A DNA stretch of 64,000 bases from Alphaproteobacteria bacterium (GTDB lineage Bacteria > Pseudomonadota > Alphaproteobacteria > UBA828): NCBI GenBank assembly GCA_965220745.1, contig CBDCQT010000005.1, positions 288,001 through 352,000 of the forward strand. The letters are read 5' to 3'. A program made the position numbers and the translations under genes. The notes under the pieces are model-generated. The model was not told the DNA's origin. It made no database searches and saw nothing but the letters and a program-made list of their open reading frames with translations. Shown piece by piece: positions 1-64,000 of this stretch (position 1 is its first letter; every line of letters begins with the position of its first letter).

Positions 1-1
1 C

Positions 2-820
2 GACCTGGTCCACCGGGTGGACGTGGACACGCTGAGGCACCTCGCGGCGAAGACGCTCGAACGCGACGAGGTCGGCTATTGCAAGCTCGCACTCGACTGC
101 CGGGTGGCCTTCGATCCCTATTCCGAAAACCGCCGCACCGGCGCCTTCGTGCTGATCGACAAGTTCACCGGTGCCACGGCCGGTGTGGGCGTCATCCACT
201 TCCCGCTGCGCCGCGCCACCAATGTCGTCTGGCAGCCCTCGAAGATCGACCGGGCGGCACGGGCGTATGCCAAGGGCCAGATGCCCCGTTTGCTGTGGAT
301 TACGGGTCTGCCGGCCGCGGGGAAATCGACGGTCGCCGACCGGCTCGAGCAGAAGCTGCACGCTGCCGGCGTCCACACCTATTTGCTGGACGGCGACAAT
401 GTGCGGCATGGCCTGAACCGGGATCTCGGCTTCACCGAGCAAGACCGCGTGGAGAACGTCCGGCGCGTTGCCGAGGTCGCGAAACTGATGGTGGACGCGG
501 GACTTGTCGTCATCGTCTCCATGATCTCGCCGTTCAGGTCCGAACGTCGGATGGCGCGGGACCTTGCGAGCGAAGGCGAGTTTGTCGAAATCTTCGTCGA
601 TACGCCGCTTGCAGTTTGCGAGGCGCGCGACCCGAAGGGGCTCTACAAGCGCGCGCGCGCGGCTGAGCTCATCAACTTCACCGGCATCGATTCGCCCTAT
701 GAGCCCCCCGAGGCCGCCGAGATTATCCTGAAGGGCGCGGAAGAGGACCCCGACACCCTTGCAGACCGGGTCGTCGACTACCTGAACGTCAATCAGACCA
801 TCCCGCCCGACGCATCCTGA
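2..820 (+). CDS. cysNC: Bifunctional sulfate adenylyltransferase/adenylylsulfate kinase (CysN/CysC), C-terminal part; truncated by window start
   Basis: CysN C-terminal '[17 protein letters not shown]' followed by APS kinase P-loop '[12 protein letters not shown]', '[16 protein letters not shown]', '[11 protein letters not shown]', '[11 protein letters not shown]'; frame open to window edge. Confidence 0.9.
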
Positions 821-931
821 AGGGCTGCTTTGCATGGCAGCCCCTACGGATAGGTATACGCACAACTGTTGCCCGCCTCTTGGTCATGGGCGTATACAGG
901 GCCGGCCACGGGCCACGCGCCAGGGGTGGCA

Positions 932-1366
932 ATGTCAGACCAGCGAATTGCCATTGCTTCCGACCACGCAGGCGTCAGCCTCAAGGCGGTGCTGCGCGCC
1001 GACCTGGAAGCTGCGGGACGCGAGATCGTCGACTTGGGGCCCGACGGCGACGGCCCGGTCGACTATCCCGACTATGCGCAGGCCGTGGCGCAGGCGATCG
1101 AAAGCGGGCACGCCGGGCAGGGCGTCCTGATCTGCGGGAGCGGCATCGGCATGAGCATCGCAGTCAACCGCAGCCGCGCGGTGCGGGGCGCGCTCTGCCA
1201 CGACGCGGACGAGGCGCGGCTTGCGCGCGCCCACAACGACGCCAATGTCCTCGCGCTCGGCGCCCGGCGCGTGTCGGAGGAGACCGCGCGCAGCTGTCTG
1301 CGGGCGTTTCTGGACACCGAATTCGAGGGCGGCCGCCACCAAGCGCGCGTCGCCAAGCTCTCCTGA
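932..1366 (+). CDS. rpiB: Ribose-5-phosphate isomerase B
   Basis: 'IASDHAG', 'DYPD', '[17 protein letters not shown]', '[12 protein letters not shown]', '[10 protein letters not shown]'; ATG at 932. Confidence 0.93.
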
Positions 1367-1389
1367 GCGAACGAGAAAGGAAAACGACC

Positions 1390-2700
1390 TTGGCTGCTTC
1401 CACGCGCTCCGAGAGCGGGGCTGGGACTTCGTTTTTCACCAGCTCCCTGCAGGACGCCGATGCGGCGGTGTACGCGGCGGTCTCCGGTGAGGTCGAGCGC
1501 CTGCAGACCACCATCGAGCTGATCGCGTCGGAGAACATCGTGAGCCGTGCGGTGCTGGAGGCGCAGGGCTCGGTGCTCACCAACAAGTATGCCGAGGGCT
1601 ATCCCGGCCGGCGCTACTACGGCGGCTGCGAGAACGTCGATATCGGCGAGAGCCTGGCCATCGAGCGCGCGCTCGCGATCTTCGGCTGCGGCTTCGCCAA
1701 CGTGCAGCCGCACTCCGGCGCGCAGGCGAACCAGGCGGCCTTTCTCGCGACGCTGGAGCCGGGCGACGCCTTTCTCGGGCTCTCGCTTGCCGCCGGCGGG
1801 CACCTTACCCACGGCGCGCCGCCCAACCTCTCGGGCAAGTGGTTCAAGGCGATCCAGTACGGCGTGGGCCGCGAGGACGGCCTGATCGATTTCGACGAGG
1901 TGGAGGCGCTGGCGGAGGCCGAGAGGCCCAAGCTGATCCTCGCCGGGGGCTCCGCCTATCCCCGCATCATCGACTTCGCGCGCTTCCGCAAGATCGCGGA
2001 TTCGGTGGATGCGATTTTCATGGTCGATATGGCCCATTTCGCAGGGCTGGTCGCGGCCGGGATTCATCCGAACCCGTTCCCCCATGCCCATATCGTCACG
2101 ACCACGACCCACAAGACCCTGCGCGGCCCGCGCGGCGGCATGATCCTGACCGACGACGAGGCGCTGGCGAAGCGGATCAACTCGGCGGTCTTCCCCGGCC
2201 TCCAGGGCGGGCCGCTGGAGCATGTCATTGCGGCCAAGGCGGTGGCGCTGGGCGAGGCGATGACGCCCGCGTTCAAGGACTACGCCCGGCAGGTGGTGGA
2301 CAACGCCAAGGTGCTGGCGAGCGCGCTGATGGAGCGCGGCTACGACATCGTCTCCGGCGGGACCGACACGCACCTGATGCTGGTGGACCTGCGCGCCAAG
2401 GAGCTCACCGGCAAGGTGGCGGAGGCGGTGCTGGAGCACGCCGGCATCACCTGCAACAAGAACGGCGTCCCCTTCGATCCGCAGAAGCCATGGATCACAT
2501 CCGGTATCAGGCTCGGCACCCCGGCGGCGACGAGCCGCGGCTTCGGTGCGGCCGAGTTCCGGCGGATCGCTGGCTGGATCGCCGACCTGCTCGACCGCGA
2601 GGCCGAAGCAGTAGGCAGCAGCGAGGAACTCGCGGCAGAGATCCGCGAGGAGGTTCGCGCGCTCTGCGCCGCCTTCCCCGTCTACCCCGGTCACGCCTGA
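1390..2700 (+). CDS. glyA: Serine hydroxymethyltransferase
   Basis: 'LIASEN', '[16 protein letters not shown]', PLP lysine '[13 protein letters not shown]'; TTG start at 1390 after GAAAGG (start inferred). Confidence 0.96.
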
Positions 2701-2713
2701 GAGGAGGCCCGCC

Positions 2714-3172
2714 GTGCGCTGTCCCTTCTGCGGCAATGAAGACACGCAGGTGAAGGATTCGCGGCCGACGGAGGACAACACCGCGATCCGCCGCCGCCGG
2801 CAATGCACCAACTGCGCCGGCCGCTTCACCACCTTCGAGAGGATTCAGCTGCGCGAGCTCTCGGTGATCAAGAGCAACGGCCAGCGGGTGCCTTTCGAGC
2901 GCGAGAAGATGGCGCGCTCGATGCAGATCGCGCTGCGCAAGCGGCCGGTGGAACCCGACCGGGTCGATCACATCGTGACCGGCATCGTGCGCCGGCTGGA
3001 GAGCCTGGGCGAGACCGAGATCCCGAGCACGGTGATCGGGGAGATGGTGATGGAGGCGCTTTCGGGCCTGGATCAGGTCGCATACGTGCGCTTCGCCTCG
3101 GTCTACCGGAACTTCGGCGAGAAGAAGGACTTCGAGGAGTTCATCGGCGGCCTCGCCGACGAGCGGGACTGA
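2714..3172 (+). CDS. nrdR: Transcriptional repressor NrdR
   Basis: 'MRCPFC...VKDSR...IRRRRQC..C..RFTTFER', ATP cone, 'AYVRFASVY'. Confidence 0.97.
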
Positions 3173-3177
3173 GGGCT

Positions 3178-4296
3178 GTGGCGGCGGCCGATCCGTCACT
3201 CGACCGCCGCTTCATGGCGCTGGCGCTGGCACTCGCAGGACGGGGCCTCGGCAACGTGTGGCCCAATCCGGCGGTGGGTTGCGTGCTCGTGCGGGGCGGG
3301 CACTTCGTCGGCCGGGGCTGGACCCAGCCGGGCGGCCGGCCCCATGCCGAAACCGAGGCGCTCGCCCGCGCGGGCGACGGCGCGCAAGGCGCCACCTGCT
3401 ACGCCACCCTGGAGCCCTGCGCCCATCATGGCGAGACCGGCCCCTGCGTGGACGCACTGGTGGAGGCCGGGATCGCGCGCGCCGTGGTCGCGACCGAAGA
3501 CCCTGACCCGCGCGTCGCGGGCCGCGGCAACGCCACGCTCGAGGCGGCGGGGATCGAGGTCGCGCGGGGCTGCATGGAGAGGGAGGCGCGCGCGCTCAAC
3601 GCGGGCTTCCTCTCGCGCGTTGAGAAGGGCAGGCCCCAAGTCACGCTCAAGCTCGCGAGCACGCTGGACGGGCGGATCGGGACGCATACGGGCGACAGCC
3701 GCTGGATCACCGGTCCGCTGGCACGGGCGCGCGGGCACCTGATGCGGGCAAGGCACGACGCGGTGGTGGTGGGGGCCGCGAGCGCGGTGGCCGACGACCC
3801 GGCACTCACCTGCCGGCTGCCGGGCCTGGACGGCCGAAGCCCGGTCCGCGTCGTGATCGACGGCAGCGCCCGGCTGCCGAAGAGCCACGCGCTCATCGCC
3901 GGCGCGGGAGACACACCCACGTGGATCGTCTCGACGGAAGCGCTCGGAAGCGACAGGCGGCACGCGGCCTGGCGCGAGGCAGGCGTGGAGATCATCGAGG
4001 TGGCGGCGCAGGCGGACGGGCGACCGGCGCTCAAGGCCGCGCTGGAAGCGCTGGCGGGGCGCGGCCTCACCCGAGTCCTGGTCGAGGGCGGCGGCCGGCT
4101 CGCGGCGGCGCTGCTCTGCGCCGGCCTGGTGGATCGCATCGAATGGTTCCGCGCGCCGGGCGCCATCGGCGGGGACGGCGTGCCGGCGCTTGCCGCGCTC
4201 GGCGTGGACCGCGCAGGCGACATGCCTCGCTTCCGCCGCGTCTCCTCGGCCGCGCTCGGCGAGGACGTGCTGGACACCCTGGTGCCGGCAGACTAA
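3178..4296 (+). CDS. ribD: Diaminohydroxyphosphoribosylaminopyrimidine deaminase/reductase
   Basis: 'PNPAVGCVLV', 'HAE', 'TLEPCAHHGETGPC', 'SRWITG', 'VLVEGG'; start GTG 3178 or ATG 3214. Confidence 0.94.
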   Translation: MAAADPSLDRRFMALALALAGRGLGNVWPNPAVGCVLVRGGHFVGRGWTQPGGRPHAETEALARAGDGAQGATCYATLEPCAHHGETGPCVDALVEAGIARAVVATEDPDPRVAGRGNATLEAAGIEVARGCMEREARALNAGFLSRVEKGRPQVTLKLASTLDGRIGTHTGDSRWITGPLARARGHLMRARHDAVVVGAASAVADDPALTCRLPGLDGRSPVRVVIDGSARLPKSHALIAGAGDTPTWIVSTEALGSDRRHAAWREAGVEIIEVAAQADGRPALKAALEALAGRGLTRVLVEGGGRLAAALLCAGLVDRIEWFRAPGAIGGDGVPALAALGVDRAGDMPRFRRVSSAALGEDVLDTLVPAD

Positions 4297-4306
4297 CGAA
4301 CGCGCC

Positions 4307-4900
4307 ATGTTCTCAGGGATCGTCACAGACGTGGGCCGCGTGCGGTCGGTCGCCGAGAGCGCCGGCGGCGGCCTCAGGCTGGAGATCGGGACCGCCTACG
4401 ACACCGGCACCGTCGCGCTCGGCGCGTCCATCGCCTGCTCGGGCCCGTGCCTCACCGTGGTCGACAGGGGACCGGGGTGGTTCGCGGTGGACGTCTCCCG
4501 CGAGACCGCGGACCGCACGACCCTCGGCGACTGGCGCGCGGGCACAGGCGTCAACCTGGAGCGCGCGCTCGCGCTTGGCGACGAACTCGGCGGCCACCTG
4601 GTGACCGGCCATATCGACGGCGTTGCGGTGGTCGAGGGCGCCGAGCCAGAAGGGGAGTCGCTCTGCCTCACGATCCGCTGTCCCGCAGAATTCTCGCGCT
4701 TCGTCGCCTCCAAGGGGTCGGTCGCGCTCGATGGCGTCTCGCTCACGGTGAACGAAGTCGACGGCGACGTGTTTGGCATCAATCTGATCCCTCACACGCT
4801 GGCTGAGACCACCTTCCAGGAGTGTGCCGCCGGCCGCAGGCTCAATCTTGAGGTGGACCTGATCGCGCGCTACCTTGCGCGCCTTCATTCCGAGCGCTGA
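4307..4900 (+). CDS. ribE: Riboflavin synthase (alpha chain)
   Basis: N-terminal 'MFSGIV', '[22 protein letters not shown]', '[14 protein letters not shown]'. Confidence 0.95.
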
Positions 4901-4909
4901 AAGGTCGAG

Positions 4910-6050
<1,141 letters not shown>

Positions 6051-6058
<8 letters not shown>

Positions 6059-6497
6059 CGGGCGGCGGGTCCTCATCCTGGAGGCGCGCTTCTACGAGGA
6101 TATCGCCGACCAGCTGGTGACGGGCGCTGTGGGCGCCCTCGACGGGGCCGGCGTGGGCCACGAGCGGTTGAGCGTGCCCGGCGCCTTCGAGCTGCCGGCG
6201 GCACTTGCCATGGCGATCGCGAGCGGCCGCTACGACGGCTTCGTCGCGCTCGGCTGCGTCATCCGGGGCGAGACCAGCCATTACGAGCATGTCTGCGGCG
6301 AGTGCGCGCGCGGGCTCGCCATGCTGGCCGAGCAGCACCGCATCGCGCTCGGCTTCGGCGTGGTGACCGCCGAGAACCGCGCGCAGGCCTGGGAGCGGGC
6401 GGCGACAGACCGCAAGAACAAGGGCGCCGATGCCGCCCAAGCCTGCCTCGCGATGATGGCGATTCGCGCCTCCCTCGGCGCGGACTCTCAAGGCTAG
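6051..6497 (+). CDS. ribH: 6,7-dimethyl-8-ribityllumazine synthase
   Basis: 'VPGAFELP', 'ALGCVIRGETSHYEHVC', 'NKGADAA'. Confidence 0.95.
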
Positions 6498-6502
6498 GCG
6501 CG

Positions 6503-7027
6503 ATGACCGCCGCCCCCGGCGCGGCCCAGGCCCCGGCGCCACGGGGGCAGGGGCGGAGCAGCGCGCGGCTCGCCTGCGTCCAGGCGCTCTACCAGATCGA
6601 GATGTCCGGCCAGTCGGCGGACGAGGTAATCGAGGAGTTTCTGAGCCACCGCGCCGGCCACGAGATCGACGGCGAGCGCTACGCGGCGCCGCACCGCCGC
6701 CACTTCGAGCGCACGGTGCGCGAGGCGGCCGCGCGGGCGGACGAGTTCGACGCCCTGGTGGCGGCGACGCTCGCGCAGCACTGGAGCATGGAGCGGCTGG
6801 GCACCGTGGTGCGCGCTCTGATGCGCGCCGCCACCTGCGAGCTCGCGGCCTGCCCGGACGTGCCGGCGCGCGTGGTGATCGACGAGTACGTCGAGCTTGC
6901 GCGCGCCTTCTTCTCCGAGCGTGAGCCGGCCTTCGTCAACGGCGCGCTCGACAGCCTGGCGCGCAGGCTGCGCGCGGCGGAGATGGCGGACGGAGCGGAC
7001 CATGACCAGCCGGCCCAAGAGCGGTGA
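6503..7027 (+). CDS. nusB: Transcription antitermination factor NusB
   Basis: 'ARLACVQALYQ', 'VPARVVIDEYVELARAF', 'FVNGALD'; conserved position after ribH. Confidence 0.93.
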   Translation: MTAAPGAAQAPAPRGQGRSSARLACVQALYQIEMSGQSADEVIEEFLSHRAGHEIDGERYAAPHRRHFERTVREAAARADEFDALVAATLAQHWSMERLGTVVRALMRAATCELAACPDVPARVVIDEYVELARAFFSEREPAFVNGALDSLARRLRAAEMADGADHDQPAQER

Positions 7028-7991
7028 ATTCGACCTCATCGCCCGCTTCTTCGAGCCTCTGAGCCGCGCCGCGCCGGGCGCGTTCGCGCTCGGCAACGAC
7101 GGCGCACTGCTGACCCCGCCTGAAGGCGCCAGCCTCGTCGTCACCAAGGACCTGATGGTGGCCGGCGTGCACTACCCGGAGGGTGAAGATCCCGCGATTC
7201 TCGCCCGCCGGCTGCTGCGCGTGAACCTCTCGGACCTCGCGGCCATGGGCGCGGACGCCACAGCGTATGCGCTCGGCCTCGCGCTGCCTGCGGACGTCGG
7301 CGACGACTGGGTGGAGGCGTTCGCGGCGGGGCTCGGCCTGGACCAGGAGACCTTCGGCGTCGCGCTGATCGGCGGTGACACGGTGGCGACCCAGGGGCCG
7401 GCGGTGCTCTCGCTCACGGCCTTCGGCACAGTCGAGGGCGATGCCTGCCTCACCCGCTCGGGCGCGGGCGCGGGCGACGACATCTACGTCTCGGGCACCA
7501 TCGGCGACGCGACGCTGGGCTTGCGCGCGGTGCAGGGCGGCCTCGCCGCGTTGGCGCCCGAGGACCGTCAGGCCCTTGCCGCGCGCTTCCGCCTGCCCGA
7601 GCCCCGGCTCGCGCTGGGTGCGGCGCTCGTCGGGCTCGCAAGCTGCGCCATCGATGTCTCGGACGGGCTGGTGGCGGATCTGGGGCACCTCTGCGCCGAG
7701 TCAGGCGTCGCGGCGCGCATCGAGGCGGATGCCGTGCCGCTGTCGGACCCCGCGCGGCGGGCGCTCGCCGGGGGCGAGGCGGCGATCGCCGATCTGATCA
7801 CCGGCGGGGACGACTACGAGCTGCTGTTCTGCGCGCCGCCCCCGGCGCGAGGCGATATCGATGCTCTCGGCTTCCGCCTCGACCTGGCGCTTACACGCAT
7901 CGGAGCGATCGAGTCGGGGCAGGGCGTCACGGTGGTTGACGCCGACGGTCAGCCGCTCGCACTCGGGCGCCTCGGCTACCAGCACTTCTAA
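7002..7991 (+). CDS. thiL: Thiamine-monophosphate kinase
   Basis: 'EFDLIARFF', 'VNLSDLAAMGA', 'LIGGDT', 'IDVSDGLVADLGHL', 'GGDDYELLF'. Confidence 0.94.
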   Translation: MTSRPKSGEFDLIARFFEPLSRAAPGAFALGNDGALLTPPEGASLVVTKDLMVAGVHYPEGEDPAILARRLLRVNLSDLAAMGADATAYALGLALPADVGDDWVEAFAAGLGLDQETFGVALIGGDTVATQGPAVLSLTAFGTVEGDACLTRSGAGAGDDIYVSGTIGDATLGLRAVQGGLAALAPEDRQALAARFRLPEPRLALGAALVGLASCAIDVSDGLVADLGHLCAESGVAARIEADAVPLSDPARRALAGGEAAIADLITGGDDYELLFCAPPPARGDIDALGFRLDLALTRIGAIESGQGVTVVDADGQPLALGRLGYQHF

Positions 7992-8012
7992 GGGAAGCAT
8001 TAGCGCGTGACG

Positions 8013-8041
8013 TTGACCGGCCGGGGCGGGCTGGTCATAAC
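8013..8041 (+). promoter_or_regulatory. Putative sigma70-type promoter for the GST pair
   Basis: TTGACC-N17-CATAAC about 50 bp upstream of the ATG at 8093. Confidence 0.3.
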
Positions 8042-8092
8042 TCCGGGCGCGGGCGGCTGCTGCGCCCGAAGCCGTGAAAGGGAAAGGGCGCC

Positions 8093-8788
8093 ATGATCGA
8101 TCTCTATTACTGGCCGACGCCGAACGGGTGGAAGCTCACCATCCTCTTCGAGGAGCTCGGCATCCCGTACAACGTGATTCCCGTGGACATCAACAAGGGC
8201 GAGCAGTTCGAGCCGGACTTCCTGGCCATCGCGCCCAACAACCGGATGCCGGCGGTGGTCGACCCCGAGGGGGCGGACGGCAAGCCGCTCTCGCTCTTCG
8301 AATCCGGCGCGATCATGCTGCACTACGCCGACAAGCACGGCCGCTTCATCCCCGCCGACGAGCGCGGTCGGGCCGAGGTGCTGCAGTGGCTCTTCTTCCA
8401 GATGGGCAACGTCGGGCCGATGCTCGGCCAGTGCCACCACTTCCGCAACTACGCGCCGGAGCAGCTCCCCTACGCGGTGGAGCGCTACACCAACGAGGCG
8501 AGCCGGCTCTATCGGGTGGTGAACAAGCGGCTTGAGGACCGTGAGTGGGTCGCGGGCGAGTATTCCATCGCCGACATGGCGATCTTTCCGTGGATGCGGC
8601 TCTGGTACAACCAGGGGCAGGAGATCGAGGACTATCCCCACCTCGGCGCCTGGCTTGAGCGCAACAAGGAGCGCCCGGCGGTGCGCCGCGGCCTCGACGT
8701 GATGGCCGACCAGATCCGCAAGAAGCCCGTGTTCACCGAGGAAGAGCGCTCGATCATGTTCGGCGCCAAGCAGTTCGAAGCGCGGTAG
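8093..8788 (+). CDS. Glutathione S-transferase, Nu-class (YfcG/YghU-like)
   Basis: 'MIDLYYWPTPNGWK', 'PNNRMPA', 'LFESGAI', 'YSIADMA'. Confidence 0.9.
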   Translation: MIDLYYWPTPNGWKLTILFEELGIPYNVIPVDINKGEQFEPDFLAIAPNNRMPAVVDPEGADGKPLSLFESGAIMLHYADKHGRFIPADERGRAEVLQWLFFQMGNVGPMLGQCHHFRNYAPEQLPYAVERYTNEASRLYRVVNKRLEDREWVAGEYSIADMAIFPWMRLWYNQGQEIEDYPHLGAWLERNKERPAVRRGLDVMADQIRKKPVFTEEERSIMFGAKQFEAR

Positions 8789-8801
8789 GGAGGGAGAGGC
8801 A

Positions 8802-9419
8802 ATGATCGACCTCTACACCTTCGGCACGCCGAACGGCGTGAAGGTCTCCATCATGCTCGAGGAGGTCGGGCTCCCCTACCGGGCACACACGATCAACATC
8901 CTGGAAGACGAGCAGTTCGATCCCGAGTTCCTCAAGATCAGCCCCAACAACAAGATCCCGGCGATCGTGGATTCCGACGGGCCGGACGGCGAGCCGATCT
9001 CACTCTTCGAGTCGGGCGCGATCCTGCTCTATCTCGCGGACAAGACCGGCCAGCTGATCCCGGCGGATGCGCGCGGGCGCTGGCGCGTGATGGAGTGGCT
9101 GATGTTCCAGATGGGGGGCGTCGGCCCGATGTTCGGCCAGACCAACCACTTCCGGCGCTTCGCCAAGGAGGAGGTGCCCTACGCCATCGAGCGCTACACC
9201 ACCGAGGCGCACCGGCTCTACGGCGTGATGGATCGCAGGCTGGCGGAGCGCGACTTCCTCGCCGGCGACTATTCCATCGCCGACATCGCCTGCGTCGGCT
9301 GGGTCGGGCGCTGGGAGTGGCACGGCATCGACTGGGCCGACTACCCGAACCTGCACCGCTGGTTCGAGACCATCCGCGCCCGGCCCGCGGTGCAGCGGGG
9401 GCTCAAGGTCCCGCAGTAG
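8802..9419 (+). CDS. Glutathione S-transferase, Nu-class (YfcG-like), tandem paralog
   Basis: 'MIDLYTFGTPNGVK', 'SPNNKIPAI', 'LFESGAIL', 'YSIADIA'. Confidence 0.9.
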   Translation: MIDLYTFGTPNGVKVSIMLEEVGLPYRAHTINILEDEQFDPEFLKISPNNKIPAIVDSDGPDGEPISLFESGAILLYLADKTGQLIPADARGRWRVMEWLMFQMGGVGPMFGQTNHFRRFAKEEVPYAIERYTTEAHRLYGVMDRRLAERDFLAGDYSIADIACVGWVGRWEWHGIDWADYPNLHRWFETIRARPAVQRGLKVPQ

Positions 9420-9430
9420 GGCGCTAGCTC

Positions 9431-9925
9431 ATGGCTGAGCCGCTCGCTCATCCGGCGGTGCGCCGGGTGCAGGCGGCGCTCGCCGAGGCCGGGTCGGGGG
9501 CGCAGGTGATCGCGCTCGCCAGCACCGCGCGGAGCGCCGAGGACGCCGCCGCCAGCATCGGCACCCCGCTCGGCAGCATCGTGAAGTCTCTGGTCTTCAC
9601 CGTCGCCGGCGCGCCGGTGATGGCGCTGGTCGCGGGTGATCGGCGCTGCGACCCGAAGGCGCTAGGGCGGGCGCTCGGCCGCGAGGGAAAGGTCCGCCGC
9701 GCCGATGCCGACGCCGTCCGCGCCGCCACTGGGTTTTCCATCGGCGGGGTCGCGCCGGTGGCGCACGAGACGCAGCTATCGGTCGCGATCGACGCGAGCC
9801 TCGGGCGCTTCGAGACCGTCTACGCCGCCGCCGGCCACCCGCACTGCGTCTTCGCGACCACGATCGACGAGCTTCAGCGCCTCACCGACGGGACGGTCAC
9901 GGGGGAGATTGCCGTCGAACAGTAG
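9431..9925 (+). CDS. YbaK/EbsC family (aminoacyl-tRNA deacylase-like) protein
   Basis: 'IVKSLVF', 'ATGFSIGGVAPV', 'YAAAGHP'. Confidence 0.88.
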   Translation: MAEPLAHPAVRRVQAALAEAGSGAQVIALASTARSAEDAAASIGTPLGSIVKSLVFTVAGAPVMALVAGDRRCDPKALGRALGREGKVRRADADAVRAATGFSIGGVAPVAHETQLSVAIDASLGRFETVYAAAGHPHCVFATTIDELQRLTDGTVTGEIAVEQ

Positions 9926-9938
9926 AATTTTCGGCGGG

Positions 9939-10568
9939 TCAGTTTTCAGGCGGATTCCGCATCAGGCGGGCGAGGTCGGCGGGCTCCTGCCCCAAGCCGT
10001 CGCTCTCGACGTGCCCCGCGGCCCGCAGACGAACTTGGTCTTCCTTGTTCTGATTGAGCTTCCAGGTGCCGTCCACGCTCTCCACCGAGAGCTCGACCGG
10101 CATGATCGAGCGCATCAGCTCGGAAAGCTGGTCTGACGATACCTTGGCCGGCGTCCACGGGGGCTTGGGTCGAAGCTCACTCTCGAACCGGGCCGACAGC
10201 GCGTCCAGGTGGGCGCGGAGCGTCTCATCCGGGCGGCGCCGGAGCGTGCCCCGGATGTGCACGGCCACATAGTTCCACGTCGGAACCTGGTCCACCGTAT
10301 CGGCGCCGTACCAGTCCGGCGAGACGTAGCTGTCCGGTCCACTGATCGCCAACACGGCTGCACATTCCTTCTCACGCAAGTGCCGCGCGATCGGATTCCC
10401 ACGAACGAGATGGGCATGAACCGCCGCGCCGTCTTCGGCCAGAATGAACGGAATGTGGCTGACGAGCGGGCCCCCACCGTCGACGGCCAGAACGCCAAAC
10501 CCTCGTTGCGCGGCAAACCTCAGGTTACGGTCCCGGGAGACTCGCCGGAAGGCGGGATTGTTGTGCAC
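9939..10568 (-). CDS. FMN-binding negative transcriptional regulator (PaiB family)
   Basis: 'SHIPF', 'GPDSYVSPDWY', 'VPTWNYVAVH', 'WKLNQNK'. Confidence 0.88.
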   Translation of the reverse strand: MHNNPAFRRVSRDRNLRFAAQRGFGVLAVDGGGPLVSHIPFILAEDGAAVHAHLVRGNPIARHLREKECAAVLAISGPDSYVSPDWYGADTVDQVPTWNYVAVHIRGTLRRRPDETLRAHLDALSARFESELRPKPPWTPAKVSSDQLSELMRSIMPVELSVESVDGTWKLNQNKEDQVRLRAAGHVESDGLGQEPADLARLMRNPPEN

Positions 10569-10640
10569 CGAACCGGAGGCCGTCTTACCCTCAAGGCCAG
10601 CAACGTGTGGAATGCGGCCAGTTTGGGGCCATATTGCCAG

Positions 10641-11453
10641 CTATTCCAGCACCGGAATAGCGGTGAGGTAGTCGAAAAGCGCCTTGGCGATGCGCTGGCG
10701 CTCGTCTTCGGCCAGGCGGTCGGAGAGGGGCGGCATCGTCGTCTCCTCGAACACGGAGAGCGGCGCCAGGACCACGCTCACGAACACCGCCTCTTCGTAG
10801 CCCTTGGTGATCTCCGCGAGGTTGCCCTCGTGCTTCTCGCCGCCGAAACCGTTCACCAAGTGGCATCTCAGGCAGTGCTCTTTGGCGAGCGCCGCACCCT
10901 CGTGAAAGCGGGCCTCGAGCCCTTCGGGCAGCAGCGCTGCGTCCGAAAGCGTGACGAGATTGGCCTCGGCTATCTGATAGATCCATGTGCCCGGACCCTC
11001 CTCGATCAGGGCGGGGTTCCCGATATTGTCCCAGACCAGGTAGTAGGGCCCGAGCGGCACGTCGGTCTGGTTTTGCAAGGGATTGTCGACGGTAAACGGC
11101 GACCCGTCTCCCAGCGCGAAGACGAAGAAGGCATCCACCGTCAGGAAGCGGTCGGCGGCGACGCGCAAGACGTAGCCGTCCAGGGCGCGGAGCTCGACGG
11201 TCTCGGCCTGGCTCGCCCAGTCCGCACCAAAGAGCCGCGCCAGCACATCCACGGCCGGGTAGCCCACGTAGTCGACGGTGACATGCTCATCGTCCACGCT
11301 GAGATGCGGCTCATAGACCGTGACCGTCTCGGCCGGGGCGCCCATCTGGGCCTCAAGGTCGTCGACGGATGGCATCTCCGCCGCACGAAGGGGGGCAGCC
11401 GCCAGCAGCGCCAACCCGAGCACGGCGGTGAGCAAGGTGAGCCTCAGACGCAT
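10641..11453 (-). CDS. Secreted/periplasmic c-type cytochrome with uncharacterised N-terminal domain
   Basis: Signal-peptide-like 'MRLRLTLLTAVLGLALLAAAPLRA', 'ALDGY', 'LGPYYLVW', single heme motif CLRCH, distal 'TMPP'. Confidence 0.75.
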   Translation of the reverse strand: MRLRLTLLTAVLGLALLAAAPLRAAEMPSVDDLEAQMGAPAETVTVYEPHLSVDDEHVTVDYVGYPAVDVLARLFGADWASQAETVELRALDGYVLRVAADRFLTVDAFFVFALGDGSPFTVDNPLQNQTDVPLGPYYLVWDNIGNPALIEEGPGTWIYQIAEANLVTLSDAALLPEGLEARFHEGAALAKEHCLRCHLVNGFGGEKHEGNLAEITKGYEEAVFVSVVLAPLSVFEETTMPPLSDRLAEDERQRIAKALFDYLTAIPVLE

Positions 11454-11610
11454 CGCTTTCTCCCCCTGTCCAAGAAAGCGCCCGCCCCGACGATGGACGG
11501 GCCGGCCCGCATCGTAGGGGGCGCGTCGGGTCTTTCTCAACTGTGTCTCCGCCTTACATCGGGGCTTCGATCTGATATGTCTCCGAGCCAGGGCGCGGCA
11601 CCGCCGCGTC

Positions 11611-12912
11611 ATGCGGCGGGAGGAGGCGATGGCAGTCAGAGCGGCAGCCGAGACGCGGAGGAATCGGGGGTTCCCCCAGGAAAGCCGGCCCTGGGACGAC
11701 CTCAAGGCCGAAATGCTGGCGGCGCACGCGGACGACAACTCCTGGTGCCACGAGCGAGGCTTCGCCGCCGCGTATTTCGCGGGCGAGGACCTGCTGCGTT
11801 GCGCGCACGAGGCCTACGACATCCACCGGGACGAGAACGGTCTTTTCGCCGCGAGCGCCTATCCGAGCCTCGCCGCCTGCGAGCACGAATTGATCGCGGG
11901 CGTGCTCGACCTGCTGCACGCGCCCGACGGCGCCGGCGGCTCCACCACCGCCGGCGGCACCGAGAGCATCCTCATGGCGATGAAGGCCGCGCGGGACTGG
12001 GCGCGGGAGCACCGACCGGTTGCCGGCGTGCCCGAGGTCGTGGTGCCGAAGACGGCGCACGCCGCCTTCGACAAGGGCGCCGCTTGGCTCGGCATGAAGG
12101 TCGTGCGCATGTCCCGCAGCGAGGACTGGCGCGCCGATGTCGCTGGCATGGCCGCCGCCATCACCGAGAACACGGTGATGATCGCAGGCTCGGCGCCACC
12201 CTATCCCTACGGCGAGACCGACCCCATCGAGGAGATCGCGCAGCTCGCCCGAGACCACGACCTCTGGATGCATTCGGACGGCTGCATCGGCGGCATGATC
12301 CTGCCCTTCATGACGATGCTGGGCGAGCCGATTCCGCCGTTCGACTTCGCCGTCCCCGGCGTCACCTCGATGTCGGTGGACATGCACAAGTTCGGCTACG
12401 CCCACAAGGGCATCTCGCTCTGTCTGCTGCGCGACAAGGCGCTGGAGCGCTACCACCGCACAACCTTCGACGGCTGGCCCGCCGGCACCTACTCCACGCC
12501 CACGATTACCGGCACCCGTTCGGGCGGCGGGGTCGCCAGCGCCTGGGCGGTGATGACCCATCTGGGGGAGGAGGGCTATCTCCGCATCTACGAGACCCAG
12601 CGGCGCATCCGCGAGCGCTTGGTGGAAGGGATCGGCGCGATCGAGGGGCTCGCCGTGCTCGGCCGTCCCCACGCGCTCCACGTCACCTTCTACGCCGAGG
12701 GCTTCGACATCTTCGCGGTGGAGGAAGGGACGGCGGCGCGCGGCTGGCGCTCAATCCGCATGCGCGAGCCGGACTCGATCCTGCTCTGGCTCAACATGAA
12801 GCACGCGGAGAGCATCGACGCCTATCTCGCCGACCTCGCCGAGGTCACGGCGGACGTCCGCGCCGGCGGCCTCACCGCGGCGACGCGCGGCGCCTCCAGC
12901 TATGCGACCTGA
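11611..12912 (+). CDS. PLP-dependent decarboxylase/lyase, sphingosine-1-phosphate lyase-like
   Basis: 'TAGGTESILMAMKAARD', 'AHAAFDK', 'GSAPPYPYGETDPI', 'HSDGCIGG', 'SVDMHKFGY', 'GTRSGG'; start may be 11629. Confidence 0.82.
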   Translation: MRREEAMAVRAAAETRRNRGFPQESRPWDDLKAEMLAAHADDNSWCHERGFAAAYFAGEDLLRCAHEAYDIHRDENGLFAASAYPSLAACEHELIAGVLDLLHAPDGAGGSTTAGGTESILMAMKAARDWAREHRPVAGVPEVVVPKTAHAAFDKGAAWLGMKVVRMSRSEDWRADVAGMAAAITENTVMIAGSAPPYPYGETDPIEEIAQLARDHDLWMHSDGCIGGMILPFMTMLGEPIPPFDFAVPGVTSMSVDMHKFGYAHKGISLCLLRDKALERYHRTTFDGWPAGTYSTPTITGTRSGGGVASAWAVMTHLGEEGYLRIYETQRRIRERLVEGIGAIEGLAVLGRPHALHVTFYAEGFDIFAVEEGTAARGWRSIRMREPDSILLWLNMKHAESIDAYLADLAEVTADVRAGGLTAATRGASSYAT

Positions 12913-12936
12913 TCACGGCCGACGGCGGGGCCGGCC

Positions 12937-14064
12937 GTGAGCCGCACCGTCGACTGCAACTTCGACGGTGGCAACATCCGCTGCCTCGCCCTGCCCAAGA
13001 CCGGCCCGATCAGGCTCGAAATCGTGCCCGACGAAGGCGGAGCGTTCTTCCAGTGGTTCTACTTCCGGCTGCGCGGCGCGGCGGGTGAGGACTGCGTGCT
13101 CCGGATCGAGAACGCCGCCGGCGCCACCTACCCCGAGGGCTGGAAGGGCTACCGGGCCGTTGCGTCGGAGGATGGCGAGGACTGGCTGCGGGTCGCGACC
13201 GAGTACGACGGCACGGTGCTGACCATCCGGCATCGCCCCGCCGGAGACGAGGTGCGCTTCGCCTACTTCGTGCCCTATCCGATGGCGCGTCATGCGTCGC
13301 TTATCGCCCGCGTCGGGCGCTCGCCCCTGGTCGCCGTGCGCCGGCTCGGCACCACCCTCGACGGCGCGCCGCTCGACCTACTGGAGATCGGTGGGGCACG
13401 GGCGCGGACCTGCTGGATCATCGGGCGCCAGCATCCTGGCGAGACCATGGCCGAGTGGTGGATGGAGGGGTTTCTCGATGGGCTGCTGGACCCCTTCGAT
13501 GCCGCCGCCCGCACGCTGCTTGAGAAGGCGTGCTTCTGCGTGGTGCCGAACATGAACCCCGATGGCAGCAGCCGCGGCCACCTCAGGACCAACGCGGCGG
13601 GCGTCAATCTCAACCGCGCCTGGGCCTCGCCCAGCATGAAGGAGAGCCCGGAGGTCTATCTCGTCGGCGCCGAGATGGCGCGCACCGGGGTCGACTTCTG
13701 CCTCGATGTCCACGGCGACGAGGCGCTCCCCTACGCCTTCATCGCCGGGCCCGAAGGCATCCCGTCCTACACGCACGCGCTGGCGCGGAAGCAGGCGCGC
13801 TTCCAAGATGCACTCGCGGCGGCAAACCCGGACTTCCAGACCAAATACGGCTATCCGCCGACGCCGCCCGGCAAGGCCAATCTCGGCATCTGCGCCAACT
13901 ACGTGGCGGAGACTTACGGTTGCCTCGCCATGACCCTTGAACAGCCTTTCAAGGATGCGGCAAACGCGCCCGATCCCCGCCACGGCTGGTCGCCCGCGCA
14001 CTGCCGCAGGCTCGGCCACGGCTGCGTGGAGGCGCTCGCCGCCGTCATCGACGTGTTGCGCTAG
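12937..14064 (+). CDS. M14 zinc carboxypeptidase (cytosolic carboxypeptidase family)
   Basis: 'FDGGNI', 'QWFYFRL', 'RQHPGETMAEW', 'NPDG..RGHLRTNAAGVNLNR', 'LDVHGDE', 'MTLEQPFKD'. Confidence 0.9.
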   Translation: MSRTVDCNFDGGNIRCLALPKTGPIRLEIVPDEGGAFFQWFYFRLRGAAGEDCVLRIENAAGATYPEGWKGYRAVASEDGEDWLRVATEYDGTVLTIRHRPAGDEVRFAYFVPYPMARHASLIARVGRSPLVAVRRLGTTLDGAPLDLLEIGGARARTCWIIGRQHPGETMAEWWMEGFLDGLLDPFDAAARTLLEKACFCVVPNMNPDGSSRGHLRTNAAGVNLNRAWASPSMKESPEVYLVGAEMARTGVDFCLDVHGDEALPYAFIAGPEGIPSYTHALARKQARFQDALAAANPDFQTKYGYPPTPPGKANLGICANYVAETYGCLAMTLEQPFKDAANAPDPRHGWSPAHCRRLGHGCVEALAAVIDVLR

Positions 14065-14209
14065 GGCGTTTCCGTTACGCACGGAAACGCCCTCGCTCTT
14101 TGTCGCTCACGGCAGCCGGCCCACGGCCGGCGCCTCCGCGAGGGCGCCGCATGAGCGGCGGGCCGCGGTCGCGGCCTATCGCGCGTCCGCCGAAGACGGA
14201 CGCGCTCTA
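14062..14209 (+). repeat. Structured dispersed repeat (MITE/REP-like), copy 1
   Basis: TA-bounded, TAGGGCG...CGCTCTA; series of hairpins; core TGTCGCTCACGGCAGCCGGCC shared with copies at 33039, 40720 and 48896. Confidence 0.88.
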
Positions 14210-15514
14210 AGCTGGGCGGGCTGGCTCGGTGGCGAAGCCTGCGCTCGGCTTCGCGTCCGGCAGCCGCAGGTAGGCGAGGCAGGCCACCGCCACCAGGGCG
14301 GCGAGGAAGGCGAAGAATGCCTGGTAGGCGATGGCCGGCGCCGCGCCGTTCGTCGCGGGAAAGGCGCCGATGATGACGCCGCTCACGCCCTGCAGCACCG
14401 CCGGTCCGCCCATGAAGGCGATCGCCATGAGCGCCATGCCGCGTCCGGCGAGCCGGTCGGGCAGCAGAGAGCGCGCGTGGCCCGCGAGAATGATGTTGTA
14501 GGAGCCGCAGGCGCCGACGAGAGCAAGGAGGAGGATCACCGCCCAGGTGGGCAGCGCCGGCAGCGCGGCGAGCAATCCCAAGGCCGCGACGACGACGGCG
14601 GCAAGGACCAGAATGAGCCACTTGCGCATGTCCAGCCGGCGCTCCAGGGGGCCGAGCACGAGGTTCGCCACGATCAGCGTGGCAGCCATCACGAGGAGCG
14701 CGTTGCCGGCTTCCACTGGCTCCAGCCCGTGCCGGTCCGCGAGAAAGGGCCCACCCCAGAGGCCGAGGACGGTGATGACCACGGGATAGGACGCAAATCC
14801 CATCAGGATGAGCGTGGGGAAGCCCGGCGTCGCCAGCGCCGCGCGGACCCCTTTCAGGCTCTCGCGAATCCCCTCCGCCGGCGCCGCGCCACCCGGGTCG
14901 GCCGACGGGCGGTCGCGGGCCATCGCGTAGATGGCGATGGCGCCCACTGCGGTCAGCGCCGCCGCGCCCCAGAAGGCCGTGCGCCAGCCGAGGGTCTCCG
15001 CAATGGCGGCGAGCGGCGTGGTGGAGAGCAGCCCGCCGGCGCCGCCGATGGCGATCATCCGCCCCATCCAGGTGCTGAAGGAGGCGGCCGGCGCCCACTG
15101 GCCGAATAGGAAGAGCGAGCCCATCAGCACCACCGAGCAGCCGATGCCGAGCAGCAGGCGGCCCGCGATCAGCATCGCCTCGCCGTCCGCGAGGCCATAG
15201 AGGATCGAGCCCGCGATGGCGGCGGTGAGCACCACCGGCGCCGTGCGTCGCGCGCCGAAGCGGTCGAACAGCATGCCCACCGGGATCTGCGCCGCGCCGA
15301 AGGAGAGGAAGAACATGCCGGTGAGCAGACCGAGGGCCTCCGGCGAAAGACCGAACTCGGCGGTCAGGGTCTTGGCGATGACGGCGTTCGAGGCGCGGAA
15401 GAACTGGCTCAGCACGAACACCGCGCCGAAGCAAACGACGACCGCGACGAGCGGATGCAGCAGGCCGGGGCGCGCGTCGCCGCTCCCTTGCGGGGTGTCA
15501 GCCGGCGAGCGCAC
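14207..15514 (-). CDS. MFS transporter
   Basis: Multiple hydrophobic helices; motif A 'GMLFDRFGARR'; 'SQFFR'. Confidence 0.88.
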   Translation of the reverse strand: MRSPADTPQGSGDARPGLLHPLVAVVVCFGAVFVLSQFFRASNAVIAKTLTAEFGLSPEALGLLTGMFFLSFGAAQIPVGMLFDRFGARRTAPVVLTAAIAGSILYGLADGEAMLIAGRLLLGIGCSVVLMGSLFLFGQWAPAASFSTWMGRMIAIGGAGGLLSTTPLAAIAETLGWRTAFWGAAALTAVGAIAIYAMARDRPSADPGGAAPAEGIRESLKGVRAALATPGFPTLILMGFASYPVVITVLGLWGGPFLADRHGLEPVEAGNALLVMAATLIVANLVLGPLERRLDMRKWLILVLAAVVVAALGLLAALPALPTWAVILLLALVGACGSYNIILAGHARSLLPDRLAGRGMALMAIAFMGGPAVLQGVSGVIIGAFPATNGAAPAIAYQAFFAFLAALVAVACLAYLRLPDAKPSAGFATEPARPA

Positions 15515-16727
15515 CGATCCCCCAACCCGCCAGCGCGCCCAGGATCACCACCGCCCAGGGCGGCACCTTCCAGAACGCGAGCAGCACGAAAGCGGCGAGC
15601 CCGAGCGCGAGATCGGCGGTCGTGCGGATGCCGCCGATCCAGATCGGGTCGTAGAAGGCCGCACCCAGCAGGCCCACCACCGCCGCGTTGACGCCGAGCA
15701 TCGCGCGCTCCGCCAGCGCGAAGCGCCGCAGCCGCTCCCAGAATGGGAGCGCACCCACCACCAGGAGGAACGACGGCAGGAAGACCGCGCCGAGGCAGAG
15801 CAGGCCGCCCAGCACACCGCCCGGCCCGATGCCTGCGACGGCGCCGAGATAGGCCGCGAAGGTGAAGAGCGGCCCCGGCACCGCCTGCGCCGCGCCGTAG
15901 CCCGCGATGAAGGTCTCGTTCGCGACCCAGCCGGGCGGCACCACCTCCGCCTGCAAGAGCGGCAGCAGCACGTGGCCGCCGCCGAAGACCAGCGAGGCGG
16001 AGCGGTAGAAGCCGTCCACCAGCCGGAGCGCCTCCGCCGGCCAGGCGGCGGCGAGGATCGGGAGTGCGATGAGAAGCGCGAGGAAGAGCGCGAGCAGCAG
16101 AACCGCCAAGCGGCGGTCCACGGCGATGCCGAGCGAGGCGTCACGATCGCCGGCAACCGGGCGCAGGACCGCCAAGCCGGCGAGCGCGCCTGCGGCGATA
16201 ATCGCGACGTGGGTCACCACCGAGGGCGCCAGCACTGCGGCGATGGCGGCGAGCACCGCCACAGTGGCGCGCGGCGCGTCGGGGCAGAGGGTGCGCGCCA
16301 TGCTCCAGACGGCCTGCGCCACCACTGCGGCCGCGACGACTTTCAGCCCCTGCAGGGCGCCGGCGGGAATCGCCTCCTCGTTGGCCGCGACGCCGTAGCC
16401 GAAGGCCACCATGAGGACGGCCGAGGGCAGCGTGAAGCCCACCCACGCCGCCACCGCGCCGGGGAGCCCCGCCTTCGCGAGCCCGATGCCGATACCCACC
16501 TGGCTGGAGGTCGGCCCCGGCAGCATCTGGCAAAGCGCGACGAGGTCGGCATAGGCGCGGTCGTCGATCCAGCGGCGGCGCGCGACGAAGGCCTCGCGGA
16601 AGTAGCCGATATGCGCCACCGGCCCGCCGAACGAGGTCAGCCCCAGCAGGAGAAAGGCGATGAAGACGCGCGTGGTCGACTGGCGCCCCGCGCCGCTCCC
16701 GCCGCCATTGCTTCTGCCCTCGCCCAT
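15498..16727 (-). CDS. chrA: Chromate efflux transporter (long-chain CHR family)
   Basis: 'LGLTSFGGPVAHIGYFR', 'QMLPGPTSSQ', 'LVFGGGHVLLPLL', 'AQAVPGPLFTFAAY'. Confidence 0.92.
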   Translation of the reverse strand: MGEGRSNGGGSGAGRQSTTRVFIAFLLLGLTSFGGPVAHIGYFREAFVARRRWIDDRAYADLVALCQMLPGPTSSQVGIGIGLAKAGLPGAVAAWVGFTLPSAVLMVAFGYGVAANEEAIPAGALQGLKVVAAAVVAQAVWSMARTLCPDAPRATVAVLAAIAAVLAPSVVTHVAIIAAGALAGLAVLRPVAGDRDASLGIAVDRRLAVLLLALFLALLIALPILAAAWPAEALRLVDGFYRSASLVFGGGHVLLPLLQAEVVPPGWVANETFIAGYGAAQAVPGPLFTFAAYLGAVAGIGPGGVLGGLLCLGAVFLPSFLLVVGALPFWERLRRFALAERAMLGVNAAVVGLLGAAFYDPIWIGGIRTTADLALGLAAFVLLAFWKVPPWAVVILGALAGWGIGALAG

Positions 16728-16861
16728 GGGGACCGGGAATACGCCATTTCGCTGACGCAGACACGTCAAGCCGCCGCCCCGAGCCGGACGCGCCCTCAAA
16801 CTTTGCCGGGCCGGGTGATACGCTCCGCGCAGCGGACGACGCGGCGGCGGAAAGGCAGCTC

Positions 16862-17533
16862 ATGACAGGCGAAGACGTGCGGGCCGCCCCTTTCGAGGCG
16901 GCGCACTGGGACCTCGTGCCGGAGCGGACGGCGCTCGTCGTCATCGACGCGCAGAACGATTTTCTGCACGCGGACGGCTGGTATGCGACGCAGGGCATCG
17001 ACATCGGCCACATGCAGCGCTGCATCGAGCCGCTGAAGACGCTGCTCCCCGCCGCGCGAACCAAGAACATCCCCGTCGTCTGGACCCGCCACGGCATCCG
17101 GGGCGTCGAGGACGGCGGGCCGTTCATGCAGCTCCGCCCCTTCCTCAAGGACGGCGGGCTCAGGCGCGAGACCTGGGGCTGGGAGGTGCTGGCCGACCTC
17201 GCGCCCGAACCGGATGACTGGTATGTGGCGAAGACGCGGCTCAGCGCCTTCTACGGCACGGATCTGGAGGTGGTATTGCGGGGGCTTAGAGCGGAGACGG
17301 TGCTGATGACGGGCGTGCTCACCAATCAATGCGTCGCAGCGACCTCGAAGGACGCGATGTTCCGCGACTTCAAGCCCATCGTGATCGAGGAGTGCACGGG
17401 GACCACCATGCCGCACCTGCATGAGCCCGCGATCGAGATGATGCGGGTCGGCTGGGCCGAGGTCCGCGACCTGGAGTCCACGCTGAGCGAGATCAGGCAG
17501 ATGGCGACTGCCCGCATGGAGGACCCCCGGTAA
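16862..17533 (+). CDS. Cysteine hydrolase (isochorismatase family, RutB-like)
   Basis: 'ALVVIDAQNDF', 'KTRLSAFYGTDL', 'TGVLTNQCV'. Confidence 0.85.
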   Translation: MTGEDVRAAPFEAAHWDLVPERTALVVIDAQNDFLHADGWYATQGIDIGHMQRCIEPLKTLLPAARTKNIPVVWTRHGIRGVEDGGPFMQLRPFLKDGGLRRETWGWEVLADLAPEPDDWYVAKTRLSAFYGTDLEVVLRGLRAETVLMTGVLTNQCVAATSKDAMFRDFKPIVIEECTGTTMPHLHEPAIEMMRVGWAEVRDLESTLSEIRQMATARMEDPR

Positions 17534-19980
17534 TGGCTCAGGATCTTCCCCGTTCGGCCCGCGTCGTCATCGTCGGCGGCGGGGTGGTGGGCTGCTCCGT
17601 CGCCTATCACTTGGCGCGCGCAGGCGTCTCCGATGTGGTGCTGCTGGAGCGCCGCGAGCTCACCTGCGGCACCACCTGGCACGCCGCCGGCCTCATCGGC
17701 CAGCTGCGCCCGTCGAAGCGCATGACCGAGCTCGCCAAGTACACGGCTGAGCTTTACACGGGCCTGGAAGCGGAGACCGGCCAGGCGACCGGCTTCAAGC
17801 AGAACGGCTCGATCTCGCTCGCCACCCACGATGGCCGCTTCGAGGAGCTGAAGCGCAGCGCCTCGATGGCCAAGGTGTTCGACCTGCGCGTCGACGTGCT
17901 CGGCCCCGACGAGATCAAGGAGCGCTACCCGCTGATCAGCGTCGACGACGTGGTGGGCGGCATCTTCATCCCCTCCGACGGTCAGACCAACCCCATCGAC
18001 GTGAGCCGCGCGCTCGCCAAGGGGGCGCGGGACGGCGGGGTGCTCGTCCGCGAAAACACACCCGTCACCGCCATCGCCCACAACGGCGAGCGGGTCACGG
18101 GCGTCGAGACGCCGGAAGGCCCCATCGCGGCGGAGACGGTGGTGCTCTCCGCCGGCATGTGGACCCGCGCGCTTGCGGCCACCATCGGCGTCCACGTGCC
18201 GCTGCACGCCTGCGAGCACTTCTACATCATGACCGATCCGTTCGAAGGCGTGACCCCGGACCTGCCCGTGCTGCGCGACTACGGCGGCTGCGCCTACTAC
18301 AAGGAGGACGCCGGCAAGATCCTGCTCGGCGCCTTCGAGCCCGACGCCAAGCCCTGGGGCATGGACGGCATCCCCGAGGACTTCTGCTTCGACCAGTTGC
18401 CGGACGATTTCGAGCACTTCGAGCCTGTGCTGATGCACGCGCTGAAGCGGATGCCCGCGCTGGCCGACGCGGGCATCCAGACCTTCTTCTGCGGGCCCGA
18501 GAGTTTTACGCCCGACGATCGCTACCACCTTGGCGAGGCGCCGGGGCTCGCCGGTTGCTACATCGCGGCCGGTTTCAACTCCATCGGCATCCAGTCCGCC
18601 GGCGGCGCAGGCAAGGTGCTTGCCGAGTGCATCAAGACCGGCCGGCCGCTCCTCGACATGTGGGACGTGGACATCCGCCGCAACCTGCCCTTCCAGACCA
18701 ACCGGCGCTACCTGCGTGAGCGGGTGAGCGAGACCCTCGGCCTGCTCTACGACGACCACTGGCCCTTCCGCCAGTACGCGACGGCGCGGGGCGTGCGCCG
18801 CTCGCCCTTCCACGATCGCCTTGTGGCGCGCGGTGCCTGCCATGGCGAGGCCTTCGGCTGGGAGCGGCCCAACTGGTACGCGACGGACGGCATGGAGCCC
18901 CGCTACGAATACAGCTTCGGCCGGCAGAACTGGTTCGACGCGAGCGCCGAGGAGCACCGCGCGGTGCGGGAGGGCGTGGGCCTCTTCGACCAGACCTCGT
19001 TCGCCAAGTTCCGCCTCCAGGGTCGCGACGCGGCGGAGGTGTTGGGCCGGGTTTGCGCCAACGAGGTGGACGTGCTGCCGGGCCGCATCGTCTACACCCA
19101 GTGGCTCAACGACGCGGGCGGCATCGAGGCAGACCTCACCGTCACCCGGCTCGATGACGACGACTATCTGATCGTGACCTCGGGCGAGTTCCAGGTGCGG
19201 GATGCTCTTTGGCTTCAGCGCCACATCCCGGAGGGCGCGCACGCGGTGCTCACCGATGTGACCTCGGGGATCGCCGTGCTCGGCGTCATGGGCCCTCGGT
19301 CCCGCGACCTGCTGCAATCCTTGAGCCCGGACGACCTCTCTAACGAGGCCTTCCCCTTCGGCACCAGCCGGGAGATCGAGCTCGGCCTGGGGTACGTCCG
19401 CGCCGCGCGCATCACCTACGTGGGCGAGCTCGGCTGGGAGCTCTACATCCCCACCGAGTTCGCGGCCGGCATCTACGATGGGCTGGTGGAAGCCGGGGAG
19501 GGCGTGGGGCTCCGCCACGTCGGCATGCACGCCATGAACTCGCTCAGGATCGAGAAGGCCTACCGCCACTACGGCCACGACATTAGCGACGCCGACACGC
19601 CGCTGGAGGCGGGGCTCGGCTTCGCGGTCAAGCTCGACAAGCCCGCGCCCTTCATCGGGCGCGATGCGCTGTTGCGCCAGCGGGAGGAAGGCGTGCGCCA
19701 GCGGCTGGTGCAGTTCCTGCTCGAAGACCCGGAGCCGCTGCTCTACCACAACGAGCCGATCTGGCGGGACGATACGATCTGCGGCTACGTGCGCTCCGGC
19801 ATGTACGGCCACACCCTCGGCGGCGCGGTTGGCCTCGGCTACGTGGAGAATGCGGCGGGCGTCGACGCCGACTACGTGACCGCCGGCCGCTACGAGATCG
19901 AGGTCGCGGGCGTCCGCTACCCGGCGAAGGCCTCCCTCCGCCCCCTCTACGACCCCACGTCGAGCCGCATCAAGGCCTGA
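17533..19980 (+). CDS. GcvT-family FAD-dependent amine oxidoreductase (sarcosine/dimethylglycine dehydrogenase-like)
   Basis: 'IVGGGVVG', 'GTTWHAAG', 'GPESFTPD', 'GWERPNW', 'ITYVGELGWE', 'SLRIEKAYR'. Confidence 0.92.
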   Translation: MAQDLPRSARVVIVGGGVVGCSVAYHLARAGVSDVVLLERRELTCGTTWHAAGLIGQLRPSKRMTELAKYTAELYTGLEAETGQATGFKQNGSISLATHDGRFEELKRSASMAKVFDLRVDVLGPDEIKERYPLISVDDVVGGIFIPSDGQTNPIDVSRALAKGARDGGVLVRENTPVTAIAHNGERVTGVETPEGPIAAETVVLSAGMWTRALAATIGVHVPLHACEHFYIMTDPFEGVTPDLPVLRDYGGCAYYKEDAGKILLGAFEPDAKPWGMDGIPEDFCFDQLPDDFEHFEPVLMHALKRMPALADAGIQTFFCGPESFTPDDRYHLGEAPGLAGCYIAAGFNSIGIQSAGGAGKVLAECIKTGRPLLDMWDVDIRRNLPFQTNRRYLRERVSETLGLLYDDHWPFRQYATARGVRRSPFHDRLVARGACHGEAFGWERPNWYATDGMEPRYEYSFGRQNWFDASAEEHRAVREGVGLFDQTSFAKFRLQGRDAAEVLGRVCANEVDVLPGRIVYTQWLNDAGGIEADLTVTRLDDDDYLIVTSGEFQVRDALWLQRHIPEGAHAVLTDVTSGIAVLGVMGPRSRDLLQSLSPDDLSNEAFPFGTSREIELGLGYVRAARITYVGELGWELYIPTEFAAGIYDGLVEAGEGVGLRHVGMHAMNSLRIEKAYRHYGHDISDADTPLEAGLGFAVKLDKPAPFIGRDALLRQREEGVRQRLVQFLLEDPEPLLYHNEPIWRDDTICGYVRSGMYGHTLGGAVGLGYVENAAGVDADYVTAGRYEIEVAGVRYPAKASLRPLYDPTSSRIKA

Positions 19981-20020
19981 CGTTCCGGGCCGTGGTGTGA
20001 TGGAAAGAGCACCGGCGGCA

Positions 20021-20488
20021 CTATGCGGCCAGTGCCCATTCCCCCCGAGGACCGCTGGAGAGTGCGAAGGTCAGCTCGTGCGTTCTGTCCAACGCGTCCT
20101 CGCGGTCGGCGATACGGCGTAAAGTATCGCGGAGCGTTTCATCGGCTGCATTGCCGTGCTCGAGGTAGAGCCTCCTGATCAGGGCGTCCGCCGCTCTCGG
20201 GCAGCTTGTCTTTTCGGCCTCCCACCTGTGGACGGTCTGCTCGCTCACGTCCAGCAGGTGCGCGAGCGTCGCCTGGGACATGAGCATCTCCTGACGCAGG
20301 AACCTCAGCTCCTTGCCGCTCAGAGCCTTCCCGTGGCGGCTCACGTGCTCGCCGATGGCCCGATGCAGTGCATCGATGTCCCTGATTGCGATGGTTCTGC
20401 CGCGCGGCGAAGCGTTCCGCTCGAAGCCGTTCAGCAGAAAGACATGGTCCAGACCGCATTCCGTGTAGTGATATCGCTCATCAGGCAT
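20021..20488 (-). CDS. XRE-family HTH transcriptional regulator, putative antitoxin (MqsA/HigA-like)
   Basis: 'YHYTECGLDHVFLLNGF', 'LSGKELRFLRQEMLMSQATLAHLLDVSEQTVHRWE'. Confidence 0.8.
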   Translation of the reverse strand: MPDERYHYTECGLDHVFLLNGFERNASPRGRTIAIRDIDALHRAIGEHVSRHGKALSGKELRFLRQEMLMSQATLAHLLDVSEQTVHRWEAEKTSCPRAADALIRRLYLEHGNAADETLRDTLRRIADREDALDRTHELTFALSSGPRGEWALAA

Positions 20489-20511
20489 GGACCTCCCTCC
20501 GGTATCCGCCG

Positions 20512-20841
20512 TCACCATGCGGTGATGCATTCGACGTGATCCGCGCACACGGCCACGACCACGTTGACACGCTGGCCCGCAACCTTGCGGCGCATGTGGA
20601 TCCGCCAATCTCCGAACTCGTCGAGCTCCGGGCGACCGACCGCTCTTCCCGATTTCAGCACCTCCATCACTAGCCGCACGGTGATGCCTCGCTCTCTCAT
20701 GCGCTGTCTGAAATGCGGCTCGCTCATGCGAACGTTCAGGCTGTCCGTCAGAGCGAGCGAATGAACGCGGCTCACCAGCTGATCTGCCGATGGGGCCTCT
20801 GCCCCTGACATGGAAAAGGGGACAAACGGTGAGTCCGACAC
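20512..20841 (-). CDS. DUF4258-like small protein, putative toxin
   Basis: 'HFRQRMRERGIT...V.EVLKSG' and C-terminal 'ITAW' resemble DUF4258; upstream of HTH gene; start uncertain (GTG 20841 or ATG 20811). Confidence 0.7.
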   Translation of the reverse strand: MSDSPFVPFSMSGAEAPSADQLVSRVHSLALTDSLNVRMSEPHFRQRMRERGITVRLVMEVLKSGRAVGRPELDEFGDWRIHMRRKVAGQRVNVVVAVCADHVECITAW

Positions 20842-20865
20842 AAACCTACCAATATGGTAGGTTTG
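20841..20865. promoter_or_regulatory. Perfect 11-bp inverted repeat, putative operator of the TA-like pair
   Basis: CAAACCTACCA-ATA-TGGTAGGTTTG; minus-strand TTGACG at 20877-20872 just upstream. Confidence 0.65.
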
Positions 20866-20989
20866 ACAGGCCGTCAAGACTTTTGCACCCGGCGCCCAAT
20901 CCGCCCAGCACTGGGCAGCTTTGCCCGCGTGCCGATGGCAGGCGAGACTAGGCGAGAGCGAAACGTCGCAAGGCGCGAGGGGGAGAAGG

Positions 20990-22585
20990 ATGGCGTGGGA
21001 TTACATCATTGTCGGTGCGGGCTCGGCCGGGTGCGTGCTGGCGCACCGGCTCTCCGCCAAGCCGGGGAACAAGGTCCTGCTGCTGGAAGGCGGCGGCAAT
21101 GACACCTCCCCCCTGGTGCGGATCCCCGCCGGCGAGATCAAGGCCATCCTGAATCCTCGCTTCAACTGGATGTACATGAGCGAGCCCGACCCCACGCTCA
21201 ACGGGCGCGACGCCATGTGGCCGGGCGGCAAGGTGCTCGGCGGGTCGAGCTCCATCAACGGCATGATCTACCTGCGCGGCCAGCACGAGGACTACGACGA
21301 CTGGGCCCGCCTCGTCGGCAACACCGGCGCGTGGAGCTACCAGGACGTGCTGCCCTACTTCAAGCGCATGGAGACCAACCCGCTCGGCCCGAGCGAATAC
21401 CACGGGGACAGCGGCCCGCTCGTCGTCTCCGACGTGCCGACGCCCCATCCGCTGGTCCGCGTCTTCATCGAGGCGGCCAAGGAGCTCGGCATCCCCTTCA
21501 ATCCGGACGTGAACGGCGAGCGCCAGGAAGGCGCCGGGCCCCATCAGGGGACGATCCGCTTCGGCCGCCGCAACAGCACGGCGCGCGCGTATCTGAGGCC
21601 GGTGATGGACAGGCCCAATCTCAGCGTCGAGACCGAGGCGCGGGTGGACAAGGTGCTGTTCGAAGAGGGGCGCGCCTGCGCGGTCGTCTACAGCCGGGGC
21701 GGCGAGAGGCGCGAGGCCACGGCGGACGGCGAGATCATCCTCTCCGCCGGCGCCATCGCCTCGCCGGCGATCCTGCTGCGCTCAGGCATCGGGCCCGCAG
21801 CCGATCTCTCCGATTTCGGCATTCCCGTGGTCGCGGAGTCGCCGGGGGTCGGCAGCAACCTGCAGGAGCATCCGGTCGCCTGGGTGGCGGGCTATGTCGA
21901 CATCAGCACCTACAACACCGAAGTCACGGCCGCCGGCTGGGTGAAGCACGGCCTCAACTGGCTGCTGCGCGGCAAGGGGCCGGCCGCGAGCCCCATCTCC
22001 CAGGCGGTGGCCTTCGTCCGCACCCGGCCGGAGGAGGAGGACCGCCCGGACATCCAGCTCCACTTCACCCCGACCGGCTACGAGTTCGGCCCGGACGGGA
22101 TCAAGCTCCTGGACCGCCCCGGCGTCACCATTCCGGCCAACGTCTGCCGGCCCAAGAGCCGCAGCAGGCTCACGCTCCGCTCGGCCGACCCGAACGAGCC
22201 GCCGCGCATCTTCTCGAAGCTGCTCGACGACGAGGACGACGTGAGGCGCATGGTCGACGGCTGCAAGGTCTCGCGCGCGATCTTCGAGAGCAAGGCCTTC
22301 AAGCCGCACTTCCAGGGCCTGTTCCTGCCCGCGCCCGACGTGCGGAGCGATGACGAGCTCGAAGCCTACGTCCGGCAATACACGCTGCCGGCCTATCATC
22401 CCGTCGGCACCTGCAAGATGGGCATCGACGACATGGCGGTGGTGGACCCGGAGCTGCGGGTGCGCGGGGTCCAGGGACTGCGCGTGATCGACGCTTCGAT
22501 CATGCCGGTCGTGCCGAGCGCCAACACCAATGCGCCGTCCATCATGGTCGGCGAGAAAGGCTCGGACCTGGTGCTGGGCAGTTAG
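20990..22585 (+). CDS. GMC family oxidoreductase (choline dehydrogenase-like)
   Basis: '[15 protein letters not shown]', '[18 protein letters not shown]', '[10 protein letters not shown]', '[10 protein letters not shown]...NTNAP'. Confidence 0.92.
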
Positions 22586-23469
22586 ACGGCCTGTGCGATG
22601 CGGGCGGGATCGCCGATGTCGAGGGTGGTGACGCGGCGCATCTCGCGCCGGTGCCAGGTGTCCTCGAACGGGCGGGCGCGGTGCATCGTGGCGCGGTTGT
22701 CCCAGATCACGAAGTCCCCGCGTCGCCACGAGTGCCGGTAGACGAGCTCGGGCGCTGTCGCGTGCTCCATGAGGTCGCGGAGCAGGAGCCGGCCGTCCGG
22801 GATCGGCCGGTCTAGGATCCGCGACGCGTGCGATGCGAGGTAGAGGGAGCGCCGCCCGGTGCGCGGGTTCTCCAGCACCAGCGGCTGGATGGCCCCCTTG
22901 AGCTGGTCGCTCTCCTCCTCCGAGAAGTCGAAGCCGAGCGTGATGCGCGAATAGGCGATCGAATGGTGCACGCGGAGGCCTTCGAGCTTCGCCTTCGTCT
23001 CGTCTGCCAGCGTGTCGTAGGCGGCCCGCATATCCGCGAACTCCGTGTCGGCCGCGACCGGCGGCAGTGCGACGGCGGCGAGCATCGAATAGCGACCGCG
23101 CGGGTCCTGAAACGATGCGTCGGTGTGCCAGAGGCGGTTCGCGAGGCCGTACAGGCGTTTCCGGCTGTCCGATTCCAGGACCTCTCCGCTCGCATCGACG
23201 TTCGAGACATCGGTGATGGCCTCGTCGCCGAAGCGGCTCTTCTGCAGGACGCTGATGCCGGTCTTGCGGTGGAGCTCGCCGTCGAGCCGGATGGCGAAGT
23301 CGCGCTGCTCCTCGCTGGAGAACGCCTGGTCCCGGAACACGAGCACCGCGTGCTCGTCCATGCCGGCCCGGATCCGCTCCAGATTCTCCTCGTCGTGCAC
23401 GGCGCGCAGATCGAGCGCGCTCACCTCGGCGGCGAAGAGCGGGTGGAGCTTGCGGAACTCGAGTGTCAT
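22582..23469 (-). CDS. TauD/TfdA family Fe(II)/2-oxoglutarate dioxygenase
   Basis: 'WHTDASF' (HxD), 'TEFADMRAAYD', 'IWDNRATMHRA'. Confidence 0.9.
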   Translation of the reverse strand: MTLEFRKLHPLFAAEVSALDLRAVHDEENLERIRAGMDEHAVLVFRDQAFSSEEQRDFAIRLDGELHRKTGISVLQKSRFGDEAITDVSNVDASGEVLESDSRKRLYGLANRLWHTDASFQDPRGRYSMLAAVALPPVAADTEFADMRAAYDTLADETKAKLEGLRVHHSIAYSRITLGFDFSEEESDQLKGAIQPLVLENPRTGRRSLYLASHASRILDRPIPDGRLLLRDLMEHATAPELVYRHSWRRGDFVIWDNRATMHRARPFEDTWHRREMRRVTTLDIGDPARIAQAV

Positions 23470-24389
23470 CGGGTCTTACCTGACTGCGGGCCCGTTTCGA
23501 TGGGCAGGGCGGGGTCTTGTGCCCAATCGCCCATCGACCCGTCGTAGAGGGTGAGGTCAGTGTAGCCGAGTTGGTGGAGGAGGAAGAGGCCTACGGTGGC
23601 GGAGATGCCGCCGCCGCAATAGGCGACGACGTGGCGGTCCGGGGTGATCCCGGCGTCCTCGTGCAGCCGCTTTGCCTCGTCCAGCGGCACGAAGGCCCCG
23701 TTCGACGGATCGAGCAGCGTCGCGGCAGGCACGTTGACGCTCCCCGGAATCCGGCCCGGACGACCGTAGCGGCTGGGCCCTTCGCCGAGATGGAACTCGG
23801 GTGCGAGCGCGTTCACCGCGACGGTGTCGGCATCGCCGAGCCGGGAGAGCACGTAGTCGCTGTCCACGAATTGACCCGGCTTGAGCCGAGCGGTGAAGCG
23901 CGCCGGCGGGTACCGGCCCGGCGTGGAGGAGACGGGGCGTTCCTCCGCTTGCCACTTCTCCCAGCCGCCATCGAGCACCGCCGCACGGTCGAAGCCGAAG
24001 GCGCGCAGCATCCACCAGACCCGCGTCGCCCACATGATGCTGCCGGCGGAATAGAGCACGACGCGGGAGTCGTCCCCGATGCCAAGCCCGCCCATGGCTT
24101 CTGCGAAGCGCGCGGCCGACGGCGCCATGAACTTGAGTCGCGTGTCCGGGTCGGAAATCGTTCCTTGGATGTCGAGGAAGACGGCGCCGGGGATATGCGC
24201 CGCGTCGTACTCGGCCCGGCCCGGAACGACGCGGTAGGGGGAGTCGTCGCCGGGCTCGGCCGGCTTGAGCCAGGTGGTGCAGTCCACGATGCGAAGCTCG
24301 GGCGCACCGAGGCTCGCCTCGAGGGCGGCAGTCTCGATGAGTGCGCCCGGCTCGCGCCAATGCGAGAGGTCGGCTCGGCCATCGGTCAT
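23466..24389 (-). CDS. Two-domain rhodanese/sulfurtransferase (SseA-like)
   Basis: 'HIPGAVF', 'ATRVWWML', 'LDGG', 'GRIPGS', active site 'YCGGG', 'LYDGSM.DW'. Confidence 0.88.
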   Translation of the reverse strand: MTDGRADLSHWREPGALIETAALEASLGAPELRIVDCTTWLKPAEPGDDSPYRVVPGRAEYDAAHIPGAVFLDIQGTISDPDTRLKFMAPSAARFAEAMGGLGIGDDSRVVLYSAGSIMWATRVWWMLRAFGFDRAAVLDGGWEKWQAEERPVSSTPGRYPPARFTARLKPGQFVDSDYVLSRLGDADTVAVNALAPEFHLGEGPSRYGRPGRIPGSVNVPAATLLDPSNGAFVPLDEAKRLHEDAGITPDRHVVAYCGGGISATVGLFLLHQLGYTDLTLYDGSMGDWAQDPALPIETGPQSGKTR

Positions 24390-24421
24390 CGACGGTCTCC
24401 CTTGTCTTCTGGTTGGCGCAA

Positions 24422-25195
24422 CTAGCCCGGTGGCAGCCCGGCGGTGAGCCCGCCGTCGATCACCAGTGCCGTGCCGGTGACCCAGCGGGCCTCGTCGGAG
24501 GCGAGATAGAGGAACGCGGACGCGATCTCGTCGGGCTGGCCCATGCGGCCCAGCGGGTGAGCGGCATTGACCGCCGCCCGGCTCGCCGCCGGGTCGTCCT
24601 GCGCGTCGAAGTACTCATTCACCATCGGCGTCTCGACGAAGCCGGGGCAGACGCAGTTCGCGCGGATGCCGTGGGCGGCGCCGTCGAGGGCCATGCACTT
24701 GGTCAGCATCACGACTCCCGCCTTGGCGGCGGAATAGCCGTGTTGGCCGGCCATGCCGATGACTCCGGCGACCGAGGCCGTGTTCAGGATGGTCCCGCCG
24801 CCGACCTCGACGAAGCGGGGCCATATCGCCCGGCTGGCCCGGTAGATGCTGGACAGGTCGAGGTCGATGACGCGATCCCATTCGTCGGCCGCGAGGGTCT
24901 CGACGGTGCCGATCGTCGGAATCGCGGCGTTGTTCACGAGGATATCGACGCCTCCCAGCGTCTCCCACGCGCGATCCGTCATGGCGGCGACGGAGGCGTC
25001 GTCTCCGACGTCGGCGACGAGGCTGACCGCCGTTCCTCCCTGGGCGCGGATCGCGGCTGCGTGCTTTTCCGCGCCGGCGCCGTTCAGATCGGCGATCGCG
25101 ACAGCCGCGCCCTCCGCCGCGAAGCGCTCGGCGGTCGCGGCGCCGATGCCCGAAGCAGCGCCGGTCACCAGCGCCCGTTTGCCTGCCAAACGCAT
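24422..25195 (-). CDS. SDR family oxidoreductase
   Basis: 'TGAASGIG', 'NNAA', 'YSAAKAG', 'NCVCPG'. Confidence 0.9.
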   Translation of the reverse strand: MRLAGKRALVTGAASGIGAATAERFAAEGAAVAIADLNGAGAEKHAAAIRAQGGTAVSLVADVGDDASVAAMTDRAWETLGGVDILVNNAAIPTIGTVETLAADEWDRVIDLDLSSIYRASRAIWPRFVEVGGGTILNTASVAGVIGMAGQHGYSAAKAGVVMLTKCMALDGAAHGIRANCVCPGFVETPMVNEYFDAQDDPAASRAAVNAAHPLGRMGQPDEIASAFLYLASDEARWVTGTALVIDGGLTAGLPPG

Positions 25196-25217
25196 CGACG
25201 CCTCCCTTTCGATCCGT

Positions 25218-26402
25218 CTACCAGAGCCGCTCGGTGGCGAGCGCGGCGCCGTCTGCGAGCATGCGGAGCTTAGCCCAGGCCACGTCGTCGGCCACGAACT
25301 GGTAGCTCGCGAAGGTGCTGAAGCCGCAGTCGGTGCCGGCGATGACGCGGTGCTTGTCGCCCATCACGTCGGCATAGAGGCAGATGCGGTCGGCCACCAC
25401 CTCCGGGTGCTCCAAATAGTTGGTGGTCACGTCGATCACGCCGGGGATCAGGATCATGGGCTCGGGCGGCGGGTTGGCCTTGAGCACCTTCCACTCGTGC
25501 TGATGGCGCGGGTTGGAGCAGGCGAGGCTGAGCGCGCCGACCTTGGCCTCGTAGAGCAGCGGCAGCAGCGGCGCGAGGTCGCAGTCGTCGATGTGGGGGC
25601 CGTCCCAGTTGCCGAAGCAGACGTGGAGGCGGCTCTTCTCCGCCGGGATGTCGGCGACGGCCACGTTGAGCGCCCTGATGTGCAGTTCCACCCGCTCCAG
25701 GAACTCGTCGAGCGGGCGGTCCTGGAACATGAACTGACGCTCCATGGCAAGGTCAGGGGCGTCGATCTGCAGCAGATGGCCCGAAGCGACGATCGCGTCG
25801 TACTCCTTTTTGAGCTCGTGGCCGAGCGCCATGACGTAATCCTCGTCGCGCGGATAGTCGGGATTGTCGTCTGCGCGCAGCATGGTGGTGGAGACGATGC
25901 CGGGGGAGGCGGCGGTGACGAACGTCTCGGCGAAGCTTCCTGCGGAGCGCTCCAGCGACGCCGCGAAGTGGTCGAGCTCGAAGGTCACGTCGGCAAGATC
26001 GGGCTCGTACTCGACGGCGGTCTGCGCCTGCGGCGCGTTCCAGACCTTCGGTCGCTCCTTGTCCCGGCTCCAGGTGCGCTCGCTGAACATCTGCGCGTAA
26101 CCAGGGAACTTGACCATGTCGGTGAGCATCTTGCGCTGGGATTCGCCGCCGAAGCCCGACATGCGCTGCGGCACGTAGGTCTGGAAGCCGACGCGGGACT
26201 CCTCACCGTCGTTGCCGATATCGACGCCGCTCTCGATCTGCTTGGCGACGACCCAGTCGATGCCGTTGGCGACTGCCTGCGCGAAGGCCGCCTGGTCGAT
26301 GGCCTCGCCCCGCTCGCGCTTGATCAGCAGCGTCTCAAGGCCCAGCGGGCGGGGCAGGCTGCCGGCGTGGGTGGTGAGCATGCGGTCTTCGCTGGTCAAC
26401 AT
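25218..26402 (-). CDS. Cobalamin-independent methionine synthase II-like (single-barrel; epoxyalkane:CoM transferase-related) zinc enzyme
   Basis: 'TTHAGSLPRP', 'DGE', 'LQIDAPDLAM', Zn ligands 'LHVCFGNWDGPH', 'HEW', 'GTDCGF', 'WAKL'. Confidence 0.85.
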   Translation of the reverse strand: MLTSEDRMLTTHAGSLPRPLGLETLLIKRERGEAIDQAAFAQAVANGIDWVVAKQIESGVDIGNDGEESRVGFQTYVPQRMSGFGGESQRKMLTDMVKFPGYAQMFSERTWSRDKERPKVWNAPQAQTAVEYEPDLADVTFELDHFAASLERSAGSFAETFVTAASPGIVSTTMLRADDNPDYPRDEDYVMALGHELKKEYDAIVASGHLLQIDAPDLAMERQFMFQDRPLDEFLERVELHIRALNVAVADIPAEKSRLHVCFGNWDGPHIDDCDLAPLLPLLYEAKVGALSLACSNPRHQHEWKVLKANPPPEPMILIPGVIDVTTNYLEHPEVVADRICLYADVMGDKHRVIAGTDCGFSTFASYQFVADDVAWAKLRMLADGAALATERLW

Positions 26403-26553
26403 GGGTGCGCCTCCCGTCGGTTCCGCCACGTCTGCGGAGTGTCGCGGGCCGCTCGCGGGGACGCAACCGGCACATTCCCGTTCATTCCGCCCTTGCGGCC
26501 GCGCGCGAAATCTTTCTAATGGAGCGCTCTCCAGGTGTGCAAAGGGGGCGAGG

Positions 26554-28287
<1,734 letters not shown>

Positions 28288-28330
28288 GGACGGCACACCG
28301 TTCTCACTTTGAACTCAGTGCGGCCCGGAA

Positions 28331-28447
28331 CACCCCCTCCTCACCCCGGCCCTCTCCTCCCCGGCGGGGAGGAGAGGGAGAGTAAGCGGTGCCACCTGCG
28401 TTCCCCCTCCGCCCTCCGGGGGGGAGGGGGACAGGGGGAGGTGGGTG
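28331..28447. repeat. REP-like paired palindromic element between convergent genes
   Basis: CCTCACCCCGGCCCTCTCCTCCCCG-G-CGGGGAGGAGAGGG followed by an inverted degenerate partner CCCCCTCCGCCCTCCGGGGGGGAGGGGGACAGGGGGAGG. Confidence 0.7.
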
Positions 28448-28450
28448 TCA

Positions 28451-29752
<1,302 letters not shown>

Positions 29753-29762
29753 CTCATCCTCC

Positions 29763-31409
29763 TCAATCGGCGCTCTCGCCGTCATGGATGGTGTTCAACA
29801 CTTTGTAAGCAGGAAGCGTCAGGAAGTCGGGGAAGCCATTCCCTGTCCCGACCTGGGTGAAGAGGGCGACCGCATCGTCGAAGTGCCCCTCCTCGTAACG
29901 GGCCTCGCCGAGCACATCCTTGAGGGCTGCGACCTCCTCGGCGACCAGCCGGTCCACCAGCGCCCAGTCGACCGCGCGGCCGTCCGTGAGACGCGCGCCG
30001 TGGCGCAGGCACTGCCAGAGCTGGGCACGGCTGATCTCGGCGGTGGCCGCGTCTTCCATCAGGTTGTAGAGGGGCACGGCGCCGCGGCCCGCGAGCCACG
30101 CCTCGATGTACTGGATGGCGACGCGGATGTTGTTGCGCAGCCCCTCCTCGGTGAGCTCGCCTTCCGGGACGGCGAGCAGATCGGCCGCGGTCACGGTCAC
30201 GTTGCCGAGCTGCCGCGACACCTGATTGGCCTCCGGCATCGACCGGTCGAAGACTTCGCGCGCGATCGGCACGAGCCCCGGATGGGCGACCCAGGTGCCG
30301 TCGTGGCCGTCTCCGGCCTCGCGCTCCTTGTCCGCGCGGACCTTGCCGAATGCCTGCTCGTTCGCCGCATCGTCGCCCTTGATGGGGATCTGCGCCGCCA
30401 TGCCACCCATCGCGTGCGCGCCGCGCCGGTGACAGGTCTTGATCAGGAGCCGGCTGTAGGCGCGCATGAAGGGCTGGGTCATGGTGACAAGGCCGCGGTC
30501 CGGCAGCACCCAGCCGGGACGGTTTCGGAAGGTCTTGATGACGCTGAAGATGTAGTCCCAGCGCCCGCAGTTGAGGCCGACGATGTGGTCCTTCAGCGCG
30601 TGCAGGATCTCGTCCATCTCGAAGGCTGCGGTGATGGTCTCGATCAGCACCGTGGCCTTGATCGTGCCGACGGGAAGCCCGAGTTCCTCCTGGGCCGCGA
30701 CGAAGACGTCGTTCCAGAGCGACGCCTCTTCGTAGTGCTCCAGCTTGGGCAGGTAGAAGTAGGGGCCAGAGCCACGCGCCCGCAGCTCCGCCGCGTTGTG
30801 GAAGAAATAGAGCCCGAAATCGAACAGGCTCGCTGACGCCGGGCGGCCGTCGACGATGAGGTGCGCCTCCTCCAGATGCCAGCCGCGCGGGCGGACGATC
30901 AGCGTCGCCGTCTCGTCGCCCAACGCATAGGACTTGCCGGAGTTGGGGTCGGTCATGGCGATGGTGCGGCGGGACGCATCGCGCAGGTTGACCTGGCCCG
31001 CGATCATCGCCTCCCAGGTGGGCGATGCGGCATCCTCGAAATCGGCCATGAAGCACGAGGCGCCGCAGTTGAGCGCGTTGATGATCATCTTGCGATCGAC
31101 CGGGCCGGTAATCTCCACCCGTCGGTCGGCGAGGTCCGCCGGCGTGCCTGCGATGGTCCAATCGCCCTCGCGGATCGCCTTGGTGTCGGGCCGGAAGGCC
31201 GGGTTTTCGCCGGCGTCGATGCGGGCCTGGAACGCCGCGCGGGCCTCCAGCAGACGCCGTCGCTCGCCGCCGAAGCGGCGCTCCAGCATGGCGACGAAGG
31301 CGCAGGCCTCGTCGGTCAGGACTTCGGCGAGGCCAGGGACGGCGGGCCCGTTGATCTCGATTCCAGCGTTCATGGGCGCTTGGTCGTCCCCGCTATGGCT
31401 CTCCGGCAT
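29763..31409 (-). CDS. aceB: Malate synthase A
   Basis: '[19 protein letters not shown]', 'VRPRGWHL', '[11 protein letters not shown]', '[16 protein letters not shown]'. Confidence 0.96.
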
Positions 31410-31506
31410 TGCGAGCTACTCCTTGCGTGTTGCATCGCAATACGACATGAATGTCGCGCGATGCGGTGAAAATGTCTATAACTTGTTGTAAAAAAACGTG
31501 TATTTT

Positions 31507-31527
31507 ATTCACATTTAGTATGTGAAT
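31507..31527. promoter_or_regulatory. Inverted repeat in the AT-rich aceB/regulator divergent promoter region
   Basis: ATTCACAT-TTAGT-ATGTGAAT inside an AT-rich tract (~31465-31560). Confidence 0.5.
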
Positions 31528-31604
31528 CGTTGTGGTGCTGTAAATTCGGTAAAATTGCGTGGCCGCGCACGGGGCGCGGCCGTCGCTACAATACGGAGAA
31601 GGCC

Positions 31605-33041
31605 ATGCAAGGCAAGGTCATGGCAGGCCAAAGGGTACGCCGGCTCCGCCGGGAGCGCGGGCTGACCCAGGCGCGCATGGCAGCGCAACTCGGAATCTCC
31701 ACGAGTTACCTCAATCTGATCGAGCGCAGCCAGCGCCCGGTGACGGTTCCTTTCCTGCTCAAGCTCGGCCAGGCCTTCGACATCGACCTTCAGCGCTTCG
31801 CGGAGGACGACGAAGGGCGGGTCACCGCTCAGCTCCGGGAGGTCTTCGGCGATCCGCTGTTCGCACGCAGCCAGGTGAGCGACCAGGACATCCGCGACGC
31901 GGCCCAGGCAAGCCCGGCGCTCGGCGATGCCGTCATCCGCCTCTTCGGCGCCTACCGCGACCTGCTGGAGAACACGGCGAACATTGCAGAGGGTCTCGGC
32001 GACGCTGCGACGAAAGGCACGCCGGCGCCGTTAACGAGGGCTGCCGGAATTCCGAACGACGCGGTGCATGATTTTATCCAGGCCCGGTCCGGCTATTTTC
32101 CCGAGCTGGAGGAGGCCGCCGAGCAGCTCTGGGCCGACGCGGGCCTCGATGCCGATGGCCTCTACGAGGGGTTGCGCGCCGTCCTCACGGACGCCCACGG
32201 CCTTAAGGTCCGCATCATGCCCGCGCACGTCATGCACGACCTGGTCCGGCGCTACGACCGCCACGGCCGGCGCGTGCTGCTTTCCGACGCGCTGGCGCCG
32301 GAGGAACGGGTCTTCCAACTGGCCTTTCAGGCCGCGGTGCTCGGCTGGCGCGATCTGCTGGACGACATCGCCGGCGAAGCGGGCCTTCAAGGGGAGGCGC
32401 GCCACCTCCTGGTGATCGAGCTCGCAAGCTATTTCGCCGCGGCCTGCGTTATGCCCTACGAGCGCTTCCACGAGGCCGCCGAGGCGCTCGAATACGACAT
32501 CGATCTCTTGGGCCGGCGCTTCGGTGCGTCGTTCGAGCACGTCTGCCGCCGGCTTGTCACCCTGCAGCGGCCGGGAGCCAAGGGCGTGCCGTTCTTCCTC
32601 GTCCACCTCGACTGCGCCGGCAACGTGCTGCGCCGCTTCGACGCGGGCGGCTTCCGCTTCGCCCGCTTCGGCGGGCTCTGTCCGCGCTGGGGCGTGCACC
32701 GCGCCTTTCAGTCTCAAGGGGAGAACCGCCTCGACCTGGTCGAGATGCCCGACGGCGCGCGCTTCCTCACCATCGCCCGCGCGCTCTCGCGGCCGGGCGC
32801 CGGCCACGCGCTGCCGGGCCAGCAACTGGTCATTGCCATCGGCTGCCCGCTCTCCCACGCGAGCCGTCTGGTCTACGGCGCGGGCCTCGACCTCGAGCGC
32901 CCTGCGGGGGCCGTTCCCATCGGCATCAACTGTCGGCTGTGCGATCGCGCCGACTGCACGGCGCGCGCCTTCCCGCCGCCGGGCCGCCGCCTGATCGTGG
33001 ACGAGAACCAGCAGGGACTGACGCCCTACTTCTTCTCCTAG
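31605..33041 (+). CDS. ramB: Short-chain fatty acyl-CoA regulator (ScfR/RamB family; XRE HTH + IrrE-like + C-terminal domain)
   Basis: 'GLTQARMAAQLGISTSYLNLIE..QRPVT', 'YFAAA..MPY', 'RRLVTLQRPG.KGVPF', 'IGINCRLCDR..C..RAFPP'; divergent from aceBA. Confidence 0.85.
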   Translation: MQGKVMAGQRVRRLRRERGLTQARMAAQLGISTSYLNLIERSQRPVTVPFLLKLGQAFDIDLQRFAEDDEGRVTAQLREVFGDPLFARSQVSDQDIRDAAQASPALGDAVIRLFGAYRDLLENTANIAEGLGDAATKGTPAPLTRAAGIPNDAVHDFIQARSGYFPELEEAAEQLWADAGLDADGLYEGLRAVLTDAHGLKVRIMPAHVMHDLVRRYDRHGRRVLLSDALAPEERVFQLAFQAAVLGWRDLLDDIAGEAGLQGEARHLLVIELASYFAAACVMPYERFHEAAEALEYDIDLLGRRFGASFEHVCRRLVTLQRPGAKGVPFFLVHLDCAGNVLRRFDAGGFRFARFGGLCPRWGVHRAFQSQGENRLDLVEMPDGARFLTIARALSRPGAGHALPGQQLVIAIGCPLSHASRLVYGAGLDLERPAGAVPIGINCRLCDRADCTARAFPPPGRRLIVDENQQGLTPYFFS

Positions 33042-33214
33042 AGCGTTTCCGTCTTGCACGGAAACGCTCTAGCTTCTTTGTCGTTCACGGCAGCCGGCCT
33101 ACGGCCGGCGCCTCCGCGTCGCGCGTCCACGCGCGCGGGCGCGCGATGGCGCCGCAGGAGCGGCGGGCCGCGGTTGCGGCCTGTCGCATGTCCGTCAAAG
33201 ACGGACATGCTCTA
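33039..33214 (+). repeat. Structured dispersed repeat, copy 2
   Basis: TAGAGCG...TGCTCTA ends; same hairpin series as copy 1 with an extra hairpin insert. Confidence 0.88.
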
Positions 33215-33235
33215 AGCCACTCCCCGTCCGCCACC

Positions 33236-33486
33236 CCGGACCATGGTGCGGTGCACGGCGCGCGGTGGTTGCGCCAGTATCGCGCCATGAGGAGCAAGTT
33301 CATTCAGTGCGAAAGCGAGCGGGCCGCGGTGGGCGATCGGACGTTCAAGCAGTCCGCACCGTTGTCCGCGTCGCAACGAGAGACGGCCGCCGCTTTGGTC
33401 CACCTTGGGCCGCGCGTCTCGGACCACCTTGGGCCACCTTGGGCCGCTTTGGGCCGGAGTAGGCCGGAATAGGCCGCCTTAAAACC
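33236..33486 (+). repeat. Second dispersed element, copy A (21-bp head plus 10-bp-periodic tail)
   Basis: CCGGACCATGGTGCGGTGCAC-N23-TCGCGCCATGA also present inverted at 51827-51881; CCACCTTGGG-type repeats at ~33400-33480. Confidence 0.6.
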
Positions 33487-33551
33487 TTCTTTCGGAACTT
33501 GCCGGGATTCTTCACCCGTCTCGGGCAGGCGGCGCGGCGCGACCTCGGCTG

Positions 33552-34460
33552 TCAGGCTGCCGGCACCACCGCGCCGTCCCAGCCCGCAGACGCGAGCACC
33601 CCTTTGTCGACGATCAGCCGCGCCGCCATGGTGGGTCGGGGCGAGGTGCCGATGCGGAGCTCGCCCACGATGCCGAGCAGCATGTACGCCTCGCGGCGCG
33701 AGAGCCCGGTCCAGCGCGAAACCAGACCGACCGCGGCGTCGGACGCGTCCTCGGTCGCGGCTTCGACCGAGGGGCCGTAGCCCACGATCTGCACCGTGCC
33801 GCCCAGCTCGAAGATCGGCCGCTCTACCGGGCTCGCCTTGTTCAGGGCGATGCGCGCCCGCACTCGTGCCGAGCACTCGACGCCGGTGCCGCTGATGATG
33901 CCATCGCTGATCGCAGCGTGCGGGTCGGCCATGAAGATCAGCGCGTCGTCGACCATCACCGGCAGGTGAACCCGCGCGCCGACACCCACGTCGCGCTGGT
34001 CGAAGTCGCCGCCGTAGGGCCCGGCGTGGGAGGGGCGGTAGCCTTCCGGCGGCATGGTCGACAGCGTGCCGAGATTGGGCGCGAGCGGGATCGCCACCCG
34101 GTCGCCGAACCAGGCCTGGCCGTCTCGGATCGGGCAGGCGACGATGGCGGGCTCCTCGAACTCCCCCTTGAGCACGCCGAAGTCGCGCAGCACCGCGTTG
34201 GCGCCCTCGCCGAAGGGCTCGATCGAGAGCAGGTCGATCTCTACCGAATCCCCCGGCCGCGCGCCGCGCACGGCGATCGGCCCGGTCACCGGCGCGAGCG
34301 GGTGCCCTTCGGACGCCGGCGTGAACGGCGTCGGCACCTCGGTAATGTCCTCGATGTCGTCGAAGGCGCCGTCCACCGTGACCTCGATCTCCGTGCCGGG
34401 GTCGATGGTCATTGCCGGCGGGGTCGAGGGGCCGACGGTGAAGAGATAGGTCTTGCCCAT
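33552..34460 (-). CDS. Acetamidase/formamidase family protein
   Basis: 'VTGPIAVRGARPGD', 'GPYGGDFD', 'LPVMVDDAL..ADPHAAISDG..SGTGVEC'. Confidence 0.82.
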   Translation of the reverse strand: MGKTYLFTVGPSTPPAMTIDPGTEIEVTVDGAFDDIEDITEVPTPFTPASEGHPLAPVTGPIAVRGARPGDSVEIDLLSIEPFGEGANAVLRDFGVLKGEFEEPAIVACPIRDGQAWFGDRVAIPLAPNLGTLSTMPPEGYRPSHAGPYGGDFDQRDVGVGARVHLPVMVDDALIFMADPHAAISDGIISGTGVECSARVRARIALNKASPVERPIFELGGTVQIVGYGPSVEAATEDASDAAVGLVSRWTGLSRREAYMLLGIVGELRIGTSPRPTMAARLIVDKGVLASAGWDGAVVPAA

Positions 34461-34481
34461 GTTCCTGCTCCAAGCGCCCGT

Positions 34482-35618
34482 TCAGCCGGCAAGCGCGGCG
34501 TCACGCTCCTGATGGAAATTGTGCAGCCCGATCTCGTTTCGGCCGAACACGATCTCATGCTGGATGCCGGCGGCGAGGTTCGCCTGCACGCCCTCCATCA
34601 CGGCGAAGTCCTCGTTGTCCAGCACGCCCAAAGCGAGCCGCATCATCTCCTCCCAGTCGCGGTTGGAGCGGTCTTCAGAGGGCGAGGCGAAGCTGAAGCG
34701 GCACACCGTGGTGTCGGGCCGTTCGGGGTCGGGGAAGAAGCGCGCAAGCTCCACGTGCGGTCCCTGGCTGATGAACACCGCATTGGGGAAGAGGCGATAG
34801 ACGATGGTCGCGTGCGGCACCACGCGCCAGGTCTCCGGGTCGTCGTTCCGCTGGTCAATGATGCTGCGGCGGGGCGCCACCAGCCGGGCGTGCCGGCCGC
34901 AGGCCTCGTAGAGAAAAACCGTGCCGAACAGCGTCTTGCCGATGGAGGCGCGGTGCAGGATGGGCACGTGGTAGTACTCGAGGAAGGTATCGACCCCGAG
35001 CTTCCAGTTCATCCGCTTGGTCCAGACGTGACTGCCGCGGTGGCGGTAGTCGGCGAGCCCGAAGGCCGCAAGCTCCGCACCGAAATCGCCGAGGACTTCG
35101 TCGAGGTCGAGCGTGCCGGCGGGGTCCAGCAGCAGCCAGACGAAGCCGTCGCGCTCCTCCGTGGGAAAGCGCACCAGGGCCTCTTCGCCGACGACGACAT
35201 CGGGGAAGTGCTCGGCCCCCGGCTGCGCCGTGAGCACGCCGCAGCGGTCGTAGGTCCAGTTGTGATAGGGGCAGACGAAGTGCTTGCCCAGTTGACCCGC
35301 ACCGTCGAGCAGGCGGGCGCCGCGGTGCCGGCACGTGTTCAGCAGGCCGCGTACCGTGCCCGCGTCGTCGCGGATCAGCATGACCGGCACGCCGGCGATG
35401 TCGAGCGTGAGGTAGTCGCCGGGCTCGGCGACCTCGCAGCCGAAGGCGACGGGCAGCGGCTGGCCGCGAAAGATCTTCTCGATCTCGTCTGCGAGCGCCG
35501 TCCGGCAGGTGTAGCGCCTGCCGTCTACGGCCATGGCGGTCTCGGCCTCGGGCAAGGCGCGTCGGTCGATACGGTCGAGCGCTTCGGCGGCGAGGCGGAG
35601 TTCGGTGTGGTGCTGCAA
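34482..35618 (-). CDS. Rieske non-heme iron oxygenase alpha subunit
   Basis: Rieske 'CRHRG...CPYHNWTYD'; mononuclear Fe 'NWKL...FLEYYHVPILH', 'NEDF'. Confidence 0.9.
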   Translation of the reverse strand: MQHHTELRLAAEALDRIDRRALPEAETAMAVDGRRYTCRTALADEIEKIFRGQPLPVAFGCEVAEPGDYLTLDIAGVPVMLIRDDAGTVRGLLNTCRHRGARLLDGAGQLGKHFVCPYHNWTYDRCGVLTAQPGAEHFPDVVVGEEALVRFPTEERDGFVWLLLDPAGTLDLDEVLGDFGAELAAFGLADYRHRGSHVWTKRMNWKLGVDTFLEYYHVPILHRASIGKTLFGTVFLYEACGRHARLVAPRRSIIDQRNDDPETWRVVPHATIVYRLFPNAVFISQGPHVELARFFPDPERPDTTVCRFSFASPSEDRSNRDWEEMMRLALGVLDNEDFAVMEGVQANLAAGIQHEIVFGRNEIGLHNFHQERDAALAG

Positions 35619-35899
35619 CGGTTCCTCTCTGCGGTCGTGTCTCCGCCTATACTAGCCCATTGCGGGGTTCGCGACGCCACCCGCGCGGCGGCGTGGGCGC
35701 GATGCCGTGGGTGCGGCCGTCCATCGCCTGAATTACGGACGCTGCGCCAACGACTTACGCGACACCCGAGGCGATTCGACCCGATTGGTAGGTTCGGCTA
35801 TAGTGGATCGATGGAAAAGCGAAGCGACGCCACTCTCTTCGCTCTATTGCGCTGTCATCCAAGATCGTTCGCGACTCTCATTATGTGAGGGCGGAACTC

Positions 35900-36952
35900 A
35901 TGGTGGCGACCCCAATCCCCCGCAAAATCGTTGGATGGTCGACAATCGTCGGTGCCTTGGCTTTGGCAATGGTCGGCGCGACTTTTTCGCTCGCCAGCAC
36001 CACCGATGTAGACGCCGAAGTCGTGGAGATGATTCCGGATACCGACGAACAGTTGACGCAAAGTGAGCTTCGCTGGTGCATCTTCGAATCCGCCAGACTG
36101 GACGGAGAAATCGAAGAGCTGGATGCGCGGTTAGTCTGGGAAGTCGAAAACTATAATGTGCGGTCAAGGGCCTATCAGGAGCAGTGCTCAAAGAAGAAAT
36201 TCAGCGAGGGAGACAAGTCCGCGATCGAAGATGAGTTGACGCCTGCCAGGCGTCTCTCTCTCAAGGAGCAGGGCGCCGCGCGGGTCACGGACGCCCGCGC
36301 CGAGCGGGAGAACCGGCGCGTTCACGTCAAGGAGCACGTCGCGCGCGTGCTCGCGGCGCCGGAACATTCCGCCGAGGAACTCGGCCGCGTTTCGCAATGG
36401 GGCGACCTCATTGCCACCGGCCGGGAGCAAGGGCCCTGGCACGAGGTCGAGTGGCCCGCTGCGGCTCCGGGACAGGCGCCGGCTGCCGGATGGGTGCTGG
36501 GCGGTCTCCTGGGCCGCGGTGCCGGGACCGACGGTCGCTTCGCCTACTGCGAGCAGCGCGCAGGCGATCGCGCGACTCACAACGATGTCTTGAGGAGGGA
36601 CATTGATCTTCACACGATCAGCTCGTTTACGGTCGAGAACGGCCTGGAAGACAATGCCTACGTGAAGCTGGTTCGCGAGCAGGATAACGCGGTGGTTTCC
36701 TTGTTTGTCGCGGCGAAGCAAACGGGGTCGTTGATCGGATTACCGACAGGTTCCTATGAAATCGTCTTCGCGACAGGCTCCTATTTCAGCCGGGGCTGCG
36801 ATTCGTTCTCTCAACGGGGCACTGCCCAAAGATTCCCGAACCGAATTGACTATGGTCATCGCGCTGTTGTTTGGACTCTCTCGCTTCAGAAAGAGGAGGA
36901 CGGAAACGCGCGTGCAGATTCGATGAGCTACGATGAATTCGACAGGCTTTAG
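35900..36952 (+). CDS. Hypothetical exported/membrane-anchored protein, possible SH3-like middle domain
   Basis: Long ORF with hydrophobic N-terminus, four Cys, visibly lower GC3 than neighbours; no family recognised. Confidence 0.6.
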   Translation: MVATPIPRKIVGWSTIVGALALAMVGATFSLASTTDVDAEVVEMIPDTDEQLTQSELRWCIFESARLDGEIEELDARLVWEVENYNVRSRAYQEQCSKKKFSEGDKSAIEDELTPARRLSLKEQGAARVTDARAERENRRVHVKEHVARVLAAPEHSAEELGRVSQWGDLIATGREQGPWHEVEWPAAAPGQAPAAGWVLGGLLGRGAGTDGRFAYCEQRAGDRATHNDVLRRDIDLHTISSFTVENGLEDNAYVKLVREQDNAVVSLFVAAKQTGSLIGLPTGSYEIVFATGSYFSRGCDSFSQRGTAQRFPNRIDYGHRAVVWTLSLQKEEDGNARADSMSYDEFDRL

Positions 36953-37167
36953 TGGCCTGCATTTGTTGCGCACAAAACCAACCGTTCTCGCGAGTTCATA
37001 AGAAGATAGGTCTTGGCACAAATGGCGCGAACTATTGGACGCGCCTGACTTGTCCACTTTCAAATTCACCCATACCGCTCGTAGAATCGTGACCAGCGAA
37101 TCGTGTCGCCGGAAAGGGCTGTCGCAGCCACGGACGATTGGGGCCGCGCGGCCGCCGGGAGTGGAGC

Positions 37168-38337
37168 ATGACCGAATCCCCGGAAACTCAAGACCTTGCC
37201 ATCACCCTCGGCGTCGAGGAGGAGTTTTTTCTCGTCGATCCCGAGTCCCGCGACCTCGTCGCCGATCCGGACGAGGGCATTTTCGAGGCCTGCGAGCGGA
37301 GCGGCGGGCCGCACAAGGTCGTCCACGAGTTCCTGCGCTCCCAGATCGAGACCAACACGCGGGTGTGCGGCTCGGTGGCCGATGTGCGCGAGGCGCTGAG
37401 CGAGACCCGGCAGCTGGTCGTCGAGGCGGCGGAGGCGCACGGCGCGCGGGTGATGGCCGCCTCCACTCATCCCTTCGCCTCATGGCGGGAGCAGGCGCCC
37501 ACGCCCGGCGAGCGCTACAGGCGGTTCGCCTCCACGTATCAGGAGAGCGTGCGCCGCGCCCTCGTCGGCGGCATGCACATTCACGCGGGCTTCGGCGATG
37601 AGGACTCGCGCATCCGGGTGATGACGGCGCTCAGGCGCTACCTGCCGTTTCTCCATGCGCTCTCCGCCTCCTCGCCGTTCAACGGCGGGCACGAGACCGG
37701 GTTCAAGTCCTTTCGACTGACGATGATGGGCGCCCTGCCGCGCACCGGCCTGCCCAGCCCGCTGCACTCGCGGGCCGAGTACGAGCGGCTCGTCGCCGAG
37801 TATCTGCGCATGGACTACATCGGCGATGCCCGAGAGCTCTGGTGGGACATTCGCCCGGCCAGCGCATTTCCCACCATCGAATTGCGCATCTGCGACGTGT
37901 GCACGCGCCTGGAAGACGCGGTGAGCGTCGCGGCGCTCTACGCCTCTCTCATCCGCTGGCTCCTGCGGCACGACCGCGACGGCACGCTGCCGCCCGAGCC
38001 GCACACCGAGCTCATATTCCAGGATCGCTGGATCGCCCAGCGCTACGGCGTATTGGCCTTCTTCGGCGACCGGGCCTCCGGCAGCGGACGGATCGACATC
38101 GACGACTATGCGGCGGGGCTGGTGGAGGTGCTCGCGGACGACGCCCGTGCGCTCGGCTGCGAGGCGGAGGTGCGCCGCGCGCTCACCATCGTGAGAGACG
38201 GGACCGGTGCCGACCGCCAGATCGATCTCTACCGCCTGCGCCGCCTTGAGGGCGACAGCGAGGCGGAGGCCTTGCACCGCGTGGTGGATCAGGTGTTGGC
38301 CGAGACGAACGAGGGACTCGGGGACGGCGGCGGGTGA
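37168..38337 (+). CDS. Carboxylate-amine ligase (YbdK/GCS2 family)
   Basis: 'TLGVEEEFFLVD', 'GMHIH', 'ALSASSPF', 'LWWDIRP...PTIELRICD'. Confidence 0.92.
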   Translation: MTESPETQDLAITLGVEEEFFLVDPESRDLVADPDEGIFEACERSGGPHKVVHEFLRSQIETNTRVCGSVADVREALSETRQLVVEAAEAHGARVMAASTHPFASWREQAPTPGERYRRFASTYQESVRRALVGGMHIHAGFGDEDSRIRVMTALRRYLPFLHALSASSPFNGGHETGFKSFRLTMMGALPRTGLPSPLHSRAEYERLVAEYLRMDYIGDARELWWDIRPASAFPTIELRICDVCTRLEDAVSVAALYASLIRWLLRHDRDGTLPPEPHTELIFQDRWIAQRYGVLAFFGDRASGSGRIDIDDYAAGLVEVLADDARALGCEAEVRRALTIVRDGTGADRQIDLYRLRRLEGDSEAEALHRVVDQVLAETNEGLGDGGG

Positions 38338-38613
38338 GGGAGCTTCTGCTATCCCTTGGTTGCACCCTTGAGCACCGCCTGGGCGAGCAGCGCCTCGCGC
38401 CAGAGCGCGACCAGCCCCTTCTGGTCGAGATACCTGGGGTGGAGGCTCCAGAGGCGCATTCTCTGACAATTGAGCTCGACGAACGGCGCCGCAAGCAACC
38501 ATGTGTGGTAGAAAGGTGCCGATCACCCACAACATGTCGTGCGATCGTTGGCAGGCGCACGGCGGCTCCCTATAGTATGTGTCGGCGCCACCACGCGATC
38601 GCTGCACCGTTCA

Positions 38614-40701
38614 ATGGCCGATAACCTCGATCTCTTCGCAGGGCTCGACGCGACCGCCCCCGCAAAAAAGGGCAAGCCTGCGCGCAAGGCCGCGCGGAAG
38701 GCGCCGGGCGCCACTGGCCGGCGGTCCAAGGCAAGGGCGCCGGCGCCCGAGCCCGCGCCGCCCGCCAACGGCGACTACACCGCGCACGACATCGAGATTC
38801 TGGAAGGGCTGGAGCCGGTGCGCCGCCGACCCGGCATGTATGTCGGCGGCACCGATCAGCGGGCGCTGCACCATCTGCTCGCCGAGCTCATCGACAACGC
38901 GATGGACGAGGCGATCGCCGGCCACGCGAGCCGGATCGAGATCGCGCTGCACGGCGACGGCTCGGCCTCGGTCAAGGACAACGGTCGGGGCATCCCCGTC
39001 GACCCGCACCCCAAGTACGAGAACGTCTCGGCGCTGCAGGTGATCCTGACCACGCTGCACTCGGGCGGCAAGTTCGGCGACAAGGTGTACGCGACCTCGG
39101 GCGGCCTGCACGGGGTCGGCCTCTCGGTGGTCAACGCGCTCTCGGACGCGCTGACGGTGGAGGTCGCACGCGACAAGCGGCTCTGGCGGCAGTCCTACGC
39201 GCGGGGGCTGCCGAGCGGCCCGCTGGAGGACGCGGGCCCCGTCACCAACCGGCGCGGCACGCTCGTGCGCTTCCACCCGGACCCCGAGATCTTTGGCGAC
39301 GGCGTCCGCTTCGGACCCCATGCGCTCTTCGAGATGGCGCGGACCCGCGCCTACCTCTACCGCGGGGTCGAGATTCGCTGGTCGTGCGACGCGGCGTTGC
39401 TCGCCGGCGGCAGCGCGGTGCCGGAGACGGCGGTCCTGCACTATCCGGGCGGCCTGGTCGACTATCTGAGTGCCACCCTCGGCAAGCGCCACACGCTGAC
39501 GCCCGCGCCCTTCGCGGGCCAAGGCACGCTCAACGGCGATTCCGGGCGCATCGAGTGGGCGCTGGCCTGGCCGGAGGACGAGGAGGGCTTCGTCGCCTCC
39601 CACTGCAACACGGTGCCGACCAGCCAGGGCGGCAGCCACGAGGCCGGAATGCGGTCCGCTCTCGTGCGCGGGCTCAAGGGCTACGGCGCGCTCGTGGGCA
39701 ACAAGCGCACCGCCCAGCTCACCGCCGACGACGTGACCGGCGGCGCCTGCGCGCTGCTCTCGGTGTTCCTGCGCGACCCGCAGTTCCAGGGGCAGACCAA
39801 GGAGCGGCTCACCTCGCCCGAGGCCGGCCGCCTGGTGGAGAACGCCCTCGGCGATCACTTCGACCATTGGCTCTCGGCCGATCCCACCGCCGCCAACCTC
39901 TTGCTCGAGCGCGTGGTCGAGCGTGCCGAGGAGCGGCTCCGGCGCCGGAAGGACCGCGAGGTCGCCCGCAAGCGCGCGGCCCGCAAGACCCGGCTGCCGG
40001 GCAAGCTCGCCGATTGCGCGCGCGAGGCGGCGGACGGCACCGAGATCTTTCTGGTCGAGGGCGATTCAGCGGGGGGCTCGGCCAAGCAGGCGCGCAACCG
40101 CGAGACGCAGGCCGTGCTGCCGCTACGAGGCAAGATCCTCAACGTGGCGAGCGCCAGCGCCGACAAGCTGCGCGGCAACAAGGAGCTCGACGATCTGGTC
40201 CAGGCCCTGGGGTGCGGCACGGGCGCGCGCTTCGATGCGGGCGCGCTCCGCTACGAGCGGGTCGTCATCATGACCGATGCGGACGTGGACGGCGCCCACA
40301 TCGCCGCGCTGCTGATGACGTTCTTCTACCGACAGATGCCGGGGCTCATCGACGCCGGGCACCTCTTCCTGGCGCAGCCGCCGCTCTATCGCCTGGCGCG
40401 CGGCGGCACCACCCGCTATGCCCGCGACGACGCCGACCGCGACCGGCTGCTGGAGAGCGATTTCGCCGGCGCCGGCAAGGTCGAGATCAGCCGCTTCAAG
40501 GGGCTCGGCGAGATGCCGCCGGCTCAGCTCAAGGAGACCACCATGGACCCGGCGCGGCGCACGCTGCTGCGCGTCGAGGTCGCCGAGGACGCAGGCACGG
40601 CCACGGCGCGCCGGGTCGAGGAGCTGATGGGCCGCCGTCCCGAATCCCGCCTCGCCTTCATCCAGACTCACGCCGACCGGGTGACCGCGCTCGACCTGTG
40701 A
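38614..40701 (+). CDS. parE: DNA topoisomerase IV subunit B
   Basis: 'LEGLEPVRRRPGMY', 'IDNAMDEA', 'LHSGGKF', 'EIFLVEGDSAGGSAKQAR', 'MTDADVDGAHI', 'RFKGLGEM'; short ParE-type C-terminus. Confidence 0.93.
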   Translation: MADNLDLFAGLDATAPAKKGKPARKAARKAPGATGRRSKARAPAPEPAPPANGDYTAHDIEILEGLEPVRRRPGMYVGGTDQRALHHLLAELIDNAMDEAIAGHASRIEIALHGDGSASVKDNGRGIPVDPHPKYENVSALQVILTTLHSGGKFGDKVYATSGGLHGVGLSVVNALSDALTVEVARDKRLWRQSYARGLPSGPLEDAGPVTNRRGTLVRFHPDPEIFGDGVRFGPHALFEMARTRAYLYRGVEIRWSCDAALLAGGSAVPETAVLHYPGGLVDYLSATLGKRHTLTPAPFAGQGTLNGDSGRIEWALAWPEDEEGFVASHCNTVPTSQGGSHEAGMRSALVRGLKGYGALVGNKRTAQLTADDVTGGACALLSVFLRDPQFQGQTKERLTSPEAGRLVENALGDHFDHWLSADPTAANLLLERVVERAEERLRRRKDREVARKRAARKTRLPGKLADCAREAADGTEIFLVEGDSAGGSAKQARNRETQAVLPLRGKILNVASASADKLRGNKELDDLVQALGCGTGARFDAGALRYERVVIMTDADVDGAHIAALLMTFFYRQMPGLIDAGHLFLAQPPLYRLARGGTTRYARDDADRDRLLESDFAGAGKVEISRFKGLGEMPPAQLKETTMDPARRTLLRVEVAEDAGTATARRVEELMGRRPESRLAFIQTHADRVTALDL

Positions 40702-40719
40702 GGGCGCGCGGGCGCGCCT

Positions 40720-40830
40720 GTCTTATCGCTCACGGCAGCCGGCCTTTGGCCGGCGCCTCCGCGAGGGCGCCGCTTAAGCGGCGGGCCGCGGAGGCGGCCT
40801 GTCGCGCGTTCGTCAGCGACGAACGCGCTC
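40720..40830 (+). repeat. Structured dispersed repeat, copy 3 (lacks the first hairpin)
   Basis: TTATCGCTCACGGCAGCCGGCC...GCGCGTTCGTC-AGC-GACGAACGCGC. Confidence 0.85.
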
Positions 40831-40845
40831 CACGCTCGGGCTGGG

Positions 40846-41820
40846 TCAGAAGTCGGCAGTGACGCGGCCGTCCTGGAGCAGCACCTGGAACGCCTGGAAG
40901 GTCTCGGCGGTGCCATCCTCCAGAGAAATTGCACCGTAGTCGCCGATATGTGCACGCAGCAGCGCATCCTGGTCCTCCATCGGGAAGGGCAGAGGATCGC
41001 CGCTCGCCCGCACCCGCGCGCCGGGAGCAAGCCGTCGGATCGCGTCCAGCCCATCCTCGATCGGGGTGACGGTCCCGTTACAGTCGAAGGCAGGTGCGCC
41101 GTCGCCGTCCCGCGAGATGGCCTGGAGGAAGGCTGCCGCGACCTCGCCCGCGTAGAGATATGAGATCGACCCGGTGAAGGGCACCTCGTAGTCGCGCCCG
41201 GCTGCCGCTGCCAGGATCGCGACCGTGGTCTTCGACGTCATGCCCTGGTCGCGGCCGACGCCGTAGACGATGCCGGGTCGGAGCCCGATGCTCGGCACCG
41301 CCCAGTCCTGCCAGTAGGTCCGGGCGATCGCTTCGTCGCAGGCCTTGTAGGCGCCATAGAGGGTGGAGGCGTAGCCGCTCTCCGCCGGCGCGCCGTGGGC
41401 GGCGATGGAGCTCGCGTAGGCAAGGCGGTGCACGCCATGGCGCCGGGCCGCCTCGAACACGGCCACCGTGCCGACCACGTTGACGCGAGCGCCTGCGACG
41501 GGGTCCGCCTTGCAGAAGGGCACCTGCAGGGCCGCGAGGTGCAGGATCGCCCCGATCCCGTGCTCCTCCACCACCCGATCGACGGCCTCGGCATCGGCAA
41601 TATCCCCCTCCACCCAGGTTACTTGTGCGAGCTCTTCCTCCGACATCAAGAGTCCAGGCCGGCGGCGGCTCGAGTCGAGGTCGAAGGAGACGGCGGGCAC
41701 GCCGGCACGCACGAGGATCGCGAGCGCCCAGCTCCCGATGCAGCCGCTGGAGCCGGTCACCAGCACCGGCCGGTCGAAATCCTCCTTGCGCGCGGTGAAG
41801 CGGCTGTTCAGCGAGTCCAT
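40846..41820 (-). CDS. NAD-dependent epimerase/dehydratase
   Basis: 'VTGSSGCIG', 'HLAALQVP', 'LYGAYK'. Confidence 0.87.
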   Translation of the reverse strand: MDSLNSRFTARKEDFDRPVLVTGSSGCIGSWALAILVRAGVPAVSFDLDSSRRRPGLLMSEEELAQVTWVEGDIADAEAVDRVVEEHGIGAILHLAALQVPFCKADPVAGARVNVVGTVAVFEAARRHGVHRLAYASSIAAHGAPAESGYASTLYGAYKACDEAIARTYWQDWAVPSIGLRPGIVYGVGRDQGMTSKTTVAILAAAAGRDYEVPFTGSISYLYAGEVAAAFLQAISRDGDGAPAFDCNGTVTPIEDGLDAIRRLAPGARVRASGDPLPFPMEDQDALLRAHIGDYGAISLEDGTAETFQAFQVLLQDGRVTADF

Positions 41821-41981
41821 GGCTCTCACTCGGTGGTGTGGAGGGGTCGCATGGCGAGGCGCGGAGTCTTGCACGCGATGGGGACTGCGGCCAACGGCCA
41901 CCCGTGCGGGTCTGTTTCCAGATGTAGCCCGTGGCTATCATCGCGCTGCTTGTGCTTTCGGCTCGTGAGGGAAGTGGAGTC

Positions 41982-42908
41982 ATGACGGAAACCTCGGCGG
42001 CGCGGCGCAAGACGATCGTCCTCCTCGACGGCGGTGTCGGGCAGGAGCTCTATCGCCGGAGCACGCGGCCAGCGGCGCCGCTCTGGTCCGTCCAGGTGAT
42101 GATGGACGAGCCGCACCTCGTCGAGGCCGTGCATCTCGACTTCATCGAGGCCGGCGCGCGGATCATCACGGTCAACACCTACACGGCGACGCCCCACAGG
42201 CTCACCCGCGAGGGCTTGCCCGACAAGTTCGAGGCCCTGCAGTGTGCCGCCTTCGCCGCAGCGGCTTCCGCCCGCGAGAAGAGCGGGCAGGCGGTCAGGA
42301 TCGCCGGCTGTCTGCCGCCGCTGGTCGGGAGCTACAGAGCGGATCTGACGCCGCCGGAGGACGAATGCCTCGCGAACTACCGCAGAATCGTCGCGGTGCA
42401 GGCTGACCACGTGGATCTGTTCCTGTGCGAGACCATGCTGTCCGCAGCGGAGGCACGCGCGGCGACGGTGGCCGCGGCCGAGAGCGGCAAGCCAGTCTGG
42501 ACGGCGCTCTCGGTCGACGATGCCGACGGCTCCGTGCTGCGCTCGGGCGAGGGGGTTGCCGAAGGAGCACGGGCCGCCGTAGATGCGGGCGCAGACGCGG
42601 TGCTGATCAATTGCTCCAGCCCCGAGGCGGTGGCCACCGCCATGCCGCTGCTGGCCGGCATCGGCGTTCCCTTCGGCGGCTACGCCAACGGCTTCGTCTC
42701 CATAGCCGCGATGCAGCCGGGCGGAACCGTCGAGGCATTGAAGGCGCGCGACGACTTGGGCCCTGCAACCTACGCCGACCACGCGATGGGCTGGATCGCC
42801 TCGGGCGCCGCCATCGTCGGCGGCTGCTGCGAGATCGGGCCCGGCCATATCGCCGCGCTCGGCCAGCGGCTCGCGGCGGAAGGGCACGACGTGGCAGCCG
42901 CGCTCTAA
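41982..42908 (+). CDS. Homocysteine S-methyltransferase family protein
   Basis: '[10 protein letters not shown]', 'INCSSPE', 'GYANGF', '[10 protein letters not shown]'. Confidence 0.9.
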
Positions 42909-43897
42909 GCCAGAGCAGCGCTCGCTTCGGCGGTGATCTCGTAGGAGCGCAGACGGGCCGCGGGATCGTGGATGTTGGAGGTCACCATGATCTCGTCGAC
43001 GCCGGTGTGCTTCGCGAATGTCGCGAGGCGCTCCGCCACAAGTTCGGGCGTGCCCGAGGCCGAACAGGTGAACCAGCGTTTCAGGATGGACTGTTCCTGC
43101 GCATCCAGGCCGGCCTCGAAGTCTCGCACCGGGCGGGGCAGGGGGCCCGGCACGCCCCGGTGCAGGTTGAGCACCGATTGCTGGGCCGAGCTCCGCACGT
43201 AAGCCGCCTCATCGTCGCTATCGGCGGCGAAAACATTGAACCCCGCCATCACGTAGGGTGCGTCGCACTGTTCCGAGGGGCGGAACTGCTCGTGGTAGAC
43301 CTCGATCGCCTGCATCAGCGCGGCGGGCGCGAAGTGCGACGCGAAACCGTAGGGCAGCCCCAGCGCAGCGGCGAGCTGGGCGCCGAAGAGGCTTGAGCCC
43401 AAGATCCAGATCGGCACGTTGAGGCCCGCCCCCGGCACCGCCCGCACGCGCCGCCCCGGCTCCGATGGCTGGAAATAGCTCTGCAGCTCCACCACGTCGC
43501 GCGGGAAGTCGTTGACGTCCCCGGTGAGCGTGCGCCTGAGCGCGTGGGACGTCATCTGGTCCGTTCCCGGCGCGCGGCCGATGCCGAGGTCGATCCGGCC
43601 CGGATAAAGCGATTCCAGGGTGCCGAACTGCTCGGCGATCACCAGCGGCGCGTGGTTGGGGAGCATGATGCCGCCGGCGCCGACGCGAATGGTCTCGGTG
43701 GCGCCCGCGACGTGGCCGATCAGCACCGCCGTTGCGGCGCTGCCGATCCCGGCCATGTTGTGATGCTCTGCCAGCCAATAGCGACGGAAGCCCAGGCGCT
43801 CCACGTGGCGCGCGAGGCCCACCGTGTTGCGGAAGGCCTGCGCCGCGTCCGCGCCTTCCGGGATCGGCGAAAGATCGAGAACCGAGAGAGCGACCAT
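42905..43897 (-). CDS. LLM-class flavin-dependent oxidoreductase (YhbW-like)
   Basis: 'LSVLDLSP', 'YWLAEHHN', '[11 protein letters not shown]', '[11 protein letters not shown]', 'ILGSS'. Confidence 0.9.
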
Positions 43898-43919
43898 GGA
43901 CCGGGCGTCGTGCCTCGCT

Positions 43920-46085
<2,166 letters not shown>

Positions 46086-46204
46086 GGCGCACTATATGGC
46101 TGCCCCAAGCCCGGACGCCAGAGGGCGCTTTTGAGGGTCCTGCCGTTCTGGACAAACGCCATTGTCGGGCCGATAGTGCGGGCCGATTGCCCCGGAGGAT
46201 GTGG

Positions 46205-46597
46205 ATGTATCAGAAGGAAACGCGCGCCATTGAAATCACGGTCAAGCCGTTCTATCTGGAGGAGCAGTCCGAGCCCGACGACAGCCACTTCGTATTCGCC
46301 TATCACATCCGGATCCAGAACAACGGCGGGGACGTGGTTCAGCTCTTGAACCGCTATTGGCAAATCACTGACGGCCTCGGCCGCATCCAGGAGGTGCGGG
46401 GGCCCGGAGTCGTCGGCGAGCAGCCGGTGCTGCGGCCGGGGGAAGCGTTCGAGTACACGAGCGGATGCCCGCTCAACACCGCGACCGGCATCATGGTCGG
46501 CACCTATGAGATGGAAACGCTGGACGGCGAGCGCTTCGATGTGGATATTCCCGCATTCTCGCTCGACGCGCCGGATGCGCCCGTGCGGCTCAACTGA
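46205..46597 (+). CDS. apaG: ApaG protein
   Basis: 'FAYHIRIQN', 'RYWQITDG', 'GPGVVGEQP', 'YTSGCPL'. Confidence 0.94.
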
Positions 46598-46708
46598 GAT
46601 CGCGCAGCCGCCGGTACGCTGACCAGACAGCCGAACGACGCCGAGACCGCCCCGCTGCGGTCTCGCAGTACCGTACAGCCGGCCCGGAGCCGGAGAAGGA
46701 GACCGCCT

Positions 46709-47359
46709 GTGGACGACAGCCAGCCCGCGCCGCTTGCCGGCGCCGATGACGACACGACCCAGGGCGCGGTCGCGCGACCGACGAGGGACGAGGCCGAGCA
46801 GGCGGTGCGCGTCCTGCTCCGCTGGGCCGGCGATGACCCCGAGCGCGAGGGGCTGCTCGATACGCCCAAGCGGGTCGCGCGCGCCTACGAGGAGTATTTC
46901 CGGGGCTACAGCCAGGACCCTTATGCGATCCTGCGCCGCACTTTCGAGGAGACCAACGGCTACGACGAGATGGTCGTTCTCCGCGACATCGATTTCCGCT
47001 CGCACTGCGAGCACCACGTCGCGCCGATCGTCGGCCGCGCCCACATCGGTTACTTGCCGGACCACCGCGTAATTGGCATCAGCAAGCTCGCGCGCGTGGT
47101 CGACGTCTACGCCCGCCGCCTGCAGATTCAGGAGAAGCTGACCGCCGAGATCGCCGACGCGATCGAGACGGTCCTGCAACCGCGCGGCGTCGGAGTCGTG
47201 ATCGAGGCCGCGCACCACTGCATGACGACCCGAGGCGTGGCCAAGGAGGGAGTCCTCATGGTGACGAGCCGGATGCTCGGCACGTTTCGTACGGATCCGA
47301 AGACCCGCCGTGAGTTTCTCAGCATGATCGGGAACCCGGCGTCCTCGGTGCCGCGCTAG
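46709..47359 (+). CDS. folE: GTP cyclohydrolase I
   Basis: '[11 protein letters not shown]', 'SHCEHH', 'GISKLARVV...RRLQIQE', 'HHCMTTRG'. Confidence 0.96.
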
Positions 47360-47413
47360 GACGCCCGGCCCGGCTGAGCCGCCGGGCAGCCGCCAGGGCT
47401 CACGAGCCGCCCG

Positions 47414-48871
47414 ATGGGCTCCGTCAGGGACTTCCGGCCGGTTCTCTTCGTGGTCGGCATTCTGCTGATCACGCTGTCGCTGGCGATGGCATTGCCGGCC
47501 ATCGCCGACGCAGTGACAGGCAATCCCCACTGGCGGGTCTTTCTCGCCGCGAGCGTCTTCACGCTCTTCATCGGCACCTGCCTGGTGCTCTCCAACAGGA
47601 TGCGGGAGCCGCGGCTGACGGTGCGTCAGGCCTTCGTGCTCACCACCTTGAGCTGGGTTATCGTGGCCGCCTTCGCCGCGCTGCCGTTCGCCTTCTCCGA
47701 CCTCAACCTGAGCTACACCGACGGCTATTTCGAGGCGATGTCGGGGCTCACCACGACCGGGTCCACGGTCATCGTCGGGCTCGACGATGCGCCGGCCGGC
47801 ATTCTGCTGTGGCGCGCGCTGCTGCAGTGGCTCGGCGGCATCGGCATCATCGTCACGGCCATCGCGATCCTGCCGATGCTGCGGGTCGGCGGCATGCAGC
47901 TCTTCCACACGGAATCCTCGGACAGCTCCGAGAAGGTGCTGCCCCGCGCCGCCCAGCTCGCCGGAGCCATCGGCATGGTGTACCTCGGGCTCACGATCAG
48001 CAACGGAATCGCCTACTGGGCCGCCGGCATGACGCCGTTCGAGGCGGTGTGCCACGCGATGACGACCATCGCCACCGGCGGCTTCTCGACTTCGGACGCC
48101 TCGCTCGGCCACTTCAACAACGACGCCATTGAGGGCATCGCCACCGTCTACATGGTGCTGGGCTCGCTCCCCTTCGTACTCTACTTGCAGGCTGTGCGCG
48201 GCGGTTGGGGGGCGCTCGCGCGCGACACGCAGGTGCGCTGGTTTTTCGGGCTGATTCTGTTCGCACTGCTCTCGCTCGCGGGCTGGCTGATGGCGGCCAA
48301 CGACGCCGCGCCGACCGATGCGTTTCGCGAAGCGGCCTTCAACGGCATCTCGATACTGACGGGCACAGGCTATTCCACCGCCGACTTCTCCGCCTGGGGC
48401 ACCTTCGCGCTTCCCGTCTTTACGCTCCTCATGTTTATCGGCGGTTGTACCGGCTCGACCACGGGCGGGGTGAAGGTCTTCCGAATTCAGGTTCTCGCGT
48501 CCACGTCCTTGTCGCAGATCCGCCAGCTCATCCAGCCGCACGGCGTCTTCATCAGCAAGTTCAACCGGCGGCCGATTCCGGAAAGCGTGTCGCCGGCGGT
48601 GATGGGGTTCTTCTTCCTGTTCATGGTCAGCTTCGGGCTGATCGCCATGGGGCTCGCGCTGATGGACCTCGACTACGTGACCAGCATCAGCGGCGCGGCC
48701 ACGGCCATCGCCAATGTCGGCCCCGGCCTGGGCGAGACCATCGGCCCTGCCGGCTCCTTCCAGCCCCTGCCGGAGCCGGCGAAGTGGCTGCTGTCGGCCG
48801 CCATGCTGCTCGGCCGGCTCGAGTTGTTCACAGTGCTGGTGCTGTTCGTGCCCCGCTTCTGGCGGGACTAG
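47414..48871 (+). CDS. trkH: Trk potassium uptake membrane protein
   Basis: 'FEAMSGLTTTGST', 'LQWLGGIGII', 'ATGGFST', 'GSTTGGVK', 'NVGPGLG', 'LGRLE'. Confidence 0.95.
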   Translation: MGSVRDFRPVLFVVGILLITLSLAMALPAIADAVTGNPHWRVFLAASVFTLFIGTCLVLSNRMREPRLTVRQAFVLTTLSWVIVAAFAALPFAFSDLNLSYTDGYFEAMSGLTTTGSTVIVGLDDAPAGILLWRALLQWLGGIGIIVTAIAILPMLRVGGMQLFHTESSDSSEKVLPRAAQLAGAIGMVYLGLTISNGIAYWAAGMTPFEAVCHAMTTIATGGFSTSDASLGHFNNDAIEGIATVYMVLGSLPFVLYLQAVRGGWGALARDTQVRWFFGLILFALLSLAGWLMAANDAAPTDAFREAAFNGISILTGTGYSTADFSAWGTFALPVFTLLMFIGGCTGSTTGGVKVFRIQVLASTSLSQIRQLIQPHGVFISKFNRRPIPESVSPAVMGFFFLFMVSFGLIAMGLALMDLDYVTSISGAATAIANVGPGLGETIGPAGSFQPLPEPAKWLLSAAMLLGRLELFTVLVLFVPRFWRD

Positions 48872-48895
48872 GCAGGTCTGGAGCCCATGTGCTCG

Positions 48896-49036
48896 GAGCG
48901 AGTCCGTCCTCGACGGACTCGCGACAGGCCGCGACCGCGGCCCGCCGCGAAAGCGGCGCCCTCGCGGAGGCGCCGGCCGTCGCGCCCGTAGGCGCGCGAG
49001 ATCGCGCGACGGCCGGCTGCCGTGAGCGATAAAGAC
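48896..49036 (-). repeat. Structured dispersed repeat, copy 4 (inverted)
   Basis: Reverse complement reads TTTATCGCTCACGGCAGCCGGCC...GCGAGTCCGTC-GAG-GACGGACTCGC; contains a branched insert in its GCCGGCC stem. Confidence 0.85.
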
Positions 49037-49789
49037 TTACCCCTTTTCCGCCAGCATGCCGCCGTCGACCGGCAGCACGTGGCCGGTGACGAAGCTCGCC
49101 TTGTCCGAGAGCAGCCAGACCACCGCGTCGGCGACCTCCCCGGGCCGGCCGATCCGCCCCATCGGCACGCGGCCCGAGGCATTGGTGGGGTCGTTGTTCC
49201 AGCCACGCAGGAGGAGGGGGGTCAGAATCGGCCCCGGTGCCACCGCGTTCACCCGGATGCCGTCCTTGGCATAATCGAGTGCTGCTGCCCTGGTCATGCC
49301 GGAGACCGCGTGCTTTGCGGTCATGTAGGGCGACCAGAGCGGATAGGCCGCCAAGCCCCACATGGAGCCCGCGTTGACGATGGAGCCGCCGCCCGACTCC
49401 AGCATCGCCGGAATCTCCGCCTGCATGCAGAGATAGACGCCCTCGATCATGACCGCGAAGACGTGCTGCACCGCGGCCATGTCTTGCTCTGCCAGCAACG
49501 CCTGGGGGCCTTCGATGCCGGCGTTGTTGTAGGCGAGGTCGAGCCGGCCGAACTCACTGAGCGCCCGGTCGATGAGAGCCTCGACCTGGCCCGCCTCGGC
49601 CACGTCCACGCGCATGAAGGCGGCTTTGCCGCCCGCGTCGCGAACCTTTGCCGCCACGGCCTCGCCGCCTTCCTCGTCAATGTCGGAGACCAGCACCGCA
49701 GCTCCCTCGGCAGCGAGTGCCACCACCGTCGCCTGCCCGATGCCCGAGCCGCCGCCGGTTACGATCGCCACGCGTCCGTCGAATAGCAT
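49037..49789 (-). CDS. SDR family oxidoreductase
   Basis: 'TGGGSGIG', 'NNAG', 'YMTAKH', 'NAVAPG'. Confidence 0.9.
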   Translation of the reverse strand: MLFDGRVAIVTGGGSGIGQATVVALAAEGAAVLVSDIDEEGGEAVAAKVRDAGGKAAFMRVDVAEAGQVEALIDRALSEFGRLDLAYNNAGIEGPQALLAEQDMAAVQHVFAVMIEGVYLCMQAEIPAMLESGGGSIVNAGSMWGLAAYPLWSPYMTAKHAVSGMTRAAALDYAKDGIRVNAVAPGPILTPLLLRGWNNDPTNASGRVPMGRIGRPGEVADAVVWLLSDKASFVTGHVLPVDGGMLAEKG

Positions 49790-49817
49790 CGTTTCCTCCT
49801 CCTCCCAGAGACTCCAG

Positions 49818-50807
49818 TCAGTCTCCGGGATCGATGACCCGATCGGGCGGGTTGTGCCCGTCGGCAAAGGTCTGGATGTTGATCAACACCTTCTCGCCCA
49901 TGTCGCGGCGCCCCTCAATTGTGGCCGAGCCGATGTGCGGCAACGCCACCACGTTGTCGAGGGTGAGCAGCTTCGGCGAGACCACCGGCTCGTTCTCGTA
50001 CACGTCAAGCCCGGCGCCCGCGATCTTGCCGGCCTCCAGCAGCCGCACCAGGGCTGCCTCGTCGATGGCGTGGCCGCGCGATGTGTTAATGACATAGGCT
50101 TGCGGACGCAGCAGGCCGAGCCGACGCGCCGAGAGCAGGTGATAGGTCGCCGGTGTGCTCGGGCAGTGAATGGAGACGAAATCCATATGCGCCAGCATCT
50201 GGTCCAGACTCTGCCACCAGGTGGCGTCGAGCTCGGCTTCGGTCTCCTCGTCGAGGCGGTTCCGGTTGTGATAGTGGATCGCGAGCCCGAAGCCGCGCGC
50301 CCGGCGGGCGACCGCCTGGCCGATCCGCCCCATGCCGATGATGCCGAGCCGCTTGCCCCAGATTCGATGGCCCAGCATGGTGGTCGGCGCCCAGCCCTGC
50401 CAGTCGCCGCCCCGCAGCAGGCGCTCGCCCTCGGAGAGCCGGCGCGGCACCGCGAGGATCAGCGCCATGGTCATGTCCGCCGTGTCCTCGGTCAGCACGC
50501 CGGGCGTGTTGGTCACCAGTATGCCGCGCTTCCCCGCCGCAGCGAGGTCGATGTGATCGACGCCGGTGCCGAAGCTCGCGATCAGCTTCAGGTCAGGGCC
50601 GGACTGGCCGATCAGGTCGCCGTCGATGGTATCCGTCACGGTCGGCACGAGCACGTCAGCCTCTGCCACAGCCTTCGCCATGGCCTCGCGGTCGAGCGGC
50701 CAATCGTCCTCGTTGAGTCGGGTGTCGAAAAGCTCCATCATGCGCGCCTCGATCTCCCGGGGGAGACGCCGCGTCACGATCACCTTGAGCTTTCTGCCAG
50801 GTCTCAT
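49818..50807 (-). CDS. D-isomer-specific 2-hydroxyacid dehydrogenase (glyoxylate/hydroxypyruvate reductase-like)
   Basis: 'NTPGVLTEDTAD', 'GIIGMGRIG', 'INTSRG', 'AGLDVYENEP', 'LPHIGSAT'. Confidence 0.92.
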   Translation of the reverse strand: MRPGRKLKVIVTRRLPREIEARMMELFDTRLNEDDWPLDREAMAKAVAEADVLVPTVTDTIDGDLIGQSGPDLKLIASFGTGVDHIDLAAAGKRGILVTNTPGVLTEDTADMTMALILAVPRRLSEGERLLRGGDWQGWAPTTMLGHRIWGKRLGIIGMGRIGQAVARRARGFGLAIHYHNRNRLDEETEAELDATWWQSLDQMLAHMDFVSIHCPSTPATYHLLSARRLGLLRPQAYVINTSRGHAIDEAALVRLLEAGKIAGAGLDVYENEPVVSPKLLTLDNVVALPHIGSATIEGRRDMGEKVLINIQTFADGHNPPDRVIDPGD

Positions 50808-50913
50808 CGACCCTCCGCGCGCGGCTCGGTGGGCGCGATCCGAGCGCAACCGGCAGCCTGTTTAGCAAACGCCCCATGGCGACTCAAACCGCAGGGCGGG
50901 ATTCGGCGCCCGC

Positions 50914-51478
50914 CATGAGTGCTGACCGAAGCCGCCGCCGCGGGCAATGCGCGCCGCAGCACACCCTTCGCACGCCTGCGCGCCTCTTTGCGGCCGGCCG
51001 TGCGCTCGCGCTGGCGGCGGCGCTCGCGGCTATGGTCACCGCCGTCGCCGCGGCTCTTGGGCCGCAAGTCCGCGCCCAGGAGGGTCCGCGCTTCGTCTCG
51101 CTGAAGGCGGAGGTCGCCAACCTTAGGGTCGGCCCCGGCCGGCGCTATCCCATCGAGTGGGTCTACCAGCGGCGCGGCCTGCCGCTGCTGGTGGTCGCGC
51201 ACTTCGATCAGTGGCGCTGGGTGCTCGACCACGAGGGGACGAAGGGCTGGATGCACAAGTCGCTGCTCTCGACCCACCGCACAGTCGTCATCATGAACGG
51301 GGTGCAGACCATCCGGGAGCGTCCGTTGACCGGCTCGCCGGCAGTCCTGCGGGCCGAAGCCGGGGTCATCGCCGATCTGCTCGGTTGCGAGGACGGCTGG
51401 TGCCGCATCGGGCTGGCCGGCGAGGAAGGCTGGCTGCCTGAAAGCGCCCTCTGGGGTGTCAAGCCGCCTGCGCAGTAA
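50914..51478 (+). CDS. Tandem bacterial SH3-domain exported protein
   Basis: 'PRFVSLK...NLRVGPG..YPIEWVY', 'GWMHKSLLS', 'GWLP..ALWGV'; start uncertain (ORF opens at 50876). Confidence 0.82.
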
Positions 51479-51639
51479 CCCGGAATTTTCGCCAGAATCA
51501 CGGCCCTCGCCCCGACCGTGTGCTGCGCGTCGCGCGGAAACCGGGCGCGGGCGCGAAATCATGATCGCGCAAGCCCGCGCGCGACGACTTGGACCTCGCG
51601 CGCCGTCGCCGCGACGTCCCGCGAGACAAGTACAGAATG

Positions 51640-51881
51640 TTTTTCCGGGATACGCCGGGATTAAGCTGGATAAGTGTGATTCCATATCGCTCGCGTCTGA
51701 AGGGCGTCGCGGGTGCATGCGCAGGGTAGCGCTCGTGGAGAGGCCGGGCCTCGGATTCCATTCCCGAACCTCACGCGATGTTGGGCCGACGCGCATGTCC
51801 TTCGCCGCAGCCACTTTCCCACACCATCATGGCGCGAACCTGAAGCACACGCTCCACCCTGTGCACCGCACCATGGTCCGG
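51640..51881 (-). repeat. Second dispersed element, copy B
   Basis: Reverse complement of the 33236 head with identical 23-nt spacing; periodic ATCCC-type tail. Confidence 0.55.
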
Positions 51882-52674
51882 TGAGTTAGGTCAGGGAGGG
51901 GCTCGGACGCAGATTGGGGCTTCAGTGATGTCTAGCCTGGGATGTATCTCTGCTTCAAAGGCATCAACACCTTATACTGAGAGTCGAATGCCTCATAGGA
52001 TTCATAAATCAGTTCAATGAGCTCGTCTCTGTCGATCAGGCGCAGATTTGGCTTCGACCCCTCAAATGTTCGCGCGTTATTGCTATAGCTTCCAAGAGAT
52101 ATAAATAGGCCGTGCTCACCATCTTCTATCGCCCCGTGAAGTTCCTGAACTTTTGGTTGACCGATTTGATCCAACGTCTGTTTACATTGGACCTTGATGA
52201 TCGGAGGTTCGAATCCAAGCTGATCCTTGTGAGCAATCACGTCGATGCCGCCATCAGAAGATTGTCGGGTCACTCTCGCGCGATAACCCATGCACTGCAA
52301 TAGATGTGCGACAAAACACTCGAAGTCGCGTGGGGTCATTTTGTTCTTGAGTCGATTTATAATAAAGTCTTCAGTAGACTCTTCGAGTTGAGTGGAAACT
52401 TCCTCTACAGTATCATCGTCGAAGTCCTCCACTCGTGTCGGCGTGCTGCCTATCGCCGCTCGGAACTCTTCGGCGTGGGTTGTAATCTGGAATAGCGTAA
52501 TGGCGGAGCCGATCTCGTAGAGTGCGGATTGGGAAAAGCTACTCCGAGGAAGACCCTTGCCCCACGTGACGCTTCGTCTGTGCGGGTATTGGTTGACTTT
52601 GTCCGCCTGGTATCTGTATTCGGTAGACACCTTTCCGAAATAAATTCGCCGATCTGCTTTAGACGGGTAAACGA

Positions 52675-53733
52675 TAGAGCATTTTTCGACCTTATAGAAT
52701 CTTTAGAATTTTCAATTGCTTGTAGATGTGATTCAAGATGCAGGCTGGTGAAGGAGGCCAGCCTGCATGACGCGACCTCTTTCGAATGATCTACGTCGTC
52801 GGGTGGTGACGGCGGTGGTCGATGGCGGCATGTCCCGGCGGAGCGCGGCGAGACGCTTCGGCATCGCGCCGTCGACGGCGATCAAGTGGGTCAGCGCCTG
52901 GCGCCGCACGGGCAGCTGGCGGCCGAGAGCGCAGGGCGGCGACAGACGCTCGCAGCGGATCGAGGCACGGGCCGAGGTGGTGCTTGCGCTCCTGGACGAG
53001 ACCCCGGACATGACCTTGGCGGAGATCGCCGCCCACCTGGAGGACGAGCACGGCCTGCGGGTCTCCCAGAGCGCGGTGTGGCGCTTCTTTCACCGCCGCG
53101 GCATCACCTTCAAAAAAAACCGCGCACGCCAGCGAGCAGCAACGCGCTGACGTGCTCAGGCGCAGGCGCGCCTGGGTCGAAGCCCAGCCCGATCTCGACC
53201 CTGAGAAGCTCGTCTTCGTCGATGAAACAGGCGCGTCCACCAAGATGGCGAGACGCTCGGGCCGGGCTCCGCGCGGACAGAGGTGCCGCGCCCCTGTGCC
53301 CCATGGCCACTGGAAGACCACAACCTTCGTCGGTGCCCTCAGGCTGAGCGGGATGACCGCTCCCATGGTGCTCGACGGCGCCATGCATGGCGCCGCCTTC
53401 CTCGCCTACGTAGACCAAGTGCTGGTGCCCACGCTCAAGCCCGGCGACATCGTGGTGATGGACAACCTTGCCTGCCACCGCAGCAGCGCTGTCCGCGACG
53501 CCATTCACCAGGCCGGGGCCGAGCTCCACTTCCTGCCGCCCTACAGCCCCGACCTCAACCCGATCGAGATGGCCTTCTCCAAGTTCAAGGCCTACCTCAA
53601 GCGACGCGCCGCCCGCACCGTCCCGGAACTCTGGGACGCCATCGGCGAAGCCACAGACAACTTCACACCCGCCGAATGCCAAAACTACTTCGCTGCTGCA
53701 GGATATGACCGCGTATGATCGGAACCTGCTCTA
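52675..53733 (+). mobile_element. IS630-family insertion sequence (coordinates include both flanking TAs)
   Basis: TA duplication; imperfect TIRs TAGAGCATTTTTCGA / TAGAGCAGGTTCCGA; two-ORF transposase. Confidence 0.93.
52767..53718 (+). CDS. IS630 transposase (HTH ORF 52767-53150 plus DDE ORF, joined by a frameshift at A8 53112-53119)
   Basis: '[14 protein letters not shown]', 'LVFVDETG', 'VVMDNL..H', '[12 protein letters not shown]'. Confidence 0.92.
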
Positions 53734-54058
53734 GTGTCGCCAATGTCGATTTCGCAGGCGAACCGATAGAGCACACCTGCCTTGACGGGTATGGCGCCCG
53801 GCTTCACATCCGGAAAGACTTCGGAAAATCGCGTCTTGAATGCTTCACGAGTGGGTGAAAGAATAGATAAGTCACCCATTTTGTCCCAACCAACACCTAC
53901 GAACTTCCCTTCGAGAGGCGCTGCCGCATCGATCTGGGCCATATGCAAGCCCCACATGGCGTCACTCATCTCGCCTTTCCCTCGTCATACTCGCGCCAGA
54001 CTTCAAAGCGGGGACGAGTGCCCGATGTCAGCACGTTGTTGATGCCAAGCCTCATGCC

Positions 54059-54667
54059 CTAGCCCCTGCCGCCGTCCAGGTCTTCGGCCAGGGCGGCGCG
54101 GGTCTCCTCCGGCATGACGGCGAGGTGCCCGTACGCCGGGTGCTCGACGCCGAGCAGGACGCGGGCGCTTGGCGTGCGGAACGCCGCGGCCTCCGCCGGC
54201 TGGAAGGGGAAGCGGAGGAAATGGATCGAGGAGGTCTTGCCGTCCTCGCTGGTCCGCGCCACCTCGTCCTCGATCGGCCGGGCGGCGACGGCGGCCCCGT
54301 CGACCTCCAGCCTGATGGTGTCCTCGATCCCGGCCAGCCGATAGAGCTCGCGCTCCCGGCGTGCCGGGTCGTCGATCTCCAACATGAGCGTTGCGATCAG
54401 GGCGTCGCCCGGTGGAATGAGGGGGTTGTAGGCCTCCAGCTCGCCCGTTATCTGCTCCTCCCCGCCGCGCTCGATGTGGAGCATCTCGTGGACCTGCATC
54501 CACATGGTCTCGAAGCACTCGAAATGGAAGGTGGCGAAGGGGCCGACGGCGAGCCTGCGGTTGCGCTTCAGCGCCGTGACCGTGGCGCGGCATTCCTTCC
54601 GGACCTTCGCGTAGTCCGCCATGTCCATGATGTCGGCGCGTGTGAGCGCGCGGCGCGGCTGGCTCAT
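54059..54667 (-). CDS. DUF3501 family protein
   Basis: 'RRLAVGPFATFHFE', 'QVHEMLHIERGG', 'EAYNPLIP', 'TSSIHFLRF'. Confidence 0.85.
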   Translation of the reverse strand: MSQPRRALTRADIMDMADYAKVRKECRATVTALKRNRRLAVGPFATFHFECFETMWMQVHEMLHIERGGEEQITGELEAYNPLIPPGDALIATLMLEIDDPARRERELYRLAGIEDTIRLEVDGAAVAARPIEDEVARTSEDGKTSSIHFLRFPFQPAEAAAFRTPSARVLLGVEHPAYGHLAVMPEETRAALAEDLDGGRG

Positions 54668-54671
54668 GGTC

Positions 54672-56030
54672 TCAGGCCAGGCCGTAGGCGCGGGCCAGAA
54701 GCTCGATCGGGTGATGGGCGCGGCCCGCGGCAGGCGCGCCGGCGGCGGGATCGCCGTCCTTGGCCGCTTGGCGGGCCATCCCGTTCACGATGTGGGCGCC
54801 GGCGAGCGGGCATTCCGAAGCGAGATAGGGGTTTGCGGCCTCGCGTGCGCGGCGCGCGGTGGTGCGGCCGACCTTCAGCGCGGTCTCGTGGAAGCCCTTG
54901 GTGACGCCGATGGAGCCGCCGTGGCCGGAGCAGCGCTCGATGATGGAGACCTCGGTGTCCGGCACCAGCGCCAGCATGTCGGCGGACTTGCGCCCGACGT
55001 TCTGGGCCCGCTCGTGGCAAGGCAGGTGGAGCGTGATGCCGCCGTCGATGGGGGCAAGGCCTGGAGCCAGCCCGTCCGACCGGGAGATGCCGACGACGTA
55101 TTCGCATATGTCATAGCTGTGCTCGGCGAGCCGTTTGATCGCTGGGTCTTCCGGCAGGATCAGCGGCCATTCGAGCTTGAGCATGAGCGCGCAGCTCGCG
55201 ACCAGCCCGATCACGTCGTAGCCCTTGTCGATCCACTCGCCGAGCGCCCCCGCTACATGCCGCGCATTGTCAGCGACGCGCTCGATATCGCCTTCTTCCA
55301 GCTGCGGCATGCCGCAGCAGCGGGGATAGACCACCACTGTCTCGACCCCGTTGTGCGCCAGCACCTTGCGGGCCGCTGCGCCGACCTCGGGCTGGTTGTA
55401 GTTGGCGAAGCAGGTCGCGTAGATCACCGCCTTGCGCCCGTTCGCTGGCGCCTGCCGGTTGACCGCCGGCCCTCCCTTGGCCGCACGGTCGAGCATGGTG
55501 CGGCGGTGGTAGCGAGGCAGCGGCGCCTCCCTGTGGACCCCGGCGACCGCCTCCATCAACGGTCGGGTGAGGCGGTTGTCGCGGGCCGAGCCCCAGTTCA
55601 TGACCGGCGCGAAGGTGCGGGCGAGGCGGCCGTTTCGGTCGGTCTCCGCAAGCCGTTTGGACGCGGTGGTATGGCGCCGGCCTGCCCGGCGGTCGGCGGC
55701 GCGGTGGCGCAGCATGAGATGGGGAAAGTCGACGTCCCACTCGTGCGGCGGCGTGTAGGGGCACATGGTCATGAAGCACATGTCGCAGAGCGTGCAGGCG
55801 TCCACGACCGACTTGAAGCCTGACGAATCAACGGAATCGAGCTCGCCCGTCTCGGATTCGTCGATCAGGTCGAAGAGCCGCGGGAAGGAATCGCAAAGGC
55901 TGAAGCAGCGCCGGCAACCGTGGCAGATGTCGAAGACGCGGCGCGTCTCCCGCTCCAGGGCCGCGCTGTCGTAGAATTCGGAGTTTCGCCAGTCTATCGG
56001 ATGGCGGAAGGGCGCGCCCTCGTCGGCCAT
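54672..56030 (-). CDS. Fe-S oxidoreductase (GlpC/heterodisulfide-reductase-related, CCG domains)
   Basis: 'ICHGCRRCFSLC', 'CTLCDMCFMTMCPY.PPH', 'CCGMP', 'RCSGHGG', 'SECPLA'. Confidence 0.88.
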   Translation of the reverse strand: MADEGAPFRHPIDWRNSEFYDSAALERETRRVFDICHGCRRCFSLCDSFPRLFDLIDESETGELDSVDSSGFKSVVDACTLCDMCFMTMCPYTPPHEWDVDFPHLMLRHRAADRRAGRRHTTASKRLAETDRNGRLARTFAPVMNWGSARDNRLTRPLMEAVAGVHREAPLPRYHRRTMLDRAAKGGPAVNRQAPANGRKAVIYATCFANYNQPEVGAAARKVLAHNGVETVVVYPRCCGMPQLEEGDIERVADNARHVAGALGEWIDKGYDVIGLVASCALMLKLEWPLILPEDPAIKRLAEHSYDICEYVVGISRSDGLAPGLAPIDGGITLHLPCHERAQNVGRKSADMLALVPDTEVSIIERCSGHGGSIGVTKGFHETALKVGRTTARRAREAANPYLASECPLAGAHIVNGMARQAAKDGDPAAGAPAAGRAHHPIELLARAYGLA

Positions 56031-56043
56031 CGCGACGGCAGTG

Positions 56044-56256
56044 TTACCGGCACGAACCGCAGAGCCGGTTGCCCGGCCCCGCGCTATCGAAGAGGCGGCC
56101 GCAGCGCAGGCAGCGGCGTTGGCTCTCTTGCGCCTCCAGGCGATCGAGCTCCGCGAGTTCGTCGGAGAGCGAGATCATCCCCGGTCCGCGATCCACATTT
56201 CTGGCGGCTTCACGCCGCGCATCCCATTTGGTCCGTCGTTGAGGCGCGAGCGACAT
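56044..56256 (-). CDS. Small protein with C-terminal CxxC...CxxC zinc ribbon
   Basis: 'RRCLRCGRLFDSAGPGNRLCGSCR'; ends 13 bp before the Fe-S gene; start uncertain. Confidence 0.55.
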   Translation of the reverse strand: MSLAPQRRTKWDARREAARNVDRGPGMISLSDELAELDRLEAQESQRRCLRCGRLFDSAGPGNRLCGSCR

Positions 56257-56390
56257 CGTTTGGCGCGAGTTCCCTGGCAAGGTTGTCGGTGGGTAGTCCG
56301 GTAGGACCATTGTAGCGGAACTCGGCGCTCGATCTAAGCCAAATCTTCATATCGAACGCCCAAAATGGGCACCCCGGCCGGCCGCGGGGG

Positions 56391-57470
56391 CTATTCGGCC
56401 GCCTCGGTGCTGCCGGCAGGCGTGCGGAACGCCGGAATCACCGCCTCGGCGAATAGCCGCAGGCTTTTCAATAGATTATCCGCGCCATAGTAGGGCGGAT
56501 AATGGAGCAGCAGGGAATCGAGGCCGGTGGCGGCGCGCAGCGCCCGAATGCGGGCGATCACGGTCTCGGGCGAGCCGTGGACCAAGGTGGTCTCCAGCAG
56601 CGTGTCGTAGTCGAACGCCGCAGCGCTCTCCTTCTCCGAGACGTTGCCGAGATAGCCCGCGGTCTTCTTGCCGAGGAACGCTTCGAGATGGCGGACGATG
56701 CCGGCCTCGCTCTCCTCCCGCGCCTTGGCGTCGGTCTCGGCCACGTAGACCCAGCGGGCGATATTGATGGAGCCGAAGGCAGGGTTGGCGTTCCAGGGCG
56801 CCGGGGCATGAGCCATGGTCTCGCGATAGAGGGCGATCTGCCCGGCGAGGGTTTCGAACGACGGCAAGGTGGAAAGCATCAGGCCGAAGCCGTGGCGCGC
56901 GGCGACCTCGATGGAGCGGGTGGTTCCGGCAGCCATGTAGAACGGCGGATGCGGCTGCTGCACGCTCACCGGGTAGATCTCGTAGTCGCCTTCGACCTGG
57001 TGCTGGAAATGGGTGCCCTCGTGGCTGACCTTCCGCGTATGAAAGGCATCGAGGATCAAGGGGATGGCCTCTTCCTGGATGTCGTGACGGGCGTCAAACG
57101 GGATCCCGAAGCCCTCATATTCGTAGGGCCGGTAACCGGAGCCGAGACCGAGGCTCAGCCGCCCGTCGCTCAGAATGTCCACGAAGGCTGCGTTCTCGAC
57201 GATCCGCATCGGGTTGTGCAGCGGCAACGTCATCACCGCCGTGCCGAGCCCGATCTTGGTCGTCTTGGGCGCGAGATAGCCCAGGTAGACGAAGGGATCC
57301 GGCAGCACGCCGTACTGATTGGAAAAGTGGTGCTCGGCGATCCAGGCGGTATCGTAGCCCAGCCGGTCCGCCTCGATGATCTCGCGCGTCACCCGCGCGT
57401 GCACGGCGCGGTGCGGGTAGGGCTCCACGTCCAGATTGGGCTGCGAGGTAACGAGAACGCCGAACTTCAT
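56391..57470 (-). CDS. LLM-class flavin-dependent oxidoreductase
   Basis: 'AWIAEHHF', 'LPLHNPMRIVE', 'GRLSLGLGSGY', 'VQQPHPP', 'GSPETV'. Confidence 0.9.
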   Translation of the reverse strand: MKFGVLVTSQPNLDVEPYPHRAVHARVTREIIEADRLGYDTAWIAEHHFSNQYGVLPDPFVYLGYLAPKTTKIGLGTAVMTLPLHNPMRIVENAAFVDILSDGRLSLGLGSGYRPYEYEGFGIPFDARHDIQEEAIPLILDAFHTRKVSHEGTHFQHQVEGDYEIYPVSVQQPHPPFYMAAGTTRSIEVAARHGFGLMLSTLPSFETLAGQIALYRETMAHAPAPWNANPAFGSINIARWVYVAETDAKAREESEAGIVRHLEAFLGKKTAGYLGNVSEKESAAAFDYDTLLETTLVHGSPETVIARIRALRAATGLDSLLLHYPPYYGADNLLKSLRLFAEAVIPAFRTPAGSTEAAE

Positions 57471-57507
57471 TGTATTCTCCACGGGCCGCCCGCGAGGGCA
57501 GCGGCTC

Positions 57508-57669
57508 CTATTCGCTATAGATTGTCCACTCGCCGTCTTCTCCGGTCAGGAGACCTTCGCCCGGCGGAATCTCGTCTGGATCGTCCTTCCACTTGCTGGG
57601 ATGGAGCGGCTCGCCGCAAGCTGCAAGCCCGACGACCGCCGCTATCACCAGGACTGGGCCGATGAGCAT
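57508..57669 (-). CDS. Small putative lipoprotein
   Basis: Hydrophobic stretch plus lipobox 'LAAC'; 'PGEGLLTGEDGEWTIY'; start may be 57726. Confidence 0.55.
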   Translation of the reverse strand: MLIGPVLVIAAVVGLAACGEPLHPSKWKDDPDEIPPGEGLLTGEDGEWTIYSE

Positions 57670-57732
57670 GGCGGCGCGGCGCAAGCGCGCCCTCGCCCAG
57701 CGTAGGGGGCTCAATATCGCTTGCATTTCCGG

Positions 57733-58374
57733 CTACTCTGCAGCGCCTTCGACCGGTGCCTCGACGCGCGCCCGGAGGTCGCCCAGCAGGCCGTCGATTC
57801 CCTTGCGGTTGACGACCGAGGCGAACTCGACCCGGTGGGTATGCAGCATGCTGATACCTTCGACGCTCACGTCGATGACCTTGTAGCCCTCATCCCGCTT
57901 GCGCACGCGGAAATCGACCCCGATGGGATCGCCGCCGGAGGGCCGCACGATCTGCGCCCGCACGATCTTGTCGCCGCTCTCGTCATTGATCACCGAGCGT
58001 GCCGTAAACAGCTCGCCACCGTAAGAATCGAAGCGGCTGGCGTATACGCGGACGATGAAGTCGACGAATATCCTCCGGTATTCCTTGCGCTGCTCCTTGC
58101 TCGCCGTCTTCCAGTAACGCCCCAACACGAAGCGGCTGACGATCGGAATGTCGAAGCCCTCCACCATGACCTCGCGGAAGGCGGCCTCCCGCTCCTCGAA
58201 CGTCGTGTTGGCCTTGTCCTTGAGGACCGAGATGGCCTGGTCCCCAAGGCCCTGAATGAACGTGAGCGCCGGGTCGTCGGATGCGGCGGCGCGCTGCGTG
58301 CCGAGCGCGGATAGCAATACGGCCGCAGCGAGTGCGGCGGCCGCGAGAGAGCGTCGAGAGATGAGAATGCTCAT
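57733..58374 (-). CDS. mlaC: MlaC/Ttg2D phospholipid-binding periplasmic protein
   Basis: Signal peptide; 'FDIPIVSRFVLGRYW', 'KVIDVSVEGISM'; adjacent to mlaA. Confidence 0.88.
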   Translation of the reverse strand: MSILISRRSLAAAALAAAVLLSALGTQRAAASDDPALTFIQGLGDQAISVLKDKANTTFEEREAAFREVMVEGFDIPIVSRFVLGRYWKTASKEQRKEYRRIFVDFIVRVYASRFDSYGGELFTARSVINDESGDKIVRAQIVRPSGGDPIGVDFRVRKRDEGYKVIDVSVEGISMLHTHRVEFASVVNRKGIDGLLGDLRARVEAPVEGAAE

Positions 58375-58428
58375 GGGATGTCTGCCCTGTCTCATCCAGG
58401 CGTGCCGCGCGGCGTGCTCTTCCCCGGA

Positions 58429-59244
58429 TCACTCCTCATCGAAGTCCTCGTCGAACTCTTCATCGAAGTCGAAGTCGGGGATCTCCATCGCGGGCGGCGG
58501 CGCACCGTCCCTGATCTCCGTGGCCCGATACTGACGGTATAGCTCACGCAATGCAGCATAAAAGTCGACCGAGGTGCTTTCCAGCGTTTCCAGTTCTTCG
58601 AGGTACTGGGCGCGCTGAGAGACCCCGCTGGTGACGCCGCGGGCGAGGCCGGCCTCGGCCGGCAGGAGATAACCAAAGGGATCCGCGAACCAATCGACCC
58701 CGAAGGCCGCGGCGTCGCGGGGATTGGTCGGCCCCAGCAGCGGCAGCATGAGGAACGGCTCGCCACCCACGCCCCATGTCGCAAGAGTCTGCCCGAAGTC
58801 CTCAGGCGTGCGCTCGTATCCCCACTCCGCGGCCACATCGAAGATGCCGCCGACGCCGATCGTGGTGTTGACCGTGAAGCGCATGAGCGTCGAGCCCGCC
58901 CGTTCGAACTTGCCCTGAGCCGCGTTGTTCACAAGGTTGAGCGGTTCCGCCAGATTGCCCAGAACATTGGCAATTCTGTGGCGTACTTCATTTGGAAGGA
59001 TGAACACGTAGGCCTCGGCGATCGGCTTCAACAGGAAGCGGTCGATCGTCTGGTTGACCTCGAACATCGCCCGGTTGAAGTCTTCGAGCGGATCGTTCGC
59101 GTCGAAGGGGTCCTGAGCGCGGCCGTCTGCGGCGACACAGAGCAGCGCACCGGCGAGCAGCAGGATCGCCAGAAGGCGCTGCGGGGCGGCGAATGGGCCG
59201 ATGGCTCGGCGCGGAGCGGGCTGTCGCGGAAGGCTCTCGCTCAT
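58429..59244 (-). CDS. mlaA: MlaA/VacJ family protein
   Basis: 'NDPLEDFNRAMF', 'NTTIGVGGIFDVA', 'EDFGQTL', 'LPLLGPTNPRD'. Confidence 0.9.
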   Translation of the reverse strand: MSESLPRQPAPRRAIGPFAAPQRLLAILLLAGALLCVAADGRAQDPFDANDPLEDFNRAMFEVNQTIDRFLLKPIAEAYVFILPNEVRHRIANVLGNLAEPLNLVNNAAQGKFERAGSTLMRFTVNTTIGVGGIFDVAAEWGYERTPEDFGQTLATWGVGGEPFLMLPLLGPTNPRDAAAFGVDWFADPFGYLLPAEAGLARGVTSGVSQRAQYLEELETLESTSVDFYAALRELYRQYRATEIRDGAPPPAMEIPDFDFDEEFDEDFDEE

Positions 59245-59252
59245 GCCGGCGG

Positions 59253-61280
59253 TCAGTCGTCCTCCTTCGCTGCGGCGAGCACGTCGTCGGCCAGCCGCCC
59301 GGTGAGCTCCTGCAGGCGGTCGAACTGGGCTTCGAAGGTGCCGACGCCCAGGGTGAGCGAGCGCAGCTCGATGATCAGGTCGTGCATCTCCGCCTGCGGC
59401 ATCTGGCTCGTCACCTCGTCCCAGCCGGACCAGTCCTCGCGCGTCTGGAAACCCAATACCTGGCCGCGGCGGCCGGTCACCAGACGCTGGACGTTCGGCG
59501 TGAACTCGCTCGGTATCGAGATCCTGACCTCGCAGATGGGCTCCAGCAGCACCGGGTTGCACTTGGGCAGCGCTTCGGCCATCGCCATGCGGCCGGCGGT
59601 CTTGAAGGCCATCTCCGAGCTGTCGACGGAATGGTGCTTGCCGTCGGTGAGCGTCACCGAGACATCCACCACCGGGAAGCCGAGCGGCCCGCTGGTGAGA
59701 AAGTCGCGCACGCCGGCCTCCACCGCAGGGATGTACTGGCGCGGCACGGCGCCGCCGACCACCTTTTCCTGAAACTCGAAGCCGGTACCGCGTGGCAGCG
59801 GCTTCACGTCGATATGCACGTCGCCGAACTGGCCGTGGCCGCCGGTCTGCTTCTTGAAGCGCGCGTGCTGGGAGACCGGCTTTCGGATCGCCTCCTTGTA
59901 GGCGACCTTCGGCCTCTCGGTCTGCAAACTGAGCCCGTACTTGCCGGCGAGGCGATCGAGCGCGACCTTCAGGTGCATCTCGCCCTGGCCCCAGAGCACT
60001 GCCTCCTGGGTGTCGGGGTTGGGCTGGAAGCTGAGCGACGGGTCTTCCTGGGCTAGGCGGCTCATCGCGCCCGAGACCTTGACCTCGTCCTCCCGCCGGC
60101 TGGCCCGCACGGCATAGGCATAGACCGATGACGGCAGGTTCGCCCGCGGCATTGGCTCGACCTCGGGCCCGTCGGCGGGAGCGACGGTATCCCCCGTGCT
60201 GATGGACTCGAGCCGCCCGAGGCCGACGATCTCGCCGGCTTGCGCCTTGTCGATCTTGTTCTGCTGCTGGCCCTGCATCCGGTACATCCCGCCGATGCGC
60301 TGGCCGTCGTTGAGCGTCATGCCGTCTTCGATAGTGCCAGCCCAGACCCGCGCGAGCGATACCTTGCCGCCGTGCTGGGTCATGTAGGTCTTGACGACCT
60401 GTGCGATCGAGGCGCCGTCACCATCGGCCGGCAGCCGCCGCGACGCGAGCGCGTCGCCGGGCGCGAAGTCGATCAGCGATTCCAGCAGGCGGCGCACGCC
60501 CCAATCCCGCTCCGCAGACCCCATCATCACAGGCACCACAGCCGCATCCGCCAGCACGCCGCGCAGGTAGGCTTGAATCTCCTCCGGCTCTGGAATTTCG
60601 TCCTCGAGCAGGCGTTCCAGGAGCGTGTCGTCGAAGTCCGCCAAGCTCTCGAGTAGCTGCGTGCGCGCGTCCTCCCGGCGTTCCGAAACCTCGTCCGGCG
60701 TGTCGACGCCAACGGCACCGTCCTGGTCGCGATATTCGTAGGCCTTGCCGGTAATCAGGTCGACATAGCCCTTGACGCTGTCGCCGTCGCGGATTGCAAC
60801 CTGGCAGGGCACCAGCGGTCGGTCGCTAACCGGCTGCACCGCCTCGATCAACTCCGCGACCCGCACCGCCGTCTCGTCCATCCTGTTGGTGAACACGACG
60901 TGCGGAATCTCGTGCTGAGCCAGGTACTTGAAGAGCCGCCCCATGGTCCAGACCCGGTTCGTGTCGGGCGTGCACACGATGACCGCGAGATCGACGCCCA
61001 TGAGCGCATTGGCGGTCTCGGCGAAGAACTCGATCGAGCCCGGACAGTCCAGGATCGTGAAGTGGCGGTCCCGGTACTCGAACGAGGCGGCGTTGACCTC
61101 TACGCTCGACTGGCGCCCGCGCGCCTCGTCGGACCAGTCGCCGACCGTGTTGCCGTCCGTGACCTTGCCCTTGCGGCCGATTGCACCGGCGACGAACAAC
61201 ATACTTTCCAGAAGGGTGGTCTTGCCGCTCGTGTAGGGGCCGACAAGCGCAATGTTCAGCGCCCCGGTCGAATCACTCAT
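59253..61280 (-). CDS. Elongation factor G paralog (EF-G2-type)
   Basis: G1 'GPYTSGKT', G3 'DCPG', G4 'NRMD'; 'GQGEMHL', 'KKQTGGHGQFG', 'HSVDSSEMAF'; divergent from canonical GHIDAGKT. Confidence 0.9.
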   Translation of the reverse strand: MSDSTGALNIALVGPYTSGKTTLLESMLFVAGAIGRKGKVTDGNTVGDWSDEARGRQSSVEVNAASFEYRDRHFTILDCPGSIEFFAETANALMGVDLAVIVCTPDTNRVWTMGRLFKYLAQHEIPHVVFTNRMDETAVRVAELIEAVQPVSDRPLVPCQVAIRDGDSVKGYVDLITGKAYEYRDQDGAVGVDTPDEVSERREDARTQLLESLADFDDTLLERLLEDEIPEPEEIQAYLRGVLADAAVVPVMMGSAERDWGVRRLLESLIDFAPGDALASRRLPADGDGASIAQVVKTYMTQHGGKVSLARVWAGTIEDGMTLNDGQRIGGMYRMQGQQQNKIDKAQAGEIVGLGRLESISTGDTVAPADGPEVEPMPRANLPSSVYAYAVRASRREDEVKVSGAMSRLAQEDPSLSFQPNPDTQEAVLWGQGEMHLKVALDRLAGKYGLSLQTERPKVAYKEAIRKPVSQHARFKKQTGGHGQFGDVHIDVKPLPRGTGFEFQEKVVGGAVPRQYIPAVEAGVRDFLTSGPLGFPVVDVSVTLTDGKHHSVDSSEMAFKTAGRMAMAEALPKCNPVLLEPICEVRISIPSEFTPNVQRLVTGRRGQVLGFQTREDWSGWDEVTSQMPQAEMHDLIIELRSLTLGVGTFEAQFDRLQELTGRLADDVLAAAKEDD

Positions 61281-61481
61281 GCTATCTCCCTTTACCCAGA
61301 ACCGCGCCGGCGGGCTTCGTTCCGCGGTCGCGGGGCGGGCATGTTTCCAGTGCCCCGGCCGGAATGCAACCGCGATTAGCGCTCGATCCACAACGAGAGA
61401 GCGGGGCGGCCGGCCCAGTCTGGCGTGGCCAGGGTGGGGCGGCTATGGTGCCTGCGGTTTGGCTGCGAGGATGGGCTTCGA

Positions 61482-62225
61482 TTGAGCATCTGGGGCAAGA
61501 TCATCGGAGGCGCCGCAGGGTTTGCGCTGGGCGGTCCGATCGGCGCGATTCTGGGCGTGGCCGCCGGCCATTTCGTGGACCGCATGGCCACGGGTCGCCG
61601 CGTCCGGCGCATCGGCGCGGGTGATCAGGAAAGCAAGCAGGCTGCAGTCTCGATCGCGCTGGTGGTTCTCGCCGCCAAGATGGCGAAGGCCGACGGCCGT
61701 GTGACCCGCGAGGAGATCGACGCGTTCAAGCGGGTCTTCGCCGTCCCCGATGCCCACGCCGCCGCGATCGGGCGGATATGGGACGAGGCGCGGCGCGAGG
61801 CGACCGGCTTCGAGCCCTACGCAGAGCAAATCGTGCAGATCTTCCCGCACGACACCACCATGCGGGAGGAAATGCTCGGCGCACTCTTTCAGATCGCCAT
61901 GGCCGACGGCGAGCTGCACGAAGGGGAGCGCGCCTACCTTACCCGCGTCGCCCAAATCTTCGGCTTCGACGAGCGCAGCTTCGCGCAGATCATGTCGCGC
62001 CACATGGGTGGCGGCGAGGCCGACCCCTATCAGGTGCTCGGCGTCGAGCCCAGCGCCTCGGACGACGAGATCAAGCAGACCTACCGCCGGCTGATCCGCG
62101 AGCATCACCCCGACAAGCTCATCGCCGAGGGCATGCCGGAGGAGATGGTCCAGGTCGCCAACGAGCAGATGGCCGCGATCAACGCGGCCTATGACAGGAT
62201 CGCCAAGCTTCGCGGGCTGCGCTGA
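61482..62225 (+). CDS. djlA: DjlA-like co-chaperone (TerB-like + DnaJ domain)
   Basis: 'SIWGKIIGG', 'AKMAKADGRV', J-domain 'DPYQVLG...HHPDK'; TTG start. Confidence 0.85.
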   Translation: MSIWGKIIGGAAGFALGGPIGAILGVAAGHFVDRMATGRRVRRIGAGDQESKQAAVSIALVVLAAKMAKADGRVTREEIDAFKRVFAVPDAHAAAIGRIWDEARREATGFEPYAEQIVQIFPHDTTMREEMLGALFQIAMADGELHEGERAYLTRVAQIFGFDERSFAQIMSRHMGGGEADPYQVLGVEPSASDDEIKQTYRRLIREHHPDKLIAEGMPEEMVQVANEQMAAINAAYDRIAKLRGLR

Positions 62226-62293
62226 TCGCGCTTACCACGCGCTGAGCGCGCCCGCGCCGCCGTTACGCCCGCTTCCGCTGCGCCCGCCGCCCA

Positions 62294-63166
62294 ATGCCGC
62301 CGAGTCATATTGCGATCGCGCTCGGCACGGCCCTGCTCTGGGGCTTCGGCTTCGTGACCAGCAAGTACGGCGCGGACCACATGCCGCCGCTGTTCTTCCT
62401 GGCGCTGCGCTTCGCGCTGATGGCGCTGATGCTGCTCTGGTTCGTGCGCCCGCCTGCCGGCCGCTGGCTCGCCGTGAGCCTCTTCGCGCTGACCATGGGC
62501 GCCGGCCACTTCGGCCTGTTTTACGTCGCGCTCAACATCGGGGTGGAGGCCTCGACCGCAGCGATCATCTGGATCACGCAGGTTCCCCTCAGCGCTCTGC
62601 TGGCGGGAATCGTCCTGCGCGAGCGTCCGGGCTGGATGGCGCTCCTGGGCATCGCCATCGCCTTCGGTGGCGCCGTGCTGCTGGTCGGCGAGCCGCGCCA
62701 TACCGGCAACGCGGCGGGCATCGCGCTCATGTTCGGCTCCAGCATTGCATGGGCGGTGGCCAACGTGCAGGTCAAGCGCCTCACCGACATCTCTCCCCTG
62801 GCGTTGAACGGCTGGATGTCGGCGATCTCTGCCCTGCTCCTGTTCCCGCTCTCCTTCGCCCTGGAGGAGGGGCAGATCGCGAGCCTGCTGCAGCCCGACT
62901 GGCGCCTGCACAGCTCGCTGGTCTATCAGGTCGTGGGCTCCACCCTGCTGGCCTACTGGGCCTGGTACTATCTGCTCGCGCACAACAAGGTGGCGACGGT
63001 GGCCGGCTTCATGCTGCTGGTGCCGGTGGTGGGCGTGATCTTCGGCGTCTTCATCCTGGGCGATCCGATCACCTGGCAGACTCTTGTGGGCGGCGCGATC
63101 ATCGTCTCCGGCGTGGCCCTCATCGTCCTCAAGCGCGCACCGGAGCCTGCGGTGACGAGCCGGTGA
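62294..63166 (+). CDS. EamA/DMT family transporter
   Basis: About 10 hydrophobic helices, 'LWGFGF', 'LRF', 'LVPV'. Confidence 0.87.
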   Translation: MPPSHIAIALGTALLWGFGFVTSKYGADHMPPLFFLALRFALMALMLLWFVRPPAGRWLAVSLFALTMGAGHFGLFYVALNIGVEASTAAIIWITQVPLSALLAGIVLRERPGWMALLGIAIAFGGAVLLVGEPRHTGNAAGIALMFGSSIAWAVANVQVKRLTDISPLALNGWMSAISALLLFPLSFALEEGQIASLLQPDWRLHSSLVYQVVGSTLLAYWAWYYLLAHNKVATVAGFMLLVPVVGVIFGVFILGDPITWQTLVGGAIIVSGVALIVLKRAPEPAVTSR

Positions 63167-63206
63167 CGCCGAATTCGGAATCGACTGCGGCGAGGGAGAT
63201 CGGGGC

Positions 63207-63983
63207 GTGAGCGAAGAGAGTGTCTCCGGGCGTGCCGTGGTCGACATGCCTTCGCCCAACTGGGACGAGCGGCCTGCGGCTGCCGGCCCGGTCGATACGC
63301 TGGTGCTGCACTACACGGGCATGGTTTCGGCCGATGCCGCGCTCGCGCGGATGACGGATCCTGCGGCCAAGGTCAGCGCACACTGGTGTATCGGCGAGGA
63401 CGGCACTCTCTGGCGGATGGTGCCCGAGGAACGCCGCGCCTGGCACGCCGGGGTGAGCAACTGGCGCGGCCGCCGCGCGGTGAACGATTTTTCGATCGGA
63501 ATCGAGCTGGTCAATCCCGGCCACGAGCACGGCTACCGTCCGTTCCCGGAGGCCCAGATGGATACCCTGCTCGACCTCGCCCGTGCCGTCGTCGCGCGCC
63601 ACCCCATCGACCTCCGCAACGTGGTGGCGCATTCCGATATCGCGCCGACGCGCAGGCAGGACCCCGGCGAGCTCTTCGACTGGGCACGCCTCGCGCGTGC
63701 GGGCATCGGCCACTGGCCCGGGGAGGGGGAGGGGCCTGCACAGGCCCTCTTACCGCTTCGCCAGGGCGACGGCGGCGAGGCCGTGCGGCGACAGCAGGAG
63801 CGCCTGCGTGAGGTCGGCTACGGCCTCGCGGCCGACGGCGATTTCGGCGCGGCCACCGCGGCCGTCGTGCGCGCGTTTCAGAGACACTTCCGCCAGGCCT
63901 GCGTCGATGGCGCGATCGATGCCAGTACGGCCGCCGTCATCGGCCAGGTGAACGCGCTCGTGGTTGATCGGGGCCAGGCTTGA
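63207..63983 (+). CDS. N-acetylmuramoyl-L-alanine amidase (AmpD/AmiD-like) with C-terminal peptidoglycan-binding domain
   Basis: 'SPNWDER', 'LVLHYTGM', 'RAWHAG', 'SIGIELVNPGH', 'HSDIAP.R.QDPG', 'RAFQRHFR'. Confidence 0.92.
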   Translation: MSEESVSGRAVVDMPSPNWDERPAAAGPVDTLVLHYTGMVSADAALARMTDPAAKVSAHWCIGEDGTLWRMVPEERRAWHAGVSNWRGRRAVNDFSIGIELVNPGHEHGYRPFPEAQMDTLLDLARAVVARHPIDLRNVVAHSDIAPTRRQDPGELFDWARLARAGIGHWPGEGEGPAQALLPLRQGDGGEAVRRQQERLREVGYGLAADGDFGAATAAVVRAFQRHFRQACVDGAIDASTAAVIGQVNALVVDRGQA

Positions 63984-64000
63984 CCGGGCCCACGACGGGG

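Follow-up and report, generated by a model that had tools for sequence, protein, structure and literature searches.

Four copies of a hairpin-rich non-coding element lie between convergently transcribed genes in the 64,000-nucleotide stretch of DNA analysed here (the window), raising the question of what such an element is and what determines its position. Our preferred answer, to which we assign a probability of roughly two in three, is a TA-bounded, non-coding repeat whose fold-back ends resemble those of IS630 and whose presence varies from one species to another. It was probably mobilised in trans by a transposase of the IS630 family (ISRel6/ISRm10-like subgroup), which would duplicate the TA target.

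Architecture of the element

All four copies were found where the original prediction had placed them (Table 1), with the loops ATGA, AGGA, TTAA and TTTC in one stem and GGTC, GGTT, GGAG and GGTC in another, and pairing of the terminal stems was likewise borne out, as were the inserts of copies 2 and 4. The GGCGCC..GGCGCC stem has bases in common with each adjacent stem, and its register shifts in a common variant. The head TT(A/G)TCG.., taken at first for the end of the element, is not its end: in copies 1 and 2 a 33-bp fold-back arm precedes it, so that these copies start 40 bp earlier. This left arm has been lost from copies 3 and 4, which contradicts the proposal that length variation is confined to loops. 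The full element spans 148 bp from TA to TA and is ordered as left arm, T-rich linker, 75-nt hairpin core and right arm, with a fold-back arm (TAGAGC..TCCG) at each end. The arms fold independently and are joined by a linker between TA termini, which is the architecture of CIR, RIME and Bru-RS as defined in a review (PMC2229807). Folded as RNA or as DNA, both strands give z-scores of -4.7 to -6.6. Genome-wide we counted 38 copies of 148-200 bp, and all of them (38/38) fall outside called genes. Contigs from two RNA runs contain a small share of the stretch and are uninformative on ends and levels.

Table 1. Coordinates of the element copies, of the parts of copy 1 and of the IS630-family insertion sequence in the window.
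Feature	Position	Strand	Description
Copy 1	14062..14209	+	Full 148-bp element; occupies the entire gap; terminal TAGs are the stops of both adjoining genes
Left arm, copy 1	14062..14094	+	Fold-back TAG(G/A)GCGTTTCCGT-N5-ACGGAAACGC..; resembles IS630 right end
Core, copy 1	14103..14176	+	75-nt, G+C-rich; unpaired head TCGCTCACG and three or four hairpins; class-wide
Right arm, copy 1	14181..14209	+	Fold-back; minus strand reads TAGAGCGCGTCCGTC
Copy 2	33039..33214	+	Full element; internal insert 2 at about 33118-33147
Copy 3	40720..40833	+	Lacks left arm; between parE and NAD-dependent epimerase gene
Copy 4	48894..49036	-	Flanked by trkH-family and SDR genes; lacks left arm; internal insert 1 at about 48979-49010
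IS630-family insertion sequence	52675..53733	+	An A9 run links its two ORFs; bounded by TA on both sides; termini TAGAGC-N4-T(T/C)CG

Filled and empty sites in relatives

Orthologous sites are filled in some species and empty in others. The site of copy 1 is occupied in 1/12 syntenic relatives and that of copy 3 in 2/12, while copy 2 has a counterpart in 3 of the 5 relatives compared; copy 4 is present in 3 of 15, once without the insert and once internally deleted. The contigs that skip copy 1 come from diverged strains, and no precise empty site was found among them. We also see 24 distinct full-length sites of relatives that are empty in this genome. Sixteen of these are not clean, and the other 8 leave exactly the 4 bases expected of a 2-bp duplication, with TA central in 4 of the 8 (relatives 3-20% diverged). 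The cleanest empty sites are compatible with duplication of TA. The dinucleotide is retained at 35/62 left ends and 56/96 right ends, and on the right side the base beyond it varies freely (CTAA 24, CTAG 18, CTAC 6 and CTAT 6; n=96). A 4-bp CTAG duplication is disfavoured because the left and right 4-mers differ and the empty sites read CTAA, TTAT and GTAG.

Relationship to IS630

The insertion sequence within the window was rejected as the exact partner: it belongs to a sister subgroup, its ends are one base longer than the arms of the element, and they match at only 13-14 of 26 positions. A closer match is offered by an IS630 of another genome of the same genus (G009), whose right end agrees with the left-arm consensus at 21/26 positions, with the best copy at 23/26 and with the right-arm consensus at 19/26; unrelated IS630 subgroups reach only 6-8/26. 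The transposase of the G009-type IS630 is spread over two ORFs with a frameshift. Both ends of this IS630 survive in the present genome as 90-94% relics, and named Rhizobiaceae IS630s have the same end type. The element and the ISRel6/ISRm10-1-like IS630s are alike in end sequence and TA target; they differ in that the element has no transposase, and that each of its arms is self-palindromic and like the right end. The element has the terminal inverted repeats, shared with an IS630, that are expected of an IS630-type MITE. The REP/MITE-like family first suggested was the right kind, and can now be specified by its TA boundaries, IS630-type ends and filled and empty sites. We conclude that the element is probably an IS630-type MITE, CIR/RIME-like in architecture, with an unexplained structured core.

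Certain data sit poorly with an IS630 mover. Copy number does not track transposase, since G002 (67 copies) and G020 (80) give no DDE_3 match, and such a match was found in 0/5 class-level and 2/5 order-level carriers, in which fragmented assemblies may drop the IS. In G009, 21 near-identical copies of the IS are accompanied by just 22 elements, and G012 has one of each. No young copies were seen in G000, G009 or G020, where nearest neighbours differ by 7-23 substitutions.

Changes in the arms and in the core

The original prediction read compensatory changes in the terminal stem as selection on structure. Within the genus, covariation falls mostly in the arms; in the core, where stems are nearly invariant, 1/26 pairs covaries. 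The left arm mirrors bases of the host flank, at position -1 in 42/64 cases against 31.4 (p 0.0008) and at -2 in 32 against 24.1 (p 0.005), and 26/42 private outer changes are mirrored. In addition, orthologous copies with identical private marks carry different inserts, and at one locus (L357) a right-arm hairpin sits in the left-arm position. Arm covariation that partly mirrors host flank DNA points to copying at the DNA level, which is a sufficient alternative explanation for the changes originally cited and counsels caution in covariation-based RNA discovery. The copies are probably old, each arm probably having been partly re-copied onto itself by template switching after insertion, and internal modules may have been exchanged among copies via gene conversion. 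A strict left-arm pattern occurs in 0/300 other genomes of the class, so the arms are lineage-specific.

Selection on structure did find support for the 75-nt core. With different arms and with its stems replaced, the core recurs in 7 other families (150 sampled), indicating that its fold is constrained. Its stems covary across families (33 cells against 7.9 shuffled), helices keep their length, the head stays unpaired, the T-N-C junction is retained, and conservation is 0.92 for the core against 0.77 and 0.85 for the arms. A cut-and-paste transposase gives no reason for this conservation, and a cut-and-paste MITE should have no need of such a core. In other genera the core is also seen in tandem arrays that lack arms, a further point against the IS630 reading. 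An origin from 23S rRNA of this genome was rejected, as there is no helix-9 intervening sequence here, and viral contigs gave 0 matches to a 19-nt core motif. The core may be an older structured passenger whose fold is selected in the single strand; our guess as to its role is about evenly divided between folded DNA during propagation of the element and the 3' end of host transcripts.

It is also conceivable, though we think it unlikely, that this is a class-wide family of fold-back MITEs. Here the arms would fold a single strand into double-stranded IS630 ends, the core, with G-N-A loops on one strand, would fold the intervening strand, and a DDE transposase would move the folded single-stranded element; lineages would swap arms to suit their resident IS630 and keep the core. 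IS630 would then also be the mover of the CIR/RIME/Bru-RS class.

Position relative to genes and alternative explanations

The claim that the element always lies between convergent genes holds, by gene calls, for the four window copies; genome-wide, 24/38 are convergent, 10 tandem and 4 divergent. This is an enrichment over the 13-18% background, and compares with 49% expected under a YTAR promoter-avoiding null (p 0.06). As the ends read TA|G, an element inserted at the TA of a TAA or TAG codon would restore a TAG stop, whereas copies landing within coding sequence or promoters would be purged, such that survivors gather at 3' ends and between convergent genes. In copy 2 the first TAG is the stop codon of a RamB-like regulator gene (the gene on the right ends 336 bp away), and in relatives 22/40 tail ends and 8/14 full head ends overlap a stop. 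Because the terminal TAG is so often a stop codon, this together with promoter avoidance accounts for most of the convergent bias, and convergent position is therefore weak evidence for the stabiliser or bidirectional terminator once proposed. Under 4/6 TA nulls the excess is still highly significant, which speaks against the IS630 reading and in favour of an element retained mainly as an RNA signal of the host, be it a terminator or a stabiliser of 3' ends, with selection, not target choice, setting convergent position and keeping all stems. That signal would also suit the cross-family covariation and higher conservation of the core, the tails directed toward the upstream gene in tandem pairs (18 vs 3, p 0.0015), and the left arm and T-tract of copy 2, the one terminator-like structure, on the + strand, in the one region scanned. 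We nevertheless judge it rather improbable: the window sites are empty in most relatives, with gaps of 6-70 bp that show no substitute, the left arm is frequently lost, the tandem bias in G020 is just 6 vs 4, and mirrored host-flank bases are more simply DNA copying. Rfam gave 0 hits at gathering score within the window and, at 5 loci, none overlapping the element even with E values as high as 1.

Persistence of the core with differing arms, its arm-less arrays, and carriers without IS630 would also suit a REP-like single-strand element whose mover is an HUH enzyme (RAYT/TIRYT) or another host-encoded enzyme reading the core, its IS630-like ends being captured relics. The T-N-C loops of the core are G-N-A on the minus strand, described in PMC3201870 as a stable DNA loop, and one Y1 gene, in G204, has a copy just upstream. 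Because that gene is accompanied by distinct inverted repeats of its own, the adjacent copy looks like an insertion at CTAG; the other two of the three Y1 genes have no copy nearby, and Y1_Tnp is absent from this genome and from 3/5 other carriers. A RAYT/TIRYT mover was accordingly rejected, no Y1 HUH transposase flanked by the repeat being found in this genome or the other carriers. Replication-strand orientation is unsupported too, with no bias in single-contig G018 (431/500 shuffles as high) and only slight bias in G000, where the ratio is 26:12 and the skew noisy. Since the ends are moreover TA-bounded, this mover seems very improbable. Nor do we put much weight on the absence of any structural selection, in which template switching maintains the palindromes and gene conversion among copies maintains the core. 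Flank mirroring, swapped inserts, the hairpin at L357 and the near-invariance of core stems within the genus would all follow, but neutral mirroring would lose the geometry that is kept when stems are replaced across families, making this very unlikely.

Comparison with known repeats

As a kind, the IS630-type MITE we propose is ordinary. According to PMC2229807, RUP of Streptococcus pneumoniae is a MITE proposed to be moved by IS630-Spn1; it is likewise short and intergenic, with TA termini and ends like a co-resident IS630, and the evidence is indirect in both cases. Our element differs from RUP in that it is G+C-rich, that each end is its own fold-back arm, and that the arms enclose a structured core found class-wide. 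CIR1/CIR2 of Caulobacter and Brucella (Chen and Shapiro 2003, as reviewed in PMC2229807) are also alphaproteobacterial and intergenic, with TA termini and with 5' and 3' parts that form independently folding arms plus a linker. CIR is 110 bp in that account, against about 150 bp for our element, which has the 75-nt hairpin core in its linker. The conserved GANTC in an arm loop of CIR has no equivalent here; GANTC occurs in 17/38 copies (0.33 expected per 150 bp), within variant stems or insert 1. The mobility of CIR is given as unknown in the review, whereas our element has an IS630 end match. REP/BIME with RAYT, TIRtrons (PMC3733652) and SPRITE (PMC3184786), as far as these sources describe them, share the convergent or 3' bias, hairpins and tandem clusters; they differ from our element, which has TA-bounded IS630-type ends and neither a GTAG/CGTC foot nor a linked Y1 transposase.

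Among plasmid records none spans 80% of the element's length, and the literature searched (mostly outside subscription journals, and without supplements) yielded no description of the family and no IS630 link for CIR, RIME or Bru-RS. The present data link a two-arm repeat of Alphaproteobacteria with one particular IS630 subgroup, which another genome of the genus carries intact and in multiple copies, so that in vitro tests of the mobility of CIR-like repeats become feasible. Finally, a Rhizobiaceae two-arm repeat (L067, L208-L210), probably RIME1 or Bru-RS-like, has TA ends, a similar left arm (TAGAGCATTTCCG..CGGAAA.GCTCTA) and, after this arm, a T-rich linker; it differs in its right arm and in having no hairpin core.

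Anatomy and copy number

The original prediction described a four-copy structured repeat, and we found all four copies in the window as described. Their folding is far above that of shuffled sequences on both strands (z −4.7 to −6.6). The head named as the start of the element is present but internal: copies 1 and 2 begin 40 bp earlier with a left arm, a 33-bp fold-back beginning TAG(G/A)GCGTTTCCGT, and carry a second, right arm at the 3′ end (TAGAGC..TCCGTC on the opposite strand). Copies without the left arm often start at its inner TAG. A genome-wide profile search gave 49 matches at E ≤ 0.01, and 38 of them scored ≥ 45 bits. None of these 38 lies inside a gene called by our purpose-made hexamer gene caller (3990 genes, 85% coverage).

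Positions of element copies and other features. C12 is a contig of the own genome; L-numbers are fetched loci.
Feature	Location	Strand	Remarks
Copy 1	window 14062-14209	+	
Copy 2	window 33039-33214	+	
Copy 3	window 40720-40833	+	no left arm
Copy 4	window 48894-49036	-	no left arm
Another dispersed repeat family	window 33235-33290		directly right of copy 2
IS630	window 52675-53733		ends TAGAGC-N4-T(T/C)CG; protein ~70% identical to ISRm10-1; looks intact (HTH ORF and DDE ORF linked by A9 run)
Lone right-arm hairpin, 33 bp	C12:784928-784960		TA on either side
MITE of like end type, 168 bp	C12:36383-36551		has TA in common with one IS630 copy
Second small element	C12 near 714550-714700; L119 (relative G011)		GGAA..TTCC ends; nested at left arm's inner CTAG
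IS630 in element's terminal TA	L177		
Six arm-less core units	L221 1507-2020		88-bp period
23S rRNA helix-9 intervening sequence, two Rhizobium strains	L068 1180-1425; L236 270-545		CTAG-bounded; holds core-like stretch (head, two hairpins)
TIRYT-type Y1 transposase genes	L276 1245-2222; L277; L278		own inverted repeats; genomes G204 and G131

Filled and empty sites

The element is an inserted element. Among relatives, the site of copy 1 is filled in 1 of 12, copy 2 in 3 of 5, copy 3 in 2 of 12 and copy 4 in 3 of 15. In the reciprocal comparison, 65 of 91 copies of relatives could be paired with the own genome, where 24 distinct full-length sites are empty (by our count). Eight of the 24 keep exactly the four bases expected from TA duplication, with TA central in four (CTAA twice, TTAT, GTAG), and the remaining 16 are blurred by sequence divergence. 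TA is retained at 35 of the 62 left ends and 56 of the 96 right ends across 98 independent sites, with a variable base outside it; this speaks for a duplication of 2 bp rather than 4 bp.

IS630-type ends and probable past mobilisation

By similarity, the ends of the element are IS630 ends. The own genome has six DDE_3 matches, one of them in the window; the window IS630 has five related copies in the genome. A sister subgroup in the relatives G009, G013 and G012 has ends TAGAGC-N3-TCCG, the right end continuing TTTTAGACGGAAC. Of 26 bases in this right end, 21 agree with the left-arm consensus, 19 with the right arm and 23 with the best single copy; the window IS630 reaches 13-14 and unrelated IS630s 6-8. 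Relics of both sister-subgroup ends remain in the own genome (94% over 263 bp, 90% over 124 bp), and similar ends occur on named IS630s of Sinorhizobium, Rhizobium and Methylovirgula plasmids.

No DDE_3 match was found in G002 or G020, despite 67 and 80 element copies respectively; G009 has 21 near-identical IS copies but 22 old elements, and nearest-neighbour copies are 7-23 substitutions apart in all three genomes examined. As copy number does not follow the IS and the nearest copies have diverged, ongoing mobilisation is disfavoured, and we infer that mobilisation would have been episodic and past. The arms are insertion hot spots.

Distribution and comparison with known repeats

The element occurs in 18 of 20 congeners at 85-93% identity, with 1 to 80 copies each. 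Among named records, the core motif occurs in assemblies titled uncultured Alphaproteobacteria or Rhodospirillales and in two short contigs of a single bin labelled Chloroflexota. The whole element is absent from the phage contigs and plasmids searched, and the Rfam search suggested in the original prediction returned no matching family. Its MITE-like reading is borne out by the IS630-type ends and by filled and empty sites among relatives; judged from sequence, the repeat appears to be a genuine MITE with IS630-type ends and two arms, and it is genus-wide. IS630-type MITEs are a known kind of element, of which this is a new variant.

A two-arm repeat of Rhizobiaceae, probably RIME1, has the left arm and linker in common with the element and lacks the core. 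The element works like RUP, described in the excerpted text of a review as a TA-bounded MITE attributed to IS630 through end similarity (PMC2229807). It is built from two independently folding arms, as is CIR in the same excerpts, which leave CIR mobility open; unlike CIR, GANTC is found in only 17 of 38 copies. Excerpts of further papers were used in this comparison (PMC10969869, PMC1273637, PMC2267715, PMC3163539, PMC3184786, PMC3733652).

Convergent position and arm covariation

The element had been predicted to lie always between convergent genes. Convergent sites are indeed enriched (24 of 38, against a background of 13-18%), but 10 copies are tandem and 4 divergent. Of the independent sites in relatives that could be classified, 31 of 43 are convergent (9 further unclassifiable); taken singly, G009 has 11 convergent of 16 and G020 has 12 of 24, from 30 of its 80 copies. 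Six own-genome copies, window copy 1 among them, provide the stop codon for both neighbours (read from the context table), and in relatives, counting ends that face a gene, the stop codon of that gene is overlapped by 22 of 40 tails and 8 of 14 full heads. With TA|G at either terminus, an element that lands in a TAA or TAG stop restores a stop. Null models drawn from TA sites of the own genome gave convergent shares of 18% for any intergenic TA, 32% for stop codons only and 20% for YTAR; sites 100 or 200 bp away from starts gave 30% and 43%, and YTAR plus 200 bp gave 49% (p 0.06). Target choice and purging account for much of the bias, perhaps not all. Where the element lies between tandem genes, its tail points towards the upstream one (18 vs 3; G009 4 vs 1, G020 6 vs 4). 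The left arm of copy 2 is terminator-like on the + strand, and polarity is a plausible candidate cause of this orientation. Overall, position is largely a by-product.

Compensatory changes had been read as structural selection. Double changes do exceed shuffles among 34 full-length copies of independent sites (43 cells vs 8.6), but only one of the 12 covarying pairs belongs to the core, the other 11 being arm pairs. In the left arm, 26 of 42 site-private changes that damage the terminal repeat are mirrored by the inner half; the mirroring extends even to host bases outside TA (−1, 42 of 64 vs 31.4; −2, 32 vs 24.1) and is not seen beyond −2. Selection for a longer stem is a possible account of this mirroring; the simplest reading is that, after insertion, one half of the arm would be copied onto the other, making arm covariation largely a by-product. 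Orthologous copies sharing private marks carry different 27-32-bp inserts, in one case insert 1 (the hairpin module of copy 4) vs insert 2 (that of copy 2), and this suggests that copies undergo gene conversion with one another. Insert 2 also belongs to another repeat family of the own genome. At least five other dispersed families are present (39, 32, 24, 21 and 17 members).

A probably older core

The core appears to be older than the arms. Within the genus, copies are 92% identical in the core and 77% and 85% in the arms, and further genera of the same family and order have the core with different arms or in tandem arrays. The core turned up in 7 of the 150 other class genomes searched with a covariance model, and no two of the seven belong to one family. 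Most have the arm-core-arm order, with arms that are unrelated and stems that are replaced. Twenty-one family- and order-level cores, of which four come from one array and are hence non-independent, show double changes in 33 cells vs 7.9 in shuffles. Arrays in other genera (L221, L213, L215, L217, L219) include pairs at ~115 bp, and two full elements with one common TA.

One core hairpin loop reads T-N-C at 65 of the 83 sites that could be read; a junction triplet shows this pattern without exception, at all 95 readable sites of the genus and in all 21 order-level cores. On the minus strand both read G-N-A, an unusually stable DNA loop if C-G closed, according to excerpts of PMC3201870; this hints that the core may act as folded DNA, although the loops of two other families depart from T-N-C. 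No linked HUH transposase was found in the own genome, other carriers or Y1 gene neighbourhoods; copy orientation shows no replication-strand bias in G018 and a weak one in the own genome. Outside the genus, DDE_3 matched in 0 of 5 class-level and only 2 of 5 order-level carriers. The MITE reading leaves the class-wide structured core without an explanation.

The 23S of the own genome has no helix-9 insert of the Rhizobium type. Several cores lie directly 3′ of tRNA-like ends (..CACCA; L014, L015, L249, L263). In one TIRYT-type Y1 gene, a full element is inserted between the left inverted repeat and the start codon.
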